Notes under the pieces: generated by a model
What the model saw: the letters and a program-made list of their open reading frames with translations, nothing else
Told to the model about the DNA's origin: nothing
Databases searched by the model: none
Shown: positions 1-64,000 of the stretch, piece after piece
How the letters are laid out: each line of letters begins with the position of its first letter
Position numbering within the stretch: position 1 is the first letter of the stretch
Position numbers and translations under genes: made by a program
From: Planctomycetota bacterium
Lineage (GTDB): Bacteria > Planctomycetota > UBA1135 > UBA2386
Direction: 5' to 3'
NCBI GenBank assembly: GCA_050245995.1
Contig: JBFWWV010000029.1
Coordinates: 14,652-78,651, forward strand
Length of the DNA stretch: 64,000 bases

Positions 1-1058
1 TCCGCCAGCTCCAGGTGCCGGCGCCGGGCGCCGCGCTGCGGCACCAGCAGCTCGACGCTGCCGCCGCGCTTCCTGCGCAGCCAGTCGGCGATCAGCGCGC
101 CCTCGGCCGGCTGCGCCGGCAGCAGCACCACCGGCGGCACGTGGCGGTCGCCCTCGTACAGCCGCGGCAGCAGGTCGCCCAGCAACAGCTCGGTCGGCAG
201 CTCGCTGCGGAACGTGAACCGCCGGCACGCCTCGAGCGCCCCGTCGCGGAACAGCAGGAACGCGCAGGTGACCTCGTCGCCGACGCGGTACAGCCCGAGC
301 GCGTCCTCGTCGCCCTCGCGGCCGACCACCGTCTGGCGCGCCGCCACCGACTGCAGCGCCTCGAGCTGCAGCTTCAGCGCCTGCGCGCGCTCGAACTGCA
401 GGTCGGCCGCCGCCGCGGTCATCTCGCGCTGCAGATCGCGCAGCACCGCGCCGCTGTCACCGCGCAGGATCCGCAGCGACTGCTGCAGCAGGTCCTCGTA
501 GGCCGGGCGCTCGATCAGCCCGGTGCACGGCGCCGGGCAGCGTCCGATCTGGTGCTTGATGCACGGCCGGCTGCGGTTGTGGAACACCGCGTCGCTGCAG
601 TCGCGCAGCGGCACGATCTTGTGCAGCAGGCGCAGCGTGCGGCGCACCGCCTTGGCCGACGCGTAGGGGCCGAAGTAGAGCGCGCCGTCGTCGCGGCGCC
701 GGCGCACCAGCCGGTACCACGGCCACGGCTCGTTGGGGTCCAGCCGCAGCAGCAGGAACGCCTTGTCGTCCTTCAGCTTGATGTTGTAGCGAGGCTGGCG
801 CTTCTTGATGACGGTGTTCTCGAGCAGCAGCGCCTCGGGCTCGTTGGCGGTGGCGACGAACTCGACGTCCGCGGCCTCGTGCTCGAGGAAGCGCAGCTGC
901 GGCCGCCCGTCGCCGCCGGGCCGCAGGTAGCTGCGCACGCGCGCGCGCAGGTCGGCGGCCTTGCCGACGTAGAGCGCCTGACCGCGAGCGTCGACGAAGA
1001 CGTACACGCCCGGGCCGTCCGGGAAGCGCGCGACCTTGTCGGCGATGCGCGGGTCCAT
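1..1058 (-). CDS. uvrC: Excinuclease ABC subunit C (5' part; runs off window edge)
   Basis: Translated by hand from ATG at 1058: MDPRIADKVARFPDGPGVYVF..LYVGKAADLRARVRSY..ALLLENTVIKKRQPRYNIKLKDDK (GIY-YIG domain of UvrC); directly downstream of uvrB. Confidence 0.95.
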   Translation of the reverse strand, partial: MDPRIADKVARFPDGPGVYVFVDARGQALYVGKAADLRARVRSYLRPGGDGRPQLRFLEHEAADVEFVATANEPEALLLENTVIKKRQPRYNIKLKDDKAFLLLRLDPNEPWPWYRLVRRRRDDGALYFGPYASAKAVRRTLRLLHKIVPLRDCSDAVFHNRSRPCIKHQIGRCPAPCTGLIERPAYEDLLQQSLRILRGDSGAVLRDLQREMTAAAADLQFERAQALKLQLEALQSVAARQTVVGREGDEDALGLYRVGDEVTCAFLLFRDGALEACRRFTFRSELPTELLLGDLLPRLYEGDRHVPPVVLLPAQPAEGALIADWLRRKRGGSVELLVPQRGARRRHLELA

Positions 1059-1064
1059 GGGCCG

Positions 1065-3131
<2,067 letters not shown>

Positions 3132-3214
3132 CGGCGGCGGCGATGATGGGACGCGCCACGGGTCGACGCCAGTCCTCGTTCGCCCCTCCACACGCGGTTG
3201 GTGGCAGACGACGG

Positions 3215-5695
3215 TCAGTAGGTCTCGAGCGTGTCGGCCAGCGTGTTCGTGAGCCGCAGCGCACCGGCGCCGTCGTCCAGCAGCGCCTGCACGTAGAACT
3301 GCACACCGCGCAGGGCCGACAGCTCCGGGATTGGCACGGTGATCCCCACCATGCGCCCGCTGGTCGGCGGCCCGAGCAGGGCCAGCTGCCACAGCGCCGC
3401 CGGGTCGATGCCCAGCGTACCGAACGGCGGCACCGCCGTCGCGCTCGGCGCGGCGCCGACGAGGATCGCCGCGCCGCCCAGCGCGCCGTGCACCTCGAGC
3501 GGATAGTCGCGGCCGCTGCGCAGCGGCAACGGCGCCAGCAGATGGCGGGTCAGGTTGGCGTACAGCGCGTGCTGACGCTCCATCAGGGTCAGGAGGTCCA
3601 GATCGCCGTCCCCGTCGAAGTCGGCGAGGAACTGGTCCGTGGCGCCCTGGGAGTCGATGGGAAGCGCATCGCCCCGCTGGCTGTAACGCATGTTCACGGG
3701 CAGCTCGTTCCAGACCATGGCGTCCCCCGGATGGTTGGGGCTCCGGTTGCCGAACACACAGTCGGGGTCGCCGTCGCCGTCGACGTCGCCGATCGCCAGG
3801 GTCTCGGTGTGGGTGAAGTACGAGTTCTGAACCTGGTGCAGCGCGAAATTGCCGAGGCCGTCGTTCAGGTGGTACGTCTCCCACGGGCCATCGTTGCTGG
3901 GGAAGCAATCGCCGCGACAGCCATTGGCGCAGACCAGGTCGAGGTCGCCATCGCCGTCGAGATCGACGGGCTCGACAACCAGGGAGCGGCCGTCGCCCTG
4001 CCCCTGCAGCTGCGACGGTGTGAAGACTCCTGCGCCGCCGTTGATGCGCAGCCAGGGATGCGCTCCGCCGCCGACGATGTCCAGATCGCCGTCGCCGTCG
4101 AGATCGCCCAGCGCCACGCTGGTGTCGGGGATGATGCTGCCGCCCAACTGCGCCGAGGCGTCGACGAACGCGAATGCAGGCGATCCGGCGGTCTGCCGGA
4201 ACAGTGCGTTGGGCAGGACGAGGTCTTGCAGCCCGTCGCCGTCGACGTCGCCGAACCGGCTCGGCAACTCCGTCAACCCCGGCGCTGCGATGTTCGCCTG
4301 CACGGTGAACGATGTCCCGTTGAAGGTCAGCAGGGACCAGGAACCGACACCGACGATCGCGACCTCGAGCTGTCCGTTCCCGTCGATATCGGCGACCGTG
4401 GGCCTTCCAGTCGGCATCCCACCGAGCTGCACGGCGTCGAAGCGGCCACGACCGTCGTTCCGCAGCAGCCAGCCGCCGCCGTCACAGGCGAGCACGTCGG
4501 GATCCCCATCGCCGTCGAAGTCCGCCACCGCCGTGCGCCGCGACGCGAGTCGGTCGAGATCGCCGCGTCGGGGCGAGGTGTAGCGGCCCGAACCGTCGTT
4601 GTACCATGTGCGCACTCCGAGTCCGCCGCCCCAGGACAGCAGGTAGTGGTCCGCCGAGCCGCTCCCTGTCAGGAGATCGAGATCGCCGTCGCCATCCGTG
4701 TCGATGGCTGCGATCGCGCTGACGATGCCGGCACCGAACGTCGACCAGGGCTGGAACGTCCCTCCGACATTGCGCAGCAGCACGCCGCCGTTCCGGCTGC
4801 CGAGCGCCAGGTCGACGTCCCCGTCGCCGTCGGCGTCCAGCGTCGCCACGGCGGCCCAGTCGTCCGCCGCCACCTGGAGCACCGAACTGATGTCGGCGAA
4901 GCGGCCCGTACCGTCGTTCTGCAACAGGATCGGCATGCCCGGCAGCAACGGGATACCGACCAGGTCGAGGTCGCCGTCCGCGTCGATGTCGGCGACGGCG
5001 TAGTCGGCCATGCCCGAAGCCCCCGCCGGCAGGTTGGTCGCGCTGACGTCGGTGAAGAAGCCGGTGCCGCCGTTCTGCAGCAGCAGCCCGTTCCAAATCG
5101 CGTCGTCGTCGCCGTCGCCGTCGAAGTCACCTGCAGCGATGGCAGCACCGCTGGCGGTCGCGGCGGGAAGGCGTCCTGACTCGCGCACGTAGGTCAGCTG
5201 GCCGCCAGAGACGACGCTGTGCAAGACCTGGGTCGACGTCAGGACGTCGGCCCGATTGTCACCATCGAGGTCGAGAACCGCGGTCTTGCTGGTCATCATG
5301 TCGAACGAACCCGGTCCGAAAGTGAGCGGCCCGCCGACATTCTGCAGCACGCTGTTCGTCCCCAGGATGTCCAGGTCGCCGTCGCCATCCACGTCGCCGA
5401 GGCCGCAGAAGAAGGCTCTCGTGGAGAGCTCGGTCCGGAACGTTCCGTCGCCGTTGCCCAGGTAGAGCACGGGCAAGCCGACGAAGTAGAAGGAGCCGAA
5501 GGAGGCGCTGCCGACCGCCACGTCGTCGAACCCGTCGCCGTTGATGTCGATGACGTAGAGCTCGTGCACCCGCAGCAGATCACGCGGGAACAGTTCGCGG
5601 TCCGTGTCCGCGAACCAGCGCTGCGCCAGCAGCGGCGAGGAGGCGAGCGCAACCACGATCAGAGCAGCGGCGGACGACACGAGACGGGCAAGCAT
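3215..5695 (-). CDS. Secreted FG-GAP/VCBS-repeat (integrin-like beta-propeller) protein with lineage-type C-terminal module
   Basis: Signal peptide, AAAGGAG RBS, 14 DxDGDGDxD-type repeats counted by eye. Confidence 0.85.
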   Translation of the reverse strand: MLARLVSSAAALIVVALASSPLLAQRWFADTDRELFPRDLLRVHELYVIDINGDGFDDVAVGSASFGSFYFVGLPVLYLGNGDGTFRTELSTRAFFCGLGDVDGDGDLDILGTNSVLQNVGGPLTFGPGSFDMMTSKTAVLDLDGDNRADVLTSTQVLHSVVSGGQLTYVRESGRLPAATASGAAIAAGDFDGDGDDDAIWNGLLLQNGGTGFFTDVSATNLPAGASGMADYAVADIDADGDLDLVGIPLLPGMPILLQNDGTGRFADISSVLQVAADDWAAVATLDADGDGDVDLALGSRNGGVLLRNVGGTFQPWSTFGAGIVSAIAAIDTDGDGDLDLLTGSGSADHYLLSWGGGLGVRTWYNDGSGRYTSPRRGDLDRLASRRTAVADFDGDGDPDVLACDGGGWLLRNDGRGRFDAVQLGGMPTGRPTVADIDGNGQLEVAIVGVGSWSLLTFNGTSFTVQANIAAPGLTELPSRFGDVDGDGLQDLVLPNALFRQTAGSPAFAFVDASAQLGGSIIPDTSVALGDLDGDGDLDIVGGGAHPWLRINGGAGVFTPSQLQGQGDGRSLVVEPVDLDGDGDLDLVCANGCRGDCFPSNDGPWETYHLNDGLGNFALHQVQNSYFTHTETLAIGDVDGDGDPDCVFGNRSPNHPGDAMVWNELPVNMRYSQRGDALPIDSQGATDQFLADFDGDGDLDLLTLMERQHALYANLTRHLLAPLPLRSGRDYPLEVHGALGGAAILVGAAPSATAVPPFGTLGIDPAALWQLALLGPPTSGRMVGITVPIPELSALRGVQFYVQALLDDGAGALRLTNTLADTLETY

Positions 5696-5787
5696 CGGCT
5701 CTCCTTTCAGGCAGATGGCAGTTCCGGCCCCACGATCGAGCGCCGATCGTAGCCTGTGTGCGCGCGGCGGTCACGGGCCGCTGACGG

Positions 5788-7053
5788 TCAGGCCCGCCTC
5801 GTCACCGCCAGCGCCACGTTCTCTTCGCGCAGCAGCTCGGCGCGGCGCGCCTCGACGTCGTCGAGCTGCAGGTGCTCGAGCACCTGGAGGCCCTCGAACG
5901 GCGGCGCGCCCTCGAGCTCCTCGTGGGCGTGGCCGAACGCCAGGGCGCGGGCGCTCTCGCAGCCGCGCACGTAGGCGCCGAGCTGGCGGCGGCGCAGCCG
6001 TTCGAGCTGCTCGTCGTCGAAGCGCACGTCGGCGAACAGCGCCCGCCGCACGGCCCGCTCGGCCGCCGCCGGGTCGTCGGCGTCGCAGCCGACGGTGGCG
6101 ACGCCGAAGCCGCGTTCGCCCATGTAGCCGGCGCCGAGCGTGTCGTCGACCTCGCCGCGCCGATGCATCGCCTCGCGCAGCTCGCTGCTGGCGGCGAACA
6201 GGCGGTCGAGCACGACGCCGGTGGCGGCGGCGCGCTCGGCCCGGGCGCGCCAGCTGGTCGCCTCGCGGCGCTCCTTGAGCCCGAACAGGAGCTTCGACCG
6301 CGCCACCGACATCGATCGCTCGGCGCGGGGCGCGCCGGCCGGCCCGAAGTCGGCCGCGGTGAACCGCTCCGGCGCCGGCCCCGCCGGCAGCGGGCAGGCC
6401 TCGGCCAGCGCCTGCACCTGCTCGGGCGTCACCGGCCCGGCGACGGCCAGCGCGGCGTTGCCGGTGCGGTAGAACGCCGCCCAGCTCTGCAGCAGCACCT
6501 CGGGCGTGATCTGCTCGATCGACGCGACCGTTCCGCCGACCGTGTGCCGCACCGGGTGCTCCGGGTACAGCGCCGCGAGCAGCAGGAACGCCGTGCAGTG
6601 GTCCGGCGAGTCCTCGTACATCCGCACCTCCTGGGCGATGATGCCGCGCTCCTTCTGCACGTTCTCGGCGGTGATGTGCGGCTTGCCGACCAGCCGCAGC
6701 AGGTCGCCGAGGTTCTCGTCGATCCGGTCGCTGGCCTGGAAGAAGTAGGTGGTCCGCGTGAACCCGGTCTGCGCGTTGACCCGCGCACCGCGCGCGCCGA
6801 AGCGCTGGAACACCGCCAGCTCCTCGTCCTCGAACAGCTTGTGCTCCAGGTAGTGCGCGGTGCCGGCGGGCGTCTCGACGACCTCGGCGCCGCGTCGGAA
6901 GCGCAGGTCGGTGCTGCCGTAGGCGAACGTGATCACCGCCGCGGTCTCGCTGAGCGCGGGCCGCGGCAGCACGCGCACGCGCAGGCCGCTGGCGGTGGTG
7001 AAGCGGACGACGTCCTCGCCGACCACCGGGTCGCGGATCCGTTCGAAGCTCAT
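5788..7053 (-). CDS. M16 family zinc peptidase, catalytic subunit (YmfH-like)
   Basis: Inverted zinc motif HYLEHKLFE, NAQT..RTTY, ERGIIAQEVRMYEDSP; start overlaps upstream stop (ATGA). Confidence 0.9.
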   Translation of the reverse strand: MSFERIRDPVVGEDVVRFTTASGLRVRVLPRPALSETAAVITFAYGSTDLRFRRGAEVVETPAGTAHYLEHKLFEDEELAVFQRFGARGARVNAQTGFTRTTYFFQASDRIDENLGDLLRLVGKPHITAENVQKERGIIAQEVRMYEDSPDHCTAFLLLAALYPEHPVRHTVGGTVASIEQITPEVLLQSWAAFYRTGNAALAVAGPVTPEQVQALAEACPLPAGPAPERFTAADFGPAGAPRAERSMSVARSKLLFGLKERREATSWRARAERAAATGVVLDRLFAASSELREAMHRRGEVDDTLGAGYMGERGFGVATVGCDADDPAAAERAVRRALFADVRFDDEQLERLRRRQLGAYVRGCESARALAFGHAHEELEGAPPFEGLQVLEHLQLDDVEARRAELLREENVALAVTRRA

Positions 7054-8330
7054 GCGCTCGCCTCCGGCAGCAACGCGTAGTCGAGGTCCAGCCACAGCGA
7101 CGCGGCCGCGGCCGCCACGGCGTCACGGCCGACCGCCGCCAGCGCGGCGATGCGCTGCTCGGGGGTCTGGTCGATGCCGCGCAGCCACTGCTCGGCCGTG
7201 AACGACAGGCGCGCGGCGGCGCTGTCGTCGACGCTGCGCAGCGGCGACTGCACCTGGGCGATCGCCGTCGCCAGTTCGTCGTCGGTGAACGCGCCGGCGG
7301 CCAGCTCGCGCAGCTGGGCTGCGACCTGCTCGCGCACGGCCGGGGCGGCGCCGGCGTCGCAGGCGACCTGCACCAGCACCAGCCCCTTGTCGGCGTCGCC
7401 GCCGGCGCTCGCGTAGTAGCACAGCGACAGGCGCTCGCGCACCTCGCGGAACAGTCGCGAATGCGGCCCGCCGCCCCACAGCGACACCGCCACCTGCAGC
7501 GCACAGCGCGCGGCCGCCGTGGTCGGCGGCGGCACCCTGTGCACCAGCACCAGCTTGGCCTGCTGCATCGGCGCGCGCTCCTCGCGGGTCCGCGCCGGCC
7601 GCGGCGCCGGCAGCCGGATCGGCGGCAGTGCCGCCGCAGCGTCCTGCGGCAGCGACGCCAGCAGCGGCTCGATCGCGGCGATCGGGTCGGCCGGCAGCTT
7701 GCCGGACAGCAGCACCGCGCGGCGGCCGCGGCGCAGGAAGTCGTCGAGCATGGCCGCCGGCGCGCGGGCGTCGAGCGCCTCGAGCGCGGCCTCGCCGCCG
7801 TGGTCGGGCACGCCGTACGGCTCGCCCTCGCAGGCCTCGATCACCGCCCGCAGCCGCGCCCAGTGCGCCTTGTCGTCCCAGGCCGCACCCGCCGCGGCCA
7901 GCGCCTGCGCGCGCTCGCGCTCGAATACGGCGGCCGGGAACGCGCCGTCCTCGAGCTGCGGCCGCAGCAGGTGCTCGCGCAGCAACCCCAGCACCGCGGC
8001 GAACTGGTCCGGCCGATCGGGCAGGAAGTCGCCGGCCACGGCGTCCGCCGACAGCCGCAGCACCGTCGACTCGCCGCAGCGCCCGGTCGCGAACCCCAGC
8101 CCGAGTCCGTAGAGCATTTCGCGCGCGCGCGCCAGCGCCGGCCGGTCGGGGTGCGCCGCGGTGCCGTGCTGCAGCAGCTGGGGCAGGATGGCCCGGGCCG
8201 CCTGCCCGGCGTCGAGCGGCCGCTGCCACAGCAGCGACAGGCGGAAGGTCTTGTAGCGGTCGGCCGGCCGCGCCAGCACGGGCGTGCCGTGTGCGGTGGC
8301 CAGAGCAAAGCCTGCAAACGTGGAGTCCAT
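7050..8330 (-). CDS. M16 family peptidase, non-catalytic partner (YmfF-like)
   Basis: KTFRLSL.., GGGPHSRLFREVRERLSLCYYASA; no HxxEH; coupled to the catalytic M16 gene. Confidence 0.85.
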   Translation of the reverse strand: MDSTFAGFALATAHGTPVLARPADRYKTFRLSLLWQRPLDAGQAARAILPQLLQHGTAAHPDRPALARAREMLYGLGLGFATGRCGESTVLRLSADAVAGDFLPDRPDQFAAVLGLLREHLLRPQLEDGAFPAAVFERERAQALAAAGAAWDDKAHWARLRAVIEACEGEPYGVPDHGGEAALEALDARAPAAMLDDFLRRGRRAVLLSGKLPADPIAAIEPLLASLPQDAAAALPPIRLPAPRPARTREERAPMQQAKLVLVHRVPPPTTAAARCALQVAVSLWGGGPHSRLFREVRERLSLCYYASAGGDADKGLVLVQVACDAGAAPAVREQVAAQLRELAAGAFTDDELATAIAQVQSPLRSVDDSAAARLSFTAEQWLRGIDQTPEQRIAALAAVGRDAVAAAAASLWLDLDYALLPEASA

Positions 8331-8392
8331 TCGATCCCGGGCGGCGGCATCATGCAGGACGGAACGGGCGCGGACCAGCACGAGCGGCGCGG

Positions 8393-8398
8393 TATGAT
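8393..8398 (+). promoter_or_regulatory. -10 box TATGAT, leaderless configuration
   Basis: 7 nt before ATG 8406. Confidence 0.55.
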
Positions 8399-8405
8399 CG
8401 CCGCC

Positions 8406-9557
8406 ATGAAGCTCCCGCTCGCCCTGCACCTCGACCGGATCCCCCCCGCCGCATCGATCGCCCGGATCGGCGCGCTCTCGCTGGCGCTGGCGACGTGGCT
8501 GGCCGCCGGACTGGCCGCCCAGCAGACCAAGGTCGTGCCGCGCGGCATGGACTTCGTCGAGGGTCCCTCGGTCCTGACCAACCCGTTCTCGCGGACGACC
8601 GACGGGATGCAGATCCTGTTCGACGCCAGCGAGATCACCGGCACCGTCGCGATCATCAACAGCATCCGGTTCCGGCCGTCGCAGTCGACGCTGACCTCGG
8701 CGTCGTTCACCAAGCCGTACAGCGTCACCGCCTACATCGTGCCGACCACGGCCGCGGCCTTCGAGGCGATGCCGACCCCGTACGACCCGAACACCGTGAT
8801 CGCCGGCGCCACGCCGACCGTCGTGTTCAGCGGCCCGATCACGTTCCCCGCCGGCGGGCCGCTGGCGGTGGCGCCGGCGCCGTTCTCGATCGTGTTCCCG
8901 TTCTCGCAGCCGTTCGTCTACGACAGCAGCCTCGGCAACCTGCTGTTGCAGATCGACACCACCGACCTGACGCCGACGCCCGGGACGTACCGCATCGACG
9001 CCGTGCAGTTCCGGTTCTCGCCGGTCTCCGGCGTCGTCGCCGACATCGACGGCCAGGGTTGCACCGTGCTCGGCAACTCGCTGAGCGAATCGACCCTCGA
9101 CGACAACGTGATCGTCGGCGGCTCGATCGACACGACGTTCACCAGCTCGGCGCCCGGCGCGTTCCCGGCGCTGCTGTCGTTCCTCGGCCTCGACCGCACC
9201 GACGTCGACCTCGCGCTGGTCGGGATGCCGGGCTGCACGGCGCGCACCGCCGCGCCGGTGGTGACCGACTTCCTGCTCGAGGCCGGCGGCGCCTATCCGC
9301 TGCTGTCGCGCCCGATCCCGCCGTCGACGGTGTTCATCGGCGTGCCGCTGGTGTCCCAGGCGCTGGGCTTCGCGCCGAGCGGCCAGCTCGCCGACAGCGC
9401 CGTCAGCAACGCCGAGGCGCTGCGCATCGGCGAGTCGACGGTGATCGTCACCGGCATGTGCGGCTTCCGCACCGTGACCTCGACCGTCGACAGCTGGTTC
9501 CACGGCGCCGTCGGCCAGTTCACGCCGGTGATGCAGCTCGAAGGTGTGTTCCCGTGA
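8406..9557 (+). CDS. Secreted hypothetical protein with GxGC..GC..SN C-terminal module
   Basis: Signal peptide ending AAQ, coding-like codon usage, TATGAT 7 nt before ATG. Confidence 0.75.
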   Translation: MKLPLALHLDRIPPAASIARIGALSLALATWLAAGLAAQQTKVVPRGMDFVEGPSVLTNPFSRTTDGMQILFDASEITGTVAIINSIRFRPSQSTLTSASFTKPYSVTAYIVPTTAAAFEAMPTPYDPNTVIAGATPTVVFSGPITFPAGGPLAVAPAPFSIVFPFSQPFVYDSSLGNLLLQIDTTDLTPTPGTYRIDAVQFRFSPVSGVVADIDGQGCTVLGNSLSESTLDDNVIVGGSIDTTFTSSAPGAFPALLSFLGLDRTDVDLALVGMPGCTARTAAPVVTDFLLEAGGAYPLLSRPIPPSTVFIGVPLVSQALGFAPSGQLADSAVSNAEALRIGESTVIVTGMCGFRTVTSTVDSWFHGAVGQFTPVMQLEGVFP

Positions 9558-9625
9558 CGGACCGGATCGGGACCGCGGCGCTCGGCCGGGCAACGGCCCG
9601 CGGCGCCGCCGCGCTGCGCGCGCCC

Positions 9626-10528
9626 ATGCACGCCACCCTGACCCTCGCCCTGGCCTGCGGCCTCGCCGCGGCGCAGGACGCCGCCGCGCCCGCCGCGCCG
9701 CCGTCGCCGACCGCGCCGACCGGCGCTGCCGACAGTGCCCCCGACCTCGAGGAGCTGGCCCGCCGCATCGACGCGGCCCACCGCACGGCCGAAGCCGCCC
9801 CGGTCACGGCGTTCGCCGCCGACCTGCGCATCCAGGAGATCAGCCGCGAGGCCGACCAGCACCGCGCCCAGTTCGAGCTGTCGGTGAAGTTCCTCGAGTG
9901 GCAGAACCCCGACACCGGTCGGCCGTGGCCGTTGATCCGCTACCGCCAGGCGGACGGCTCCCGCGACGTGGAGCAGGGCCGCGACCGCCAGGACTACTGG
10001 TCCCGGACCGACGGGCGCGTGCAGGACATGCGGGCGCGCGAATTCGAGACCGACCTGGCGCACTGCCGGCGCAACCTGAAGCTCGCGCGGCAGATGATCC
10101 GGTTCGTCGACCCCGCGGCGGTGCTGCGGGGGTTGCGCGATCCCGAGCCCGTCCTCGCCGACGAACTGCAGCAGGGCCGCACCACGCCGGTCCCGGTGTG
10201 GCGGGTTCGCGGTCGGCTGGACGCTTTCCCGCTGCGCCAGTACAGCGGCGACGACCTTCCCGTGCGCGCCACCGTGTTCGTCGAGCGCGACTCCAACCGC
10301 CTGGTCGGACTCGAGGTGCTGCCGATCGGCGCCGCCGACGAGCCCGCGCCGGCGGCCGGCGAGTTCCTGCGCTTCCTCGACCACCGGCTGATCCGCGGCC
10401 GCCTGGTGCCGATGCGCATCGTGCACTCCGCGGTCGAGCCCGACGGCCGCCGGCTGGCGCAGATGACCATCGAGATCACCACGCTGGACCTCGACGCGCA
10501 GCTGACCGCGACGGACTTCGACCGTTGA
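9626..10528 (+). CDS. Secreted hypothetical protein (possibly LolA/LolB-like fold)
   Basis: Signal peptide MHATLTLALACGLAAAQ, Pro/Ala linker, beta-rich body ending LTATDFDR; fold guess is weak; alternative GTG start at 9554. Confidence 0.65.
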   Translation: MHATLTLALACGLAAAQDAAAPAAPPSPTAPTGAADSAPDLEELARRIDAAHRTAEAAPVTAFAADLRIQEISREADQHRAQFELSVKFLEWQNPDTGRPWPLIRYRQADGSRDVEQGRDRQDYWSRTDGRVQDMRAREFETDLAHCRRNLKLARQMIRFVDPAAVLRGLRDPEPVLADELQQGRTTPVPVWRVRGRLDAFPLRQYSGDDLPVRATVFVERDSNRLVGLEVLPIGAADEPAPAAGEFLRFLDHRLIRGRLVPMRIVHSAVEPDGRRLAQMTIEITTLDLDAQLTATDFDR

Positions 10529-10613
10529 ACGGCTCCCCGCCGCGGCCAGCACTTGTCCTTAACTGCGACGCCGGGGGGTCGCGCGCCCGACCCGGTCTGC
10601 TAAAGTCCCCACA

Positions 10614-11375
10614 GTGATGGCGCCGAAGCTGGTCCCAGACCCGGACGTCCCGAAGACGGACGTGGGAAAGGTGCGCATGATCCTCCAACCCGTCAACCAG
10701 TCCGCGCGGACTCCCGCGCCATCGGTCCCGGATCCGATCGTTCACGTCGTCGACGATGAACCCGCGATCCAGGAGCTCTTCCGCCGCCTCGGCAGCGCCG
10801 AGAACTTCGCCGTCCGCGCCTACGGCAGCGCCGACGAGTTCCTCGACGGCGTCGACCCGCACGCCCCGGGCTGCCTCGTCCTCGACCTCAACCTGCCCGA
10901 CCGGTCGGGTCTCGAGGTGCTGACGATCCTCTCGGAGCGCGGCTACATCATGCCGGTCGTGTTCATGAGCGGTTGCGCCGGCGTCAACGAGGCCGTCCGC
11001 GCGCTCAAGCTCGGCAGCCTCGACTTCGTGCAGAAGCCGTTCGATCTGTCGGAGATGCTGGCGGCGATCCGCCGCGCGCTCGAGGCCAACGCGCAGCAGC
11101 GCACCGCCGAGCAGCAGCGCGTGGAGCTGCGCGCGCGGTTCACCGCGCTGACGCCGCGCGAGGCCGAGGTCATGGAGCTCGTGGTCGAGGGCCTGCCCAA
11201 CAAGCTCATCGCCACGCGCCTCGGCATCAGCCCGAAGACCGTCGAGGTGCACCGCTCGCACGTCATGCAGAAGACGCGGTCGAGCTCGCTCGCCGAGCTC
11301 GTGCGCCTCAACGTCGCCGCCGGCCTGGCCGCACCGCTGCGGGGCGAGGTCGAGTCCGAGCCGGTCCCCAGCTGA
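10614..11375 (+). CDS. FixJ/TtrR-type response regulator (REC + LuxR HTH)
   Basis: VHVVDDEP, CLVLDLNLP, DFVQKPF, LTPREAEVMELVVEGLPNKLIATRLGISPKTVEVHRSHVMQK. Confidence 0.93.
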   Translation: MMAPKLVPDPDVPKTDVGKVRMILQPVNQSARTPAPSVPDPIVHVVDDEPAIQELFRRLGSAENFAVRAYGSADEFLDGVDPHAPGCLVLDLNLPDRSGLEVLTILSERGYIMPVVFMSGCAGVNEAVRALKLGSLDFVQKPFDLSEMLAAIRRALEANAQQRTAEQQRVELRARFTALTPREAEVMELVVEGLPNKLIATRLGISPKTVEVHRSHVMQKTRSSSLAELVRLNVAAGLAAPLRGEVESEPVPS

Positions 11376-11378
11376 TCG

Positions 11379-12695
11379 TCAGCGGATCGCCGCGACGCGC
11401 CGCTGCACCAGCGGCGCCCGCGGCTTCGCCGAGTCGGCCACCGGCATCGCCGCCTGCACGACCGCAGCCGCACCCGCAGCGTCCGAAGCCGTGCGCGCGT
11501 GCACGGTCGCGAGCAACTCGCCCGCGCCCATGCGGTCGCCGCGACCACACGCCAGCACGATGCCGACCTGCGGGTCGACCGGGTCGCCGGGCTGACGCCG
11601 GCCGCCACCGAGGTCGACGATCGCGTGCCCGAGCGCCAGCGGGTCCACGTCGGCGACCACGCCGGCGCGAGCCGCGGTGACCGCCACGCGGTGCGGCGCG
11701 GCGCCGAGCCGCGCCGGGTCGTCGACCACGCGCGGGTCGCCGCCCTGCCGTTCGATGTTCTGCTGCAGGAGGCGCAGCGCGCTGCCGTCGGCGAGCTTGC
11801 CCTCGAGCCGGACGCGCGCCGCCGCGAGCTCGGTGTCGACGCCGGCCAGCAGCAGCATCTCGGCGCCGAGCGCCAGCACCAGATCCACGAGGTCGGCGGG
11901 CCCCTGTCCGCGCGCGGCGGCGATGATCTCCTCGACCTCGAGCGCGTTGCCCAGCGCCAGCCCGAGCGGATGGTCCATGTCGGTGCGCAGCGCCGACACG
12001 CGCAGCCCGGCGGCGCCGCCGACGTCGACCAGCGACTGCAGCAGCCGGTCGGCGTCCTGCTCCTTCTGCATGAACGCCGCGCGCCCGACCTTCACGTCCA
12101 TGACCAGGCCGTCGAGCGTCTCGGCGAGCTTCTTGCTCAGGATCGAGCTGGTGATCAGCGGGATGCTCTCGACGGTGCCGCTGACGTCGCGCGTCGCGTA
12201 CATGCGCCGGTCGGCCGGCGCGATCTCGGCGCTGGCCTGCACCATCGCGAAGCCGCAGTCGTCGAGCACGCGGTCGAAGGTCGCGGCGTCGAGCGACGTG
12301 CGGTAGCCCGGGATCGCCTCGAGCTTGTCGATCGTGCCGCCGGTGTGGCCGAGCCCGCGGCCGCTGATCATCGGCACGTGGACACCGCACGCCGCCACCA
12401 GCGGCGCCAGCAGCAGCGACGCCTTGTCGCCGACGCCGCCGGTCGAATGCTTGTCGACGCGCGGACGATCGCCGCGGCGCGCCAGCACGCGGCCCGAGTC
12501 GCGCATCGCCAGCGTCAGCGCCGCGGTCTCGGTCGGGTCCATGCCGCGGATGCAGACCGCCATCAGGAACGCGCCGAGCTGCGCGTCGCCGAGCGAGCCG
12601 TCGACGACGCCGCCGACCAGATCCTGGATCTCGGCGGCGGTGAGCACGCCGCCATCGCGCTTCTTCTGGTTCAGTCGGGCCGGGTGGTGCTGCAT
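11379..12695 (-). CDS. pdp: Thymidine/pyrimidine-nucleoside phosphorylase
   Basis: VDKHSTGGVGDK, SGRGLGHTGGTIDKLEAIPG, APADRRMYATRDVSGTVESIPLITSSILSKK. Confidence 0.95.
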   Translation of the reverse strand: MQHHPARLNQKKRDGGVLTAAEIQDLVGGVVDGSLGDAQLGAFLMAVCIRGMDPTETAALTLAMRDSGRVLARRGDRPRVDKHSTGGVGDKASLLLAPLVAACGVHVPMISGRGLGHTGGTIDKLEAIPGYRTSLDAATFDRVLDDCGFAMVQASAEIAPADRRMYATRDVSGTVESIPLITSSILSKKLAETLDGLVMDVKVGRAAFMQKEQDADRLLQSLVDVGGAAGLRVSALRTDMDHPLGLALGNALEVEEIIAAARGQGPADLVDLVLALGAEMLLLAGVDTELAAARVRLEGKLADGSALRLLQQNIERQGGDPRVVDDPARLGAAPHRVAVTAARAGVVADVDPLALGHAIVDLGGGRRQPGDPVDPQVGIVLACGRGDRMGAGELLATVHARTASDAAGAAAVVQAAMPVADSAKPRAPLVQRRVAAIR

Positions 12696-12711
12696 GGTCG
12701 CGTCACCGCGC

Positions 12712-13560
12712 TCACTGGGCGACCGGGTGCCACAGCGTCTTCAGCTCGACGAACGGCTCGACCCACAGCAGCGAGCGCAGGCCCTCGGGCTGGCTCCACT
12801 GCACTTCGGGTACACAGCAGTAGCGCACGCGCTTGCAGTTGTCGGCCGCGGCCTTGCCGATCGCCGCGTCCGGCGTCCCGGCGACCAGCAGCCCGTCGAT
12901 GTCGCGGTGCGCCGCGAACTGCGGCACGAGTTCGTCGCGCAGCCCCGCCAGCAGGTTCGCGGCGCCGCCCGGCAGATCGCTGGTCGCCAGCGCCTCGCCG
13001 AGCGCCAGCCCCGCGAACGGCGCGCGCTCGCTGCACAGCGCGATCACCGCGTTGCCGCCGACCAGCACCGGCAGCATCAGGGCGAGCAGCCCCAGCAGCG
13101 CCGGCCGCTCCGGCGCGATCACACCGACCACGCCCTGCGGCTCGACGGTGCTGAACGCGAAGAACGGCCCCTGCACCGCGTTCTGCGAGCCGAGCAGGCT
13201 CTGCAGCTTGTCGGGCAGGCCCGCGTACCAGGTCACCAGCCCGATCGCCGCCGTGACCTCGGCCTGCGCCGCCGCCGCGCTCTCGCCGCCGGTGACGAGT
13301 TCGGCGACCAGCGCGTCGCGCCGCGTCTCCATCATCTCGGCCAGGCGATACAGGATCTGCCCGCGCAGGTACGCCGACCCCTTGGCCCACGCCTGCTGCC
13401 CCTTGCGCGCAGCGATCACCGCGTCGCGCAGGTCCTTGCGGCTGCCGCGCGTGACGTTGACGTTCGGCGCGCCGGCCGGCTGGAAGCTGCGCCCCGACTC
13501 GCTGCGCGGGAACTTGCCGCCGACGTAGAGCTTGTAGGTCTTGCGCACGGGGACGGTCAT
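12712..13560 (-). CDS. Short aldehyde dehydrogenase-family protein (NAD-binding half; no catalytic Cys motif)
   Basis: VRKTYKLYVGGKFPRSESGR N-terminus, EPQGVVGVIAP, ends ELKTLWHPV; 282 aa; lacks ELGGK and the Cys loop. Confidence 0.85.
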   Translation of the reverse strand: MTVPVRKTYKLYVGGKFPRSESGRSFQPAGAPNVNVTRGSRKDLRDAVIAARKGQQAWAKGSAYLRGQILYRLAEMMETRRDALVAELVTGGESAAAAQAEVTAAIGLVTWYAGLPDKLQSLLGSQNAVQGPFFAFSTVEPQGVVGVIAPERPALLGLLALMLPVLVGGNAVIALCSERAPFAGLALGEALATSDLPGGAANLLAGLRDELVPQFAAHRDIDGLLVAGTPDAAIGKAAADNCKRVRYCCVPEVQWSQPEGLRSLLWVEPFVELKTLWHPVAQ

Positions 13561-13619
13561 GGGTCGCAACAGTCCCAGACGGAGCGGGCGTCCGCAAGCA
13601 GGCGCTAGGCTGCGTGCCA

Positions 13620-13862
13620 GGCCCTCCCGTGCCCAAGCCGCGCGAAGCGCGGCCGGTGCCCAGCGGCGCGCAGCGCCGCGGTGCCAAGCGGGCGCGCGCA
13701 GCGCGCTCGCCGGTGCCCGCGCGCGCGAAGCGCGCGCTGGGGTACTCCGTCGACCGCGCGAGTCGACCCAGCCCGCGCTTCGCGCGGGCGGGCACCGGCC
13801 GCACTTCGCGCGGCCTGGGCACCGGCGCGCTGCGCGCGCCTGGGCACGGGCACGCAGGGTCC
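13620..13862. repeat. Palindromic element family A, copy 1
   Basis: Array of GNA-loop mini-hairpins separated by GTGCCC on the left arm and GGGCAC on the right arm; homologous to 38965-39345. Confidence 0.85.
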
Positions 13863-13864
13863 GC

Positions 13865-14332
13865 TCAGCGGCGCAGCAGCAGGCCGACGCTGCGCAGCGC
13901 CGACCCCAGCATGCGCGCGAACTCGCGCAGCACCCGACTCGGGTGCAACGGCGGCACCTCCTCCACCGGCAGCAACCCCGGTTCCTCCAACCCGGCCTCG
14001 ATCTCCGCCGCGGTCGCCGAACCCTCGGCGACCGGGTCCGGGTGGACCACCTGCTCGAACGCCGTCAGCACTTCGTTCGCCGGGTCGCGATCCGCGGCCG
14101 CGGTGAGCACGTCGTAGCGCGCGACCGGGCGATACCCGCTGGCCAGGTGCATGCGCTCCTGGCCGGGCGGCGACCGCCGGACCAGCACCGCGTCGACTCC
14201 GAACTCGCGCAGCACGGCCGCGATCGCGGCACCGCCGTCCTCGACGAGCAGCGCCGCCGCGACGACGCGCGCGCCCGGCTGCGTGCGATCGCCCTCAGGC
14301 GGCCCGTCGTCGATCCCGTCGCTGGTGGTCAC
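13865..14332 (-). CDS. Hypothetical protein
   Basis: GTG start with TATCCT 6 nt upstream; coding-like frame MTTSDGIDDGPPEG..LLLRR; no recognised family. Confidence 0.5.
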   Translation of the reverse strand: MTTSDGIDDGPPEGDRTQPGARVVAAALLVEDGGAAIAAVLREFGVDAVLVRRSPPGQERMHLASGYRPVARYDVLTAAADRDPANEVLTAFEQVVHPDPVAEGSATAAEIEAGLEEPGLLPVEEVPPLHPSRVLREFARMLGSALRSVGLLLRR

Positions 14333-14392
14333 GGCGACAGGATACCGCGATGGCAGCTTGCCGCGCCGCGACGACGCCGACACGCTGGCCGG

Positions 14393-14905
14393 GTGCCCGT
14401 CCCGGAGTTGGTCACCGACCGCCTGCACCTCGCGCCGCTGATCGCAGCCGACGCGCCGTTCGCGCTCGAACTGCTGAACGAGCCGGACTTCGTCCGCTTC
14501 ATCGGCGACCGCGGCGTGCGCACGCTCGACGACGCGCGGCGCTATCTCGACGACGGTCCGCTGCGCAGCTACCGCGCGCACGGCTTCGGCCTGTTGCGCA
14601 CGGCGCTGCGCGACACCGACGAGCCGGTCGGCATCTGCGGCCTGCTGTGGCGCGACGCGCTCCCGGGCCCCGACCTCGGGTTCGCGTTCCTGCACCGGCA
14701 CTGCGGCCGGGGCTACGCGACCGAGGCCGGGCGCGCGGTGCTCGATCACGCGTTCGCGGTGCTCGGCCTCGAGCGCGTGCTGGCGATCACGTCGCTGGAT
14801 CACCCGGCGTCCCGACGGGTGCTGCACAAGCTCGGCTTCGGCGACGACGGCACGATGAACTTCGGTGCCGACGTCGTTCGGCTGCTGTCCTGCAGCCGCA
14901 GTTAG
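14393..14905 (+). CDS. GNAT N-acetyltransferase (RimJ/RimL-like)
   Basis: LVTDRLHLAPL, FIGDRGVRTLDDA, VGICGLLWRD..PGPDLGFAFL..GRGYATEAGRAVL, ASRRVLHKLGF. Confidence 0.9.
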   Translation: MPVPELVTDRLHLAPLIAADAPFALELLNEPDFVRFIGDRGVRTLDDARRYLDDGPLRSYRAHGFGLLRTALRDTDEPVGICGLLWRDALPGPDLGFAFLHRHCGRGYATEAGRAVLDHAFAVLGLERVLAITSLDHPASRRVLHKLGFGDDGTMNFGADVVRLLSCSRS

Positions 14906-14942
14906 CTCGGCTGGGCTCTGGGCTGGGCTCTGGGCTGGGTTG

Positions 14943-15362
14943 CCCCGGAAGCAACAGGGAGAGCACGGAGAGCACCGGGAGGGGCACGGAGCAGAAAGCA
15001 ACCGACGAGCTGGCCGTCCCGCGGATCGAGAGCACACCGAGAGCACCAGGGATCTGCAGCTGGGCGGAGGTGTTCGCGTCGCGGATGCCCTCTGTCTCTG
15101 TGCTCTCCGTGCTCTCTGTGGTTGCTTGTTCTGGGGTACTCCCAGAGCAGACAACCACAGAGAGCGCAGAGGACACGGAGCAGAAAGCAACCGACGCGCT
15201 GGCCATCACGGGGATCGAGAGCACACGCGGCAGGAGAAGACACGCCTACGTGTCCTCTCGGCCTCTCGGTCCGGCACGGCGGATGGCCGCCTCGCCGAGT
15301 GCTTTCTGCTCTGCGCCCCTCCCGGTGCTCTCGGTGCTCTCCCCGTTCCTCTGGGAGTACCC
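14943..15362. repeat. Palindromic element family B, copy 1
   Basis: ~60-bp terminal inverted arms (GAGAGCACGGAGAGCACCGGGAGGGGCACGGAGCAGAAAGCA and its complement) and a central CTCTGTGGTT..CTGGGGTACTCCCAG..AACCACAGAG palindrome. Confidence 0.9.
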
Positions 15363-15374
15363 ACCGACAGACCC

Positions 15375-15830
15375 TCAGCGCTCGCGCCGCCCCCACGCCA
15401 GCGCCCCCACGTGCGCCGCCACCTGCGTCTCGACCAGCCCGTAGCCGATCGACACGAACAGCAAGGTGACACTCAGACCGTAGCTCGCGGCCAGGAACAG
15501 TGGCCAGGCGATGTAGCCGACGATCCAGAACACCAGACCGGTGAGGCGCGCGGCGCGGAAGCGCATGCGCTTTCGTTGCAGGGCGGCGAACAGCGCCATG
15601 GTCACGAAGCCGAACAGCAGGCGGATGCCGAGGTGCAGCGCGACCTGGCCCCAGTCGGTGCCGCTCGCGGCGACGGCGTCGACGGCGGGCTGCGCCTTGC
15701 CGGTGACCTCGGCGAGCACGGCCGCGAGCTCGTCGCGCAGCGTCTCGTCGAGCACGAAGTGCACGAACGCCATGGCGAGCAGCGCGTGCACCACGCCGGC
15801 GGCCAGCCCTGCCCGCAGGTAGCGCGTCAT
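15375..15830 (-). CDS. Hypothetical membrane protein (about 4 TM)
   Basis: MTRYLRAGLAAGVVHALL..; hydrophobic segments; starts 4 nt after the ALDH stop. Confidence 0.75.
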   Translation of the reverse strand: MTRYLRAGLAAGVVHALLAMAFVHFVLDETLRDELAAVLAEVTGKAQPAVDAVAASGTDWGQVALHLGIRLLFGFVTMALFAALQRKRMRFRAARLTGLVFWIVGYIAWPLFLAASYGLSVTLLFVSIGYGLVETQVAAHVGALAWGRRER

Positions 15831-15834
15831 GGCG

Positions 15835-17376
15835 CTACCCGGCCGACAGCGCGCCGGGGAACCGCAGGTAGGCGCGCAGACCCTGGCGGCCGCCCTCGCG
15901 GCCGAAGCCCGACTCCTGGTAGCCGCCGAACGGTGCCGCGGCATCGAAGCGATTGAACGTGTTGTTCCAGACCACGCCGGCGCGCAGGCGCTCGGCGAGC
16001 CACAGGATGCGCGCGCCCTTGTCGGTCCAGATGCCGGCGCTGAGGCCGTAGCTGGTGTTGTTGGCCTTCTGCACCGCCTCCTCGGGCGTGCGGAACGTCA
16101 TCACCGTGAGCACCGGGCCGAAGATCTCGTCGCGCGCGACGCGGTGGCTCAGCGCCACGCCGGTGAACACCGACGGCCGGAACCAGTGGCCGCGCGCCGG
16201 CAGCGCGCACTCGCTCTGGAACAGCGCGCAGCCCTCGTCGACGCCGCTCCGCACCAGCTCCTGGATGCGCAGGAGCTGGGCCTTGCTGTTGATGGCGCCC
16301 ATGTCGGTGTTCTTGTCCATCGGGTCGCCTGTGCGAATCCGCTGCATGCGGCGCTGCAGCTTGTCGACGAACAGGTCGTGGATGCTCTCGTGCAGCAGCA
16401 GGCGCGAGCCGGCGCAGCAGACGTGGCCCTGGTTGAAGAAGATGCCGCGCACCACGCCCTCGACGGCCTGGTCGATCGCGGCGTCCTCGAACACCACGTG
16501 CGCCGCCTTGCCGCCGAGCTCGAGCGTCAGCTCCTTGCCGGTGCCGGCGAGCGCCTGCTGGATGCGCTTGCCGACCGCGGTGCTGCCGGTGAACGCGACC
16601 TTGGCGAGATCCGGGTGCTCGACCAGCGCCTGCCCCGTCGTGCCATCGCCGGTGACGACGTTGACGACGCCGGGCGGCAGCTCGGCCTGCTGCAGGATCT
16701 CGCACAGCCGCAGCGCCGTCAGCGGCGTGGTCTCGGCCGGCTTGAGCACCACCGTGTTGCCGCACGCGAGCGCCGGCGCCAGCTTCCACGCCGCCATCAG
16801 CAGCGGGAAGTTCCACGGGATCACCTGGCCGATCACGCCGAGCGGCTCGGGCACCGCGCCGGGGAACGCCAGCTCGAGCTTGTCGGCCCAGCCGGCGTGG
16901 TAGAAGAAGTGCTGCGCCGCCAACGGCACGTCGACGTCGCGCGACTCGCGGATCGGCTTGCCGCCGTCCATGGTCTCGAGGCACGCCAGTTCGCGCGCGC
17001 GCTCCTGCACGATCCGGGCGATGCGGTAGAGGTAGCGCGCGCGCTCCTCGCCGGACAGCGCGCGCCACGCCGGCAGCGCCTGCTTCGCCGCCTGCACCGC
17101 GGCGTCGACGTCCTCGGCCGCGCCGTGCGCGACCTCGCCGAGGGTCTCCTCGGTGGCCGGGTTCTCGGTCGGGAAGTAGCGCCCCGAACGCGGCGTCACC
17201 CACGCGCCGCCGACGAACAGTTCGCTGCGCTTGGGCACCGCGAAGTGCTCGGTTCCCTCGGGTGCCGGCGCGTAGGACCAGACCTCGCCGAAGCCGAGCT
17301 CGGGGCGCGCCTTCGCCGGATCCTGCGCCGTGTCCACCTTCCGCTCGCCGCGTCGCCGTGCGTCGTGTTCGACCAT
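15835..17376 (-). CDS. Aldehyde dehydrogenase (catalytic, full length)
   Basis: IPWNFPLLMAAWK, LKPAETTP, FTGST, LELGGK, FFNQGHVCCAGSRL, EIFGPV, PFGGYQESGFGREGG; TATCGT 8 nt before ATG 17376. Confidence 0.95.
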   Translation of the reverse strand: MVEHDARRRGERKVDTAQDPAKARPELGFGEVWSYAPAPEGTEHFAVPKRSELFVGGAWVTPRSGRYFPTENPATEETLGEVAHGAAEDVDAAVQAAKQALPAWRALSGEERARYLYRIARIVQERARELACLETMDGGKPIRESRDVDVPLAAQHFFYHAGWADKLELAFPGAVPEPLGVIGQVIPWNFPLLMAAWKLAPALACGNTVVLKPAETTPLTALRLCEILQQAELPPGVVNVVTGDGTTGQALVEHPDLAKVAFTGSTAVGKRIQQALAGTGKELTLELGGKAAHVVFEDAAIDQAVEGVVRGIFFNQGHVCCAGSRLLLHESIHDLFVDKLQRRMQRIRTGDPMDKNTDMGAINSKAQLLRIQELVRSGVDEGCALFQSECALPARGHWFRPSVFTGVALSHRVARDEIFGPVLTVMTFRTPEEAVQKANNTSYGLSAGIWTDKGARILWLAERLRAGVVWNNTFNRFDAAAPFGGYQESGFGREGGRQGLRAYLRFPGALSAG

Positions 17377-17473
17377 CGCCCGCGACGATAGAGCCGGACT
17401 CGGGTCATTGCACGCACAGGCGGCGGGGACGGTAGAACCGGCCCGGACCTTCGAGTACGAACCGCCCCGTTCC

Positions 17474-18245
17474 ATGCACCCCACCCCCCCTCCGGCCGCT
17501 GCGCGCCGTCGCCGCGGCGTTGCATTCCTCCGCCCGGCAGTCGCATCGGGCCTCGCTCTCGTCCTCGGCGCCTGCGCCGCGCCGGTGCGGCCGCGCGTGC
17601 CGGTCGACGACGACGACCACCAGCACATGGTCAAGGAGTACCCGCTCGGCCGGATCCCGCGCGTCGAGGAGCAGGGCGAGAAGGAGCTCCTGGTCGGCAT
17701 CCGTCACGACGAGGCCGCGACCGAGCTGCTGCTCGAAGGCGAGTACGGCGTCGCCGATCGCGTGCAGCTCGAGGTCGAGGTGCCGATCGTCGAGGTGCAC
17801 GGCGGCGGCCCCGATGGCATTCCCGCCGTCGAGTTCGGCGCCACGGTCGCGCTGCTCGAGGACCCGCGCGAGCTGGCGGCGACGCTCGGAGCGAAGATCA
17901 CCGCGCCGGTCGAGGACAGCCGCACGAAGTACGAGGTGATCGGCATCGTTCGGCCGCCGCTTCGAGAACGTGCAGATCAGCGGCAGCTTCGGCGTCGAGT
18001 GGGACGGCGACGAGACCGAGACCCTGTGGACGGTGTCGGCGGTCACGCCGTGGCGCGACGCGTGGGCCGAGGTCGACCTGTTCCCGACCGTCGAGCTGAT
18101 CGGCGTCGAGAGCGCGACGTGGCTGGCGCCGGGCGTCGTGCTGCCGCTGGCGCCGGGCAGCCAGGCCTCGCTGGCGATCCCGTTCGGCATCGGCGGCGAC
18201 GCCGAGGACATCGGCATCGCGTTCACCAACTTGATCGAGTGGTGA
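17474..18245 (+). pseudogene. Frameshifted lipoprotein with probable outer-membrane beta-barrel (pseudogene or sequencing error)
   Basis: Lipobox LGAC; frame continues ..VIGIV, then removing one base at GTTC 17948-17951 joins GRRFENVQISGSFGVEW..TNLIEW* (ORF 17970-18245). Confidence 0.65.
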
Positions 18246-18260
18246 GCCCGGGTCGGCCGA

Positions 18261-18322
18261 CGCTCGCGCCGGGCGGGCCCCCGCTCGCGCCGGGCGGGCC
18301 CCCGCTCGCGCCGGGCGGGCCC
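18261..18322. repeat. 21-bp tandem repeat x3
   Basis: CGCTCGCGCCGGGCGGGCCCC repeated three times (last copy short) just after the gene stop. Confidence 0.9.
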
Positions 18323-18394
18323 GAATGCCGATAGTCCCCGGGGCAGGCGCCGCGTGCCTGCGCGCCCGCCGTGGCTTCCCCAGACCCCCGCTCC

Positions 18395-18400
18395 TAGAAT
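18395..18400 (+). promoter_or_regulatory. -10 box TAGAAT, leaderless configuration
   Basis: 6 nt before ATG 18407. Confidence 0.6.
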
Positions 18401-18406
18401 CCCCGC

Positions 18407-18910
18407 ATGCGCGCACCGACTTCGCCGACGGGCCTGCTGCCAGCGCCGCTGCAGATCCTGCTGCTGGGCCTGCTGCTGCCGGCCGGCGGCTGCACCTGGT
18501 TCAAGTCCAACCGCGAGGTGCTGATCACCAGCGACCCCGCCGGCGCGCACGTCTTCCTGGACGGCCACGACACCGGCGAGACCACGCCGTACGCGTTCCA
18601 GATCGCCGGCAACTTCGGCAGCGACCATGAGCTCGAGCTGCGCCGCGCCGGCTATCGGCCGGAGCGGCGGCACCTGTACCAGCACACCGAGTTCTACATG
18701 ACGCGGTGGATCGACGGCGCCGGCCCCGAGGAGCTGCCGCCGCTGCCGCTGTCGTGGACCGCGGGCGACTTCGTGTTCCCGTTCGGCGTGCGCGGCGCGA
18801 TCATCCCGGGCGAGGTCTACGTGAAGATGTACCGCGAGGACGAGCCGCTGCTCGGCTTCGACGTGCTGCGCGCTCGCGCCGCGGCGGGCACCGCGCCGGC
18901 CGGACAGTAG
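18407..18910 (+). CDS. PEGA-domain lipoprotein
   Basis: Lipobox AGGC; VLITSDPAGAHVFLDG..GETTP..LELRRAGY. Confidence 0.8.
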   Translation: MRAPTSPTGLLPAPLQILLLGLLLPAGGCTWFKSNREVLITSDPAGAHVFLDGHDTGETTPYAFQIAGNFGSDHELELRRAGYRPERRHLYQHTEFYMTRWIDGAGPEELPPLPLSWTAGDFVFPFGVRGAIIPGEVYVKMYREDEPLLGFDVLRARAAAGTAPAGQ

Positions 18911-18913
18911 CGC

Positions 18914-19474
18914 GTGCGCGCCGTCTTCCTCGACCGCGACGGCACGCTGAACCGGGAGATCGGCTTCTTCGGCGACCCCGACCGCCTCGAGCTGCTGCCG
19001 GGCGTGCGCCCCGCGCTCGAACGGCTGCGCGCCGCCGGCTTCGCGCTGGTCGTGGTGACCAACCAGAGCGGCATCGCCCGCGGCTACTACGGCGAACGCG
19101 ACCTCGCCGCCGTGCACCGCCGCATGCAGGAGCAGCTCGGCCCGGTGCTGCGCGCGTTCCTGCACTGCCCGCACCACCCCGACGAGGACGGGCCCTACGG
19201 CGGTCCGTGCGACTGCCGCAAGCCGGCGCCGGGCCTCCTGCACCGGGCGCGGACGCTGCTCGGCGTCGACTTCGAGGGTTCCTACCTGGTCGGCGACAGC
19301 GCCCGCGACGTGCTGGCGGCGCGCGGCCTGCCGCTCCGCACGGTGCACGTCCGCAGCGGGAAGCCGGTCGAACGCGAGCGCGCCGCGCTGGCCGCGGCGC
19401 AGTTCGCCGTCGACGCCGAGGTCGCGGACCTGCCGGCCGCGGTCGACTGGATCCTGGCGGACGCCGCGCGCTGA
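18914..19474 (+). CDS. gmhB: D-glycero-D-manno-heptose 1,7-bisphosphate phosphatase (HAD IIIA)
   Basis: FLDRDGTLN, VVTNQSGIARG, CPHHP..CDCRKPAPG, VGDSARD. Confidence 0.92.
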   Translation: MRAVFLDRDGTLNREIGFFGDPDRLELLPGVRPALERLRAAGFALVVVTNQSGIARGYYGERDLAAVHRRMQEQLGPVLRAFLHCPHHPDEDGPYGGPCDCRKPAPGLLHRARTLLGVDFEGSYLVGDSARDVLAARGLPLRTVHVRSGKPVERERAALAAAQFAVDAEVADLPAAVDWILADAAR

Positions 19475-19522
19475 CGCCGCGCGGATCCGGGCCGACGGCT
19501 TGCGCCGCGCCGCGCCGCGCGT

Positions 19523-20902
19523 ATGGCACTGGCCGTGCTCGCGATCCTCTGCCTCTACGTGCTGGCGCAGCTGGTGCTCGGTCTGTGGATCGCGCGCCGC
19601 GTGCGCACCGAGGACGACTACCTGGTCGCCGGCCGTCGGCTCGGCCCGGTGCTCGCGATCTCCAGCATGTTCGCGACCTGGTTCGGCGCCGAGAGCTGCA
19701 TCGGCGCCGCCGGCGCCGTCTACGAGGAAGGTGCCGGCCTGCACTCGGTGGAGCCGTTCGCCTACGGCATGTGCCTGGTGCTGCTCGGCGCCGTCTTCGC
19801 CGCGCGGCTGTGGCGCGCCGGCATCACCACGCTGGCCGACCTGTTCCAGCAGCGCATCGGCGGCTCGACGGCGACGATCGCGGCGGTGCTGATGGTGCCG
19901 ACGTCGCTCCTGTGGGCGGCGGCGCAGGTGCGCGCGTTCGGCCACGTGGTCGCCGTCAACTCCGGCGGGCTGCTCGGCGAAGAGGCCGCGCTGGCGGCGG
20001 CGGCGCTGGTCGTGGTGCTCTACACCGGCGCCGGCGGCCTGCTCGCCGACGTGGTGACCGACCTGGTGCAGGGCGTGCTGCTGGTGCTCGGGCTGGTGCT
20101 CCTGCTCGGCGCCGTCGTCTGGGCGCTGGGCGGCCCCGCCGCCGCGGTCGAGGCGGCGCAGGCGCTACCCGAGCGCGCGCCGGCCGAACCGCTCGGCGGC
20201 CTCGAGCTGCTGGAGCTGTGGGCGATCCCGCTGTGCGGCTCGGTCGTCGCGCAGGAGGCGATCGCGCGCGCGTTGGCCGCGCGATCGCCGGGCCTGGCGC
20301 GCACGGCCGGGATCGCCGGCGGCGGGCTCTACCTGCTGATCGGCCTGGTGCCGGTGGCGCTCGGGCTGCTGGGTCCGCTGCTGGTGACGGACCTCGGGGA
20401 CGCCGAGCAGCTGCTGCCGACGCTGGCCCGCGACCACGCGCCGGGGATCGTGCACGTGCTGTTCACCGGCGCGCTGGTGTCGGCGATGCTGTCGACCGTC
20501 GACAGCTCGCTGCTCGCGGCGTCGTCGGTGCTGACGCGCAACCTGGTCGTGCGGCAGCGCCCGCTGTCGCCGGAAGCGCGCCTGCGCACCGCGCGCCTGT
20601 CGGCGGTCGCCTGCGGGCTCGCAGCCTGGGCGCTGGCGCACCTGGGCGACGGCGTCAGCGACCTGGTCGAGCAGGCGTCGGGGTTCGGCAGCGCCGGCAT
20701 CTTCGTGGTGATGCTGGCCGCGCTGTACGGCCGCGGCGTGCCTCCACGTGCCGCCAACCTCGCCATGCTCGGCGGCGTCTCGGCGTGGGTGCTCGGCAGC
20801 TACGTGTTCGACGGACCGCTGCCCTACCTCGGCTCGCTGGCGGCGGCGGCCGGCGGACTCGGCCTCGGGCTGCTGCTGCCGCGGCGCGGAGCGAAGGCAT
20901 GA
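19523..20902 (+). CDS. Sodium:solute symporter family protein
   Basis: DDYLVAGRRLGP, FATWFGAESCIG, YTGAGGLLADVVTDLVQ, SAMLSTVDSSLLA; many TM helices. Confidence 0.9.
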   Translation: MALAVLAILCLYVLAQLVLGLWIARRVRTEDDYLVAGRRLGPVLAISSMFATWFGAESCIGAAGAVYEEGAGLHSVEPFAYGMCLVLLGAVFAARLWRAGITTLADLFQQRIGGSTATIAAVLMVPTSLLWAAAQVRAFGHVVAVNSGGLLGEEAALAAAALVVVLYTGAGGLLADVVTDLVQGVLLVLGLVLLLGAVVWALGGPAAAVEAAQALPERAPAEPLGGLELLELWAIPLCGSVVAQEAIARALAARSPGLARTAGIAGGGLYLLIGLVPVALGLLGPLLVTDLGDAEQLLPTLARDHAPGIVHVLFTGALVSAMLSTVDSSLLAASSVLTRNLVVRQRPLSPEARLRTARLSAVACGLAAWALAHLGDGVSDLVEQASGFGSAGIFVVMLAALYGRGVPPRAANLAMLGGVSAWVLGSYVFDGPLPYLGSLAAAAGGLGLGLLLPRRGAKA

Positions 20903-22338
20903 GTCGCCGCCCCGGGGGACGCCGCGCGCTGCCCGCGCTGCTGCTCGCGCTCGCGGCGCTGGCGGCGCCCGCCCGCGCGCAGCTCGACCGCCACGAGCTC
21001 GGCCTGCGCCTCTGCGCGTTCGAACGCGAGCTCGACGCCACGGCCGATCCCGAGCGGCGCGACCGCGCGCTGCAGGAGCTGGCGCGGGCGGTGCGCGCGT
21101 TCTTCGGCCTCGCGCCGGCCGCGGTGGCAGTCGCGATCGACGACGCGACCTGGGCGCTGCGCGGCGTGGCCCCGAGCCCCGAGCAGCGCTGGGCCGCGGC
21201 GCTGCAGCTGCGCCTCGCGCGGCGACTGGTCGCGCGCGGCTCTGGCACCGTCGTGGTCCACGTCGGCGACGCGTTCCTCGCGCCGCGCGTCCCGGGCCCG
21301 CCGCGGCAGCGGCCCGACGGCGCGACGCTGGAGGTCACCGTCGGCGACGGCCCCGTGCAGGCCTTCGCGCTCGACGAGCTGCCGTGCACGCTGGCGCTGG
21401 CGCTGCAGGGCGTCCCCGCCGGCGACCTGCCGCTGCGCTGGCGCGTCCGCAGCGGCGACACGACCTGGATCGAACGGCAGCAAGGCGTGTCCGTCGCCGA
21501 GGACCTCGCCGCGCGCCTCGACCGGATCGACGAGCCGCCGCCGCACGCGCTGCCAGCGCTCGAGGCGGCGACGCTGCCGCACCTCGCCCGCCTCGTGCGC
21601 GGCATGACGCGGCCGCGCGCGGGCGAGACCGTGCTGCCCGGCGCCCGGCTGCTGGCCGAGGCCGAGGCGCTGCGGCAGCTGCCCGAAGGCGGCGCCTGGT
21701 ACGGACCGACGCGGCCCGGCGACTTCTGGCTGCGGGTGCCGCTGGGACCCGGTCCCGACGCCGAGGTCGCGACGGTCCGGCTGGTGGTGCCCGCCGGCCT
21801 CCGCGCCGACCGCCCGGTCCCGCTGGTGCTGGCGCTGCACGGCGCCGGCGGCTCCGAGAACCTGTTCTGCGACGGCTACGGCGACGGTGCGATCGTCGCG
21901 CGCTGCGCCGAGCGCGGCTGGATCCTGTGCGCGCCGCGCTCGTCGGGCTTCGGCGGGGTCGATGCGGCGGCCCTGGCCGCAGCACTCGCGAAGCGGTTCC
22001 CGGTCGACCTCGAGCGCACGGTCCTGGTCGGCCACAGCATGGGCGCGATGCAGGCAACCGGCCGCGCCGTCGCCGCGCCGCGCCGGTTCGCCGCCGTGGC
22101 CGCGCTCGGCGGCGGCGGCGCCGTGCGCGCCGCGGCAGGCCTCACCGAGCTGCCGTTCCTGGTCGCGACCGGCGGCCGCGACTTCGCGCGCGACGGCGCC
22201 CTGGCCCTGGCCGAGGCGCTGCGCGCCCTCGGCACGCCGGTCGAGGTCTGGGACGAACCCGCGGTCGAGCACCTGTCGGTCGTGCAGCTGGCGCTGCCGA
22301 CGGTGTTCGCGTTCTTCGACCGGGTGCTGGCGCGCTGA
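20899..22338 (+). CDS. Secreted alpha/beta-hydrolase (esterase-like C-terminal domain)
   Basis: Signal peptide; PLVLALHGAGGSE, nucleophile elbow GHSMG, FLVATGGRD, EHL. Confidence 0.8.
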   Translation: MSRRPGGRRALPALLLALAALAAPARAQLDRHELGLRLCAFERELDATADPERRDRALQELARAVRAFFGLAPAAVAVAIDDATWALRGVAPSPEQRWAAALQLRLARRLVARGSGTVVVHVGDAFLAPRVPGPPRQRPDGATLEVTVGDGPVQAFALDELPCTLALALQGVPAGDLPLRWRVRSGDTTWIERQQGVSVAEDLAARLDRIDEPPPHALPALEAATLPHLARLVRGMTRPRAGETVLPGARLLAEAEALRQLPEGGAWYGPTRPGDFWLRVPLGPGPDAEVATVRLVVPAGLRADRPVPLVLALHGAGGSENLFCDGYGDGAIVARCAERGWILCAPRSSGFGGVDAAALAAALAKRFPVDLERTVLVGHSMGAMQATGRAVAAPRRFAAVAALGGGGAVRAAAGLTELPFLVATGGRDFARDGALALAEALRALGTPVEVWDEPAVEHLSVVQLALPTVFAFFDRVLAR

Positions 22339-22465
22339 TCCGCGTCGCGACCGCGCGCGCGGCGCGAGGATGCGGCCGCAGGGAAGTGCGGCCCCGTTGC
22401 GACGCGAGCCGCGAAAGCCGGACAGGGGCTCGACCCCGCGCCGCGACGTGGCAGACTCGCGGCCG

Positions 22466-24859
22466 ATGCGCCGAGGCACCGCGTCCCTGCTGCTGAACGT
22501 GCTCGCGCTGGCCGCGCGCGCGCTGGCCCTGCTCGTCGCGGCCGGCCCCGCGAACGCCCAGGCCCCGGCCTGGGACGTGCCGGAGGCCGGCGCGCTCCAG
22601 TACGAACGCACCGTCGAGCGCTTCACCGTGGCGCCGCCCGCCGCGTTCTTCGAGCCGCTGATCCGCGGCGGCGAGGACGGCGGCCACGAGTGGCGCATGC
22701 TCGCCTGCGAGGTCGGCGCCGAGCCGAGCGGCTGGGAGCAACCGGGCTTCGACGACTCGGGCTGGGAGCGCGGCCGGACGGCGTTCGGCACCGACGTCGG
22801 CAAACGGCCGGGCCAGCGCACGCGTTGGGATCGCACCGTGCTGCTGCTGCGCACCACCGTCGACCTGGGCCGCAAGCGGCCGCGCGCGCTGCTGGTGCGC
22901 GCCGACCACGACGACACGTTCCGGCTCTTCGTGCACGGCGCGCTGGCCGTCGAGGAGCCGAAGTTCGGCCGCGACAAGGCCTACGTCATCGCCGGCGACG
23001 CCCTGAAGGCGAACAAGGCCGGACCCGCCGTGATCGCCGTGCGCTGCGAGAACACCGGCGGCGCGCAGGACCTCGACCTGTCGATCGAGGCGCTGACCAA
23101 GGCGCCACCCGGCGGCCGCGGCCAGGGCGACCGCGACGCGACGGTCGCGGAGCTGGGGGCCGCCGCCGGCCGCGCGCGCCGCGCGCTGTTCGGCGAGATG
23201 CTGGCGCCGGGCCTCGTGCTGCACGGCGAACTCGGCGCCGATCGGCAGCGGCCGGAGATGCCGCCCGTCGACCTGCGCGAGGTGCCGTTCTGGATCGCCT
23301 GCGACCTGTTCAAGCACGGCGCCGGCGGCAGCTACCAGCGCGACATCCCGCGCATGTACCGGCTCGGCGACCTGGTCGCGCGCGGCCGCTTCGGCGCCGC
23401 CGACGCCCAGGGCTGGCAGGTGATCGAGCTCGAGATCGCCACGGCCAAGGCCCTGGACCCGCAGGGTCAGAGCAAACGCTACCTGGCCGAGCACGTGTTG
23501 CCGTCGGTGGTCTACGACTTCCGCGGCGCGCTCGAGCTGCGCCGGCAGGTGCAGCGCACCGAGGCGGGTGCGCGGGTGGTCGCGGTCGAGGCAGCGCTGC
23601 GCGGCACCCTGTTCGACGGCGACGACCGGCGCCAGGCGGTCGGCGAGCTCGAGTTCGTCGAGCGCTATCGCTTCACCGGCGCGCGCGCCAACCAGGACGC
23701 GGAGTTCCGCGCGCTGGTGCGCACCGCGATCGACCGCGGCACGAAGTGGCTGCGGCAGGAGATGGCGACCCTGCCCGGCACCGAGTTCCCGGCGAAGGTC
23801 ACCGGCGAGGGCAACGGCCGCCGGACCTACGGCAGCGGCCGGCTGGCGCTCGGCCTGCAGGCGCTGCTGCGCGGCGGCCTGCCGGTCACCGACGACGTCG
23901 TCGCCGCGGCGCGGCGCGAGCTGGCCGCGCGCACGCTGGTCGACACCTACGCGCTCGGCTCGGCGCTGATGGCGCTCGAGGCCTGCTACGCGCCGCCGAA
24001 CGAGATCGCCGACATCCTGCAGGGGCTCGCCCAGCAGGGCGCGCGACGAACCGTCACCGCCGACGACCGCGCGCTGCTGCAGGAGTGGCTGACGCTGCTG
24101 GTCGACAACGTCGACACCCGCGTCGACCCCGAGCACCTGGTCCGGTTCAACTACGTGCGCGCCGGCCGCTTCGACCAGTCGGTCAACCAGTACGGCCTGC
24201 TCGGCACCTACGCGGCGCACCTGTGCGGCCTGCAGCGCACGGCGGCCTGGTGGCAGGCCGCGGCCAACCACCTGATGGCGGCGCAGTGCGACCCCGGCCC
24301 GCCGGTGCGGCTGGCGCTGTGCGACTACGCCGAGCTGCTGCGGCGATCGACCGGCGACGCCGAGGCCGCGCCGAACTCGGTCCTGATCGCGCCGGCCGGC
24401 TGGAACTACGAGGAGCCGCGCTCCAACGGCGAAGACCGCCCGAGCTGGGGCGCGATGACCTGCGCCGGCATCACCGGGCTGGCGATCTGCGAGGCGGCGC
24501 TGCGCGACCTCGGCGTCGACCACCAGAAGCAGCTGGAGCCGATCGCCGCGGCGCGCGCCTCCGGCTTCGCCTGGATGGCCGAGCACCTGACCGTGCGCCA
24601 CCACCCCGGCACGATCCACCAGCAGCACAACCACTACTACTACTATCTGTACGGCCTCGAACGCGCGTGCCTGCTGTCGGGCATCGCGCGCATCCAGGAG
24701 CGCGACTGGTACTTCGAGGGCGCGATGATGCTGGCGCTGCTGCAGCGGCCGGACGGCAGCTGGCCCGGCGACATCTACGGCGAGAACGCGTTCGAGCGCG
24801 CGGCGATGGCGGTGCTGTTCCTGGCCAAGAGCACGCCGCCGGTGCTCACCGGTCGATGA
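22466..24859 (+). CDS. Secreted multidomain protein: galactose-binding-like domain plus prenyltransferase/squalene-oxidase-like helical toroid
   Basis: W..PGFDDSGWERGRTAFG and HDDTFRLFVHG N-domain; C-terminal YYYYLYGLERA..DWYFEGA..LQRPDGSW. Confidence 0.7.
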   Translation: MRRGTASLLLNVLALAARALALLVAAGPANAQAPAWDVPEAGALQYERTVERFTVAPPAAFFEPLIRGGEDGGHEWRMLACEVGAEPSGWEQPGFDDSGWERGRTAFGTDVGKRPGQRTRWDRTVLLLRTTVDLGRKRPRALLVRADHDDTFRLFVHGALAVEEPKFGRDKAYVIAGDALKANKAGPAVIAVRCENTGGAQDLDLSIEALTKAPPGGRGQGDRDATVAELGAAAGRARRALFGEMLAPGLVLHGELGADRQRPEMPPVDLREVPFWIACDLFKHGAGGSYQRDIPRMYRLGDLVARGRFGAADAQGWQVIELEIATAKALDPQGQSKRYLAEHVLPSVVYDFRGALELRRQVQRTEAGARVVAVEAALRGTLFDGDDRRQAVGELEFVERYRFTGARANQDAEFRALVRTAIDRGTKWLRQEMATLPGTEFPAKVTGEGNGRRTYGSGRLALGLQALLRGGLPVTDDVVAAARRELAARTLVDTYALGSALMALEACYAPPNEIADILQGLAQQGARRTVTADDRALLQEWLTLLVDNVDTRVDPEHLVRFNYVRAGRFDQSVNQYGLLGTYAAHLCGLQRTAAWWQAAANHLMAAQCDPGPPVRLALCDYAELLRRSTGDAEAAPNSVLIAPAGWNYEEPRSNGEDRPSWGAMTCAGITGLAICEAALRDLGVDHQKQLEPIAAARASGFAWMAEHLTVRHHPGTIHQQHNHYYYYLYGLERACLLSGIARIQERDWYFEGAMMLALLQRPDGSWPGDIYGENAFERAAMAVLFLAKSTPPVLTGR

Positions 24860-25458
24860 GCGGCGGCGCGGCGCGGGTGCTGTTGGCGCTGCTCGCCGCC
24901 TGCTCGGCAGCGCCGGCGCCGGCGCCGTGGCGCCCGGTCACCGCGTGGCGCCCGGTGGTGTTCGGCGGCGACGGCGAGGTGCGTGCCGACGGCGAGGCGC
25001 TGGTGCTGGAGCCCGGCAATCCGCTGACCGGGGTGGTCTTCGACGCCGCGCTGCCGACCGCCGACTACGAGGTCGAGCTGCTGGCGACGCGCGCCGGCGG
25101 CGTCGACTTCTTCTGCGCGCTGACGGTGCCGACCGCGCGCGGCAACCTGAGCCTGGTGCTCGGCGGCTGGGGCGGCGCGGTGTGCGGCCTGTCGAGCCTC
25201 GACGGCCGCGACGCCGCGCGCAACGAGACGCGCACGCTGCGCCACTTCGAACCGGACCGCCCCTACCGCGTGCGCCTGCGGGTCCTGCGCGACCGCGTCC
25301 AGGCCTTCGTCGACGACGCGCCGCTGCTCGGCGCCGACCTCACCGGCCGCGAGGTGGGCGTCCGCGTCGAGCTCGACCTGTGCCAGCCGTTCGGCTACGC
25401 GACCTACCAGACGGCGGCGATCGTGCGCGACGTGCGCTGGCGCCCGCTCGGGCCGTGA
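24856..25458 (+). CDS. Lipoprotein, DUF1080/3-keto-disaccharide hydrolase-like
   Basis: Lipobox LAAC; GNPLTGV, DYEVELLATRAGGVDFFCALTVP, LVLGGWGGAVCGLSSLDG. Confidence 0.75.
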   Translation: MSGGAARVLLALLAACSAAPAPAPWRPVTAWRPVVFGGDGEVRADGEALVLEPGNPLTGVVFDAALPTADYEVELLATRAGGVDFFCALTVPTARGNLSLVLGGWGGAVCGLSSLDGRDAARNETRTLRHFEPDRPYRVRLRVLRDRVQAFVDDAPLLGADLTGREVGVRVELDLCQPFGYATYQTAAIVRDVRWRPLGP

Positions 25459-25480
25459 GCGCCGCGCCGCGGCCCGTGGC

Positions 25481-25708
25481 TCAGGGCAGCTCGGCCTCGC
25501 CGTCGACGGAGCGCCGCCGCGCCAGCGCCTCGTCGGCGGCCAGGCTCTCGGCGGCCTGGATCGCGAAGTGGCGGTAGCGCACCAGCACCTTCGGGTTGCC
25601 CGCGACGTAGATGCGCCACCAGTAGCGACCGGCCAGCCACTCGGGCCGGACCTCGTAGGAGACGCCGTCGCGGTCGGCGTGCAGGGACACGGGCTCGCTC
25701 ATCATCAC
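25481..25708 (-). CDS. Small hypothetical protein (75 aa)
   Basis: Fills the gap after the upstream lipoprotein gene; coding-like codon usage. Confidence 0.55.
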   Translation of the reverse strand: MMMSEPVSLHADRDGVSYEVRPEWLAGRYWWRIYVAGNPKVLVRYRHFAIQAAESLAADEALARRRSVDGEAELP

Positions 25709-25721
25709 GCGCTCATCCGGC

Positions 25722-26375
25722 TCAAAGGGCCGCCACCGCCACCAAGAACAGGGTGGCCGAACCGAGGAAGCGCCCGAACTGCGACAGCTGGTCGAAGCTG
25801 CCGACCGACAGCGTCTTCTGCAGCAGGGTCTCGCCGCCGCCGGCGTCGGTGCGCACCGTCAGCACGTACACTCCGCGCAGCGGGTCCTCGTCGGGACCGA
25901 CGCCGGCGACGTGCACGAGCACGTCGAAGTGCGCGCCCGAGTTGGGCGCCAGCAGCGCCACGGTCTCGCCGCCGTCGGTCGCCCGCAGCGCGTCGGCCCC
26001 GGATGCCCCGGCCCCGGATGCCCCGGCCCCGGATTCCTCTGCGTTGGGCCGCCGCTCGAGCGAGAACATGCCGAGCCGCACCGGCCAGCTCTCGTCGGTG
26101 CCGTTCCAGGCCAGGAACGGCAGCCGGAACCGCAGCGCGCGGCACGGCGCACCGCCACCCGGCGGCGGTTCGGCGAGGCACAGGGCGCCCGGCACGCGGA
26201 ACTCGCCCGGCGGCACCTCGACCACGTCGAGCTGCACGGTCTCCAGGCGCAGGCGCACGTAGCGCGCGCCCGCGCCCTCGAAGCCGAGGTCCGGGTCGGC
26301 GACCAGGACGCCGGTCGTGCACGACGAGAAGCCGAGCAGCGCGAACAACAGCAGGGATCGGGCCAAGGTCACCAT
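25722..26375 (-). CDS. Hypothetical lipoprotein with C-terminal hydrophobic tail
   Basis: MVTLARSLLLFALLGFSSC lipobox; internal 15-bp x3 repeat (SGAGA); start overlaps upstream stop. Confidence 0.7.
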   Translation of the reverse strand: MVTLARSLLLFALLGFSSCTTGVLVADPDLGFEGAGARYVRLRLETVQLDVVEVPPGEFRVPGALCLAEPPPGGGAPCRALRFRLPFLAWNGTDESWPVRLGMFSLERRPNAEESGAGASGAGASGADALRATDGGETVALLAPNSGAHFDVLVHVAGVGPDEDPLRGVYVLTVRTDAGGGETLLQKTLSVGSFDQLSQFGRFLGSATLFLVAVAAL

Positions 26376-27382
26376 CGCCAGTGCGAGTTGGAGAACAGGG
26401 TGTAGACGTCGAAGCTGACGCGCAGCCCGTAGGTCGGGCCGAAGTCGGTGCTGTTGGCGAAGTCGTTCCAGGTCTCGAACCGCAGCCCGGTCGCCCACTG
26501 CACGTAGAGCCCGGCGAACCAGATGTCGACCGGCTCGCCGGCGCGCTGGAAGAAGCCGGTGTCGTACGACGCGCTGAGGCCGAACTCCGGGTTGCCGAGG
26601 AACTGCAGCACCGGGTTGCCGGAGTCGACGCGCGGCGGCACCAGACCGAGCCGCACCTCGGTGACGTTCGAGAAGTCGGCGACGTCGGCCCAGGCGTTGC
26701 CCGGCTCGTTCCAGCTCGACCGGTTGGCCACGGTCAGCCGCAGGTGGCGGTCGAACACGAACGTCTCGGGCACCAGCAGCGACCCGCCGGCGTGCACCAC
26801 CGCCTCGTGGTACAGCGTGCTCGTGCCGGCACCGAGCCCGAAGAACATCCGCGTGCGCCAGCCGACCGGATCCTCGATCGTGCCGTCGCCGAACAGGCGC
26901 GGCCCGTCGAGCCACTTGGTCAAGGTCGCGCTCGCGGCGTACTCGGTCTCCTCGCGCACCGCCGCGACCGGCACCGCCGCCTGGCCGAGGATCTCGTGCA
27001 CGTAGTCGTTCTGCAGGAAGCGCGTCGGCTGGTCGCCGCTGTGGCCGACGCCGCCGGTGACCGTGACGAACAGGTCGGGGTCGCGCGGCGTGTTCTCGGT
27101 CCAGCTCAGCGACAGCAGGTTGAAGCCGGTGGTCTCGGTGATCTCGTTGAAGCGCTGGCCCGTCTTGCTGAACTCGGTGAACCGGTTCAGGTGCCACGCG
27201 AGCCGCAGCTCCGGACGATCGGACGGCAGGATGCCGCCGCCCCAGTGGGCCTCGGGCATCAGGCTCTGCGCGCGCAGGTCGGCGCCGGTACCCACGGCGC
27301 CGCACAGCGCGAACGCGGCCGCCAGCGGGGCCTTGTCGCGGCGGGACGGGGTCTGGGTCGCGCGCGGCAGCGGGGAATGCAA
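26369..27382 (-). CDS. Probable outer-membrane beta-barrel protein (weak LpxR-like resemblance)
   Basis: Signal-like N-terminus, alternating beta strands, aromatic-rich C-terminus; GHSGDQPTRFLQNDYVHEILG. Confidence 0.6.
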   Translation of the reverse strand: MHSPLPRATQTPSRRDKAPLAAAFALCGAVGTGADLRAQSLMPEAHWGGGILPSDRPELRLAWHLNRFTEFSKTGQRFNEITETTGFNLLSLSWTENTPRDPDLFVTVTGGVGHSGDQPTRFLQNDYVHEILGQAAVPVAAVREETEYAASATLTKWLDGPRLFGDGTIEDPVGWRTRMFFGLGAGTSTLYHEAVVHAGGSLLVPETFVFDRHLRLTVANRSSWNEPGNAWADVADFSNVTEVRLGLVPPRVDSGNPVLQFLGNPEFGLSASYDTGFFQRAGEPVDIWFAGLYVQWATGLRFETWNDFANSTDFGPTYGLRVSFDVYTLFSNSHWRW

Positions 27383-27544
27383 CGGCTGCCCCTACGCGAC
27401 GATGCACGCGCCCGGTCGCGAATGTCCGGGGCCCGGCAAAGTTCACCCGGTACCGCTCCGACTTCGCCGGACCGCGTGACCGGGATCCTGGCAGGTCGTG
27501 CCAGCGAGGCGCGGGGCGACGCAGCGCCCCGCGCCTCGATCGCG

Positions 27545-27886
27545 TCACCGGACCTTCGCCGGCTCCTTCGCCTCCTTCAGTGCCATCAACATGTCGTCGA
27601 CGTCGACCTTGGCCTGGTCGTAGGTCACGTCGAACTCGCGCTTGCCGACCTCGATCGCGATCGAGCTCACGCCGGGCAGCTTCTGCAGGGCGCCACGCAC
27701 GGTGGCGACACAGCCGCCTCAAGGCGTCTTGTCGAGGATCAGCATCGCCTGCGACTCGGCGCCGGCGGTCACGCCGGGGGTCGCCGGCTGGGCGGGCTCG
27801 GCCGTGCAGGACGGCAGGCCCAGCGCCGCGGCGGCGCACAGGGCCAGGGTCGGACCCAACAGGCCCGAAACGGAACGGATCTGCAT
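27545..27886 (-). CDS. Candidate selenoprotein: lipoprotein with heavy-metal-associated (HMA/MerP/CopZ-like) domain, UGGC motif (113 aa)
   Basis: AAAGGAG RBS; lipobox LPSC27; in-frame TGA at 27719-27721 (codon 56), then GGCVATVRGALQKLPGVSSIAIEVGKREFDVTYDQAKVDVDDMLMALKEA continuing an HMA fold to the stop at 27545. Confidence 0.8.
27691..27718 (-). promoter_or_regulatory. Putative bacterial SECIS element
   Basis: After UGA: 11-nt spacer, stem CGCCAC/GUGGCG, loop CGUGC beginning at +18 with G in second position. Confidence 0.65.
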
Positions 27887-28004
27887 CGAAGCTCCTTTCG
27901 CGGTGGAACGGATGGACGGCCGCCACTGCGGCGGCCGGCGGGGAATACGACCATCGCCGGCCTGCGGTTGCACCCGGTTCTCCCCTGCGGCACAACTCGG
28001 GACC

Positions 28005-29537
28005 ATGCCCGTCCCCCCCGTGCCCCGGCCGCAGCCCCCGCGTCGCGCGCGCCGCTGCGCCGCGGCGGCGCTGCTGCTGACGTTCGCCGCCGCCGGGACG
28101 GCGCAGGAGGCGGCACTGCCGATGCCGCCGCCGCTGCCGCACCGCGAGTTCCGCGCCGCCTGGGTCGCCACCGTCGACAACATCGACTGGCCCAGCCGCA
28201 AGGGGCTGCCGACCGCGGCCGCGCGCGCCGAGCTGCTGGCGCTGGTCGACGAGGCGTCGGCGCTCGGCCTCAACGCGCTGGTGTTCCAGGTGCGGCCGAG
28301 CGCCGACGCGTTCTATCGCAGCGAACGCGAGCCCTGGTCGGAGTGGCTGTGCGGCGCGCAGGGCCAGGCGCCGCAGCCGGCGTGGGACCCCCTGGCCGAG
28401 CTGCTCGACTACGCGCACCTGCAGGGCCTCGAGGTGCACGCGTGGTTCAACCCGTTCCGCGCGCGGCACCCGGCCGCGAAGTCGCCCGACGCCGCCGAGC
28501 ACGTGCTGCGGCGCATGCCCGATGCGTGCGTGACCTACGGGTCGTACCGCTGGATGGACCCGGGCGACCCACGCGCCGCCGACTGGTCGCTGGCGGTGAT
28601 CGCCGACGTCGTCGCGCGCTACGACGTCGATGGCATCCACCTCGACGACTACTTCTATCCGTACCCGGAGAAGGGCGCGCCGTTCCCCGACGAGGGCTCG
28701 TACCGCGGCTACCGCCAGGGCGGCGGCACGCTGGCGCGCGCCGACTGGCGCCGCGCCAACATCGACGCGTTCGTCTGGCGGCTGCAGCGCGACACCCACC
28801 AGCAGAAGGCCTGGGTCAAGGTCGGCATCAGCCCGTTCGGCATCGCCCGCCCCGGCGTGCCGCGCGGCATCCAGGCCGGCATCGACCAGTACGAGGAACT
28901 CGCCGCCGACGTGCTCGGCTGGCTGCAGCGCGGCGAGGTCGACTACCTGGCGCCGCAGCTGTACTGGCCGATCGACCAGGAGCCGCAGAGCTACGCCGTG
29001 CTGCTGCCGTGGTGGTGCGGCCAGAACACCGCGCGCCGCCACCTGTGGCCGGGCCTGTCCGCCGGCCGCGCGCTGGCCGCCAAGGCGCCGTGGCGAGCCG
29101 ACGAGCTCGGGCAGCAGATCGAGATGACGCGCGCGCAGACCGCGACGTCGCCGGGCCACGTGCTGTTCAGCTGGCGCGCGCTGCGCGCCGGCAGCCCGCA
29201 GCGCGATGCCCTGCGCGCGCAGCTGCGCGCCGTCTACCGCGAGGCCGCCGTGGTGCCGGCGTCGCCGTGGCTCGACGAGGACGCGCCGCTGCCGCAAGAG
29301 CCGCGGGTGACGCTGCAGCGCGACGGCGACCGCGTGCAGGCGCTGGTGACCTGCGACGACCGCGCGCGGTTCTGGTGCGCGCAGGTGCTGGTCGGTCCCC
29401 GCTGGCTGACGCTCTGCGTCCGCGGCGCGCGCTCGCCCGGCGTCGAGCTGCCGCCCGGCTGCAGCGCCGTCGCCGTGCGCGGGGTCGCGCCGAACGGGCT
29501 GCTCGGCGAACCGGCGGTGCTACCGGTGCCGCGCTGA
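28005..29537 (+). CDS. Glycosyl hydrolase-like 10 (YddW/DigH family) protein
   Basis: EFRAAWVATVDNIDWPS, FQVRPSADAFY, HAWFNPFR, YDVDGIHLDDYFYPYP, DYLAPQLYW. Confidence 0.92.
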   Translation: MPVPPVPRPQPPRRARRCAAAALLLTFAAAGTAQEAALPMPPPLPHREFRAAWVATVDNIDWPSRKGLPTAAARAELLALVDEASALGLNALVFQVRPSADAFYRSEREPWSEWLCGAQGQAPQPAWDPLAELLDYAHLQGLEVHAWFNPFRARHPAAKSPDAAEHVLRRMPDACVTYGSYRWMDPGDPRAADWSLAVIADVVARYDVDGIHLDDYFYPYPEKGAPFPDEGSYRGYRQGGGTLARADWRRANIDAFVWRLQRDTHQQKAWVKVGISPFGIARPGVPRGIQAGIDQYEELAADVLGWLQRGEVDYLAPQLYWPIDQEPQSYAVLLPWWCGQNTARRHLWPGLSAGRALAAKAPWRADELGQQIEMTRAQTATSPGHVLFSWRALRAGSPQRDALRAQLRAVYREAAVVPASPWLDEDAPLPQEPRVTLQRDGDRVQALVTCDDRARFWCAQVLVGPRWLTLCVRGARSPGVELPPGCSAVAVRGVAPNGLLGEPAVLPVPR

Positions 29538-29631
29538 GCTCGCCCGGCGCGGCGCCCGTCAGTCGTACTGCATCGATGCGAGCATCGTCCCCGAGGCATG
29601 GAACGTCGGTGCGACCCCGGCCTTCGTCGTT

Positions 29632-29659
29632 GAGCTGCGGCGCGCAGCGCCGTCAGCTC
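29632..29659. terminator. Strong hairpin between convergent genes (GCA triloop, same as family A units)
   Basis: GAGCTG-CGGCGC-GCA-GCGCCG-T-CAGCTC; no U-tract. Confidence 0.4.
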
Positions 29660-29696
29660 CAACCGTGGCGGGCCAAGCCGCCGCCTCGGCCGTTCC

Positions 29697-30809
29697 TCAG
29701 TACACGAACCCCGACAGCTGCAGGTCGTCGCCCGACCGCTGCCAGTCCCACTCCTCGATCGGCAACGCCTCGGCCATGAACGGCCGGCCCTCGCCGGACA
29801 CCGGCGTCGGCGCCAGGCGGCCGCCGATGATCTTCGGAGCCAGGAACGCGGTGACCTGGTCGACGCAGCCCCACGAGAACAGGTCGGCGGTCAGGCTGCC
29901 GCCGCCCTCGACCAGCACGCGGCGCAGGCCGCGGCGGTAGAGCTCGCGCCACGCCTTGAGCAGGTGCAGATGGCGCGCGTTCTCGGCGCACGGCAGCTGG
30001 ATCACCTGCACGCCGAAGTCCTGCAGGTGGCCGGTGCGCAGCGGGTCGACCTCGTCGCCGACCAGGATCCAGGTCGGCATCGACGACGCGGTGCGCACCA
30101 GGTTGCTGTCGTCGTCGATGTCGCCCAGCGGGTCGAGCACGATGCGCACCGGTTGCTTGCCCTCGACGTGGCGCACGGTCAGCTCGGGGTCGTCGATCTG
30201 CGCGGTGCGGAAGCCGACGATCACGGCGTCGCAGCGGGCGCGCAGCTCGTGGGTGCGGCGGCGCGACTCGGGGCCGGAGATCCAGCGCGCCTCGCCGGTC
30301 GGCGCCGCGGTCTTGCCGTCGAGGGTCATCGCCCACTTGGCGATGGTCCACGGCCGGTCGAGGGTCACCGCCTTCTGGAACGGCCGGTTGATCCGGAGGC
30401 TCTGCTCGGCGAGCACGCCGTCCTGGATCTCGACACCGTGCTGCTCCAGCTGGATCAGGCCGCGGCGGCGGTGCCGCGGGTCGGGATCGATCGCGCCGAC
30501 GACGACCTTCTGGATGCCGGCGTCGAGCAGCGCCTGCACGCACGGCGGCGTCTTCTTGCCGCCCTCGCCGAGCTGCGCCGAGCACGGCTCCAGCGTGACC
30601 ACCGCGGTGTCGGGCTTCGCGCCGCGCGCCCTGGCGTCCTGCAGCGCCACGACCTCGGCGTGCGGGCCGCCGTAGTGCGCGTGGAAGCCGCGGCCGACGA
30701 TCTCGCCGTCCTGCAGCATCAGCGCGCCGACGCGCGGGTTGGGCTCGACCTCACCGCGCCCCTGCACGGCGAGGTCCAGCGCCTCCTGCATGAGCGCCTC
30801 GACGTTCAC
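29697..30809 (-). CDS. ribD: Bifunctional diaminohydroxyphosphoribosylaminopyrimidine deaminase / reductase
   Basis: PNPRVGA, HAEVVAL, VTLEPCS..TPPC, KWAMTLDGK, SRWIS-like ARWISG, DDPELTVR, VLVEGGG; GTGA overlap with miaB. Confidence 0.95.
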   Translation of the reverse strand: MNVEALMQEALDLAVQGRGEVEPNPRVGALMLQDGEIVGRGFHAHYGGPHAEVVALQDARARGAKPDTAVVTLEPCSAQLGEGGKKTPPCVQALLDAGIQKVVVGAIDPDPRHRRRGLIQLEQHGVEIQDGVLAEQSLRINRPFQKAVTLDRPWTIAKWAMTLDGKTAAPTGEARWISGPESRRRTHELRARCDAVIVGFRTAQIDDPELTVRHVEGKQPVRIVLDPLGDIDDDSNLVRTASSMPTWILVGDEVDPLRTGHLQDFGVQVIQLPCAENARHLHLLKAWRELYRRGLRRVLVEGGGSLTADLFSWGCVDQVTAFLAPKIIGGRLAPTPVSGEGRPFMAEALPIEEWDWQRSGDDLQLSGFVY

Positions 30810-32311
30810 GGGCCGCCGTGGCGCGCGGCTTCGGCGACGCCTTCGGCGCGGTCCCGCGCGCCCTCCTCGGCCTCGGTCTCGGCCAGCTGCCGGCCGACCA
30901 GCGAATGCGCCAGCGCCTGCTCGATGCGCAACGGCACGTAGCGCCCGACGAGCTCGGCCGCGGCGGCGGCGCCCGCCGGCGCGTCGAAGTGCACGATGCG
31001 GTGGTGCACGGTGCGCCCGGTGAGCCGCTTGGGCTCCTTGGGGCTCGGCCCTTCGACCAGCACCTCCTGCACGCTGCCGACCAGCGCGCGATGCTTGTCG
31101 ATGCCGATGCGCTCCTGGATCGCCAGCAGCACCTGGTTGCGGCGCTCCTTCTCGGCCTTCGGCACGTCGTCGTCGAGCTCGCTGGCCAGCGTGCCCGGCC
31201 GCGGCGAGTACTGGAACACGTAGCTCTGCGCGTAGCGAAGGTCCTCGAGCAGCCGCGCGCTGTCGTCGAACTCGGCGGCGGTCTCGCTCGGGTAGCCGAC
31301 GATGAAGTCGCTGTGCAGCTCGAAGTCCGGCGCCGCCGCCAGCAGCTGCTCGACGCGGGCGCGGTAGCGCGCGACGGTGTAGCCGCGGCGCATCGCCTTC
31401 AGCACGCGGTCGTTGCCGGACTGCACCGGCAGGTGCAGGTAGCGCGCGACCTTCGGCAGCTCGGCCATCGCCGCGATCAGGTCCTGGCTGAGGAAGTTCG
31501 GGTGCGAGGTGATGAACGCCAGCCGCCGCAGCGCCGGGATCTCGTGCAGCGCGCGCAAGAGCCGCGCCAGCGTGACGCCCGGCCCGAGGTCGCGGCCGTA
31601 GGCGTTGACGGTCTGGCCGAGCAGCGTGATCTCGGTGACGCCGTCGTCGCACAGGCGCTGCGCCTCCTCGACGATCTGATCGATCGTGCGCGACACCTCG
31701 TCGCCGCGCGTGGTCGGCACGATGCAGTAGGTGCACGGCATGTTGCAGCCGCGCATCACCGACACGAACGCCTGGCTGCGGTGCGGCCGCACCTTGACGT
31801 CGCGCACGATCGTGTCGCCCGACACGCCGATGCCGGCGCGCACCAGGTTGGCGCCCTGCACCGCGTGCTTCTGCCGCCGCGCCGCGGGCGCGCCGTCGCT
31901 CGCCGCGGCGGCCTCGGCAGCGGCCAGCTGCTGCGCGAGCTCGGCGTTCTTCTGGCGCGCGCGCTCGACGGTCGCGTCGATGTCGCCGAACGCCGACGGC
32001 CCGACCACCAGGTCGACGTGCGGCATGCGCGCGGTCAGGTAGCGCTGGTGCTCCTGCGCCATGCAGCCGAGTACGCCGACCACCAGCCCGGGCTGGCTGC
32101 GCTTGCGGACGCGCAGGGTGCCGAGCCGGCTCCAGACCCGATCCTCGGCGTGCTGGCGCACCGAGCAGGTGTTGAGGAGCACCACGTCCGCGGCGCCCTC
32201 GTCGGCGGCCGGCTCGTAGCCGCGCTGGCGCAGGCGGCTCTCGACCAGCTCGCTGTCGAGCTTGTTCATCTGGCAGCCGTAGCTGGTCAGGTGGTACTTG
32301 GGGGCGGACAT
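30806..32311 (-). CDS. miaB: tRNA-2-methylthio-N6-dimethylallyladenosine synthase
   Basis: SYGCQMNKLDSE, LNTCSVR, GCMAQ, radical SAM MRGCNMPCTYCIVP, HLPVQSG, YSPRPGT, TRAM domain. Confidence 0.95.
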   Translation of the reverse strand: MSAPKYHLTSYGCQMNKLDSELVESRLRQRGYEPAADEGAADVVLLNTCSVRQHAEDRVWSRLGTLRVRKRSQPGLVVGVLGCMAQEHQRYLTARMPHVDLVVGPSAFGDIDATVERARQKNAELAQQLAAAEAAAASDGAPAARRQKHAVQGANLVRAGIGVSGDTIVRDVKVRPHRSQAFVSVMRGCNMPCTYCIVPTTRGDEVSRTIDQIVEEAQRLCDDGVTEITLLGQTVNAYGRDLGPGVTLARLLRALHEIPALRRLAFITSHPNFLSQDLIAAMAELPKVARYLHLPVQSGNDRVLKAMRRGYTVARYRARVEQLLAAAPDFELHSDFIVGYPSETAAEFDDSARLLEDLRYAQSYVFQYSPRPGTLASELDDDVPKAEKERRNQVLLAIQERIGIDKHRALVGSVQEVLVEGPSPKEPKRLTGRTVHHRIVHFDAPAGAAAAAELVGRYVPLRIEQALAHSLVGRQLAETEAEEGARDRAEGVAEAARHGGP

Positions 32312-32506
32312 CGGCGCTTGGGCAGGACCCGGGTTGGAACGGGCGGCGGATTGTAAGCCCAGCGCTGCCAGTGCCCAGGACTCGTTCCCCCGATGTGCGC
32401 CCTGGTTCCGGGCGACGACGTCCTGGCCGCGCGCCGCCCCGGCCGCGTAGGGACCGGTGTCCGATGCGCCGCGGCGCGATCGCGGCCCCACCCCGTGAGG
32501 CAGTCG

Positions 32507-33274
32507 ATGCGAACCCTGATGCCCGCCGTCCTGCTGGCTGCGCTGTGGCCGGTCGCCGGTGCGCCGCACGCGCTCCGGGCCCAGGAACCGACCGACGCTG
32601 CCGGCCATCCCGCGCCGGCGACGTCGTCTGTGCCCGCGATCCCGCCGGTCGAAGCGCGCCCGGGTCCCGAACACGCGGAGCTCGCCAAGGCCGAGGGCCT
32701 CTGGACCGTGACCCTCGAGTCGCCGGGGCAGCCGCCGGTCGTCGGCACGGCGCAGCTGACGATGGCGATGCGCGGCTTCTGGCTGGTCGAACGCGTCGTC
32801 TGCGAGCGGAACGGCGCGCCGTTCGAAGGCCGCGGGACCACCGGGTTCGACCCGCACACCGGCCGCTACGTGACCACGTGGATCGACAGCGCGCAGCCGA
32901 CGCTGCTGGTCACGACCGGCACCTTCGACCCGGTGACGCGCACGCTGACCATGGTCGGCGACGGCGTCGACCGCGACGGCAACCCGGTGCGGGTGCGCAC
33001 GCGGACGATCCATCGCAGCGCCGACGAGGTGGTGTTCGAACGGCTGCACGCGCCGCTGCGCGCGGGCTCCCCCCCGGGCGCAGCGCCGGCAGACAGCGCG
33101 CCCGGCAGGGCGGCCGGCAGGGCAGCCGACAGGGCAGCCGACAGGGCAGCCGACAGGGCGACCGCCGGCAAGGAGACCCGGGTCCTGACGGTCACCTACC
33201 GACGCGCCGCCGACGCGCCCGGACAGGAGCGGCCGGCGCGCGCACCGGCGTCGCCGGATCCGCACAAGGAGTAG
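32507..33274 (+). CDS. Secreted DUF1579-like protein
   Basis: GPEHAELAKAEGLW, FEGRGTTGFDPHTGRYVTTWIDS; 12-bp tandem repeat (RAAD) near the 3' end. Confidence 0.75.
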   Translation: MRTLMPAVLLAALWPVAGAPHALRAQEPTDAAGHPAPATSSVPAIPPVEARPGPEHAELAKAEGLWTVTLESPGQPPVVGTAQLTMAMRGFWLVERVVCERNGAPFEGRGTTGFDPHTGRYVTTWIDSAQPTLLVTTGTFDPVTRTLTMVGDGVDRDGNPVRVRTRTIHRSADEVVFERLHAPLRAGSPPGAAPADSAPGRAAGRAADRAADRAADRATAGKETRVLTVTYRRAADAPGQERPARAPASPDPHKE

Positions 33275-33350
33275 CGCCGGTCCGGGGCCGCCGGGGGATT
33301 GCCCCGGCCCGCTCGCACACGGCCTCGCCGTGCCGTAGCAGGGCGCACCG

Positions 33351-34526
33351 ATGACCAGCCACCCCACTCGTCGTTCGTTCCTGACGCGCTCCCTCGCCGG
33401 CGGCGCTGCCGCCATGACCGCGGGCCCGCTGCTGGCCGGCGCGTCCGCCGCCAGCCGCCCCGCGCGCCAGCGCATGGCCGCGACCTTCCGCGCCAAACAG
33501 AAGATCCTGGTGCTCGGCGGCACCGGCTTCCTCGGCCCGGCCTTCGTCGAGGCCGCGCTCGCCGCGGGCCACACGCTGACCCTGTTCAACCGCGGCCGCA
33601 CCAACCCGAAGCTGTTCCCCGACGTCGAGAAGCTGCAGGGCCAGCGCCGCCGCCCGCGCCCGGACCGGCCCGACGCGCCGGCGCAGGACCTCGAGGCGTT
33701 GAAGGGCCGCGAGTGGGACGCCGTGCTCGACACCAGCGCCTACTTCACCGGCGAGGTCGAGGACGTCGCCGCGATCCTGCAGGGCAACGTCCAGCAGTAC
33801 GTGTTCATCAGCTCGCTGAGCGTCTACCGCTCGCTCGAGCAGAGCGCCGACCCGGTCGACGAGGACTCGCCGCTGTGCGAGTGCGACGACAAGTACACCA
33901 TGAGCCTCGGCCAGAACTTCGAGAACTACGGCGCCCTCAAGCGCTACTGCGAGGAGGCCGCCGAGGCCGCGTTCCCGGGCGCGGCGACGCGCGTCCGTCC
34001 CGGCTACATCGTCGGCCCCGGCGACCCGACCGACCGCTTCACCTACTGGCCGGTGCGGTTCCAGCGCGGCGGCGAGTGCCTGGCGCCCGGGCCGATGGAC
34101 AACGACCTGCAGTTCGTCGACGTGCGCGACCTCGGCGAGTGGCTGGTGCACCTGATCGAGCAGCGCGCCGCCGGCCCGTTCAACGCGGTCGGCTTCGACG
34201 GCCCGATGACGACGGCCGAGTTCCTCTACACCGGCAAGGGCACGCTGAACCACCAGTGCACGTTCACCTGGGTCGACGACGCGTTCCTCGAGGAGAACGA
34301 GGTGTCGCCGTGGGGCGAGATGGGCTGCTGGACGCCGAAGGCCAAGAACGGCCACTCGAGCAACCGCCGCGCGCTGGCCGCCGGCGCGCGCTACCGGCCG
34401 ATCGCCGAGACCATCAAGGCGACCGCCGAGTGGGCCGCGACGCGCGGCGCCGACCACCAGTGGCGCGCCGGCATGAAGCCCGAGCGCGAGGCAGAGCTGC
34501 TCGCGAAGTGGAAGAAGCGCGGCTGA
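33351..34526 (+). CDS. Tat-exported NAD-dependent epimerase/dehydratase (isoflavone-reductase-like SDR)
   Basis: Twin-arginine TRRSFL; ILVLGGTGFLG, LFNRGRT, YVFISSLSVY, YGALK, DPTDRFTYWP. Confidence 0.88.
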   Translation: MTSHPTRRSFLTRSLAGGAAAMTAGPLLAGASAASRPARQRMAATFRAKQKILVLGGTGFLGPAFVEAALAAGHTLTLFNRGRTNPKLFPDVEKLQGQRRRPRPDRPDAPAQDLEALKGREWDAVLDTSAYFTGEVEDVAAILQGNVQQYVFISSLSVYRSLEQSADPVDEDSPLCECDDKYTMSLGQNFENYGALKRYCEEAAEAAFPGAATRVRPGYIVGPGDPTDRFTYWPVRFQRGGECLAPGPMDNDLQFVDVRDLGEWLVHLIEQRAAGPFNAVGFDGPMTTAEFLYTGKGTLNHQCTFTWVDDAFLEENEVSPWGEMGCWTPKAKNGHSSNRRALAAGARYRPIAETIKATAEWAATRGADHQWRAGMKPEREAELLAKWKKRG

Positions 34527-34559
34527 GCCCGCGCCCGCCGGCGGCTAGCATCCGCCGGC

Positions 34560-34745
34560 ATGTCCAGGTTCCCCGAGGTCCAGCGCGTCGAGCGCGCGAT
34601 CCGCACGAAGGAGGCGCACCAGCTGCGCTGGGCGCTCGACTACCTCGAGTCGCGCCTGAAGCTCGACCATGGCCCTGAGCTGCAGCAGCAGTGGACGGCG
34701 CTGCTGGAGCGGGTGCGGCAGGCGATGGCGGCCGGGCCGCGCTGA
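34560..34745 (+). CDS. Small helical hypothetical protein (61 aa)
   Basis: TAGCAT 8 nt before ATG; coding-like codons. Confidence 0.6.
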   Translation: MSRFPEVQRVERAIRTKEAHQLRWALDYLESRLKLDHGPELQQQWTALLERVRQAMAAGPR

Positions 34746-34764
34746 GGCGCCGGAGCCACGCTGC

Positions 34765-34860
34765 TCACGCGCCGTGGCGACGATCGAGCGGCTCGTTCTC
34801 CAGCTCGGCGAAACGCACCGGGTCGGTGTCGCGCAGACCGGCGACGACGTGAGTTGCGAA
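34765..34860 (-). pseudogene. Possible 3' gene remnant cut by family B element
   Basis: Frame ..THVVAGLRDTDPVRFAELENEPLDRRHGA* with coding-like GC3; 5' side runs into repeat B2. Confidence 0.3.
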
Positions 34861-35335
34861 CGGGGAGAGCGGAGCATCGGCAGGGGCACGGAGCAGAACG
34901 CCCTCGACTCAGTTGGCCCTCACGCGGCACGCACGCAACCGCGAACCAGAGAAGAAACCACAGAGAGCACAGAGGACACAGAGCAGAAAGACGACGCGCA
35001 GCCAAGGCATCCGCCAAGGCGAGCGAAGAGCCTGCCAACGGCCTCTGTCTCGTTCAGTGCGATGGCTCCAACTGGGCGGCAAACGCTCGCGTTGGCGGTG
35101 GCTTTCTGCTCTGTACTCTCTGTGCCCTCTGTGGTTTATTCTGGGGTACTCCCGGAGAAGAACAGGGAGAGCACGGAGAGCATCGGGAGACGCACAGAGC
35201 AGAAAGCACTCGACTCTGGGGGCCGAGACGCGGCACGCAAGCAACCGCGAGCAAGAGAAGGAACCACCGAGGGCACAGAGGACGCAGAGCAGAGAGCAGC
35301 CGCGACGCGAGGGCATCCGACAAAGGCGAAGGGCG
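34861..35335. repeat. Palindromic element family B, copy 2
   Basis: Two direct long units plus an inverted arm around TTCTGGGGTACTCCC (35139-35153). Confidence 0.9.
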
Positions 35336-35473
35336 CGTGATTCATGCCGCCGGGCCGTTGTCGGTGTGGGTCTCTTCCGCTCGATATGGATCCGCTGGCC
35401 TTGTCGAATCATGCGTCGATCCTGAATCGGACCAGCCCCGGACGCCGAGGGGTGCGGCTAGCATCTGCACGCC

Positions 35474-36661
35474 ATGGGAGCGCTCGAGGTGATGAGGGCC
35501 GCCGCCATCGACGAACCGTGGCGGGCGATGGAGCCCGTTCGGCTGGGGACCGTTCCCACGCGCATGCCCGAGCCCCATGCCTACCTGCTGGTGACCGAGG
35601 ACGGCGAGCCACGGCTGCGCGTTGATTCCTACGACTCTGTGTCGGATCGCTCCTGCGCCGACGGCACCTGGCATCGCTGGCTGCTCGCCGTCGGCTGGTA
35701 CGCCGTCCATCTGGTGGACGTGGACTCGCGCGCCAGCGTGCGCGTGGATCTGCCGTTCTACCCGGCGGCCTTCCTCGCGACGCCCGAACGGCTGCTCGTC
35801 GGTCACGGCGAAGGAGTGGTCGCCGTCGCTCCCGACGGCCGCGTGGCGTGGCGCTCGCCACCCCTGGCGTACGACGGAGTCCGGGAGCTCCGGCTCGACG
35901 GTCCGTGCATCCGCGGCTCGGCGAGGGGCGGACCCGACGCCCCGTGGCGGCCCTTCGCGATCGAGCTGGCGACAGGGCAGCGGGTCGGGTCTCCTTTGCC
36001 TTCGCCGATGGACGACGACTCCGCGATCCTGCCGCAGCGCCCCTGGCTGCTCCCGGCGCTGACCGCGGTCTGCGCCGGGCTGCTGCTGTGGTCGTTCCTC
36101 GGCGCGGCCGACAAGGGCGTCTGGGCGTTCGAGCTGCTGCCGCTGACGGCGGTGATGCTGGTGTTCCTGGTGCGCAGCCGGTGGTTCCGCTTCAGCGATC
36201 TCAGCTACGCGCTGCTGACGTGGTTCTTCCTGATCCAGTCGCTCGGCGGGCGCTACACGTTCGCCGAAGTGCCGTTCCCGCAGGCGCTCACCGAACTGCT
36301 GGGCCTCGAACGGAACCCGGTCGATCGGATCGGGCACTTCTTCCAGGGCTTCGTGCCGGCGGTGCTGCTGCGCGAGTGGCTGCTGCGCCGCCGTGCGATC
36401 CCCGCCGGCTGGACGCTGTTCTGGCTGGTCACCGGCTGCTGCCTCGCCTTCAGCGCGATGTACGAGCTGCTGGAGATGTGGACCGTCGTGCTGTTCTACC
36501 CCGACGCCGGCCCCGAATGGCTCGGCATGCAGGGCGACCCGTGGGACGCGCAGTGGGACATGACGATGGCGCTGTGCGGCGCGATCACCGCGCAGCTGCT
36601 CCTGCGCCCGCTGCACGACCGCAGCATCACGCGCGCCACCGGCCGCCCGCTCCGCGGCTGA
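35474..36661 (+). CDS. Hypothetical beta-rich domain fused in frame to a DUF2238 (YjdF-like) membrane protein (own ATG at 36008)
   Basis: C-half has GGRYTFAEVP, RNPVDRIGHFFQG, SAMYELLE, QGDPWDAQWDM; N-half is soluble with LAYDGV..GPDAPWRPF. Confidence 0.75.
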   Translation: MGALEVMRAAAIDEPWRAMEPVRLGTVPTRMPEPHAYLLVTEDGEPRLRVDSYDSVSDRSCADGTWHRWLLAVGWYAVHLVDVDSRASVRVDLPFYPAAFLATPERLLVGHGEGVVAVAPDGRVAWRSPPLAYDGVRELRLDGPCIRGSARGGPDAPWRPFAIELATGQRVGSPLPSPMDDDSAILPQRPWLLPALTAVCAGLLLWSFLGAADKGVWAFELLPLTAVMLVFLVRSRWFRFSDLSYALLTWFFLIQSLGGRYTFAEVPFPQALTELLGLERNPVDRIGHFFQGFVPAVLLREWLLRRRAIPAGWTLFWLVTGCCLAFSAMYELLEMWTVVLFYPDAGPEWLGMQGDPWDAQWDMTMALCGAITAQLLLRPLHDRSITRATGRPLRG

Positions 36662-36719
36662 CGGGCCGGAGCGCCGGAGCGTCGTTCGCTCTGGTGACGG
36701 GGAGGGCTCGGGCACGGCC

Positions 36720-36975
36720 GAGGACGCTCGACTCAGGTGACCGCAACGCGGCATGCACGCATCCGCGAACCAGAAGGAAAACCACAGAGAGCACAGAGCA
36801 CACAGAGCAGAAAGAAGCCGCGCAGCCAAGGCATCCGCCAAGGCGAGCGACCAGCCTGCCAGCACCTCGATCTCGTTCGGTGCGTTGGCTCCAGCTGGGC
36901 GGCAGCGCTCGCGTTGGCGTTTGCCTTCTGCTCTGTGCTCTCTGTGCCCTCTGTGGTTTTTCTTCTGGGGTAACC
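36720..36975. repeat. Palindromic element family B, copy 3
   Basis: ~250-bp imperfect direct repeat of 34900-35150. Confidence 0.9.
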
Positions 36976-36991
36976 CGACGCACCCGCGCGC

Positions 36992-37378
36992 CTACATCCG
37001 CAGTGCGCGGCTGAAGGCCACCGCCTCGGCGCCGCACAGGGCGAAAGCGACGAGCGCGGCCCAGGGCCAGTGGCGGCCCAAGGCGCGGATCCCGGCGGTC
37101 AGGCCGGCCAGCAGCAGCAGCGTCGTCACGGCGGCGACGGCGACCATCCCGAGCGTGCCCTGCGTGAACGCCACCGCGGGCAGGATGCCGGGGCCGACCG
37201 GCGCCCACAGCAGGTACTGGCGCACGCAGTGGTCGCACTCGCGCAGCGGCCCGATCGCGAACGGCAGCAGCGCCGGCAGCCACAGCGCCAGCGCGGCGTG
37301 GCGCAGCGCCCGCGCGTTCGCCGGCGCCAGGCCGATCCAGCGCAGCGGCAGCCAGCCGCGCACCGGCGCCGGGCTCAC
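36992..37378 (-). CDS. Small membrane protein with CxxC
   Basis: GTG overlapping upstream TGA; RECDHC; hydrophobic helices. Confidence 0.6.
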   Translation of the reverse strand: MSPAPVRGWLPLRWIGLAPANARALRHAALALWLPALLPFAIGPLRECDHCVRQYLLWAPVGPGILPAVAFTQGTLGMVAVAAVTTLLLLAGLTAGIRALGRHWPWAALVAFALCGAEAVAFSRALRM

Positions 37379-38916
37379 CACTTCTTCATCGCGTCGATCC
37401 ACGCCTTCTCCAGCGCCGACCAGTCGGTGTCGGTGAACGTCTTGTCGAACGCCTTCTCCTGGATCTCGAAGCGCAGCGCCATGATCCAGTCCTTGGGCGC
37501 GTCCTCGGGCATCTTCGCGCGGTACTCGGCGGTGATCTCGCGCAGGTTCTTCAGGTAGGTGTCGGGGATCGCGCCCCACTCCTTGTTGCCCTTGGGATCC
37601 TGCCGCTCCTCCTCGAGGAAGTGGCAGAACGCCCACGCGAACGCGTAGTTCTGGTAGACGCTCGGCCCGTAGAAGTCGGGCTGCGTCATCTTGACGAACG
37701 CGCGCAGGTCGGGCCAGCCGCCGCTCTTCTTGCTGCGCTTGATCCACGTCATGCGGCCGCGGTTCTTCTCGATCTTCTTGACCTCTTCCTTGCGGCGGTC
37801 GAGCACCGCGCCCGCGAACACCTCGCCGAAGCCCTCGTTGAACCACGACGCCGGCGCCAGCATGCCGTTGGCCTCGTGCAGGTACTGGTGCATCGCCTCG
37901 TGGTACAGCACCTCGGCGGTGTCGACGTCCTTCAGCCACTCGCTGCGCTTGGGGATCTTCTTGCCCGGGTCGAACAGCACCAGCTCGTCGTCGAGCGGCG
38001 AGAAGTGGCCGATCGCGCCCGGCAGCTTGCCGTACGCCGCGTACTCCTCGTAGCTCTGGAACACGCGCACCAGCGACACCGCCTCCATCGCGTTGATCGG
38101 CGGGAAGCGCTCGGTGTAGCACTTCCGCATGATCTCGAGGTCGGTCAGCAGACCCTTGACCACCTTGCCGTTCTTGCAGTTGGTGATCAGGATGAAGTTC
38201 TCGGTGTCGTAGGCGTCCCAACCCTGCTGCATCTTCTGCCGCACCTGGCGGCGGAAGTCGGGGTTGCGCAGTGCGGCGTCGACGGGCGCGTCGCCGACGT
38301 TCTGGTCGGGCAGGAAGAACTCGAGGCTCTCGGCGATCTGCTCGAGCAGCCGGTCCCAGTGCTTGTCGCGCGCGCCGAGCCCGATCAACCCGAACTCCTC
38401 GATGCCGTCGGTGGCGAGGTAGGCCCGCAGGAACGGCTGGCCGCTGTAGCTGCCGTCGAACACGCGCGCCTCGGTGCCGTCCTTGAACTTGATCGGCTTC
38501 TCGGTGCTGGGCTCGGTACTGTACGTGCCCTCGCGGAAGCGCAGGTCGAGCAGTTCCTGCAGCGAGTGCGCCTTGTTGTAGGCCTCGGCCGCCCGGTCCT
38601 TGAGCGACTGCGGCTTGTCGCCGGCGCTGTCGGTGCCTTCGCCCCCCTCGTCGTCGCCGCCGCCACCTCCGCCGCCGGTCGTTATGCCGGCCGCCTTGCG
38701 ATAGCGCACGATCCAGATGGCGCGGTGGTGATGGCGACCGTCGTCGTCGACCTCGATGCGGAACTTGCCCTTGACGATCCGATCCTTGGGATCGGGCGTC
38801 TCGTCGAGGATGTCGCGCGGGAGCTTGAGCCGGAACCCTTGCGGGCTCTCGTAGACCTTCCCCTGGGCGAGAACGGGCGCGCACAGGAGCGCCACCGTCA
38901 GTGCTGTGCGGAGCAT
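37375..38916 (-). CDS. Secreted DUF1570-like putative metallopeptidase
   Basis: Signal peptide MLRTALTVALLCAPVLAQ; LYHEAMHQY (HExxH), WFNEGFGE, YAFAWAFCHFL. Confidence 0.8.
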   Translation of the reverse strand: MLRTALTVALLCAPVLAQGKVYESPQGFRLKLPRDILDETPDPKDRIVKGKFRIEVDDDGRHHHRAIWIVRYRKAAGITTGGGGGGGDDEGGEGTDSAGDKPQSLKDRAAEAYNKAHSLQELLDLRFREGTYSTEPSTEKPIKFKDGTEARVFDGSYSGQPFLRAYLATDGIEEFGLIGLGARDKHWDRLLEQIAESLEFFLPDQNVGDAPVDAALRNPDFRRQVRQKMQQGWDAYDTENFILITNCKNGKVVKGLLTDLEIMRKCYTERFPPINAMEAVSLVRVFQSYEEYAAYGKLPGAIGHFSPLDDELVLFDPGKKIPKRSEWLKDVDTAEVLYHEAMHQYLHEANGMLAPASWFNEGFGEVFAGAVLDRRKEEVKKIEKNRGRMTWIKRSKKSGGWPDLRAFVKMTQPDFYGPSVYQNYAFAWAFCHFLEEERQDPKGNKEWGAIPDTYLKNLREITAEYRAKMPEDAPKDWIMALRFEIQEKAFDKTFTDTDWSALEKAWIDAMKKW

Positions 38917-38964
38917 CGGGGCGCGATCGTCCAGCGCCGGGTCGCGAGGGGCAAGGGGGTCACC

Positions 38965-39345
38965 CCCCGTGCCCGTGCCGCGCCCGCCCCCGCCCCCGCC
39001 CCCGCCCCGTTCCCGTTCCCGTGCCCGTGCCCGCGCCCGTGCCCAGCGGCGCGAAGCGCCGCGGTGCCCAGGCCGCGCGCAGCGCGGCCGGTGCCCGCGC
39101 GCGCGCAGCGCGCGCTGGTGCGAAGGGCGCAATCGCCAAGCGCAATCGCGGGTCGCAATCGCGCCGCACGATCGCGCCGCACGATCGCGCCGCACGATCG
39201 CGCCGCACGATCGCGCAAGGCGCTCCAGCCCGCGCTCCGCGCGGGCGGGCACCGGCGTGCGTGCTCCGCACGCACGCCTGGGCACGGGCACGGGCACGGG
39301 CACCGGCGCGCTGCGCGCGCCTGGGCACGGGGCGCGCTGGCGCGC
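38965..39345. repeat. Palindromic element family A, copy 2, with internal 13-bp tandem repeat x4
   Basis: Same GTGCCC/hairpin and GGGCAC/hairpin arms as copy 1; GCGCCGCACGATC x4 at 39161-39212. Confidence 0.88.
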
Positions 39346-39347
39346 GA

Positions 39348-39995
39348 CTACTTGTCCAGTTTCTGCAGCGCCGGGTGCGGCGAGTCCGGCCCGTAGGTCT
39401 TGAACACGTCGTCGAGCCCCGTGTGCCCGTACTCCGACTCCATCTGGCCGAGGCCCAGCGCACGCACGCTGCCGTCCCCCCACAGGATGTTCACGGTGCC
39501 GTCCGAGAACGCCCAGATCCCGCCTTCGTTGTCATTGGCGGCCAGCGCCTCCTTGGAGCTCTGGTCGCAGCCGCGGATGTACTCCTTGGCGCGCGCGGCG
39601 TAGTGCGTGTCCATCGAGCTGACCGACGCCAGGTCGGGCCAGATCTTCTCGCCGCGCTCGAGCTGCTCGCGCAGGGCCGACTTGTGCGGATCGTCGAGGC
39701 CGGGCGTCCAGAAGCGGTCGAAGTTCTGCACCGAGCGCTCGACGACGTTGCCGGTCCACAGCTCCAGCAGGAACTTGTGCCCGCCCTCGTTGGGCAGGCG
39801 CCGCAGCTTGTTGGGCGCCTTGGCGGTCTGCAGCCACTGGTACTGCTGCGCGAGATTGCGGCTGTCCGCCGTGACGTTCGCCTGCGTCTTGGTGCCGATG
39901 ATGTCGGGGAGGAACACGGCTGCCAGGGTGCCGATGATGGCGACCACGATCAGCAGCTCGATCAGGGTGAAGCCCGCGGAGCGGTTCGCTTGCAT
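39348..39995 (-). CDS. Prepilin-type N-terminal cleavage/methylation protein (type IV pilin or pseudopilin-like)
   Basis: AG|FTLIELLIVVAIIGTLAAVFLP; C-terminal VNILWGDGSV. Confidence 0.9.
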   Translation of the reverse strand: MQANRSAGFTLIELLIVVAIIGTLAAVFLPDIIGTKTQANVTADSRNLAQQYQWLQTAKAPNKLRRLPNEGGHKFLLELWTGNVVERSVQNFDRFWTPGLDDPHKSALREQLERGEKIWPDLASVSSMDTHYAARAKEYIRGCDQSSKEALAANDNEGGIWAFSDGTVNILWGDGSVRALGLGQMESEYGHTGLDDVFKTYGPDSPHPALQKLDK

Positions 39996-40216
39996 TCGAT
40001 TGGGTGGGGTCTGGTTCCGGGGAAGGGGCGACCGGGGCGGCGACTATAGCCCAATCCACCCGCTCGCGTAACGCCCGCAATCCCGCACCGCCGCGAACCG
40101 GCTGCCGTCGCGCCGAACCCCGCCGCGATCCCCGGGTACACGACGGCGGCGCGCGACCACCGCCCGGGGTCGCACGCCGCCATCCGAAGCGGATTCTCGT
40201 CGTTTCCCGGCGCTGC

Positions 40217-41203
40217 TCAGCGGCCGCCGTCGCCGTCCTGCGGCATCGGCTTCCCGACCGGCTCGACGATCGGCGTGACGCCCGGCGTCGGCGAGTCCTG
40301 CCACGGGTCGCTGGTCGGGCCCTCCGGCATCGACTGGCCCCCGTCGCCGTCGCCGTCGCCCTGGTCCTTCGGCGGCATCACCTGCACGCCGTCGTCGTCC
40401 ATCGGCGCGTCGTTCGGCATGTCGTTGGGCATGTCGTTCGGCATGTTGCCGTTGCCCTGGCCCGGGTTCATCGGATCCATCGGGTCGATGGGCTGCGGCT
40501 GCGTCCGCTCCATCGGATCCTGGTAGAGCGGGTCCGGCTCCGGCTGCATCTGCACCTCGCCCATCGGCTGCGCCGGCTGGCCCAGCTGGTAGCGCTGCGA
40601 GTAGCTGTTGGCGAAGAACGTGTCGCCCGAGTACTCGCCCCACCACTGGCGCCAGCCGAGCACCGCGACGCGGCGCTGGGTCTCGTTGTCGCTGAGGTGG
40701 TCGAAGCCGAAGTCGCGGCCGGTCGACGCCTTCAGCGCCTCGTGGCACAGGTAGCGCACTTCCTTCTTGGGGCTGTCCAGACCCTCGATCAGGGTCGGCG
40801 ACTGCTTGAGGTCGCCCATCGACACCAGCGAGCGCGCGGCCTCGAGCCGGACGGTCTCGTTGCTGTCCTTGGCCACCGGCTGCAGGTGCGGGATCGTGCG
40901 GCGGTCGCCGATGCGGCCGAGCGCCCACGCGCACGAGCTGCGGACCTTCGCCTGCTCGTGCTTGAGGCCCTTGAGCAGGGCGGGGATGGTCGACTCGCCG
41001 GTCTGCGTCAGCCACAGCAGGTTCTGCAGCAGCTCGTCGCGGTGCTGGAACGGGATCTGCTCGACGCGGCTCGTGATCTCGTCGGCCATCAGCGAGTTCG
41101 GCTGCGTGAAGCCGGTGTCTTCGTTGCCGGAGAACAGCGAGCAGCTGCCCAGCGCCGGGAGCACCGTCAGCAGCAGGGGAAGGAACAGGACCGAGATCCT
41201 CAT
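40217..41203 (-). CDS. HEAT-repeat lipoprotein with Pro/Met/Asp-rich tail
   Basis: Lipobox LGSC; VRSSCAWALGRIGD, VRLEAARSL, VRYLCHEAL; MPND x3 repeat. Confidence 0.8.
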   Translation of the reverse strand: MRISVLFLPLLLTVLPALGSCSLFSGNEDTGFTQPNSLMADEITSRVEQIPFQHRDELLQNLLWLTQTGESTIPALLKGLKHEQAKVRSSCAWALGRIGDRRTIPHLQPVAKDSNETVRLEAARSLVSMGDLKQSPTLIEGLDSPKKEVRYLCHEALKASTGRDFGFDHLSDNETQRRVAVLGWRQWWGEYSGDTFFANSYSQRYQLGQPAQPMGEVQMQPEPDPLYQDPMERTQPQPIDPMDPMNPGQGNGNMPNDMPNDMPNDAPMDDDGVQVMPPKDQGDGDGDGGQSMPEGPTSDPWQDSPTPGVTPIVEPVGKPMPQDGDGGR

Positions 41204-41507
41204 TGGGGGTAGCCTGGTTCGAAGGGAAACGATGCGTCGCACACGCTGCGTGCGAGACTCCGGCGGTATCGGCAGTGGCATCGGCCTTCTTGAGTGCCTT
41301 CCGCACGTTCGCGCCCCGTGGCATCGGAGATACGGCGTCATCGGACGTCATCCCCCGCCGATGCACGGGACGAGGTGGGCGGCGCGGCGGGCGATCTCCG
41401 GCCGCGCTTGCTGCGCGGCTTCCGGGCTGCCTAAGATCCGGGCCGCGCGACCCGGTCACAGGCGATCGGGGCGGTTGGGAACCCAGTGAACCCCCGAGGA
41501 GGGACCG

Positions 41508-41786
41508 ATGAACAAGGCAGATCTGATCGAGGAAGTGCAGCGCAGTCTCGGAGTCGAGTGCAGCAAGGCGCACGCGGAGAAGTGCGTGAACACGGTGCTG
41601 GCGTCGATCCAGCAGGGCCTGCAGAAGGACCGGGAGGTGCAGCTGGTCGGATTCGGCACCTTCGAGGTGAAGGACCGCAAGGCGCGCATGGGCCGCAACC
41701 CGCAGACCAAGGAGCCGATCCAGATCGCGGCGTCGCGGACCGTCGGCTTCCGCCCGGGCTCGGGCCTCAAGGACGGCGTCCGGTAG
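41508..41786 (+). CDS. hup: DNA-binding protein HU
   Basis: MNKADLI.., VQLVGFGTFEVKDRKARMGRNPQTKEPIQIAA..FRPG; GAGGAG RBS. Confidence 0.97.
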   Translation: MNKADLIEEVQRSLGVECSKAHAEKCVNTVLASIQQGLQKDREVQLVGFGTFEVKDRKARMGRNPQTKEPIQIAASRTVGFRPGSGLKDGVR

Positions 41787-41859
41787 CGACGGGCGCGGCG
41801 CGGGCCGCTGCCCGGGAGCCCGCGCGGTCAGCGGGTTCGCGGGCGGGCCGCGCTGGGGC

Positions 41860-42927
41860 TCAGTCCAGCCAGCCGCCGCCGAGCACCCGGTCGCCGTCGT
41901 AGAACACGGCCGCCTGGCCCGGGGTCACCGCGAACACCGGCTCGGCGAACGTCACCGCCACGCCGCCGTCGACCCGTACCTCGAGTTCGGCCGCGGCCGC
42001 CGCGCTGCGGGCCCGGACCTGCACGCTGGCGCGCAGCCGTTCGCCGGTGGCCGGCGGCTCGACCAGCCAGCGCACCCCCTGGACCGCGGCCGCGGCCGTC
42101 TCGAGCCCGGCGCGCGCGCGCACGGTCACGTCGCCGCTGTCCGGGTCGATCGCCGCCACGTAGTGCGGCGTCCCCAGCGCCGGCAGGCCGCGCCGCTGGC
42201 CCACCGTGAAGCCGTCGACCCCGTCGTGACGCCCGACCTCGCGGCCCGCGCCGTCGACGATCCGGCCCGGCCGACCGGCGCCGCCGCGCGCCCGCACGAC
42301 GTCGCGGTAGTCGCCCGACGTCACGAAGCAGATCTCCATCGACTCGGGCTTCTGCGCCGTGCGCAGGCCGGCCTGCGCGGCCAGGGCACGCACCTCGTCC
42401 TTGGGCAGGTCGCCGAGCGGGAAGTGCACCCGCGGCAGGACCGCGCGGTCGATGCCGAACAGGTAGTAGGTCTGGTCCTTGTTGCGATCGACCGGCCGGC
42501 GCAGCGCGTCCCCGTCGCGGCGGGCGTAGTGCCCGGTCGCCACCCCGTCGGCGCCGAGGTCCTGCGCCAGCTCGAAAACGTGTCCGAATTTGAGCTGCTG
42601 GTTGCACAACACACAGGGGTTGGGCGTGCGGCCGCGCCGGTACTCGGCCGCGAAGTGGTCGATCAGCGCCCCGAACTCCTGCTGGTAGTCGACGGAGTAG
42701 AACGGAATGCCGAGGCGATCGCAGACCAGCGCGGCGTCCCGCGCGTCGGACACCGAGCAGCACGACTTGTGGGCCGCCGCCGGCGCCGCGCCCCCGGCCT
42801 GGGCGGCGGCCGGCGCGGTGACCCCGTTGCGGAAGAACACTCCGACCACCTCGTGCCCTTGCTGCTGCAGGCGCAGCGCCGCGACGCTGCTGTCGACACC
42901 GCCCGACATGGCCGCGAGGATCCGCAT
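41860..42927 (-). CDS. mnmA: tRNA-specific 2-thiouridylase
   Basis: AMSGGVDSSVAA, TPNPCVLCNQQLKF, ATGHYA, KDQTYYL, KPESMEICF, GQRRGL, TPGQAAVFY. Confidence 0.97.
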   Translation of the reverse strand: MRILAAMSGGVDSSVAALRLQQQGHEVVGVFFRNGVTAPAAAQAGGAAPAAAHKSCCSVSDARDAALVCDRLGIPFYSVDYQQEFGALIDHFAAEYRRGRTPNPCVLCNQQLKFGHVFELAQDLGADGVATGHYARRDGDALRRPVDRNKDQTYYLFGIDRAVLPRVHFPLGDLPKDEVRALAAQAGLRTAQKPESMEICFVTSGDYRDVVRARGGAGRPGRIVDGAGREVGRHDGVDGFTVGQRRGLPALGTPHYVAAIDPDSGDVTVRARAGLETAAAAVQGVRWLVEPPATGERLRASVQVRARSAAAAAELEVRVDGGVAVTFAEPVFAVTPGQAAVFYDGDRVLGGGWLD

Positions 42928-43043
42928 GACAACGAAAGGTGTAGCCGCGGCCGGCGGGTTCCTATACTCCTCGCCCCCCCGATTCCGGGGACCGACCCCG
43001 ATCCCGACCCCCGCGCGCCCGCTCCGCCGGGCCGCCTGCCCCG

Positions 43044-43535
43044 ATGTCCCTGACGACCGCCACCATCCTCCTGCCGTTCGCCCAGCCGTTGACCCAGCCG
43101 GGCCAGCTCGTCCTCCAGCCGCAGGAACCCAAGTCCCAGCCCACCGCCCCGACCGAGCGCACCGACGCCGGCACGGCGACGCCGACCCAGCCGGGTGGCA
43201 CCGCGGGACCGCAGGGTCCGGGCGCGCCGCCGCAGGCGTGCGGCGGCGACATGGTCTGGATGATGGGCCTGTTCCTGGTCCTGATGTGGTTCATGGTCCT
43301 GCGGCCCGAGTCGAGGCGCCGCAAGGAGACCGCGGCGATGCTGCAGGCGCTGAAGACCGGCGACATCGTCGTCACGATCGGCGGCATGCACGGCCGCGTG
43401 CACTCGGTGCTCGAGAAGACCATCGTGCTGACCGTCGACGAGCAGAAGATGGTGTTCGATCGGACCGCGATCGCGCGCGTGGTCCGCGATGACGGCGCCA
43501 CGCCGGCGAGCGGCGGCAACCAGCAGAAGGCCTGA
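43044..43535 (+). CDS. yajC: Preprotein translocase subunit YajC with Pro/Thr-rich N-terminal extension
   Basis: Single TM then MWFMVLRPE..LKTGDIVVTIGGMHGRV..FDRTAIARV. Confidence 0.9.
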   Translation: MSLTTATILLPFAQPLTQPGQLVLQPQEPKSQPTAPTERTDAGTATPTQPGGTAGPQGPGAPPQACGGDMVWMMGLFLVLMWFMVLRPESRRRKETAAMLQALKTGDIVVTIGGMHGRVHSVLEKTIVLTVDEQKMVFDRTAIARVVRDDGATPASGGNQQKA

Positions 43536-44085
43536 CACCTCCGGCGCGGCCGGGGAGCGCCAGGCCGCCGCATTCCTGCGGCGCGCCGGCTACCGCCTGG
43601 TCGCCGCCAACCTGCGCACCGTGCACGCCGAGATCGACCTGCTGGTCCGCCGCCGCCGCACCGTCGTCGCGGTCGAGGTCAAGGCACGCCGCCACCACCC
43701 CGCGCCCGAGCGCCACGTCGACGGCGTCCGCCTCGATCGCCTGGGCCGCGCCCTGTGCGCCCTGGCACCGACGCTCCATCCGCGCCCGCGGCGGCTGCGC
43801 GTCGACGTCGTCGCCGTGCGCTGGCCCGACGCCGGCACCCAGGGTGTCGAGATCGTGCACGTACCGGGGCTGCGCACGTGGACCTACGACTCGATCGGAG
43901 CCAGAGCTTCGTCGAGCGCGGGCTGGCTTCCTGCCGATACCGGCGGATATGCAGGTCCCCCCGCGAACGCCGCCGCTGCCGTGCCCGGCCGGTGCGGTCG
44001 CGTCGTCCGCCTGCTGCTCGCCCCCCTGCGCAAGCTGCTCGGCCTGCCGCCGCTGAGTCGAGCCGTCCCGTCATGCCGTCGCTGA
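43489..44085 (+). CDS. yraN: YraN (UPF0102) family protein; start uncertain
   Basis: GAAGERQAAAFL..GY..AEIDLL..VAVEVK..RVDVVAV. Confidence 0.75.
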   Translation: MTAPRRRAAATSRRPDTSGAAGERQAAAFLRRAGYRLVAANLRTVHAEIDLLVRRRRTVVAVEVKARRHHPAPERHVDGVRLDRLGRALCALAPTLHPRPRRLRVDVVAVRWPDAGTQGVEIVHVPGLRTWTYDSIGARASSSAGWLPADTGGYAGPPANAAAAVPGRCGRVVRLLLAPLRKLLGLPPLSRAVPSCRR

Positions 44086-45518
44086 CCGAACAGATGATCC
44101 CGCGCCGCAAGCTGCTGCTCATGGGCAGCGAGTGCCTGCTGCTGACGGCGATCCTGTTCTTCGGCTCGAGCGTGCCGCCGCTCGCGGTGCGACCGCTGAC
44201 CGACGTGCCGTGGTACCCGGACCTGCTGCGCGGCGCGCTGACCAGCCTGACCATCGCGATCATCTGCCAGACGTCGCTGTCGTACAACGACCTGTACGAC
44301 TGGCGCACGGCGCAGAACCGCGCCGAGCTGCCCAACCGCCTGCTGCACGCCTGCGGCTACTCGCTGGTGATGCTCGCCGTGCTGGTGGTGCTGCTGCCGC
44401 GGCTGTTCTACTTCTCGAGCCTCGACGTCGCCGCGCAGACCTGGAAGCTGATCCTGCTGCTCGGCGTCGCGTTCGCGGCGATCTGGGGCTTCCGCCACGC
44501 GTTCCACTGGTTCTTCTACAAGTGGCGTTTCGGCGAGCGCGTGCTGGTGCTCGGCGCCGCCGAGGAGGCGCAGGCCCTGGCGCAGATGATCGCCGCCAAC
44601 CCGCTGGCCGGCTACGAGCTGATGGGCCTGGTGCAGGAGACCGACGACCCGGTGCCGCAGTTCAATCCCGACACGCCGGTGCACCTGCGCGTGGTCGGCG
44701 CGCTGCGCGACCTGCGCAAGCTGTGCGACCGCGAGGGCATCGCCCGCGTCGTCGTGTCGCTGCGCGAGCGCCGCGGCCGCGTGCCGATCGAACAGCTGCT
44801 CGACTGCCGCATGGCCGGCATCACCGTCGAAGAGCGCGAGACGATGTACGAGCGTCTGACCGGCAAGCTCGCCGTCGAGAGCATGCGGCCGAGCTACCTG
44901 ATCTTCGGCAGCGGCTTCGCGCGCGACCCGGTGACCCTGGCGCTCAAGCGCGTGCTCGACATCGTCGCGTCCTTCCTCGGCCTCGTGCTGTCGCTGCCGC
45001 TCAGCATCCTGGCCGCGATCGCCATCAAGCTCAGCAGCCGCGGACCGGTGCTGTTCACCCAGGAGCGCGTCGGCCAGGACGGCGAGCTGTTCCGCGTGAT
45101 GAAGTTCCGCACCATGCGCGTGGACGCCGAGAAGGAGTCGGGTCCCGTGTGGGCTTCGAAGAACGACGACCGCATCACCTTCGTCGGCAAGTTCCTGCGG
45201 CTCACGCGCATCGACGAGATCCCGCAGTTCCTGAACATCCTGACCGGCCACATGTCGTTCGTCGGCCCCCGCCCCGAACGCCCGCACTTCGTCGAGCAGC
45301 TGACCCAGGCGCTGCCGTTCTACCCGCTGCGCCACACCATCAAGCCAGGCCTGACCGGCTGGGCGCAGGTGTGTCATCCGTACGGCGCGTCGGTCGAGGA
45401 CGCGACCGAGAAGCTGCGCTACGACCTGTACTACATCAAGAACGTCAGCCTGCTGTTCGACCTGAACATCATCCTCAGGACGATCGGCGTGATCCTGCTG
45501 GGCAAGGGCGCGCGGTAG
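44073..45518 (+). CDS. Polyprenyl glycosylphosphotransferase (WcaJ/PEP-CTERM-type sugar transferase)
   Basis: N-terminal TMs; KRVLDIV, QERVGQDG, KFRTM, DDRITFVGKFLR..RIDEIPQF, GPRPERP, KPGLTGWAQV, DLYYIKN. Confidence 0.95.
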   Translation: MPSLTEQMIPRRKLLLMGSECLLLTAILFFGSSVPPLAVRPLTDVPWYPDLLRGALTSLTIAIICQTSLSYNDLYDWRTAQNRAELPNRLLHACGYSLVMLAVLVVLLPRLFYFSSLDVAAQTWKLILLLGVAFAAIWGFRHAFHWFFYKWRFGERVLVLGAAEEAQALAQMIAANPLAGYELMGLVQETDDPVPQFNPDTPVHLRVVGALRDLRKLCDREGIARVVVSLRERRGRVPIEQLLDCRMAGITVEERETMYERLTGKLAVESMRPSYLIFGSGFARDPVTLALKRVLDIVASFLGLVLSLPLSILAAIAIKLSSRGPVLFTQERVGQDGELFRVMKFRTMRVDAEKESGPVWASKNDDRITFVGKFLRLTRIDEIPQFLNILTGHMSFVGPRPERPHFVEQLTQALPFYPLRHTIKPGLTGWAQVCHPYGASVEDATEKLRYDLYYIKNVSLLFDLNIILRTIGVILLGKGAR

Positions 45519-45960
45519 CAGACATGCTGCGGCGCAGGCAGGCGCGCGGAGCGCGCCTGCGCGCCGCGCGCGCGGACGCGGTCCGCGCGCCGGAGGCGAC
45601 CGACGACACGGGTGCGGGGGCGCAACACCCGCGACGAGCGCATCCGCGCAGAAGGGGAACGCATCTGCTCCGGGGCCGCCGCGGCCGGTCCGGCTGGCAC
45701 GCGCCGCGCCGCGTTCGGCATCCGCGAGGCGAAGCAACGGACGCGTCACGGCGCGTGCGGGCCGGCCCGGGCCGCTGCTGCGGCCACGACGTTCGGGCTG
45801 GGTCGCGCTTTGCGCCCCGCGAAGACGGGGGGCGCAAAGCTGAATACCAAGAGCGGGGACGCGACGGGAACACAACCGCCCAGCTCGCGGCTTCGGCTCG
45901 CTCGCTGACGCTCGCTCGCGCGCCGCGGCATCCGATCGGCCTTTGGCGGCGTCGCTGCGG
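45519..45960. repeat. Family C element, copy 1
   Basis: Begins CAGACATGCTGCGGCGCAGG right after the TAG; homologous along ~430 bp to both arms at 48548-49410. Confidence 0.85.
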
Positions 45961-46326
45961 CGCGGAGTGGCGCCGTGGTGTCCTGTCGGCTCGAGGCGGC
46001 CGCAGGGGCGGCTGTGGAGGTGCCAGCGTCGCTCGATCGTGGAGCAGAGCCGGTCGAGGTGGCAGCCATCGCCGAAGTTGCGGAGATCGGGCTCGGCTGT
46101 GCGGTGCACGCCAGCACGACGAGGTCCTGGTGGATCGCCGGCGCATGCCGATCCAGCTCCGAGACCTCCGCCCACGGCTCGCAGGCGGACAGCACCAGGA
46201 TCGGCTGGAAGGACACCCGCAGGGAGCGACGCATGTCCCGCGTTCGCAACCGCCGTTCCAGGGGCACAAGGGCCGCCTTGCGGACCGGTTTGGATATGGT
46301 GCCGCCACCTGACCCAGGAGGAAGTC

Positions 46327-48525
46327 ATGATGCAGACCAGTTCCGACCCGACACGCCGCGTGGACGCTCGTCGGCCGCACCCTGGTGCCTGCTTCGCGGC
46401 AGCGATCCTGCTCGCTTCGACCGCGAGCGCGCAGCGGACTTGGGCACGGCCGACGCAGATGCAGTCGCCGACCGAGGCGTCGGTCCTCGCCTACGACCCC
46501 GCGCGACAACGCACGGTCATGTACCAGGTCTGGAATGGCTTCCCCAGCGAGACCTGGGAGTGGGACGGCGTGCGCTGGCAGCCGACCGCGGTCGGTGGTC
46601 CGGCCGGGACCAGCCCTGGGATCGGAGCCGACCCGATGGCGTGGGAGTCCACCTCGGGCCACATGTTCATGATCTCCAACTCACAGCTGTGGGAGTACGA
46701 CGGGGCGGCCTGGACCCAGAAGCCGCAAGCACAGCCGTTCGGCAGCCGACTCGTCAGTGCCGGTGGCATCCTCTACCGGACCGAACAGGCGCCTGGCGGG
46801 GGATGCTTCAGCTTTCGTCCAGAGCACGTCGTGTCGCAGTGGGACCCGGCCTTGCAGACCTTTGTCCGCACCGCCGGCACGTGCGCGGACGTTGTCGGCC
46901 ACGCTGGCTTGTTCGTCGACTACGGCGGCCAACTCGCGTTCGTCGGCTGGACCAATACAGCTCTGGGTCAGGTCTACCTGGTCGCACACGGCGCAACCAA
47001 CCCGCCGTGGACACCGATCGGCGCGCCACTCGGGTTGAACCCCAATGGTGTCGCCATGTTGGCGTACGACTCCAGCGCCGGTCACTTGCACCTCTACGCC
47101 ACATACCAACCACAGCACTATCGCTTCGACGGCGTTGGATGGTCCCCGGTCTCTCCGGGCTCGCTGCCGCCCGGCGATCCGGGGTTCGGCGTGCCCTACC
47201 ATCTGGCCTATGACGCCGCGAGAGCGCGCATGGTCCTGTTCCTGCCGACGACCAACGAGACCTGGGAGTTCGATGGCGCAGCCTGGTCGCGTCGCGACGT
47301 CGGCCTGGCCAAGGACATCTCGTTCGCCAGCATGACCCATGACGCGCTGCACAACGAGACGGTCCTGTTCGGCTCGGTGTCTTCAGGCGACGAGACCTTC
47401 CTGTGGCGCGGCGATCGCTGGCGTCGGGCCGAGCCGTCGACGCGGCCACCGGGGCGCGCTGCCCCGCTCATGGTCTTCGACCGCTCGCGGAACACCGTGC
47501 TGCTGCACGGCGGCAGTTCGACCACCAGTCAACGGAACGACACGTGGGAGTGGAACGGAACCGACTGGACCGACCGATCGCCGCCGCCGGCGCTGCGACC
47601 TCCGCTGCGAATCGCGGGGACGACCTCGATGGCGTTCCACGATTCCACCAGCACAGCGATCCTGTTCAGCGGCACGAACCCCTCGACCGCGACCGCCCTC
47701 GGCGACACCTGGGAGTGGAATGGCACCAACGGCACGTGGACGCAGCGCTTCCCTGCAGGCCCGACACCGGGAGCACGTTTCGGTCACGTGATGACCTACG
47801 ACGTCGCGAACAGTCGCATCCTGTTGTTCGGCGGCGGCAGCTCGGCGACGCCATTCTTGATCGACACATGGGGCTGGGATGGCACCACGTGGACGCAGCT
47901 GAGCGCCACGGGTCCTGGCAACACCTTCCGCCAACTCGGCTACGACCGCGACCGCGGCATTGCGATTCTGTTCACCAACAACGGGACGGGACCGGTGGCG
48001 ACGTGGGAGTTCGACGGCATCACTTGGCAGCCCGTCGCCGCGACCAACGAGCCCGGCGGCGGGGCGTGTCGCGTGGGGCTCCCGACCTACGAGGACTCGC
48101 GCCGCCAGCTCTTGACGGTGACTGCGGTCTATGGCTCCAACGGTTCTGCACGCCTCGAGACCTGGATCTACCTGCCCGTGCCCCCCGGCCCCTACGGCAC
48201 CGGCTGCGCCGGCACCGGCGGCCTCGTGCCGCAGCTGTCGGTGACCGGCCGCCTCGACGTATCGCTGCAGCAGGCACTGCCGTCGTCGCTGGCGATCCTC
48301 GGCTTCGGCATCCAGCGAGCCAGCTTCCCGCTGCTCGGCTGTTCGCTGCTGATCGATCCGATCTTCCGCACCGACCTGCTGTTCCTCGACGGCACCGGTG
48401 CGGCGGGGACCTCGCTGCCGGTGCCGTTCGACCTCGCGGGCGTCGTGACGTTCCAGGCGGCGGTCTTCGACGCCGCGGCGCCCGGCGGCCTGTCGTTCAG
48501 CAACGCGGTCGAAGCCCGATTCTGA
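46327..48525 (+). CDS. Secreted Kelch-like repeat beta-propeller protein with GxGC..GC..SN C-terminal module
   Basis: AGGAGG RBS; signal peptide; about 12 TWEWDG/TWEFDG-type blades; more A/T-ending codons than neighbours. Confidence 0.85.
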   Translation: MMQTSSDPTRRVDARRPHPGACFAAAILLASTASAQRTWARPTQMQSPTEASVLAYDPARQRTVMYQVWNGFPSETWEWDGVRWQPTAVGGPAGTSPGIGADPMAWESTSGHMFMISNSQLWEYDGAAWTQKPQAQPFGSRLVSAGGILYRTEQAPGGGCFSFRPEHVVSQWDPALQTFVRTAGTCADVVGHAGLFVDYGGQLAFVGWTNTALGQVYLVAHGATNPPWTPIGAPLGLNPNGVAMLAYDSSAGHLHLYATYQPQHYRFDGVGWSPVSPGSLPPGDPGFGVPYHLAYDAARARMVLFLPTTNETWEFDGAAWSRRDVGLAKDISFASMTHDALHNETVLFGSVSSGDETFLWRGDRWRRAEPSTRPPGRAAPLMVFDRSRNTVLLHGGSSTTSQRNDTWEWNGTDWTDRSPPPALRPPLRIAGTTSMAFHDSTSTAILFSGTNPSTATALGDTWEWNGTNGTWTQRFPAGPTPGARFGHVMTYDVANSRILLFGGGSSATPFLIDTWGWDGTTWTQLSATGPGNTFRQLGYDRDRGIAILFTNNGTGPVATWEFDGITWQPVAATNEPGGGACRVGLPTYEDSRRQLLTVTAVYGSNGSARLETWIYLPVPPGPYGTGCAGTGGLVPQLSVTGRLDVSLQQALPSSLAILGFGIQRASFPLLGCSLLIDPIFRTDLLFLDGTGAAGTSLPVPFDLAGVVTFQAAVFDAAAPGGLSFSNAVEARF

Positions 48526-48547
48526 CCCGTACCGGCGATCGCCGCGG

Positions 48548-49410
48548 TCCTGCTGCGACGCAAGTTCGGGCGCTACGCGCCCTCGCGCGCCGCGCGCGCG
48601 CACGCGGTGCGCGCGGCAGAGGCGACTCACGTCAAGGGCAGGGACGCAACACCCGCGACGGACGCATCCGCGCAGAAAGGAAGCCATCCGCGCGGGGACC
48701 GCAACGGCCGGTCCGGCTGGCACGCGCCGCGCCGCGAAAGCGCATCCGCCAAGTTGACCAACGGGCGCGTCACGGCGAGTGCGGGCCGGCCCTTGGCCGT
48801 TGCTGCCAGCCGACGCTCCAAGCGTCCCCGCGGCTTTCGGCCCGCCAAAGGCGGGGGCCGAAAGGCAACAGCTACCAGAAGGAGACCAACCGACCAGGAA
48901 GACCACCGACGTTCTCGCGGCTTCGGCTCGCTACGCTCGCGCGCCGCAGCATCCGCAGAGAACCTCGGCGCCTCGTTCTCCGAGGTTCCCCGCGGATGGC
49001 GCGGCGCGCGAGGGCGCGCAGCGCCCGAGCCGAAGCCGCAAGAGCGTCGGCTGCGTTCCTCTGCGTGTCGGCCTCTGGGTTCCATGTGCCTTTCGGCCCC
49101 CGCCGTTGGCGGGCCGAAAGGCTCGACCCCGCGCGAGCGTCGGGGCCGGAGCAACGGCCTGGGGCCGGCCCGCACTCGCCGTGACGCGCCGGGGATGCTT
49201 GAACTCGCGGATGGCCGGTCGCGGCGCGGCGCGTGCCAGCCGGACCGGCCGTTGCGGTCCCTGGCGGATGGCTTCCTGTCTTCTCGGTTGCGTTGGTCGC
49301 GGGTGCTGCGTCCCTGCCCTTGACGTGATTCGCCTCTGGCGCGCGCACCGCGTGCGCGCGCGCTGCGCGCGCGGGCGCGCAGCGCCCTCGCTTGCGCCGC
49401 AGCATGTCTG
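48548..49410. repeat. Family C head-to-head doublet (about 860-bp imperfect inverted repeat)
   Basis: e.g. 48601 CACGCGGTGCGCGCGGCAGAGGCGACTCACGTCAAGGGCAGGGACGC pairs with its near complement at ~49310-49363; centre ~48960-48990. Confidence 0.92.
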
Positions 49411-49416
49411 TATGGT
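49411..49416 (+). promoter_or_regulatory. -10 box TATGGT for the serA operon, leaderless configuration
   Basis: 6 nt before ATG 49423; abuts the family C terminal repeat. Confidence 0.5.
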
Positions 49417-49422
49417 CCTCCA

Positions 49423-51015
49423 ATGACCTACCGCATCCTCGTCGCCGACGACCTCGCCGAAGACGGCCTCGCATTGCTGCGCGCCGCCGGCGAGGTCACC
49501 GTGCAGAAGGGCATGAACGAAGACGCCCTGCGCGAAAAGCTGCCGGGCTACCACGCGCTGGTCGTGCGCTCCGCGACCCAGGTGACGGCGCGGTCGCTCG
49601 AGCTGGCCGACGAGCTGGCGCTGATCGGACGCGCGGGCATCGGCGTCGACAACATCGACGTGCCGGCGGCGACGGCGCGCGGCATCGTGGTGATGAACAC
49701 GCCCGAGGCCGGCGCGATCACGACGGGCGAGCACGCGCTGTCGCTGCTGCTGTCGCTGGCGCGCAACATCGCGGCGGCCGACGCGTCGGTGCGCGCGGGC
49801 AAGTGGGAGAAGAGCAAGTTCACCGGCGTGGAGCTGACCGGCAAACAGCTCGGCGTGCTGGGCCTGGGCCGCATCGGCCGGGTGGTCGCCGAGCGCGCGC
49901 GCGGGCTGGGCATGCTGATCGCGGCCTACGACCCGTTCGTGACGCCGGCGAACGCGCCGCCTGGCGTGCGCATGCTCGACCTCGGCGAGCTGCTGGCGAC
50001 GTCGGACTTCGTCACGGTGCACGTGCCGCTGGCCGACGACACGCGCGGGCTGCTCGGCAAGGAGCAGCTCGCGGCGATGAAGCGCGGCGCGCGGCTGGTG
50101 TGCGCGGCGCGCGGCGGCATCGTCGACGAGCCGGCGCTGTGCGCGGCGCTGGCGTCGGGCCACCTGGCGGGCGCGGCGCTCGACGTGTTCGCGCAGGAGC
50201 CGCTGCCGATGGACAGCCCCCTGCGGCAGGCGCCGAACCTCGTGCTGACGCCGCACCTCGGCGCCAGCACGCACGAGGCCAAGCACAACGTCTCGGTCGA
50301 GATGGCGAAGCAGGTGGCGCTCTGCCTGCAGAAGGGCGTCGCGCTGAACGGCGTCAACGTGCCGCGCATCGCGCCGAGCGACGCGCAGCAGGTGGGCCCC
50401 TACCTCGCGCTGGTGCAGAACCTGGCGACGTTCCTGGTGCAGGCGTTCCCGGGCCAGCTGAAGTCGCTGCGGCTGACGGCCCAGGGCGGCATCCCGGAGT
50501 CGTCGCTGGCGGCGCTGCGGGCCGGCATGGTGGTCGGCGCGCTGAAGCCGAGCACCACCGGCGCGGTGACGCCGGTCAACGCCGAGCGCATCGCCAAGGA
50601 CCGCAACGTGCGCGTGTTCGCCGAGGCCAGCTCGCTGAAGCGCGACTTCATGAACCTGGTGCGCGTCGAGGCGCTGCTCGGCGACGACCGCCACTTCGCC
50701 ACGGGCACGGTGCTCGGTCACCGACACGGCCGGCTGGTCGAGCTCGACGACTACGTGCTCGACGCGATCCCCGAGGCGCCGATGCTGGTGACGTTCCACG
50801 CCGACCAGCCCGGCGTGGTCGGCAAGCTCGGCACGCTGCTCGGCGACGCCGGCATCAACATCTCGCGCATGCAGATCGGCAAGCCGGTCGACGCCGGCGC
50901 GATGGCGCAGACGCCGTCGGTCGCGATCCTCAACCTCGACCAGCCGCCGCCCGACCCGCTGCTGACCGCGATCCGCGCCCTGCCGGCGATGCAACGCGCC
51001 GCGCTGGTGCGGTGA
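49423..51015 (+). CDS. serA: D-3-phosphoglycerate dehydrogenase (with C-terminal ACT domain)
   Basis: LVVRSAT, GRAGIGVDNIDV, GVLGLGRIG, TPHLGASTHEA, DQPGVVGKLG..INISRMQIG. Confidence 0.96.
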   Translation: MTYRILVADDLAEDGLALLRAAGEVTVQKGMNEDALREKLPGYHALVVRSATQVTARSLELADELALIGRAGIGVDNIDVPAATARGIVVMNTPEAGAITTGEHALSLLLSLARNIAAADASVRAGKWEKSKFTGVELTGKQLGVLGLGRIGRVVAERARGLGMLIAAYDPFVTPANAPPGVRMLDLGELLATSDFVTVHVPLADDTRGLLGKEQLAAMKRGARLVCAARGGIVDEPALCAALASGHLAGAALDVFAQEPLPMDSPLRQAPNLVLTPHLGASTHEAKHNVSVEMAKQVALCLQKGVALNGVNVPRIAPSDAQQVGPYLALVQNLATFLVQAFPGQLKSLRLTAQGGIPESSLAALRAGMVVGALKPSTTGAVTPVNAERIAKDRNVRVFAEASSLKRDFMNLVRVEALLGDDRHFATGTVLGHRHGRLVELDDYVLDAIPEAPMLVTFHADQPGVVGKLGTLLGDAGINISRMQIGKPVDAGAMAQTPSVAILNLDQPPPDPLLTAIRALPAMQRAALVR

Positions 51016-51767
51016 CCCCGCCGTCCTCCACTCCGCGCGGCGCCGCGCCGCCGTTCGCCGCGGTCTACTTCGACTGCGACTCGACGCTGGCGACGGTCGA
51101 GGGCATCGACGAGCTGGTCTCGGGTCTCGCGCCGGCGCAGCAGCGCGAGGTGCTCGCGCTCACCCAGCAGGCCATGGACGGCACCCTGCCGCTGGCCGAC
51201 GTCTACCGGTCCCGGCTCGCGACGATCGCGCCGAGCCGCGACGCCCTGGTCGCAGTCGGCGCCCGCTACGTGGCGGCGATGGTGCCCGACGCCGACGGGG
51301 TCGTGCAGGCCCTGCAGCACCTCGGCAAGCGCGTCGGCATCGTCAGCGGCGGTCTGCTCGCGCCCGTGCAGGCGCTGGCGCACCACCTCGGCGTCCATCC
51401 GTCGCACGTGCACGCGGTGCCGCTGCAGTTCGCCGCCGACGGCAGCTACCTGGACTTCGACCGCAGCTGCCCCCTGTGGCAGAACGGCGGCAAGGTCACC
51501 GTCCTGAAGGCGCTGCCGCCCGACCACCGGCCGCTTGCGTTCGTCGGCGACGGCATCACCGACCTCGAGACCCAGGGCACCGCGGCCGACCTGTTCGTCG
51601 GCTTCGGCGGCGTCGCCGCGCGCGAGAAGGTCCGCACCGCGGCCCAGGCCTGGTTCGACACCCCCACCCTGGCGCCGCTGCTGCGCATCGTCCTGAGCCC
51701 CCCCGAACTGGCGCGGCTCGGCGCCCAGCCGCGGTTCGCGCCGTTGCTTTCGCGCGCCGGCCTGTGA
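51012..51767 (+). CDS. serB: HAD phosphoserine phosphatase
   Basis: FDCDSTLATVEGIDEL, TQQAMDG, IVSGG, VGDGITD, FVGFGG; coupled to serA. Confidence 0.85.
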   Translation: MTPPSSTPRGAAPPFAAVYFDCDSTLATVEGIDELVSGLAPAQQREVLALTQQAMDGTLPLADVYRSRLATIAPSRDALVAVGARYVAAMVPDADGVVQALQHLGKRVGIVSGGLLAPVQALAHHLGVHPSHVHAVPLQFAADGSYLDFDRSCPLWQNGGKVTVLKALPPDHRPLAFVGDGITDLETQGTAADLFVGFGGVAAREKVRTAAQAWFDTPTLAPLLRIVLSPPELARLGAQPRFAPLLSRAGL

Positions 51768-52849
51768 TGCTCAGGGGCATGGGCGATCACCCCGTGCTGT
51801 TCATCCCGGGTCCGACCGAAGTCGACGACGAGCTGCGCCGCATCATGGCGATGCCGCTGTGCGGGCACCGCTCGCAGGGCTTCACAGCCGCCGTGCACGA
51901 CGTCTGCCAACGGCTCAAGCCGCTGTTCCACACGCTGGCGCACACGGCGTTCGAGACCTGCCCGGCGACGGCGCTGATGGAGGCCGGGATCCGCAACCTG
52001 GTGCCGCCCGGCGGCCGCACGCTGCACCTCGTGGCCGGCGCGTTCGGCGAGCGCTGGAGCAAGATCAGCGGCTGGTGCGGGCGCCAGCCCGAGCTGCTCG
52101 CGGCGCCCTGGGGCAGCGCGCACGACCCGGCGCTGCTGGCGACGCGGCTGCGCAGCGGCCCGCCCGTCAGCGCGGTGATGATCACGCACAACGAGACCTC
52201 GACCGGCGTCCTGCAGCCGCTGCGCCAGCTGGCCGCCGCCGTGCGCGAGACCGCGCCCGACGCGCTGGTGCTGGTCGACGCCGTCACCTCGCTCGGCGGC
52301 GCCGAGCTGCAGTTCGACGACTGGGGCATCGACCTCGCGTTCGCCGGCACGCAGAAGTGCCTGGCGCTGCCGCCGGGCCTGTGCGTCTACGCGCTCAGCC
52401 ACCGCGCGATGGAGCGCGCGCGATCGGTCCCGGACCGCGGCTACCTGTTCGACTTCGTGCGGGCGGTGCCCGACACGCTGGCCGGCAAGACGCTGGCGAC
52501 GCCGTGCGTGCCGCTGGTGTTCGCCTTGCAGCGCCAGCTGCAGCGCATCGAGCAGGAGACGCTCGAGGCGCGCTGGCTGCGCCACCGCGCGATGCAGCAG
52601 GTCTGCGCCGACTGGGCCCGCGAGCACGCGATCGAGCCGTTCGTCGCCCAGGAGGCGGCGCGTTCGCCGACGGTCAGCTGCTTCCAGGCCAGCGGCCGCG
52701 ACGTGAAGCAGATGGCCGAACGCGCCAGCGACGCCGGCTACAAGATCGATCAGGGCTACGGCGACCTGAAGGGCAAGACGTTCCGCATCGGCCACATGGG
52801 CGACCACACGGTCGACCGCGTGCAGGCCTGCCTGCGGACGATGCTCTGA
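51767..52849 (+). CDS. Class V PLP aminotransferase (alanine-glyoxylate/serine-pyruvate type), probable SerC substitute
   Basis: LFIPGPTEV, GHRS, HNETSTGV, LVDAVTS, GTQKCLALPPG, TPCV, FRIGHMG. Confidence 0.88.
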   Translation: MLRGMGDHPVLFIPGPTEVDDELRRIMAMPLCGHRSQGFTAAVHDVCQRLKPLFHTLAHTAFETCPATALMEAGIRNLVPPGGRTLHLVAGAFGERWSKISGWCGRQPELLAAPWGSAHDPALLATRLRSGPPVSAVMITHNETSTGVLQPLRQLAAAVRETAPDALVLVDAVTSLGGAELQFDDWGIDLAFAGTQKCLALPPGLCVYALSHRAMERARSVPDRGYLFDFVRAVPDTLAGKTLATPCVPLVFALQRQLQRIEQETLEARWLRHRAMQQVCADWAREHAIEPFVAQEAARSPTVSCFQASGRDVKQMAERASDAGYKIDQGYGDLKGKTFRIGHMGDHTVDRVQACLRTML

Positions 52850-53011
52850 GGCCCAGAGCCGGCCACAAGGGCAACGGATCGCATCGATACAGCCGCGCGA
52901 ACGCGCGACGGCGCGGTGCCACGGCCGCGTCCCCAACCGCGGGCAAATCGCGCGCAGCCGGCACTCCATGCGCCCCGTCGAGCTGCCGATGCCGACGGCG
53001 GAGGACGGCGC

Positions 53012-53836
53012 ATGGGCCTTCGCATCAACAGCAACATCCCTTCCCTGACCGCGCAGCGGAACCTGGCGAAGATCACCGACATCCTCGCCGGCCACTACCG
53101 GCGGCTGTCGACCGGTCTGCGCATCAGCACCGCAGCCGACGACCCGGCCGGGCTGGCGATGTCGGAGCGGCTGCGCGCGCAGATCCGCTCGCTCGACCAG
53201 GCGAGCCGCAACGCCCAGGACGGCGTGTCGTTGGTGCGCACCGCCGAGGGCGCGCTCGACGAGGTCAGCTCGATGATGGGCCGCCTGCGCGAGCTCGCGG
53301 TGCAGTCGTCGAACGGCACCCTGTCGCAGGCCGACCGCGACACGCTGCAGCAGGAGTTCGGCGAGCTGGTGCAGGAGATCGACCGCATCGCGCAGGGCAC
53401 CGAGTTCAACGGCATCGCGCTGCTCGACGGCACCGGCGGCCAGATCACGTTCCAGGTCGGCGGCGGCACGTCCGCGGCCGACGGCATCGCCGTGCAGCTC
53501 GGCTCGGCGCGCACCAGCGACCTCGGCCTCGCGACCCTCGACATCAGCTCGACCGGCGGCGCCAGCACCGCGATCTCCGCCATCGACCAGGCCACCGACA
53601 GCGTGTCGACGCTGCGCGGCCGCTACGGCGCCACGCAGAACCGGCTCGACTCGGCGACGCGCTACCTCGGCGTGCAGCGCGAGAACCTGTCCGCCGCCGA
53701 GAGCCGGATCCGCGACGTCGACGTCGCCTACGAGACGGCGCAGCTGGCCAAGGCGCAGATCCTGCAGCAGGCGACGATCGCGATCCTGACGCAGGCCAAC
53801 GCACAGCCGCAGCTGGCCCTGCGCCTGCTGGCCTGA
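53012..53836 (+). CDS. fliC: Flagellin (minimal, 274 aa)
   Basis: LRINSN, RLSTGLRISTAADDPAGLA, NAQDGVSLVRTAEGAL, TEFNG, RGRYGATQNRL, AESRIRDVDVA, AQANAQP-like end; GGAGG RBS. Confidence 0.95.
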   Translation: MGLRINSNIPSLTAQRNLAKITDILAGHYRRLSTGLRISTAADDPAGLAMSERLRAQIRSLDQASRNAQDGVSLVRTAEGALDEVSSMMGRLRELAVQSSNGTLSQADRDTLQQEFGELVQEIDRIAQGTEFNGIALLDGTGGQITFQVGGGTSAADGIAVQLGSARTSDLGLATLDISSTGGASTAISAIDQATDSVSTLRGRYGATQNRLDSATRYLGVQRENLSAAESRIRDVDVAYETAQLAKAQILQQATIAILTQANAQPQLALRLLA

Positions 53837-53856
53837 GCCGGGCACCGGGGACACAG

Positions 53857-54350
53857 CGCTCCCTGCTCCGCGCGACTCCCGGTGCTTTGGGTGCCCGTCC
53901 GGCCTTCTCGGGGCACTCCAGAGGAACAGGGAGAGCACGGAGAGCATCAGGAGAGGCACAGAGCAGAAAGCAACCGACCACGCCAGCACTGCCGCCCAGC
54001 CAGAGCAATCGCACGGAACGCGAAGCATGCGCGCACCGCTCGGTCCTCGACGCCTTGGTGGATGCCTCAGCTGGGCGGCTGCTTTCTGCTCTGCGTCCTC
54101 GGTGCCCTCTGTGGTTCCTTCTCTGGTGCGCGGATGCGCTCGTGCCGCGTGACGGCCCCCAGAGTCGAGCGCTTTCTGCTCCGTGCACCTCCCGGTGCTC
54201 TTCGTGCTCTCCCTGTTCTGCGTCCGGGAGTACCCCAGAAGAAAAACCACAGAGGACACGGAGAGCACGGAGCAGAAAACAACCGACTACGCGAGACCCG
54301 CCGCCCAGCCAAGGCAGAGGCACCGAAGGAGATCGCGCGTTCCTGCCGTC
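53857..54350. repeat. Palindromic element family B, copy 4
   Basis: 54040-54230 is the reverse complement of the 35145-35335 unit; core GGGAGTACCCCAGAA at ~54226-54240. Confidence 0.9.
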
Positions 54351-54378
54351 GAGCTGCTGGGTGGTGGTTCTCTGCTGT

Positions 54379-55956
54379 TCAGTCCACCGCGGCCGCGCGC
54401 GCGGCCTGCACCGCCGCGTCCGCCTGCAGCAGGCCGTTGCCGGTCACCGGGTCGGGGCCGGGTTCGCCGAGGTCCTTGCAGGTCGCCGTCATCAGCTGCT
54501 GCACGCGCCACGGCGTGAGTTCGGGATTGGCGTGAAGCATCAGCGCCGCGACCCCGGCGGCGTGCGGGCCGGCGAACGAGTTGCCGCGCGGTCCCTCGAT
54601 CAGGCCGTAGCCGGCCTCGTCCTGCCAGCGCACCTCGGCGCGCCCGCGCGCGACGGTGGCGCGGTGCCACACCGGGAACTCCATGCAGCACGCGGTGACG
54701 TCGGGCTTCTGCAGCGGCGCGTTGGCCGGATAGTCCTCGAAGAACGGCACATCGTCCCAGGTGCACGGGCCGCGGCTGCTGAACGGCGGCACCGCGCCGT
54801 CGCGGCCGACGCCGGCGGCGGCGATCACGCACGGGATGTCCTTCGGCAGCGCGATCTGCCGCCCCTCGGGCTCGCTGCGCCCGAAGTTGCCGGCGCCGCC
54901 GACGGCGACGACGCCGCACGCGGCCAGGTGTTCGTGCGCGGTCCGGAACACGCCGCGGTAGGAGCCTAGCTCGCCGCCGACCCACATGTAGCTCATCGAC
55001 ATCACCTGGGCGCCCATGCTGGCGGCGTACTCGTAGGCGGCGAGGCGCCCCATGCCGCGCAGCACCATCAGCCGCGCGCGCGGCGCGACGCCGGTGACGG
55101 TGCGCGGCGCCCCCCACGGCCGCCCGGCGACGATGCCGCCGCACATGGTGCCGTGCGACTGCGCGCCGTCGCCGACGACGAAGCGCGTGTCGCCGTCGAA
55201 GTCCCAGCCGAACAGGTCGTCGACGAGGCCGTTGCCGTCGTCGTCGACGCCGTTGTTGGTCTCGCCGGGGTTCTGCCACAGCGCGTGCACCAGCGGCTCC
55301 ATCGGCAGCACCCCGCTGTCGAGCAGCGCCACGACGACGCCGTCGCCGGTGGCGCCGAGCGCCCAGGCCGCAGGCGCCCGCACCGTCTCGAGGTTCCACG
55401 GCACCTCGCACCCGGCCGGATCGAATGCGCCCTCCTGGCCGCGCGCCGCCAACAGGTCGAGCGCCCGCACCTCGTCGATGGCGCGTTCGCCGAGCCAGCG
55501 CTCGGGTCGCTCGTTGTGGCGGTGCTGGCTGCCGCGCTCCTGCCGGTGCACGAACGCGACGCCGGGGAGCCGGCGCAGCCGCGCCACCGCCGCGCCGGTC
55601 GCGTCGGCGGCGAAGCCGTTGACGATCCAGAACCGCCGCACCGCGGTCAGGTCGCCGGCGTCCTCGAGTTCCGCAACCGCGGTCGCGAGGTCGGCCCACG
55701 CCGCTTCGGCGCGCCGGTGCAGCTCCGCCAGCGCGTGCGCCCGCACCGCGGTGCGCCCGGCCTCGCCCTGCGCCGCGCAGAACCGCGGATAGGCCGCGCC
55801 GTCGGCGAACAGCTGGTCGCGCATGCGCACGAACACGGGCTGTGGCCGTTCGGCATCCGCGAGCCCCGGGTCGACGGGCGCAGCGTCCTGCGCGCGACCG
55901 AACCCCGCGATCAGCAACGCCACGAGCCCAATCGGCCACCACACGGGTCTGCGCAT
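54379..55956 (-). CDS. Secreted S8 (subtilisin-like) serine peptidase
   Basis: Triad VALLDSG / HGTMCGG / GNSFAGPHAAG; oxyanion GAGN; NNGVDDDGNGLVDD insert. Confidence 0.9.
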   Translation of the reverse strand: MRRPVWWPIGLVALLIAGFGRAQDAAPVDPGLADAERPQPVFVRMRDQLFADGAAYPRFCAAQGEAGRTAVRAHALAELHRRAEAAWADLATAVAELEDAGDLTAVRRFWIVNGFAADATGAAVARLRRLPGVAFVHRQERGSQHRHNERPERWLGERAIDEVRALDLLAARGQEGAFDPAGCEVPWNLETVRAPAAWALGATGDGVVVALLDSGVLPMEPLVHALWQNPGETNNGVDDDGNGLVDDLFGWDFDGDTRFVVGDGAQSHGTMCGGIVAGRPWGAPRTVTGVAPRARLMVLRGMGRLAAYEYAASMGAQVMSMSYMWVGGELGSYRGVFRTAHEHLAACGVVAVGGAGNFGRSEPEGRQIALPKDIPCVIAAAGVGRDGAVPPFSSRGPCTWDDVPFFEDYPANAPLQKPDVTACCMEFPVWHRATVARGRAEVRWQDEAGYGLIEGPRGNSFAGPHAAGVAALMLHANPELTPWRVQQLMTATCKDLGEPGPDPVTGNGLLQADAAVQAARAAAVD

Positions 55957-56001
55957 GGCGCCAGCATGCCGAACCGACGACGAGCCGGCGAGCCCGGAGT
56001 G

Positions 56002-56970
56002 TCAGCGTCCGGCGAGCAGCAGCAGAGCGCTGCCGGCGACGGCCAGCAGCGTTCCGAACACGGCGAGCAGGCCCACGCGCGCCCCGTACGCGAACCGCGC
56101 CACCGGCAGCAGGAACAGCGGCGTGGTCGCCATCAGCGCCGCCGCCGCGCCGGCGCTGTCGGCGTAGCGCGCCGCCACCATCGACAGCCACACGCCGACC
56201 ACCGGCCCGAACAGCGTCCCGAGCAGCGTCGGCCCGAGCGCGCCGCCGCGCACGACCCGCACGAACGCGCCGAGCCGACCCTGCAGCGCACCGAGCACCA
56301 CCATGCCGCCGAGCCCGGCGACCATGCGCACCAGCGTCGCCGACAGCGGCGCCACGCCTTCGGGCAGGTCCGGTCCCTGCTGCATCGCCGCCCGCGACAG
56401 CACCATGCCCGCCGCCTGGCCGAACGCGCCGAGCAGCGCCGCCGCGATCGCCACGCGGCGCTGGCGCGGCGTCAGCGCGGCACCCCAGCTGGTGCCTTCG
56501 CGCGTCCGCAGCAGCACCAGCACCACGCCGGCCATCGTCAGCAGCAGTCCGCCCACCTGCAGCGCCGACGGCAGCTCGCGGCCGAGCGCCAGCAGCAGCG
56601 CCATCGCCGGCCAGGTCGCCTGCAGCACCGAGCTGAGACGCGGCCCGAGCGCGCCGAGCGCGTGGAAGTAGCCGAGGTCGCCGACGGTCAGCCCGAGCAC
56701 GCCCGACGCCGCCAGCAGCCCCAGCCGCTCGGCCGGCAGGCCCGACGGCCACAGCCCGCCGACCGCGACCGCATGCGCGACCAGCAGCACCGCCACCGCG
56801 CCGAGCAGGCGGAACTGGTTCACGGCCAGCGCGCCGACGCGCCGCGCCGCGAAGCCGAAGAACAGGCTGGTGGCGGCCCAACACAGGGCGGTGGCCACGG
56901 CGGCGCACTCGCCCCACGGGACGGCGGCGGGCGCCGATGCGAACAGCTGCGATGCGATCGGAGTCGACAC
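56002..56970 (-). CDS. EamA/DMT family transporter (start uncertain)
   Basis: ATALCWAATSL, SGVLGLTVGD..FHAL..LGPR, about 10 TM, GTLFGPVVGVWLS. Confidence 0.88.
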   Translation of the reverse strand: MSTPIASQLFASAPAAVPWGECAAVATALCWAATSLFFGFAARRVGALAVNQFRLLGAVAVLLVAHAVAVGGLWPSGLPAERLGLLAASGVLGLTVGDLGYFHALGALGPRLSSVLQATWPAMALLLALGRELPSALQVGGLLLTMAGVVLVLLRTREGTSWGAALTPRQRRVAIAAALLGAFGQAAGMVLSRAAMQQGPDLPEGVAPLSATLVRMVAGLGGMVVLGALQGRLGAFVRVVRGGALGPTLLGTLFGPVVGVWLSMVAARYADSAGAAAALMATTPLFLLPVARFAYGARVGLLAVFGTLLAVAGSALLLLAGR

Positions 56971-57096
56971 GGAGGTCGGTGCGGCAGCCGCGCGTCCTGT
57001 GCTGCCGCCGCGCGGACGGCGTCGCACGGCAGCACCCGCCGGTGGGACGCCGCGGTGTGGCGCGGAAGTGTGGCCGGCGCTTACCGTGCGCGCAAC

Positions 57097-58056
57097 GTGC
57101 GCGCCGCCGACGCGAGCTCTGCCCCGGCCGGGGGCGACGCCGACCTGCTCGGCGCCTACCTGCTGCACCTCGAGCAGGGGCGGCGCAAGAGCGCGGCGAC
57201 GCTGCGCGCCTACGGCACCGACCTGCGCGCGTTCCTCGGCTGGCTCGCGGCGGCCGGCCGCAGCGCCAAGGTCTGCGGCCGGTTCGAGCTGCGGCGCTAC
57301 CTGGTCGAGCTCGAGCAGCAGGGGCTCGTCGCCACCTCGATCCAGCGCAAGCTGGCGAGCCTGCGCGGCTTCTTCGGCTGGCTGCGCGAGGGCGGCGTCA
57401 TCGACCAGGACCCGGCCCGGCTGCTGCGCGGCCCGAAGGCGGCCCGCCGGGTGCCGAACTTCCTGCCGGCGGCGGAGGTCGACAAGCTGCTCGGACAGGA
57501 GTTCGACGACTCGCCGCAGGGGCTGCGCGACCGGGCGGTGCTCGAGGTGCTGTACTCGACCGGCTGCCGCGTCGCCGAATGCGCCGGCCTGCAGCTGCTG
57601 CACCTCGACCTCGACGAGGGCACGGCGCTGTTGCGCGGCAAGGGCAACAAGCAGCGGCTGGCGCTGCTCGGCGGCCCGGCGCGCGCGGCGATCGCGGCCT
57701 GGCTGCCGGCGCGGCGGCAGCTGATCCAGCAGAACCGCCGCAGCGACCCGGGCGCGCTGTTCGTCAACCGCTTCGGCCGGCCGCTGAGCGCGCGCTGGCT
57801 GTTCGAGACCGTCGCCGCCCGCGCCCGCAGAGCCGGCCTGCAGACGGCGCTCACGCCGCACGGCCTGCGACACTCGTTCGCCACGCACCTGCTGGACCGC
57901 GGCGCCGACCTGCGCACCGTCCAGGAGCTGCTCGGCCACGCCCGCCTCGTCACCACCGAGATCTACACGCACGTGTCGATCGGCCGGCTGCGCGACGTGT
58001 ACGATCGGGCGCATCCGCTGGGCCGCGGGCGCGCCGCCGACCACGACGGCGGCTGA
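57097..58056 (+). CDS. xerC: Tyrosine recombinase XerC/XerD family
   Basis: TLRAYGTDL, RKLASLRGFF, LRDRAVLEVLYSTGCRVAE, GKGNKQR, PHGLRHSFATHLL, QELLGHA..TTEIY. Confidence 0.88.
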   Translation: MRAADASSAPAGGDADLLGAYLLHLEQGRRKSAATLRAYGTDLRAFLGWLAAAGRSAKVCGRFELRRYLVELEQQGLVATSIQRKLASLRGFFGWLREGGVIDQDPARLLRGPKAARRVPNFLPAAEVDKLLGQEFDDSPQGLRDRAVLEVLYSTGCRVAECAGLQLLHLDLDEGTALLRGKGNKQRLALLGGPARAAIAAWLPARRQLIQQNRRSDPGALFVNRFGRPLSARWLFETVAARARRAGLQTALTPHGLRHSFATHLLDRGADLRTVQELLGHARLVTTEIYTHVSIGRLRDVYDRAHPLGRGRAADHDGG

Positions 58057-58092
58057 CGCCGACGCGCGGTGTCGCCCGGTCTCCGGGTCGGC

Positions 58093-58098
58093 TACACT
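58093..58098 (+). promoter_or_regulatory. -10 box TACACT, leaderless configuration
   Basis: 7 nt before ATG 58106. Confidence 0.6.
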
Positions 58099-58105
58099 CC
58101 CGCGT

Positions 58106-59644
58106 ATGGTCCGCACCCATTTCGCCGTGGCCACCGTTCTGCTGGGCCTCGCGCTCGCCCGCAATGCGGCGTCCCAGACCCTGCAGCAGACCGTGCTCGC
58201 CACCCAGCTCGACAGCCCGGTGGCGATGGCGCTGGCGCCCGACGGCCGGGTGTTCGTCGCCCAGCAGGGCGGCGCGGTGCGCGTGATCGAGGACGACGTG
58301 CTGCTGCCGCAGCCGTTCGTCGTCGTGCCGACGATCGCCAACGACGAGGAGGGTCTCGTCGGCATCGCGCTCGACCCGCAGTTCGCGCAGAACGGCTTCG
58401 TCTACCTGCGCGTCACGACGCAGACGCCGACCCGGCACAACCAGATCGTGCGCTACACCGCCAGCGGCGACGTCGCCGTCGCCGGCAGCGAGCTCGTGCT
58501 GTTCGACCTGGACACCAACCAGGCGCACTTCCACCTCGGCGGCTCGCTGCGGTTCGCGCCCGACGGGACGCTGTTCTTCGCCACCGGCGACAACGACACG
58601 CCGTTCTTCGCCGGCAACCTCGGCAGCCTGCACGGCAAGATGCTGCGCATCCGCAGCGACGGCACGATCCCGACCGACAACCCGTACTTCGGCACGCTGT
58701 CCGGCCGCCTGCGCGCGATCTGGGCGCACGGCTTCCGCAACACGTTCTCGTTCGCCATCCACCCGCAGACCGGCCGCGTGTTCGCCAACGACGTCGGCAG
58801 CAGCCAGTGGGAGGAGATCAACGACGTGGTCGCCGGCGGCAACTACGGCTGGCCCGGCAACGAAGGCCCGGGCGGCGCGGCCGGCACCACCGACCCGCTG
58901 TACGCCTACGACCACCAGAGCCTCGGCGGCGGCTGCGCCGTCACCGGCGGCGCGTTCTACGCGCCGACGACGCCGCAGCTCGGCGCGCAGTACCCGGGGC
59001 AGTACCTGTTCTGCGAGTACTGCCGGGCCGAGATCCGCGCCCTGGACCCGGCGGCGCCGACCGGCCACACGCGCGTGGTGACCTGCGACGTCCGCGGTCC
59101 GGTCGACCTCGCGGTCGCCGCCGACGGCGCGCTCTACTATCTGGCGCGCGGCAACGGCGCCGGTTCGGGCGGCACCGGGATCCGCTTCGGCGCGCTGGTC
59201 AAGGTGACCGCGCCCGGCGCCTTCCTGCCGACGTTCACGACCTTCGGCGACGGTTGCGTCGGCACGGCGGGCGTGCCCGCGCTCGCGGCCAACGGCGCGC
59301 CGCGGCTGGCGACGCCGGGCTTCCAGGTGCTGCTCGCCAACGTGCTGCCGTCGACGCTGGTCGCGCTGCAGCTCGGCCTCAGCAACACCGCCTGGGCGCT
59401 CGGCCCGCTGCCGCAGGATCTGGGCGTGGTCGGCATGCCCGGCTGCCTGCTGCGCACCAGCGGCGACCTCACGCTGGCGCTGTTCCACGGCGCCGGCAGC
59501 ACCGCGACGATCCCGCTCGGCATCCCCAACGACGCGTCGATGCTCGGCATCCCGGTGCACATGCAGGGCTTCGCGGTCGACTTCGCCGCCAACCCGTTCG
59601 GCGGCGTGGTGTCGGGCGGCGCGACCCTGCGCGTCGGCACCTGA
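58106..59644 (+). CDS. PQQ-dependent sugar dehydrogenase (GSDH family) with GxGC..GC C-terminal module
   Basis: EEGLVGIALDPQF, HLGGSLRFAPDG.LF..TGD, GKMLRI..DG.IP.DNP, HGFRN, WEEIN..GGNYGWP. Confidence 0.9.
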   Translation: MVRTHFAVATVLLGLALARNAASQTLQQTVLATQLDSPVAMALAPDGRVFVAQQGGAVRVIEDDVLLPQPFVVVPTIANDEEGLVGIALDPQFAQNGFVYLRVTTQTPTRHNQIVRYTASGDVAVAGSELVLFDLDTNQAHFHLGGSLRFAPDGTLFFATGDNDTPFFAGNLGSLHGKMLRIRSDGTIPTDNPYFGTLSGRLRAIWAHGFRNTFSFAIHPQTGRVFANDVGSSQWEEINDVVAGGNYGWPGNEGPGGAAGTTDPLYAYDHQSLGGGCAVTGGAFYAPTTPQLGAQYPGQYLFCEYCRAEIRALDPAAPTGHTRVVTCDVRGPVDLAVAADGALYYLARGNGAGSGGTGIRFGALVKVTAPGAFLPTFTTFGDGCVGTAGVPALAANGAPRLATPGFQVLLANVLPSTLVALQLGLSNTAWALGPLPQDLGVVGMPGCLLRTSGDLTLALFHGAGSTATIPLGIPNDASMLGIPVHMQGFAVDFAANPFGGVVSGGATLRVGT

Positions 59645-59662
59645 GCCGGGCCTGCGCGCGGC

Positions 59663-62302
59663 TCAGCCGGCCTCGAACTCGACCTCGCCGCCGTCGGCGT
59701 ACTCCTCGCCTTCCACCGGCACGCCGTTCCCGGCGGCCACGTCGCGCGCCAGCGCGTCGATCGCCACCAGCGCCAGCAGGAACAGCAGCCCGCTGCCGAA
59801 CAGCACCGCCGAGTAGCCGAAGCCGAGCGCCAGCTCGGTCGCGACCAGCGTACCGACGGCGCCGGTGGCGGCCGTCACCGCCCACGCCCACGGCACCAGG
59901 CCGGGATTGGTGTGCTCGACCACGCGCATGCCGTGCGCCAGCGGCATGCCGAGCAGCAGGCCCAGCGGCGCGACGACGATCGCGACGACCGCCGCGCGCC
60001 ACGCCGGCGACAGGCCGATGCACAGGTCGACGATGGCCGGGCTCAGGAACGCCACCAGCCCCGCCGCCGCGAACACGCCGATCGCGACGTAGCGCCCGCG
60101 CTGCGGCTCCCAGTTGAGCGCGCCGTGGCTGAGCACGGCGCCGACCGCGGCGGCGATCCACAGCGCCGCCAGGGTGATCGACGTCGAGTACTCCGGCGGC
60201 CCGAGCAGCAGCGCGAACTTCTGCTGCAGCGCCGCGGCGATGCCGACGAAGCCGAGCGCGACGGCGGTGAAGTAGATCAGGAAGCGGCCGGCGCCGTGGC
60301 GCGACTCGCCGCCGGCGCCGCCGCGCAGCAGCAGCGGCAGCAGCATCAGCACGACCGCCAGGATCACGCCGAGGCCCAGGTAGCGGTGCAACGTGCCGGC
60401 GCCGACCTCCAGCCGCTGCGGCGACGCCGGTGCCGCGGCGCCGCCGCTGCCCAGCTGATGGAAGAACGGCCGATCGTCGGTGACCGGACGCACGTCGAAC
60501 GGGTAACCCGCCGCGAACTCGCCCTTGTCGGCCGCCAGCAGGAACGCGGCGACGTCGTGGTCGCCGCGCATCTGCTCGAGCGGCGCCAGCGAGGTGATCC
60601 GCTCGGCCCGCAGCCGCTGCAGCTCCTTGTCGTCGACGCCCTCGTTGCGCACGCCGATCTCCCGGTCGATGCGCTCGAGCTCCTGCTCGACCGCGACGAT
60701 CGCGTCGCTGCGGCCGGCGACGACGGCGCGCAGGTCGGCGGCGGGGTCCACCACCAGCTGCAGACCGTGGTCGCGCGCAAACGCCGCGAGGCGCTGCTCG
60801 CCCTCCGCGGCGAAGCCGCCCTTCTGCAGCAGCACCGTGACGCGCAGGCCGGCCGCATCGCGCAGCACGGCCACCGCGTCGGCGAAGGTCGGGCGCTCGG
60901 CGTCGGAGAACGCGTGGAACAGGTCGTTCAGCAGCCGGATGGTCTCGGCGGCGTCGGCGTTGCGCGTGATCTCCAGCACGCCGCCGTCGCTCAGACGGTC
61001 GCACAGCGTGCGGCAGCCCTCGACCGTGTACAGCGGCTCCGGCACCAGGTCGCGGGCCCGGCTCGCGGCCGCCGCCGGCAGCGATCGGTCCAGGCACAGC
61101 AGCACGTCGAAGCGCTCGTCGGAGCGCATCAGCACCGAGCGCGGCGCGTCGGCCAGGACCTCCAGGTTGGGTCCGGTCAGCGGCACGGTCGGCCAGGTGG
61201 CGCCGGCCGCCGAGTGCAGCGCCAGCACGCCGCGATCCGGCTCGATCGCGCGCACGCGGCTGGCGTCGGCCGCGAGCACCGAGCGCAGCTCGGTGCCGGC
61301 GCCGATGCCGAGCACGCACACCTCGGCCGCGTTGCCGCGCTGCAGCGCGAGCGCCGCCACCGGGGCGGTGCCGTCGTGCAGCCATTCGCCGGCGCCCGCG
61401 CCGTAGCGCAGCCACCACTGCGGCGCCGCCGGCCCCAGCATCGGCGCGGTGAGGCCGCTGTCGGTCTCCGCTGCGGGCGCGGCCATCGACCCCACCGGCA
61501 TCACGTCGTCGTCGGCGCCCGTCGACTCGACCACCGTGGCGCGCAGCGCCACCCGGGCCTCGCCCGACCAGCGCACGAACGCAGCCGCAGGGGCCAGCTC
61601 GATCTCGTCGGTCGCGGTGATCGCCAGGTGTTCCGGCCCCGGCACGGGCAGCAGCGCGTCGGCGCCGTGCATGCCGTAGCCGCCGACCGCGGCGCCGAGC
61701 ATCAGCAGCGTGCGCGGGACGACGTCCATCGGCGCCGACGCGGCGCACGCGGCGCCCGCCAGCAGCATCGCCACCACGAACAGCCCGCCGGCGCCCACCT
61801 CCCACAGCAGCGTCGGGGCCGCGGCGCAGCCGAGGCCGATGCCCAGGAGGCCGGCGCCGTGCACCAGGTGCGCGGTGGCCGCTTGCGAGCCCACCAGCAG
61901 CCCCACCGCGGCACCGCCGAGCGCGAACGGCACCGCCGCCGCGACCTGGAAGCCGAGCAACTGCACCGCGCTGCCGGCCGAGTCGAACTGCGGCGACGCC
62001 GGCACCGGCGCGTGCAGCAGCCACGCCCAGCACAACGGCAGGCTCAGCAGGAACGCGCCCGACAGGCGGCGCACCCAGGCCTCGGGCAGCAGGCGCCAGC
62101 TGCGTTCGAGCAGCGCCAGCACCGCGGCGGCGACGCCGACCCCGAGCAGCGCCGTGGCGCCGACCCAGAGGCCGTGCACCGCGTGCATGCGCACGGCGCA
62201 CACCCGCTGCAGCAGGACCAGGAACACGAGCAGCGCCGCCGACAGCAGCGCGATGGTGACGATGGCGGAGCGCAGCGGGCGCGTATGGACGTCCGATGTC
62301 AT
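59663..62302 (-). CDS. Membrane-bound spermidine-synthase-like SAM-dependent transferase
   Basis: TM N-domain, VLGIGAGTE SAM motif, ERFDVL, LYTVEG, PVTDDRPFF, C-terminal TMs with PWAWAV. Confidence 0.8.
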   Translation of the reverse strand: MTSDVHTRPLRSAIVTIALLSAALLVFLVLLQRVCAVRMHAVHGLWVGATALLGVGVAAAVLALLERSWRLLPEAWVRRLSGAFLLSLPLCWAWLLHAPVPASPQFDSAGSAVQLLGFQVAAAVPFALGGAAVGLLVGSQAATAHLVHGAGLLGIGLGCAAAPTLLWEVGAGGLFVVAMLLAGAACAASAPMDVVPRTLLMLGAAVGGYGMHGADALLPVPGPEHLAITATDEIELAPAAAFVRWSGEARVALRATVVESTGADDDVMPVGSMAAPAAETDSGLTAPMLGPAAPQWWLRYGAGAGEWLHDGTAPVAALALQRGNAAEVCVLGIGAGTELRSVLAADASRVRAIEPDRGVLALHSAAGATWPTVPLTGPNLEVLADAPRSVLMRSDERFDVLLCLDRSLPAAAASRARDLVPEPLYTVEGCRTLCDRLSDGGVLEITRNADAAETIRLLNDLFHAFSDAERPTFADAVAVLRDAAGLRVTVLLQKGGFAAEGEQRLAAFARDHGLQLVVDPAADLRAVVAGRSDAIVAVEQELERIDREIGVRNEGVDDKELQRLRAERITSLAPLEQMRGDHDVAAFLLAADKGEFAAGYPFDVRPVTDDRPFFHQLGSGGAAAPASPQRLEVGAGTLHRYLGLGVILAVVLMLLPLLLRGGAGGESRHGAGRFLIYFTAVALGFVGIAAALQQKFALLLGPPEYSTSITLAALWIAAAVGAVLSHGALNWEPQRGRYVAIGVFAAAGLVAFLSPAIVDLCIGLSPAWRAAVVAIVVAPLGLLLGMPLAHGMRVVEHTNPGLVPWAWAVTAATGAVGTLVATELALGFGYSAVLFGSGLLFLLALVAIDALARDVAAGNGVPVEGEEYADGGEVEFEAG

Positions 62303-62407
62303 GGCAACGTGCCTGATCTCGGACGGCGGCGTCCCGCCGCTGAACCGGCGCTCCGCAATTCCACGCCGCACGACGACGACTGTCGCGAAACGCAGCGCCG
62401 CCGGCGC

Positions 62408-62938
62408 CTATCGCTGCAGCGCGGCGTCGAGGTCGCGCGCCACCGCCTCGAGCGCCGCCGCCATCGCCGCGGCGAGCGCCGGCGGGCTGCGGTCCTCGGC
62501 CTCGCTCGCGCCGGTGGCCGTGCCGCCGACGTCGCCGGCCGCCGCGCCGAGGCGCTCCCACCGCAGCACCACGGTCGCCGCCGCGCGCACGGACCCGACC
62601 AGCACCAGCTCGAAGCGCTCGACGTACACCCGCAGCCCGGTGCCGAAGCGCGCCGCCGGCACCAGCGTCGACAGCGTCCGCGCCACCAGGTCCTCGGGTC
62701 CGGCGACCCAGCGCAGCCCGGCGTCGATCGACAGCTCGTGCTCCGAGACCCGGACCACGAACTCCCGACCCAGGAACGGCGCCGCCGTCACCACCAGCGG
62801 CGCCGCCGCGGGTCCGGCGCCCACCGGCGCGGGATCGAACCACCGCACCGGCGGCGCCGGCGGATTGGCGCCGATGCACGCCGTCAGCAGCAGGCCGAGC
62901 GCCGCGGCGCAGTGTCGGGGGAGAACGGTCGTCGCCAT
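62408..62938 (-). CDS. ABC-type transport auxiliary lipoprotein (PqiC-like)
   Basis: Lipobox LTAC; RWVAGPEDLVARTL; follows the MlaD gene. Confidence 0.75.
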   Translation of the reverse strand: MATTVLPRHCAAALGLLLTACIGANPPAPPVRWFDPAPVGAGPAAAPLVVTAAPFLGREFVVRVSEHELSIDAGLRWVAGPEDLVARTLSTLVPAARFGTGLRVYVERFELVLVGSVRAAATVVLRWERLGAAAGDVGGTATGASEAEDRSPPALAAAMAAALEAVARDLDAALQR

Positions 62939-62957
62939 GCTTCGGTCCTCGTCGCGG

Positions 62958-63947
62958 TCATCGGTCGCGCAGCGGCGACCCCGAGTCGCCGCGCCCGCGC
63001 AGCAGCGCGCCGGGGTCGCGTTCGAGCAGCTCCGCCAGCCGCTCGATCGCCGCCAGCGTCGACCGCAGCCGCGGCAGCTGCTGCTGCAGGTCCAGGCTCA
63101 ACGCCGCGGCGCCGTCGCCGGCGGCCTGCAGGCTGCGGCTCGTGCCGCCGAGGTCGGCCGCGGCCAGCGCCGCGCGCAGGTCCTGGCCGACCGCCTCGAC
63201 CTCGCGCTGCAGCGCCCGCACCGGGCCCTGGTCGTCGCCCCAGCCGCGCGCCAGGTCGGTGATCTCGCGGAACGCCGCCTCGGCCGACTGCACGACCGAC
63301 AGCTGCTCGATGTCGCGCACGCGCGCCTCGGCCACCTCGAGCGCGCGTTCGGCGCGGGCGCTGAGCTCGGGCACGTTCGCGGCGCGCAGGTCGCTGCGGG
63401 TCTCGTCGATGAGCTGCCGCGCCGACTCCACCAGCTCCGGCAGCTCGCGCAGCACGTCGCGCAGGCCCTCCTCGACGCTGCGGAAGGTGCTGCGCACGGT
63501 GCGGATCGTGTTCTTCGGCGGCGTGAACGGCAGCTCGCGGTCGGCGCCGTCGCCGCGGTAGAAGTCGACCAGCACGAACGAGGTCTGCGTCAGGTACGAC
63601 GTCACCAGCTGCGCGCGCAGGTCGGCCGGGAACTCGCACTCGGGACCGAGCGCCGCGGTGTCGAAGCCGAGGTCCGCGAGGCGGTCGTCGTACAGCGCCG
63701 CCCGCACCTGCAGGTGCTTCTTGTCGACGGCCAGCCGGATGGTGTCGACCACGCCGATCGACACGCCCCGGAACTTCACCGGCGACCCGGGTTCGAGGCC
63801 GACCAACGGCTCGTCGAAGAACGCGAACGCGATGTGCACCGGCCGCTGCAGCCGCGCCATGCCGAGCCACATCAGGCCGAACAGCAGCACGCCGGCGCCG
63901 GCGACGACGAACAGCCCGAGCTTCCAGCGGCCGCCGGGCGCGGTCAC
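62958..63947 (-). CDS. mlaD: MlaD/MCE-family protein
   Basis: KLGLFVV TM, FDEPLVGLEPGSPVKFRGVSIGVV, helical tail ..LLERDPGALLRGR. Confidence 0.88.
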   Translation of the reverse strand: MTAPGGRWKLGLFVVAGAGVLLFGLMWLGMARLQRPVHIAFAFFDEPLVGLEPGSPVKFRGVSIGVVDTIRLAVDKKHLQVRAALYDDRLADLGFDTAALGPECEFPADLRAQLVTSYLTQTSFVLVDFYRGDGADRELPFTPPKNTIRTVRSTFRSVEEGLRDVLRELPELVESARQLIDETRSDLRAANVPELSARAERALEVAEARVRDIEQLSVVQSAEAAFREITDLARGWGDDQGPVRALQREVEAVGQDLRAALAAADLGGTSRSLQAAGDGAAALSLDLQQQLPRLRSTLAAIERLAELLERDPGALLRGRGDSGSPLRDR

Positions 63948-64000
63948 GTGCGTGCTCCCGGTGCGCGCCGCTGGAAGAACGCCTGCACGCGCCCGTCGCC
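63944..64000 (-). CDS. C-terminus of probable MlaF-type ABC ATPase (partial)
   Basis: GDGRVQAFFQRRAPGART*; TGA overlaps the mlaD GTG. Confidence 0.55.
   Translation of the reverse strand, partial: GDGRVQAFFQRRAPGART

What the first reader, a model, noticed from the sequence alone, without database searches (positions are those of the whole stretch)
14943..54350. Family B: modular purine-rich palindromic elements at four loci
Seen at 14943-15362, 34861-35335, 36720-36975 and 53857-54350. Two arm types recur: AACAGGGAGAGCACGGAGAGCA..GGGAG..GCAC(A/G)GAGCAGAAAGCA and AACCACAGAGAGCACAGAGGACACAGAGCAGAAAG. They occur in direct and inverted combinations around TTCTGGGGTACTCCC, with conserved linkers (CTCGACTC, CACGCGGCACGCA, GCCAAGGCATCCG, CAGCTGGGCGG). 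Three of four copies lie between convergent genes. They generate spurious ORFs reading TTESTEDTEQK / HREHRGHR / LCVLCALCG. From recall, not verified: similar ACCACAGAG..ACAGAG inverted repeats flank GxxExxY-family genes in several phyla. Inference: non-autonomous derivatives of a mobile unit whose enzyme lies elsewhere.
Basis: partly seen in the sequence, partly recalled or inferred. Interest (0 to 1): 0.65.

Follow-up and report, generated by a model that had tools for sequence, protein, structure and literature searches.

The report
Gene-less GxxExxY hairpin repeat arrays
The four purine-rich palindromic blocks are old copies of a 307-base repeat unit present at 34 places in this genome; its arms are the same heptamer-repeat arms that frame a small nuclease gene (GxxExxY) in many phyla, so they look like gene-less offspring of a widespread selfish DNA cassette that I could not find described.

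Summary
The core 13-mer occurs 15 times in the window against 0.4 expected.

Genome-wide, the blocks belong to one 307-nt unit: tip stem-loop, arm A, linker, then a roughly 95-bp rod made of arm B+, a palindromic loop and arm B-. The unit forms arrays of 1-4 copies at 34 intergenic loci (18.6 kb). Most copies are 90-98% identical to the consensus. The window's copies are older, at 79-83%.

Arm B (ACC + 3 x CACAGAG every 9 nt) is the terminal inverted repeat that brackets GxxExxY (PDDEXK_3) genes in at least 50 of 79 loci from many phyla.

The genome has one intact GxxExxY gene, on another contig, with a family hairpin directly 3' of it, and no RAYT. Among 41 relatives, only the two genomes with a GxxExxY gene carry such arms (108 and 51 copies). 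Across 301 genomes of the phylum the odds ratio is 28.

Movement itself and the nuclease's role are inferred, not shown. No empty sites or read data could be obtained. There is no compensatory covariation, which argues against a structured RNA.

The parts
14935..15363 (.). Locus 1. A large palindrome made of two short elements head to head: A+ (14953-14999), loop, B- (15090-15123), tip (15129-15146), B+ (15153-15188), loop, A- (15301-15347), reversed tip (15348-15363).
   Evidence: (I9)
15090..15188 (.). Inside-out hairpin B- / tip TTCTGGGGTACTCCCAGA / B+. This is the same simple form that follows the GxxExxY gene and occurs alone at about 7 other loci.
34858..35337 (+). Locus 2, about 1.7 units: degenerate A+ (34860-34900), linker, B+ (34956-34990), loop, B- (35102-35137), tip (35139-35158), A+ (35161-35207), linker, degenerate B+ (35262-35297), partial loop.
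   Evidence: (unit 19-305 and 1-223)
34956..35137 (+). Long rod hairpin B+ / palindromic loop / B-. The consensus folds at about -132 kcal/mol for 205 nt.
36690..36976 (+). Locus 3, one unit with a decayed arm A: degenerate tip and A+ (36690-36726), linker, B+ (36780-36814), loop, B- (36924-36959), tip (36963-36976).
   Evidence: I21; unit 44-307
53857..54350 (-). Locus 4, one terminal-type unit on the minus strand with part-arms on both sides: degenerate A- (53857-53904), tip (53905-53923), A+ (53925-53971), loop, B- (54081-54116), reversed linker, A- (54171-54217), reversed tip (54218-54241), B+ (54245-54280), partial loop.
   Evidence: I18; unit 1-303 minus
34901..34955 (+). Linker between arm A and arm B (CTCGACTC...CACGCGGCACGCA...CCAGAGAAG). 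It is specific to this genome's family. Other copies lie at 35208-35261, 36727-36779 and (reversed) 54117-54170.
   Evidence: (no match in metagenome contigs)

Best explanation
The four blocks are diverged members of one lineage-specific family of interspersed repeats with no ORF of their own.

**The unit.** It is 307 nt long and contains three heptamer-array arms. Arm A has four CRSRGAG-type words. Arms B+ and B- each have ACC plus three CACAGAG words at a 9-nt period. The parts in order are a small tip stem-loop (TCTGGG-loop-CCCAGA), arm A, a linker, and a rod of about 95 bp formed by B+, a palindromic loop and B-.

**Origin.** The arms are the same kind of terminal inverted repeat that brackets the 125-aa PD-(D/E)XK protein GxxExxY in compact cassettes of about 425-570 bp across many phyla. 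I read the units as gene-less relatives of such a cassette.

**Proposed mechanism (inferred).** The genome's single intact GxxExxY nuclease binds the phased heptamers, or the hairpin or cruciform they form. It cuts there and lets units be copied to new intergenic sites at gene ends. The tips of existing hairpins are preferred targets, which would build the arrays. This would work like REPINs and their RAYT, but with a different enzyme fold.

**Shown:** the anatomy, the copy number, the homology of the arms, the physical link to the gene, the co-occurrence of gene and arms, the dispersal pattern, and the absence of an RNA-type covariation signal.

**Inferred:** any nuclease activity on the arms, trans-mobilisation, and the way arrays grow.
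For: 1. **One family.** nhmmer finds 128 hits at 34 loci totalling 18.6 kb, in arrays of 1-4 units with a 307-nt period. Six arrays sit at contig ends, so the counts are lower bounds.
2. **Recent spread.** Of 51 copies of at least 200 nt, 40 are 90-98% identical to the consensus. For 30 of 35 full units the nearest relative lies in another locus.
3. **Arm identity.** In at least 50 of 79 GxxExxY loci from many phyla, including archaea, the ORF is bracketed by inverted repeats far above shuffles. Nearly all are of the type (T)(T)(A/C)ACC-CRCNRAG x3. The median cassette is 466 bp.
4. **Physical link.** The only PDDEXK_3 / TIGR04256 gene of the genome has D70, E80 and K82 intact. It is followed by a stretch collinear with unit 242-307, then the tip, then B+ (score 98). 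Its 5' leader weakly matches unit 210-243 (0 of 300 shuffles, but 9 of 400 random genomic windows).
5. **Co-occurrence in relatives.** Among 41 relatives, only G000 and G010 have the gene, and only they have dispersed tri-heptad arms: 108 and 51, against 0 in 36 others and 1-4 in three. Each genome's arms match those beside its own gene.
6. **Co-occurrence in the phylum.** Among 301 genomes, at least 10 arms occur in 107 of 154 gene-positive and 11 of 147 gene-negative genomes. The odds ratio is 28, p = 9e-31, and Spearman rho is 0.64.
7. **No other enzyme.** No RAYT is present. No arm pair encloses a transposase-sized ORF.
8. **Position.** Loci lie at gene ends: about 15 convergent, about 13 tandem, 0 divergent.
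Against: - No insertion polymorphism or clean empty site was seen. The other assemblies are 99.99-100% identical.
- The one compact orthologous junction, epimerase | DUF2238 in G007, differs from G000 by more than the repeat alone.
- The gene has a clear family arm only on its 3' side.
- There is no target-site duplication and no defined target.
- Co-occurrence cannot tell who depends on whom.
- 11 gene-negative genomes have at least 10 arms, and 47 gene-positive genomes have fewer than 10.
- The genomes in these counts are related to one another, so the p-values overstate independence.
- The protein has no solved relative. My model is poor (pLDDT 59.6) and its fold matches are not significant. 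No activity is known for the family; it is listed as 'Unknown' in PMC3424549.
Confidence: 0.6

Rival explanations
1. The hairpins are the primary elements, either neutral or host-maintained REP-like palindromes spread by some other route. On this view the GxxExxY gene is a parasite that homes into them, like a homing-endonuclease gene landing in a hairpin loop. The window's arrays would then owe nothing to the nuclease.
For: - The co-occurrence is symmetrical and fits this equally well.
- 11 gene-negative genomes still carry 10-232 arms.
- In G000 and G010 the gene sits beside, not inside, a complete inside-out hairpin.
- About 10 of the 80 loci are 'inside-out'.
Against: - Within this family of 25 genera, arms are absent wherever the gene is absent.
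- The two genomes have different gene subtypes (64% identity), each with its own arm subtype. This is easier to explain if gene and arms arrive together.
- No other mobilising enzyme was found.
Confidence: 0.2
2. There is no dedicated enzyme. A founder palindrome was amplified by replication slippage and unequal crossing-over into arrays, and was scattered by ectopic recombination and gene conversion.
For: - The arrays are head-to-tail with an exact 307-nt period.
- Units within an array are slightly more alike than units in different arrays (94.7% against 92.9%, permutation p < 0.0005).
- Modules are shuffled, for example units truncated at 248 and joined to position 13, and A- swapped for B-.
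Against: - 34 dispersed loci on 21 contigs are hard to seed by recombination alone.
- 30 of 35 units have their closest relative at another locus.
- Terminal units ending in A- cluster together across loci.
- This view does not explain the tie to the GxxExxY gene.
Confidence: 0.1
3. The elements act at the RNA level. Long stems in 3' untranslated regions would serve as RNase III processing sites, terminators, mRNA stabilisers or small-RNA genes, and would be kept for that function.
For: - All loci lie at gene 3' ends and none between divergent genes.
- The B rod is very stable (-132 kcal/mol) and is followed by a T-rich run (GGTTTTTCTT).
- The related ORF-bearing intervening sequences of 23S rRNA are excised through such stems (general knowledge; cited in PMC10053308).
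Against: - There is no compensatory covariation: 10 double changes that keep a pair, against 9.4 +/- 2.1 in shuffles, and single changes mostly break pairs.
- In tandem-gene contexts the unit points either way relative to the genes.
- There is no Rfam match.
- The simple terminator scan finds nothing at the arms.
- The family is absent from all 40 related genera.
Confidence: 0.07
4. The elements are classical MITEs, that is, internal-deletion derivatives of a DDE-transposase insertion sequence with the same terminal repeats.
For: They have terminal inverted repeats, small size, no ORF and many dispersed copies.
Against: - No target-site duplication is seen at array ends or at cassette ends in 36 loci, where lengths of 0-2 nt equal the shuffled control.
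- No arm pair in the genome encloses a transposase-sized ORF. All clusters are at most 1.2 kb, and the only pair less than 2 kb apart brackets DUF2238, which is a native gene.
- The unit is not found on plasmids.
Confidence: 0.03

Closest known systems
REP / REPIN populations with their RAYT (REP-associated tyrosine transposase), and BIMEs of enterobacteria and Pseudomonas
   Same: Many gene-less palindromic units lie at gene ends. They are modular, with two arm types in direct and inverted combinations and conserved linkers. One enzyme gene per genome carries the same arms next to it. Each genome has its own arm subtype matching its own gene. The arm-to-gene ratio here is about 115:1.
   Different: The candidate enzyme is a 125-aa PD-(D/E)XK protein, not a Y1 HUH transposase, and PF01797 is absent. 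The arms are arrays of 3-4 phased heptamers of 35-47 nt, not a single 20-40-nt palindrome. The unit is 307 nt and forms tandem arrays. No activity has been demonstrated.
GxxExxY (TIGR04256 / PF13366 PDDEXK_3) cassettes with CACAGAG-type inverted arms. These are seen repeatedly in this scan, but I found no paper describing them.
   Same: Arm B has the same ACC + 3 x CRCNRAG design. The elements sit right at gene ends. The family hairpin directly follows this genome's own GxxExxY gene.
   Different: The window's elements carry no gene. The arms are extended inward by about 55 nt of palindromic loop to give a 95-bp rod. A second arm type (A) and a 54-nt linker are added. The units are concatenated into arrays.
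MITEs and other non-autonomous IS derivatives (for example Correia elements and NIMEs of Neisseria, or Nezha of cyanobacteria)
   Same: They are small, have terminal inverted repeats and no ORF, are dispersed, are limited to a lineage, and occur in young and old copies.
   Different: There is no target-site duplication, no parent IS and no DDE transposase. The arms are built from tandem heptamers.
ORF-bearing intervening sequences of 23S rRNA (four-helix-bundle S23p / 23S_rRNA_IVP protein between inverted repeats)
   Same: Both are a tiny cassette with one small ORF framed by inverted repeats that can form a long stem.
   Different: The window's elements are not in rRNA. In this genome the single IVP gene is flanked by a different GC-rich repeat family.

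Membership tests
GxxExxY-cassette-derived gene-less hairpins (informal class) | Arms made of at least 3 tandem CRCNRAG heptamers at an 8-9-nt period, with an outer end ACC | tested here: met
   Arm B is AACC-ACAGAG-AG-CACAGAG-GA-CACAGAG. The pattern gives 108 matches in G000 and 0 with the reversed control.
GxxExxY-cassette-derived gene-less hairpins (informal class) | The same arm type brackets GxxExxY ORFs in other genomes | tested here: met
   At least 50 of 79 loci from many phyla score above all shuffles. 36 strong cases have a median length of 466 bp.
GxxExxY-cassette-derived gene-less hairpins (informal class) | A GxxExxY gene in the same genome carries arms of the same family | tested here: met
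   The gene at C25:34438-34817 is followed by unit 242-307, the tip and B+. The 5' side gives only a weak match.
GxxExxY-cassette-derived gene-less hairpins (informal class) | Arms are present only where the gene is present | tested here: met
   Relatives: 2 of 2 gene-positive against 0 of 39 gene-negative genomes with dispersed arms. Phylum: odds ratio 28, with exceptions in both directions.
REP/REPIN-RAYT | A RAYT (Y1 HUH transposase, PF01797) gene flanked by the repeats | tested here: not met
   No PF01797 match in the genome, which is 93% complete.
REP/REPIN-RAYT | Short imperfect palindromes occurring as inverted doublets at gene ends | tested here: inconclusive
   Inverted arm pairs at gene ends are present. 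However, the arms are 35-47-nt heptamer arrays within a 307-nt unit.
MITE (derivative of a DDE insertion sequence) | Target-site duplication flanking the terminal repeats | tested here: not met
   No consistent duplication at array ends. Cassette ends show 0-2 nt, the same as the control.
MITE (derivative of a DDE insertion sequence) | A parent IS with the same termini and a transposase | tested here: not met
   All arm clusters are at most 1.2 kb. The only enclosed gene is the native DUF2238.
CRISPR array | Short identical repeats separated by unique spacers | tested here: not met
   The whole 307-nt period is conserved (mean 93% identity) and there is no variable spacer.
Curated RNA family (Rfam 15) | Match at the gathering score | tested here: not met
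   0 matches in the 64-kb window.
Conserved structured RNA (any) | Compensatory base changes that keep the stem | tested here: not met
   10 double changes that keep a pair, against 9.4 +/- 2.1 in shuffles. Slid registers give similar counts.
23S rRNA intervening sequence element | Located inside an rRNA helix and carrying an IVP ORF | tested here: not met
   The loci lie between protein-coding genes. The IVP gene is elsewhere, with other repeats.
Integron gene cassettes (ORF + attC) | IntI integrase and attI next to an array of ORF-attC units | not tested
   I ran no search for IntI. The arrays contain no ORFs between units.

The most novel reading that the evidence does not exclude
GxxExxY proteins and heptamer-array hairpins together form an unrecognised class of minimal mobile element. 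The only protein is a 125-aa PD-(D/E)XK nuclease that reads phased CRCNRAG words, or the cruciform they extrude, and propagates both its own cassette of about 0.45 kb and large gene-less populations. In function this is a counterpart of REPIN-RAYT that evolved from a different enzyme fold.

In this genome a single gene copy would maintain more than 100 arms. Arrays would grow by insertion of units into the tip stem-loop of existing hairpins. That would make this genome an unusually clean natural system for testing the idea.
Probability: 0.35. Interest if true: 0.85.

Novelty: new variant of a known kind. Interest (0 to 1): 0.6.

Why it matters
GxxExxY (PF13366 / TIGR04256) is a very large and strongly conserved family. 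Homologues are about 70% identical across phyla, and 7,971 of 8,000 scored candidates had E <= 1e-10. It has no known function and is listed as 'Unknown' in the 2012 survey of the superfamily (PMC3424549).

Tying the family to a defined DNA partner gives it a testable substrate. If the link is causal, it adds a second, mechanistically distinct enzyme-plus-repeat system to the one known example, RAYT with REPINs. It would also explain a common source of spurious 'TEDTEQK / HRGHR / LCVLC' ORFs and of assembly breaks in metagenome-assembled genomes.

This genome is useful for three reasons. It has one gene copy, more than 100 arms, and a young burst of 90-98% identical units. Its relatives lack both gene and arms.

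For annotation, the ORFs that run through these blocks should not be called genes. Examples are 34669-35340 (+) and 14902-15396 (-).

Tried and rejected
- **Other assemblies.** The GxxExxY and DUF2238 proteins in Logan runs SRR27751815/16 and in GCA_050247215.1 come from the same strain (99.99-100% identity), so they are uninformative.
- **Metagenome contigs.** Two pattern scans, one for the linker and one for tip plus arm A, gave 0 hits.
- **Empty-site search.** In G007 the epimerase and DUF2238 genes are adjacent. G000 has about 1.47 kb between them, but only 480 nt of that is the repeat, so this is not a clean comparison. The subtilase next to locus 4 has no flagellin neighbour in any relative.
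- **Structure of GxxExxY.** The sequence search of solved structures found nothing. The AlphaFold model from 13 sequences is poor (pLDDT 59.6). Foldseek's best E-value is 0.12. The top hits are PD-(D/E)XK nucleases, but they are not significant.
- **Literature.** Searches for GxxExxY, the family accessions and the arm sequences found no description of the cassette. Subscription journals are not covered.
- **Mobile-element collections.** The unit is absent from plasmids. The protein is absent from 50,697 phage records and present in only 7 of 72,556 plasmid records.
- **Terminator scan.** It found nothing at the arms.
- **Rejected readings.** CRISPR-like array (no spacers), RAYT system (no RAYT), DDE-type MITE (no duplication, no parent IS), and cargo cassette for DUF2238 (the gene is native beside the epimerase in G007).

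Full report
**1. The observation**

The four loci read as described. The parts list was re-read base by base.

- The shared inner word ACAGAGCAGAAAG, with up to 2 mismatches, occurs 15 times in the window. The expectation is 0.40, and none of 100 shuffles reaches 15.
- The repeat finder recovers the direct and inverted relations without prior knowledge.
- The flanking genes are ordinary: GNAT acetyltransferase, epimerase, DUF2238, flagellin and subtilase.
- Three of the four loci lie between convergent genes.
- Two of the three quoted spurious peptides are exact. The third is present in near-identical form.

**2. One unit, genome-wide**

The window is contig C29:14652-78651 of a 6.37-Mb draft of 45 contigs with 73% G+C. 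Earlier notes of this scan place the genome in Planctomycetota; I did not verify that.

A profile built from one array finds 128 hits. These merge into 34 loci covering 18.6 kb, and six of them lie at contig ends. The repeat unit is 307 nt long:

| Unit positions | Part |
|---|---|
| 1-19 | tip (TCTGGG-GTACT-CCC...) |
| 20-65 | arm A |
| 66-119 | linker |
| 120-156 | arm B+ |
| 157-268 | loop |
| 269-305 | arm B- |

- Arrays hold 1-4 units.
- B+, loop and B- fold as one rod of about 95 bp. The free energy is about -132 kcal/mol for 205 nt.
- A terminal unit type ends in A- instead of B-.
- About seven loci hold only the simple inside-out hairpin B-/tip/B+.
- Thirty-five full units are on average 93% identical to one another.
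- Of the 51 copies of at least 200 nt, 40 are 90-98% identical to the consensus. The window's copies are 79.5-83%, so they are among the oldest.
- In the window, locus 2 holds 1.7 units and locus 3 holds one unit with a decayed arm A. Locus 4 holds one terminal-type unit on the minus strand. Locus 1 holds two short elements head to head.

**3. What the arms are**

The genome has exactly one PDDEXK_3 / TIGR04256 (GxxExxY) gene, at C25:34438-34817. It has no RAYT.

- The gene is followed by a stretch collinear with unit 242-307, then the tip, then B+.
- Its leader weakly matches unit 210-243. No shuffle of 300 reaches that score, but 9 of 400 random genomic windows do.
- The protein has thousands of homologues at about 70% identity across phyla. 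The residues D70, E80 and K82 are invariant in the alignment.

I fetched 80 homologous loci from many bacterial phyla and two archaeal lineages.

- In at least 50 of 79, the ORF is bracketed by an inverted repeat that scores above every shuffle.
- Nearly all are of the form (T)(T)(A/C)ACC-CRCNRAG-N1-2-CRCNRAG-N1-2-CRCNRAG upstream, with its complement downstream.
- About ten are inside-out.
- In 36 strong cases the cassette measures 424-568 bp (median 466) and has no target-site duplication beyond chance.
- Several are wedged between operon genes directly after the stop codon: carA|carB in L036 and L037, and trpE|trpG in L039.

Arm B of the window is this repeat.

**4. Gene and arms travel together**

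- The 307-nt unit is absent from 40 related genomes. These include 24 other genera of the same family.
- Only G000 and G010 of these 41 genomes carry a GxxExxY gene.
- A tri-heptad pattern gives 108 matches in G000 and 51 in G010. It gives none in 36 other genomes and 1-4 in three. The reversed control gives none anywhere.
- G010's arms (CACAGAGAACACAGAGACCACAGAG) are those beside its own gene. Its hairpins share the design of G000's simple form, including the TCTGGG/CCCAGA tip stem with a variable loop.
- The two proteins are only 64% identical. This suggests separate arrivals of gene plus arms.

Across 301 genomes of the phylum:

| Measure | Gene-positive | Gene-negative |
|---|---|---|
| Genomes | 154 | 147 |
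| With at least 10 arms, net of control | 107 | 11 |
| Median number of arms | 25.5 | 1 |

The odds ratio is 28 (p = 9e-31) and Spearman rho is 0.64. The genomes are related to one another, so these p-values overstate independence. G000 has about 115 arms for its one gene.

**5. Behaviour of the copies**

- Thirty of 35 units have their nearest relative at another locus. Units within one array are only slightly more alike than units in different arrays (94.7% against 92.9%). This favours dispersal over purely local duplication.
- Loci lie at gene ends: about 15 convergent, about 13 tandem and no divergent contexts, using a crude ORF caller.
- The unit's orientation relative to tandem genes is mixed.
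- Compensatory changes in the rod do not exceed chance: 10 against 9.4 +/- 2.1. Single changes mostly break pairs.
- Rfam finds nothing.

This pattern fits neutrally decaying selfish DNA better than a conserved RNA.

**6. Mechanism**

What is shown is descent from, or kinship with, GxxExxY-cassette arms. Also shown are a physical link to the only GxxExxY gene and strong co-occurrence of gene and arms.

I infer the following. The nuclease recognises the phased heptamers, or the hairpin or cruciform they form, and promotes copying of gene-less units. Tips of existing hairpins are favoured targets. In arrays each B- arm is separated from the next A+ arm by one shared tip element, and many arrays begin with a half-rod plus B-, which would fit that.

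The lack of duplications argues against a DDE-type mechanism.

I could not test movement:
- the other assemblies are the same strain;
- two metagenome scans found nothing;
- the only compact orthologous junction (epimerase|DUF2238 in G007) differs by more than the repeat.

**7. Comparison and novelty**

In function the closest system is REPIN/RAYT together with BIME-type mosaics. Membership fails because no RAYT is present and the arm design differs. Membership of MITE, CRISPR, rRNA intervening sequence and Rfam classes also fails on tested features.

I found no paper describing GxxExxY cassettes or these arms. PMC3424549 lists PDDEXK_3 as of unknown function.

Earlier notes of this scan report the same gene-plus-arms unit in at least 79 other genomes. 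They agree with my independent tests but are not independent evidence.

Three things are particular to this genome: the composite 307-nt unit with a second arm type and a linker, its tandem arrays, and a very clean contrast of one gene and many arms against relatives that have neither.

**8. Verdict**

I class the finding as a new variant of a known kind, with interest 0.6.

Noticed in passing
window 13612-13854 and 39016-39281; genome contig C8:~52690-53400 (L002 1372-2100, minus strand): The genome's single four-helix-bundle / 23S_rRNA_IVP (PF05635, Avd-like) gene is preceded by about 280 nt of a different GC-rich palindromic repeat family (CCCGTGCCCGTGCCCAGG...GCGCGAAGCGCGC...GGCACGGGCAC). 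This family also occurs twice in the window (repeat finder D6, I5, I12, I16). Each of the two small 'selfish' genes therefore seems tied to its own repeat family.
   Followed up: partly
window 35338-36000 (within ORF 35474-36658): The 395-aa DUF2238 ORF is only about 210-240 aa long in 14 relatives, aligning to residues 181-395. The N-terminal 175 codons are unique to this genome. They lie directly after array locus 2 and have a weaker but coding-like GC3 (0.85 against 0.97). This could be a new N-terminal extension, a separate small gene, or non-coding DNA.
   Followed up: partly
window 14909-14940; also genome C9:71920-71970, C26:101500-101556, C22:25373-25430; G010 loci L121-L126: Short hexamer or dodecamer tandem repeats abut many elements: (GGGCTGGGCTCT)n here, and (GGCAAA)n, (GGGCTA)n and (GAGCCC)n elsewhere. 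In G010 the hairpin arms run outward into long (CTTCTG)n / (CAGAAG)n tails. Microsatellite-like tails may be part of the element design or a by-product of it.
   Followed up: no
window 48551-48749 vs 49207-49404, and 45519-45719: Another unrelated inverted-repeat family: 146-nt arms that are 88% complementary and 562 nt apart (I2, I13), with a third copy at 45519 (D17, I7, I24).
   Followed up: no
L036, L037, L039, L047, L086 (GxxExxY cassettes in other phyla): The purine-rich arm often starts directly at, or overlaps, the stop codon of the upstream gene (..TGA|ACCACAGAG, ..TAA|CCACAGAG). The cassette is co-oriented inside operons (carA|carB, trpE|trpG). This may reflect a target preference for TRA-ACC or selection for non-disruptive sites.
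   Followed up: partly
L068 = G010:C21 (record CAYMRG010000021.1): The public record of this relative is titled 'uncultured candidatus Brocadiaceae bacterium'. The genome collection, however, places it in the same family as the window's genome, so the record's label may be wrong.
   Followed up: no
window 3588-5548: Nine or more copies of a 41-nt GTCGCCGTCGCCGTCGA-type direct repeat, spaced 141-468 nt apart, lie inside a long minus-strand ORF (3215-5770). They look like coding repeats of an Asp/Gly-rich repeat protein, not an element.
   Followed up: no

Follow-up and report, generated by a model that had tools for sequence, protein, structure and literature searches.

We found that a 64,000-nucleotide stretch of DNA from a Planctomycetota bacterium (hereafter the window) carries on its minus strand what is best read as an intact gene for a 113-residue selenoprotein, a tethered periplasmic metal binder built on a heavy-metal-binding (HMA) domain. 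We give this overall reading a probability of about 0.8. Its two parts differ in strength: comparison of homologous genes makes the selenoprotein identity of the gene very probable, and analogy with known HMA domains makes a metal-binding role of the product reasonably probable.

Results

A UGA codon lies at the first ligand position of a predicted HMA lipoprotein

The complete coding sequence occupies positions 27545..27886 on the minus strand, begins with an ATG at 27886-27884, and specifies 113 residues plus a terminal TGA when it is translated with read-through. Translation of the minus strand from 27886 to 27545 yields MQIRSVSGLLGPTLALCAAAALGLPSCTAEPAQPATPGVTAGAESQAMLILDKTP-TGA-GGCVATVRGALQKLPGVSSIAIEVGKREFDVTYDQAKVDVDDMLMALKEAKEPAKVR-TGA, such that 55 codons lead to the TGA at 27721-27719 and 57 more lead to a second TGA at 27547-27545. 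Apart from the internal TGA, the frame contains no other stops or frameshifts. An earlier note on this DNA had placed an in-frame TGA at the first Cys of a CxxC motif, and that placement holds; the note omitted the strand, which is the minus strand. The UGA at codon 56 (27719..27721, minus strand), which we read as selenocysteine (Sec, U), supplies the first ligand position of a U-G-G-C metal motif, and the TGT codon of Cys59 (27710..27712, minus strand) supplies the second ligand of this UxxC motif in an invariant column. With standard ORF calling the gene falls into two pieces, an N-terminal fragment and a 51-codon fragment that starts with GTG. A Shine-Dalgarno-like AAAGGAG, which the earlier note had also reported, can be read from the sequence at 27892..27898 on the minus strand, 5 nt ahead of the ATG. 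On the other side of the gene, 10 nt past the terminal TGA, a G+C-rich inverted repeat (GGCGCGGGGCG-CUGCGU-CGCCCCGCGCC; 27508..27535, minus strand) without a T-run represents a probable transcription terminator. Because this putative terminator follows the terminal TGA, the selenoprotein gene is probably monocistronic.

The predicted product has three parts. Residues 1-27 (27806..27886, minus strand) fit the pattern of a lipoprotein signal peptide, with the lipobox Cys27 encoded at 27808-27806. The lipobox of the window's protein, L-P-S-C, departs from the canonical form L-[AV]-[AG]-C of its homologues, and Cys27 is invariant in 26 sequences. Residues 28-43 (27758..27805, minus strand) form a flexible tether rich in Pro, Ala and Thr, which has pLDDT values of 47-61 and varies in length and sequence among homologues. 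Residues 44-113 (27548..27757, minus strand) constitute an HMA domain with the ferredoxin-like β-α-β-β-α-β fold, as indicated by an AlphaFold model, fold matching and profile alignment. These features suggest that the product is exported and lipid-anchored via Cys27.

Within the AlphaFold model, residues 44-113 have pLDDT values of 96-98 and the signal region is disordered. The model assigns strands to residues 44-51, 73-77, 84-90 and 110-112 and helices to residues 57-68 and 96-105, and it positions U56 and C59 where loop 1 passes into helix 1. The top fold match in the PDB was MerP (1osd), with a TM score of 0.89 on the target, an rmsd of 1.4 Å and 31% identity; 45 PDB HMA matches were obtained at E <= 1e-3, in which CopZ, ATP7A/B and other HMA domains came after MerP. 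Consistent with this result, the Pfam HMA model PF00403 scored 38.1 bits against a cut-off of 24.8, and it aligned residues 56-104 to profile positions 9-57, which puts residue 56 on position 9, where the metal motif has its first Cys. A profile of the family likewise matched MerP, CopZ and the metal-binding domains of ATP7B, and in ATP7B and MerP its U aligned with the Cys that follows MT in MTCxxC. The metal loop itself reads K-T-P-U-G-G-C, and the Met-Thr that usually precedes the first ligand is replaced in the family by Thr/Val-Pro. The lipoprotein signal and HMA fold proposed in the earlier note are thus borne out by the invariant Cys27, the AlphaFold model and the MerP fold match.

The UGA is conserved among homologues and alternates with Cys

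We surveyed homologues by a six-frame search of 61 genomes, which comprised the window's own genome and 60 relatives from the same family and order. Exactly one TGA was present in 36 of 43 homologous matches, from 23 of the 61 genomes. We then considered 33 genes in which the position of the codon was checked: 24 came from the six-frame matches, eight were loci retrieved by an exact DNA pattern, and the last was drawn from a sample across the phylum. The TGA occupied the identical column in 33/33 of these genes, which represent many genera, and the surrounding motif was K-(V/T)-P-U-(G/N)-(G/S)-C-V-A-T-V-R-G-A-L. The exact DNA pattern, which spans the UGA and the hairpin described below, occurs at 16 loci. 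We consider the recurrence of the TGA in 33 genes to be far beyond chance.

Conservation extends to both sides of the UGA. Homologues align along the whole length of the protein, and in a family alignment of 26 sequences the only invariant columns are the lipobox Cys27, the U or C at position 56, and C59; V63, L67 and D90 are each conserved at >=90%. Among the Sec forms, an alignment of 13 sequences showed that VATVRGA, G72 and Y89, all downstream of the TGA, are invariant.

Cys replaces Sec at the codon-56 position in several homologues (L042, L043, L076 and L077, together with P0073, P0083, P0091, P0126 and P0137), which comprise two from relatives in the same family, two from elsewhere among the Planctomycetota families, and five database proteins of full length. 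The database proteins came from a profile search of 1.84 billion proteins, in which multi-repeat ATP7-like matches were dominant and only the five single-domain matches were informative. The Cys forms share the architecture of lipoprotein signal, tether and HMA domain, as exemplified by GRTPCAGCVEAVRSAL and GKSICKGCVAAVRGAL. Pairing of Sec and Cys at one position is the classical signature of a selenoprotein. The comparison of homologues that the earlier note had proposed, which set Cys or TGA conservation against random nonsense decay, therefore revealed a conserved TGA or Cys at codon 56 and no random decay.

The survey also revealed variants of the gene's arrangement and sequence. Many relatives contain tandem gene pairs in which each copy has its own TGA (G022:C3:465047-465639, G022:C8:53018-53604, G033:C8:36881-37464, G033:C62:19861-20435, G034:C283:1385-1956 and G010:C112:10949-11562), and the window's own genome contains a single copy. 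Two other homologues, L046 (G025:C186) and L047 (G019:C1), form a distant subfamily in which the canonical G/A-M-T stands ahead of Sec (GMTUNSC and AMTUGGC). These proteins differ in their C-terminal half, which is longer and contains additional Cys residues, and their hairpin is in another register.

A covarying hairpin follows the UGA

The RNA downstream of the UGA can fold into a structure that resembles a bacterial SECIS element. The upper hairpin (27691..27707, minus strand) consists of a CGCCAC/GUGGCG stem and a CGUGC loop, and the GU within the loop is located 21-22 nt past the U of the UGA. Bacterial SECIS prediction allows distances of this size, which is also close to that of G23/U24 in E. 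coli fdhF. In the minimum-free-energy fold, the hairpin is part of an extended SECIS-like stem-loop (27675..27718, minus strand), in which GGCGGCU (27718-27712) pairs with AGCUGCC (27681-27675) as a lower stem and UGU pairs with GCA as a middle stem. Homologues have comparable lower stems in variable register, such as AACGGCU/AGCCGUU and GGGG/CCCC.

Folding of the single sequence gave a z of -0.46, which is not significant against shuffles in a genome of 73% G+C, so support for a SECIS comes from comparative data. RNAalifold on a 54-nt alignment returned a consensus of four pairs and did not recover the hairpin; pairs were counted from the structure seen in single-sequence folds. Across 24 sequences, the hairpin positions could pair in 88.9% of cells, compared to <=50% when the partner columns were slid. 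The same sequences contained 14 double-change cells versus 3.4 in shuffles, and 0/500 shuffles reached as high a value. The compensatory pattern is illustrated by the change of GCC-ACC (Ala-Thr) to ACC-GCC (Thr-Ala), which is accompanied on the opposite side of the stem by the synonymous changes CGU->CGC and GGC->GGU. All six pairs are present in 27/32 Sec forms, in contrast to the Cys forms, 4/4 of which retain 0-3 of the six. The five Sec forms without the exact register have alternative hairpins with GUG-containing loops.

Codon usage within this segment is also unusual. A U that participates in pairing is contributed by the rare Arg codon CGT, which accounts for 4.9% of the genome's Arg codons, and the TGT codon of Cys59 is rare as well, at 8.7% of the genome's Cys codons. 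Codon periodicity just past the UGA is weak (0.30/0.22/0.39), which is probably due to the constraint that the hairpin imposes on third positions. The SECIS check that the earlier note had called for therefore turned up a covarying hairpin downstream of the UGA that is missing from Cys forms. Taken together, these comparisons strongly support the view that decoding of UGA-56 is directed by a SECIS hairpin inside the next 45 nt of the coding sequence.

The genome encodes the Sec machinery, and independent assemblies share the UGA

The window's own genome contains a tRNA-Sec (selC) that scored 78.9 bits and was called SeC(tca) by ARAGORN, as well as selA (478.6 bits), selB (326.9 bits) and selD (361.5 bits), all of which exceed curated cut-offs. 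Hence all four genes that the earlier note had listed for a genome search are present. The selA gene is directly followed by selD at C21:83708-86001, outside the window. Because selD carries an in-frame TGA within GSGUAAKL, the genome encodes at least one other selenoprotein. Among the 61 genomes, selA scored above its cut-off in 60, and on this basis Sec use appears to be universal in this Planctomycetota order. TGA otherwise functions as an ordinary stop codon in the window's own genome, where it terminates 80% of long ORFs and the selenoprotein gene too.

The TGA is also reproduced by independent assemblies, which bears on the sequencing error that the earlier note had raised as a caveat. 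Contigs assembled in a landfill study and in two studies of activated sludge match exactly over positions 27500-27950, and a diverged freshwater relative has no listed difference at 27719-27721. A search for RNA-seq runs gave none.

The family is common in one order and has no conserved metal-related neighbour

Across the genome (6.37 Mb, 93% complete), PF00403 matches only the selenoprotein. The genome encodes one clear P1B-type ATPase (584 bits; C6:23580-25295), which has no recognisable HMA domain; the selenoprotein being the genome's only HMA protein, this pump lacks an HMA domain of its own. MerT (PF02411) was not found in the 93%-complete genome.

The gene's neighbours are a divergent gene resembling glycosyl hydrolase-like 10 (GHL10), a 337-aa ORF and ribD. 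The GHL10 gene (PF02638, 196 bits; 27642-29537, plus strand) is positioned upstream of the selenoprotein gene in divergent orientation. It is the only shared neighbour, adjacent in seven closely related loci, and this adjacency is probably plain synteny. The 337-aa ORF (26369-27382, minus strand) lies directly downstream and begins with a signal-like N-terminus; it had no Pfam match, and its position next to the HMA gene was not conserved in the other loci. Clustering of ORFs from 45 loci, combined with Pfam scans of 25 neighbouring genes, revealed no metal-related partner that is conserved, and the surroundings of the gene offer no hint of its function. Relatives' neighbours vary and include PSCyt/PSD1 proteins, an aldo-keto reductase, an amt-glnB pair, TPR proteins and methyltransferases, among others.

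The named loci all belong to metagenome-assembled genomes of uncultured Planctomycetota from lakes, sludge, soil and similar habitats. A search for related loci with the single protein gave no tblastn-confirmed relative. When 400 genomes were sampled evenly across the phylum, high-scoring members with one TGA were present only in the window's family and order; elsewhere in this sample we observed generic HMA domains, Cys-form lipoproteins and different Sec forms. We conclude that the gene family is common in one order of uncultured Planctomycetota.

Three lipoproteins of a different Planctomycetota family merit separate description: L067 (G439:C81:9260-9890), L068 (G167:C41:38440-39035) and L069 (G374:C7:800-1390). 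Each has an HMA domain with two in-frame TGAs in the motif GITU-x-G-U, followed by a thioredoxin-like tail, and in 2/3 of them the tail contains a third TGA (HGPGUVP and HGAGUPP). They scored 52-55 bits against the cut-off of 95 for the NCBIfam model NF041115, and they may be a selenoprotein fusion, with as many as three Sec residues, that has not yet been catalogued.

The family falls below curated cut-offs and is truncated in databases

No curated NCBIfam model captures the family: none of the 26 aligned members (0/26) reached an NCBIfam cut-off, and the scores of the window's own protein, at 37-40 bits, lie below the 91-95 bits required. Among NCBIfam models, that for MerP (TIGR02052) aligned best over the full length (residues 21-112), with 40.3 bits where the cut-off is 92.55. 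The best NCBIfam E-value, 2.8e-10, was given by the CopZ/Atx1 models (NF033795 and NF033794), with 40.2 versus 91 and 34.8 versus 95 bits, again short of the cut-offs. NF041115 (UxxU_metal_bind) was the NCBIfam family matched by 25/26 aligned members; the best member had an E-value of 1.4e-12, and the window's protein, at 37.4 bits, did not reach the cut-off of 95. A word-index search of 5.8 billion protein clusters with the full-length read-through protein returned no match. The earlier note had predicted that standard annotation would miss this protein, and its full-length form is indeed absent from the cluster search; the family is truncated in protein databases.

HMA-type selenoproteins are already known as a kind (PMC2398784, PMC13188914, NF041115, NF045683), in agreement with the earlier note's statement that MerP/HMA-like examples had been noted in surveys. 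The GOS survey catalogued a heavy-metal P-type ATPase with UxxC and a selenoprotein labelled 'MerP', for which it lists two sequences from marine metagenomes and gives no motif or Cys homologues (PMC2398784). A UxxU 'metal-binding protein', NF041115, appears in the table of a 2026 review (PMC13188914), and NCBIfam additionally catalogues a MerT/CopZ fusion selenoprotein (NF045683). Among the HMA selenoproteins in PMC2398784, PMC13188914 and NCBIfam, we found no entry for a stand-alone lipoprotein UxxC HMA family. The Planctomycetota lipoprotein UxxC family is thus one that databases and curated models have missed.

Discussion

Alternatives to a selenoprotein

Three alternatives deny that UGA-56 specifies Sec. 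The codon is one base away from TGC or TGT, so that an error of sequencing or assembly could in principle have created it; the identical contigs of three independent studies, the freshwater relative with no listed difference at the site, and retention of the TGA in dozens of other assemblies leave this explanation a negligible probability. A genuine stop could instead have arisen by nonsense mutation in a gene for an ordinary HMA lipoprotein of the Cys type; the split gene is indeed handled as truncated by gene callers and protein databases. However, a decaying gene is hard to reconcile with the same TGA column in 33 genes, a protein that is conserved on both sides of it, a covarying hairpin, and the lack of other stops or frameshifts. 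We regard a pseudogene as highly improbable, and the comparative data effectively refute it. The third alternative is that the UGA is read through by other means, either by near-cognate insertion of Trp or Cys or under a reassigned code, both of which have a basis in the read-through and UGA reassignment that occur in some bacteria. This account is very unlikely given that TGA ends 80% of long ORFs and the selenoprotein gene itself, that the genome has complete Sec machinery, including a Sec-type SelD, and that the site aligns with Cys and is followed at the expected distance by a SECIS-like hairpin. Sequencing error and a recoded genome are excluded.

The main functional rival accepts the selenoprotein and assigns its Se-S pair a redox role, such that a selenenylsulfide/selenol-thiol couple at the UxxC would be the centre of a periplasmic oxidoreductase, or of a peroxide or redox sensor, on an HMA scaffold. 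Several observations are compatible with this idea. Most known bacterial UxxC selenoproteins are thiol-type oxidoreductases (PMC2398784, PMC13188914), MerP was crystallised with its CxxC oxidised (title of 1osd), the selenoprotein gene has no metal-related neighbours, and an HMA UxxU lipoprotein of another Planctomycetota family is fused to a thioredoxin-like tail. In contrast, the fold and the best matches of the protein are all metal-binding HMA domains. We know of no HMA-fold oxidoreductase that has been described. Furthermore, the catalogued HMA selenoproteins are read as metal binders (PMC13188914), and on balance we consider a redox centre improbable.

A proposed tethered periplasmic metal binder

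We propose that the selenoprotein is most likely tethered to the membrane on its periplasmic side, where a selenolate/thiolate pair would bind a soft metal, Cu(I) or Hg(II). According to this model, SelB in complex with Sec-tRNA(Sec) would recognise the hairpin, which would result in insertion of Sec at UGA-56. The exported protein would be lipidated at Cys27 and held at the membrane by its tether of approximately 16 residues, facing the periplasm. Sec56 as selenolate and Cys59 as thiolate would then form a two-coordinate site for Cu(I) or Hg(II), which might also accept Ag, Au or Cd. The low pKa and high polarisability of selenium would make binding tighter and ligand exchange faster in an oxidising compartment such as the periplasm, and the protein may buffer the metal or hand it over at the membrane surface. 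The metal site and its exchange properties are modelled on the biochemistry of the HMA domains of MerP, CopZ and Atx1. Because the gene has no mer or cop operon context, the specificity for a metal and the role as chaperone or sensor stay inference.

A more ambitious proposal would make the protein an almost obligately Sec-containing, tethered periplasmic metallochaperone that is the cell's only HMA protein and in which Se serves as metal ligand and not as redox centre. We view this proposal as unlikely. If it were true, the protein might receive Cu(I) from the P1B-type ATPase that lacks an HMA domain, supply cuproenzymes of the periplasm, or scavenge Hg or Au where metals abound, as in landfill and sludge, and a selenium-dependent branch of extracytoplasmic metal handling would extend across a whole Planctomycetota order.

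The family has consequences beyond its own function. Because gene callers split its members, and databases and NCBIfam miss them, counts of the Planctomycetota selenoproteome are underestimates. The protein would add to the few cases in which Sec probably serves as a ligand to metal, not as a redox catalyst, outside the cytoplasm. With Sec and Cys orthologues side by side, the family offers a natural experiment on how Se affects the affinity, exchange kinetics and oxidation resistance of an HMA domain, and a possible use lies in soft-metal capture or biosensing.

Comparison with known systems

The closest structural counterpart is MerP (TIGR02052; PDB 1osd and 1afi), which is likewise exported, consists of one HMA domain and places its two ligands at loop 1 and helix 1. 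MerP of mer operons is soluble and uses Cys as the first ligand within GMTCxxC, whereas the protein described here has Sec within KTPUGGC and is predicted to be lipid-anchored; moreover, its genome lacks an identified MerT, and its gene is located outside any mer operon. The 'MerP' selenoprotein of the GOS survey is similar by its description, being MerP-like with a predicted Sec (PMC2398784). CopZ and Atx1 share the fold and the ligand positions; however, CopZ is cytosolic, contains only Cys at these positions and is usually encoded beside copA, in contrast to a protein that has a signal and lipobox at its N-terminus. The UxxC heavy-metal P-type ATPase selenoprotein has an HMA UxxC with Sec at the first ligand position, as seen here, but that domain forms the cytosolic N-terminal part of a pump, whereas the window's gene encodes a free, tethered protein of 113 residues that is predicted to be exported. 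NF041115 resembles the family in combining a stand-alone HMA-type domain with Sec in the metal motif; its members have two Sec residues (UxxU), and the protein described here has one (UxxC), encoded by a single internal TGA, in addition to a lipoprotein signal and a tether.

Follow-up and report, generated by a model that had tools for sequence, protein, structure and literature searches.

A Kelch gene enclosed by hairpin-rich repeats between a sugar-transferase gene and serA in an uncultured planctomycete

The block between the sugar-transferase gene and serA

The window analysed in this study is a 64-kb stretch (64,000 nucleotides) of an uncultured planctomycete genome. Within it, a block of 3.9 kb (45519-49410) sits between two housekeeping genes. 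The left one (44073-45518, plus strand) encodes a Bac_transf sugar transferase (Pfam PF02397, E = 7e-67); its reading frame is open from 43755 and ends with the stop codon TAG at 45516-45518. The right one is a full-length serA, encoding D-3-phosphoglycerate dehydrogenase (49423-51015, plus strand; Pfam 2-Hacid_dh_C, 2-Hacid_dh, PGDH_inter and ACT). The block begins directly 3′ of the TAG, as the initial annotation of this DNA had claimed, and ends 12 nt upstream of the serA ATG (49423), so that the native spacer is reduced to 0 nt at the left edge and 12 nt at the right edge. The C-terminus of the sugar transferase (...GKGAR*) is kept in relatives, where the stop codon is mostly TGA.

The two ends of the block are inverted 20-mers. 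CAGACATGCTGCGGCGCAGG at 45519-45538 and the reverse complement of 49391-49410 (CAGACATGCTGCGGCGCAAG) match at 19 of 20 positions, exactly as first reported. When up to three mismatches were allowed across the window, 0.08 matches were expected by chance and only these two were observed; none of 100 shuffles gave two 20-mer matches. The inverted repeat reaches beyond the 20-mers, with 81% identity over 94 nt and about 78% over a whole unit of ~415 nt. The 20-mers are the outward ends, or heads, of this unit, a hairpin-rich repeat that we call C. The flanks read GGTAG on the left and TATGG on the right, without the target duplication whose absence had been noted before.

Three C units were recognized in the block by nhmmer. 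C1 is a solo unit with its head at 45519 (45519-45935, plus strand; model positions 2-415, E = 1e-105). It is followed by a leader of 391 bp (45936-46326), a length previously put at ~370 bp of unexplained DNA, which ends in AGGAGG, the ribosome-binding site of a Kelch/beta-propeller gene of 732 amino acids (46327-48525, plus strand; Pfam Kelch families). C2 (48547-48958, plus strand; positions 3-417, E = 4e-79), whose head starts 21 nt after the Kelch stop codon, and C3 (48990-49410, minus strand, head at 49410; positions 2-417, E = 9e-83) are the left and right arms of a divergent doublet. Its centre is short (48959-48989), where canonical doublets have a conserved spacer of 142-150 bp. The doublet had been described as head-to-head, but the polarity of the repeat shows that it is tail-to-tail with the heads outward. 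C2 and C3 together fold into a hairpin of ~860 nt (-781 kcal/mol, z = -32) located 12 nt upstream of serA, and the head of C3 points at the serA start codon rather than at a gene end. The hexamer TATGGT before serA had been taken for a -10 box. It stands alone and is not kept in relatives, and a promoter scan of 45400-49600 found no sigma-70-like site.

The Kelch gene has a GC3 of 0.85, compared with 0.97-0.98 in its neighbours and a genome mean near 0.95, which bears out the atypical codon usage noticed earlier. This value lies in about the lowest 5% of the genome, in which only ~10% of genes have a GC3 below 0.90. As DNA, the gene is single-copy. Its best paralogue within the genome is 39% identical, and its nearest homologue, 49% identical, is found among other neighbouring genes. 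The gene is foreign-looking, judging from its composition. The 391-bp leader also has no other copy in the genome. A frame-specific GC profile gave a weak coding-like GC3 signal on its minus strand (~46030-46250); the open reading frame there had no Pfam match and no homologue. We rejected a relationship between the leader and the sigma-like gene adjoining the closest Kelch homologue, as the two are unrelated. Consistent with the initial annotation, no transposase domain was found in the block by Pfam, and the open reading frames tested there gave no Pfam match besides Kelch.

We looked for the same junction in relatives, as had been proposed for recognizing an empty site. Twelve relatives had both genes on the fetched stretch, with sugar transferases 61-86% identical to the one studied here. 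In all 12 (L015-L018, L098, L099, L102, L103, L104-L106 and L109) the sugar-transferase gene and serA are adjacent, 35-115 bp apart, without the Kelch gene. The sugar transferases of L098, L099, L102 and L103 are 83-86% identical, and there the two genes are separated by only 43-64 bp. The metagenome loci L098-L130, to which eight of the 12 belong, were scanned with nhmmer and contained no C unit. The junction is not constant among other relatives: in L100 and L101 the sugar transferase is followed by another gene, and serA is missing there in L113, L115 and L126. No presence/absence polymorphism is known; a second assembly, the only other one of the species and 99.95% identical, also contains the block. 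On this comparison, the sites of the 12 relatives are true empty sites, and the block is a lineage-specific insertion filling a spacer that is normally 35-115 bp.

The C repeat family and the ages of the two ends

C is a non-coding repeat with about 65 units in the genome (67 nhmmer matches), which bears out the earlier claim of a repeat, and no copies were found in 90 other genomes of the family, which span 40 other genera. The family is limited to this species. Viral contigs had no match to the conserved C core. Units elsewhere in the genome have the same terminus, with the consensus (C)AGRCATGCTGCGGTGCAAGC, although the outermost 5-9 nt of the heads differ between copies. The standard form is an inverted doublet of 975 bp composed of an f1 arm, a conserved 142-bp spacer and an f2 arm. 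The 13 canonical doublets are 85-95% identical across the 975 bp including the spacer, while the two arms within a canonical doublet are only ~80% identical to each other. Tandem arrays, partial-unit arrays and truncated copies are also present. The C family yields long spurious open reading frames. It also breaks up the assembly: nine contig ends are located inside C units or no more than ~0.7 kb away from one, and three contig ends have a common C variant. A limited follow-up of the contig-end repeats and of these three ends revealed no coding partner.

C heads usually follow stop codons and are oriented so that transcription enters via the head. Of the free heads, 47 in number, 33 lie right against a stop codon. 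TAG is favoured among these stops, and for the most part the (G)TAG in front of many heads is simply where the adjacent gene ends. A canonical doublet on contig C7 (111634-112607) fills a convergent gene junction that measures 30-70 bp in relatives from ten other genera. The flanks of 14 doublets contain no consistent target duplication. We considered a TA duplication of the IS630/mariner type, in which the first G of the element restores the TAG stop. This idea had drawn its appeal from the enrichment of TAG. It was rejected, as the flanks of the 14 doublets are inconsistent with it and there is no DDE_3 gene.

The positions of the heads might suggest that C units are not mobile at all, but are RNA structures of 3′ untranslated regions, terminators or bidirectional terminators that were selected by the host and flank the Kelch gene by chance. 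The heads follow stops in the orientation in which transcription enters, doublets take the place of short spacers between convergent genes, which are usual terminator sites, the structure is extreme (z = -32), and a few stems have compensatory changes. However, the pairing statistics favour neither strand over the other, and RNA and DNA hairpins are thus indistinguishable from covariation. The presence of 65 copies at 85-95% identity in one species, with none in 90 other genomes, speaks of a recent burst rather than an ancient function. Tandem arrays, partial-unit arrays and truncated copies also speak against it, as does the head of C3, which faces a start codon. A permissive Rfam scan of 45300-49700 gave no curated match; a plant microRNA model reached 33 bits on the central hairpin, compared with a gathering threshold of 140, and we regard this sub-threshold match as spurious. 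Altogether, we consider it very unlikely that C units are immobile structures of this kind. Neither the Rfam scan nor a limited literature search gave an earlier description of the C family, and to that extent the repeat can still be called previously undescribed.

The two ends of the block were then compared with other C units. C1 is 88% identical to copies on contigs C9, C22 and C11 and ~78% identical to C3. It groups with two units on contig C7 (204211 and 204612) and one on contig C2 (317), with a support of 0.90. Comparatively, C2 is 81% identical to C3 and 72-77% identical to the remaining units; C2 and C3 are sisters (support 1.0) that form a deep-branching pair. The tree distances are 0.62 between C1 and C3, 0.26 between C1 and the C7:204211 unit, and 0.32 between C2 and C3. 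Mosaic or recombinant arms were rejected, because sliding windows showed C1 to be uniformly of the main lineage and C2/C3 to be uniformly divergent. C1 belongs to the young main (f1-type) lineage, and the two ends of the block differ in age and are not a matched pair. Given that C1 is of the main lineage and C2 and C3 are deep sisters, the 19/20 match is due to the conserved terminus of the family and not to a recent common arrival.

C-bounded genes elsewhere and the proposed assembly of the block

Low-GC3 genes also lie between outward C heads at two other loci and probably at a third. On contig C7 (204211-207190), two C units, an ECF sigma gene (GC3 0.88), an LRR gene (0.84) and an inverted head remnant of ~25 nt lie between genes with GC3 of 0.99 and 0.97, which are direct convergent neighbours in five other genera, so that this block, too, has verified empty sites. 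On contig C1 (213669-214952), diverged C arms surround a HEAT open reading frame or fragment (0.89). On contig C2 (7198-13946), a head remnant is followed by VWA, ECF sigma and Ser/Thr kinase genes (0.82-0.87) and then by a C unit; the flanking genes of this block are not neighbours in relatives. Head remnants of 25-32 nt form one end in two of these other blocks. All eight block ends have their heads outward, and none of the enclosed genes has a transposase domain. By our estimate, about 40 C loci would give ~0.3-0.7 gene-flanking pairs by chance, and three to four blocks are thus suggestive but not overwhelming. DNA of foreign composition between outward C heads is a recurrent architecture, and the Kelch block is one of three to four cases. 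The earlier proposal of a MITE-bounded cargo is partly supported by this recurrence of C-bounded low-GC3 cargo; the ends of the Kelch block, however, are not a matched pair.

It is also conceivable that independent events produced the block, the Kelch gene being acquired separately and C1 and C2/C3 later colonizing the two new spacers, as the family does genome-wide. The habit of the family would account for C1 after the sugar-transferase stop and for C2 21 nt after the Kelch stop, and the ages of C1 and C2/C3 do differ. Other lineage-specific insertions in the window (36992-38997, 53024-56001 and 58112-59644) have no C unit at their edges, and the junction itself is variable among relatives. 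It may be that permissive junctions simply gather C-family repeats and new genes alike, which counts against our main reading. Against independent events, the same coincidence would be needed at three to four loci, always with heads outward and tails towards the low-GC3 cargo. Hardly any native spacer remains at the two edges of the block. C2/C3 are deeply divergent and the Kelch gene is foreign in composition, a match that suggests a joint arrival. Independent events thus seem improbable to us.

We searched the genome for an enzyme that could move C units. A six-frame search found no match to PF01797 (Y1/RAYT) in this 93% complete genome, whereas control genomes matched. PF13358 (IS630/DDE_3), PF00665 (rve) and PF01548 (IS110) were also absent. 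A single PF01609 (DDE_Tnp_1) gene on contig C27 has no C-like inverted ends, and three IS91-like Y2 loci (PF04986) have neither C-like ends nor sequence in common with C units. A search for the head motif and for inverted head pairs up to 6 kb apart returned only C units and the cargo blocks, with no transposase between any pair of heads. An autonomous element with the same termini, which had been suggested as a check, was thus not found in the genome. By these searches, the genome is almost free of classical transposases.

These results bear on the composite element first proposed, in which 45519-49410 would be one non-autonomous transposon whose ~20-nt termini were recognized in trans and which was inserted as a unit. 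The insertion itself and the C-bounded ends agree with it: the boundaries of the inserted DNA coincide with the outer heads, with 0 nt (left) and 12 nt (right) of native spacer, and eight of eight block ends have heads outward. A head remnant of 25-32 nt, as at two other blocks, would suffice for a terminus-recognizing enzyme. As the arms of canonical doublets are only ~80% identical, the 78% identity of C1 and C3 is compatible with a pair. However, C1 lies in a young lineage and C3 is sister to C2 in a deep one, and the extra internal arm C2 is left unexplained. The flanks show no target duplication, and neither the block nor its cargo has a second copy. The genome lacks Y1, IS630, rve and IS110 transposases, its DDE_Tnp_1 and IS91-like genes lack C-like ends, and no matching transposase was found. 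Insertion in a single step is therefore unlikely in our opinion.

A stepwise assembly, in two steps or more, accounts better for the data than a MITE-bounded composite transposing as a unit, which is still a hypothesis. A foreign segment probably arrived first. It would have comprised the Kelch gene with its 391-bp leader and, probably, a divergent 3′ doublet of its own, C2-C3. This segment would then have been joined to a resident C element of the main lineage, or inserted at the centre of one; C1 would be the arm that remains of that element. C elements may offer portable long inverted ends, or homology at the 3′ ends of genes, and DNA in their centres might be gained by recombination or repair at the centre of the palindrome or between C copies. 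Alternatively, the central DNA might be mobilized in trans by an enzyme encoded outside the element. Neither route would generate a target duplication. There is no direct sign of mobility: the cargo has one copy, and the second assembly has the same block. We consider that the reading as repeat-bounded cargo of a recurrent kind, put together here in two steps or more, has about an even chance of being correct.

A more specific proposal is that the C family is an undescribed gene-capture element of Planctomycetota without a transposase. It would be a foldback of ~1 kb with hairpin-rich arms of ~410 nt that inserts at the very first bases behind stop codons, with a bias to TAG and no target duplication, replaces short spacers or terminators, and carries accessory modules (ECF sigma, kinases, secreted propeller/VWA) at its centre. 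It might be moved by a hairpin- or single-strand-dependent enzyme encoded elsewhere (e.g. IS91-like Y2) or by host recombination at the palindrome. We hold this proposal to be doubtful as a whole. Should C-bounded blocks indeed serve new genes as a vehicle or docking site, this would be a route of gene gain in a phylum poor in classical transposases, with an unusual 3′-end insertion that abuts stops, prefers TAG, proceeds without duplication and takes the place of the native spacer. If the association is a coincidence instead, C is simply a new lineage-specific family of intergenic repeats adjoining an acquired gene. The ~860-nt hairpin near serA, an essential biosynthetic gene, also raises a testable question on serA transcription.

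Comparison with known systems

REP and REPIN sequences are associated with RAYT transposases, and GTAG-tagged REPs have been described (PMC3733652). Like C, REPs are extragenic palindromes just after stops that form inverted doublets and arrays without target duplication, and the (G)TAG preceding many C heads resembles their tag. However, REPs measure 20-40 nt and bear a GTAG or CGTC tag, C units measure ~415 nt, and the genome has no PF01797 gene. To our knowledge, REPINs do not carry genes.

Rolling-circle elements of the IS91/ISCR and Helitron types make no target duplication, have hairpin ends, form tandem head-to-tail copies and capture adjacent genes. Unlike C, they lack long inverted arms. 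Linking the three IS91-like Y2 loci of this genome to C units, with which they share no sequence similarity, would be pure conjecture. Eukaryotic foldback elements have long inverted arms and a variable centre, and in the pdif modules of Acinetobacter plasmids, genes are bounded by inverted XerC/D sites and have no transposase of their own. Both belong to other organisms and have other sequences, and they are analogies only; no XerC/D-like 28-bp site was recognized here. C units also differ in size and sequence from integron attC sites (57-141 bp after an open reading frame). Nor does the block resemble an IS-bounded composite transposon, in which the cargo is flanked by two autonomous IS copies that each encode a transposase, as C units are non-coding and the block has no transposase and no duplication.

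MITEs are non-autonomous derivatives of IS elements. Like C, they are non-coding, multi-copy, intergenic and confined to a single species; their termini are conserved, and truncated or tandem forms occur. With ~65 units and 13 doublets, C is a many-copy non-coding repeat with conserved terminal inverted repeats. However, MITEs are short with inverted ends of 15-40 nt, whereas the propagating C unit is a 975-bp foldback with far longer arms (~410 nt). Neither a target duplication nor an autonomous IS with the same ends was found in the 93% complete genome.

In mobile insertion cassettes (MICs), terminal inverted repeats of the IS type enclose passenger genes but no transposase, as in the MICs bearing qnrD (PMC3913671). 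The ends of MICs are short IS termini with a recognizable cognate IS and a target duplication; C arms are ~410 nt and hairpin-rich, and neither a cognate IS nor a duplication was found for them. The Kelch cargo is single-copy and, unlike in a MIC, the two arms of its block come from different sublineages. Another example of MICs is found in Bacillus cereus. As in MICs, accessory passengers lie between inverted ends without a transposase in the Kelch, sigma/LRR, HEAT and VWA/sigma/kinase blocks, and cargo-less copies of the ends occur in the same genome.

Structure of the block and its empty site

The inverted 20-mers reported in the initial annotation match at 19 of 20 positions and lie at the two ends of the block (45519-49410). 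No other site in the window matched them with three or fewer mismatches; chance predicts 0.08 matches, and two matches arose in none of 100 shuffles. The inverted match is longer than 20 nt: it reaches 81% over 94 nt and ~78% across some 420 nt. The "terminal inverted repeats" thus form the ends of two homologous units, each ~415 nt long and oppositely oriented. Each of these C units has a conserved terminus (head) and another end (tail), and the block contains three of them: C1 (45519-45935, plus strand), C2 (48547-48958, plus strand) and C3 (48990-49410, minus strand). Between C1 and C2 are a 391-bp leader and a Kelch/beta-propeller gene (46327-48525, 732 aa) with a good ribosome-binding site; both are single-copy in the genome. 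On the left, the TAG of the Bac_transf sugar-transferase gene ends at 45518 and the sequence abutting the block is ...GGCGCGCGGTAG. On the right, a complete serA begins with its ATG at 49423. Written as a head-to-head junction, the two head termini of the block are ...CACCGCAGCATG/CATGCTGCGGTG....

Two details were revised. The doublet of inverted units C2/C3 had been called head-to-head, while the polarity of the repeat makes it tail-to-tail with the heads outward. The supposed -10 box of serA is a lone hexamer that is neither supported by a promoter scan nor conserved in relatives. The C2/C3 doublet is predicted to fold into a ~860-nt hairpin (-781 kcal/mol, z = -32) ending 12 nt before serA. 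This upstream hairpin makes serA transcription at the locus a testable question.

In twelve relatives (loci L015-L018, L098, L099, L102-L106 and L109), the sugar transferase and serA are direct neighbors, 35-115 bp apart, with no Kelch gene between them. The spacer is 43-64 bp in the closest ones (L098, L099, L102 and L103), and an nhmmer scan of the metagenome loci L098-L130 detected no C units. At the window locus, only 12 nt before the serA ATG are possibly native spacer. A Kelch gene at this locus lacking C units, which the initial annotation had named as evidence against its interpretation, was found in none of the relatives. The block is a lineage-specific insertion bounded by C heads. 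The block is also present in a second public assembly of the species, 99.95% identical, which leaves no polymorphism to work with.

Across the wider family, the junction varies. L100 and L101 have a different gene after the sugar transferase, and L113, L115 and L126 have no serA at this position. In L100:6036-8219 (equivalent to L101), serA is replaced by an unrelated gene without a Pfam match, next to a sugar transferase that is 85% identical. The L100 DNA just past the sugar-transferase stop contains ...CGCGGCGCCGCGGCATC..., a motif that recalls the C tail. Several lineages may have a hot spot at the 3′ junction of the sugar transferase.

A repeat family at the 3′ ends of genes

A profile built from full-length copies gave 67 matches in the 6.37-Mb, 45-contig genome. 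As nine contig ends fall in or within ~0.7 kb of C units, the true copy number is probably higher. The commonest form is a convergent inverted doublet of ~975 bp. The 13 canonical doublets are 85-95% identical end to end. Their polarity is defined: the f1 arm is followed by a conserved spacer of 142-150 bp and then by the f2 arm, and the two arm types differ chiefly in the last ~150 nt. Head-to-tail tandem arrays were seen on contigs C9 and C36 and at C7:204211. The unit is non-coding and rich in GC-rich hairpins, with a conserved core exemplified by GCGCGGACGCGGTCCGCGCGCC. Compensatory changes occur in a few stems and both strands score equally, so that an RNA structure is indistinguishable from a DNA structure. 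Nothing comparable was found in Rfam.

The repeat was not found in 90 further genomes from the taxonomic family of this bacterium (40 other genera), nor on metagenome contigs from relatives with an 83-86% identical sugar transferase. This distribution makes it a recent, lineage-specific expansion in this uncultured Planctomycetota bacterium. Given so recent a burst, the repeat probably did not originate in a purely structural RNA or terminator role, which may instead be a consequence.

For 33 of the 47 free heads (those not adjoining another C unit or a contig end), a well-supported gene has its stop codon ending between -7 and +37 nt relative to model position 1. In every case the gene reads into the head, and most stops are at most 8 nt away. 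TAG accounts for 17 of these 33 stops, compared with 20% genome-wide (binomial P = 5e-5). The sugar transferase of the window ends in CGG-TAG with the head immediately after; its closest relatives have CGC-TGA or CGC-TAA. GTAG precedes many heads, including some at which it is not the stop codon (C34:28229, C14:144924). The canonical doublet at C7:111634-112607 occupies an entire convergent gene junction, which is ~30-70 bp in relatives from ten other genera. No target duplication was visible at C copies, and the outermost 5-9 nt of the heads, before the CTGCGGTGCAAGC core, differ among copies. C is a recent, species-restricted foldback repeat family occupying short spacers at gene 3′ ends.

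Several atypical copies were observed. A tandem array at C14:44555-45855 comprises five 189-bp partial units (model positions 4-192; C14:44555-45441) followed by one full unit, and the same breakpoint recurs at C2:128-314 and C10:1-194. Both the tail and an internal site close to position 195 look like an inverted head motif, so two ~200-nt modules may make up the C unit. Three contig ends, where the assembly breaks, share a variant (C7:1-404, C18:1-422 and C31:51550-51970) with lower-GC sequence (...TCTCACAGAACCGGACTTGTGGATCGCACATCCGG...GGACCGGTGTC) in place of the last ~120 nt. Possible explanations are a doublet variant whose center is perfectly palindromic, or a junction with a different repeat. 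Directly after a TAG stop, the ~120-bp mini-palindrome at C1:239857-239976 consists solely of two inverted heads (model positions 4-84), a REPIN-sized derivative of the family.

Ends of different ages and recurrent foreign-looking cargo

C1 shares 88% identity with main-lineage copies and ~78% with C3. In the tree, C1 clusters with C7:204211, C7:204612 and C2:317 (support 0.90), whereas C2 pairs with C3 as its sister (support 1.0) on a deep branch. The distance between C1 and C3 is 0.62, compared with 0.26 between C1 and C7:204211. Sliding windows showed no mosaic structure of the arms. As the lineages differ and no mosaic was seen, the 19/20 match reflects conservation of the C-family terminus. 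C1 and C3 share a rare C for T at position 15, and in C1 a change in the first stem compensates for it. The two ends of the block are of different ages.

The Kelch gene has a third-codon-position GC (GC3) of 0.85, about the lowest 5% of the genome, compared with 0.97-0.98 in the flanking genes and a genome mean of ~0.95-0.96. Kelch proteins of this type form a large expanded family in these bacteria. The block protein is only 39% identical to its best paralogue in the genome and 49% identical to the closest homologue anywhere, which has a different gene neighborhood. By composition and homology, the cargo looks foreign.

An inverted head-pair search and inspection of solo units revealed three further blocks, with low-GC3 genes inside outward C heads and ordinary genes outside. 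The block C7:204211-207190 has two tandem C units on the left, genes for an ECF-type sigma factor (GC3 0.88) and an LRR protein (0.84), and a ~25-nt inverted head remnant on the right; its flanking genes (0.99 and 0.97) are direct convergent neighbors in five other genera. The block C1:213669-214952 has a small HEAT-like ORF (0.89) with a diverged arm at both ends, and these arms are also sisters on a deep branch of the tree. The block C2:7198-13946 has a ~32-nt head remnant on the left, genes for a VWA protein, a small secreted protein, an ECF sigma factor and a Ser/Thr kinase (0.82-0.87), and a full C unit plus ~40 nt of canonical spacer on the right; its flanks showed no synteny in relatives. 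C-bounded cargo of foreign composition recurs in this genome. The VWA protein (C2:7267-8784, minus strand) has a Cys-containing C-terminal module of ~120 aa, which by eye resembles that of the Kelch protein (window 48183-48525).

C units and acquired genes might have come together by pure coincidence. Other new genes in the window do lack C units at their edges: compared with the closest syntenic relative, L098, there are three more lineage-specific insertions (36992-38997, 53024-56001 and 58112-59644), among whose genes are one for flagellin, convergent with an S8 peptidase, and one for a PQQ-type dehydrogenase, and none has a C unit at its edges. Only ~10% of genes have a GC3 below 0.90 in a permissive gene call, and we estimated well under one gene-enclosing pair by chance from ~40 C loci. 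The uniformly low GC3 inside the four blocks and the outward heads at all eight ends make four unrelated coincidences unlikely, and we regard pure coincidence in general as improbable.

The initial annotation had proposed a composite, MITE-bounded element. What it had observed was confirmed, and its reading was supported in part, by the insertion, the bounding C heads and the recurrence. Against such an element are the unequal ages of the ends and the lack of a target duplication, of a second copy of the block in the genome and of a transposase among the cargo genes. Seven families of classical transposase genes were searched in the genome, and only IS91-like Y2 genes and one DDE_Tnp_1 gene were found; Y1/RAYT, IS630-type, rve-type and IS110-type genes are absent. 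The DDE_Tnp_1 gene (C27:27226-28617) and the three IS91-like Y2 rolling-circle loci (C26:1063-3216, with the Y2 protein at 1954-3216, C2:81142-82719 and C13:5690-5869) have no C-like ends and no similarity to C. One of the Y2 genes comes after a 296-aa ORF, and a ~400-bp end piece of the C2/C13 IS91-like element has five extra copies on contig C12. Movement of the whole block as a single unit thus seems doubtful, although the 25-32-nt head remnants at two block ends are what a terminus-recognizing enzyme would require.

Proposed stepwise assembly and comparison with known systems

As an overall reading of the block, we give about an even chance to recurrent C-bounded cargo, here assembled stepwise at a resident C element. 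The foreign segment would probably have brought the Kelch gene together with the leader and with a 3′ doublet of its own, C2-C3. C2 begins 21 nt past the Kelch stop, as the family rule predicts, and both C2/C3 and the Kelch gene look "foreign", which suggests a joint arrival. This segment would have joined a resident main-lineage element, of which C1 would be the left arm. The joining might have occurred by recombination or repair at the palindrome center or between C copies, or by mobilization in trans.

Non-autonomous inverted ends, with or without passengers, are common to C, mobile insertion cassettes and MITEs, but C has neither a target duplication nor a cognate IS. REP/REPIN elements resemble C in their post-stop position, doublets and lack of duplication, but this genome has no RAYT. 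Rolling-circle elements (IS91/ISCR/Helitron) resemble C in making no duplication, in forming tandem copies and in capturing genes. The C arms are ~10 times longer than MITE or REP ends. Of the defining features that could be tested, several fail (target duplication, cognate IS, RAYT and arm length). C elements were classified as a variant related to these kinds, the closest known, and as a member of none of them.
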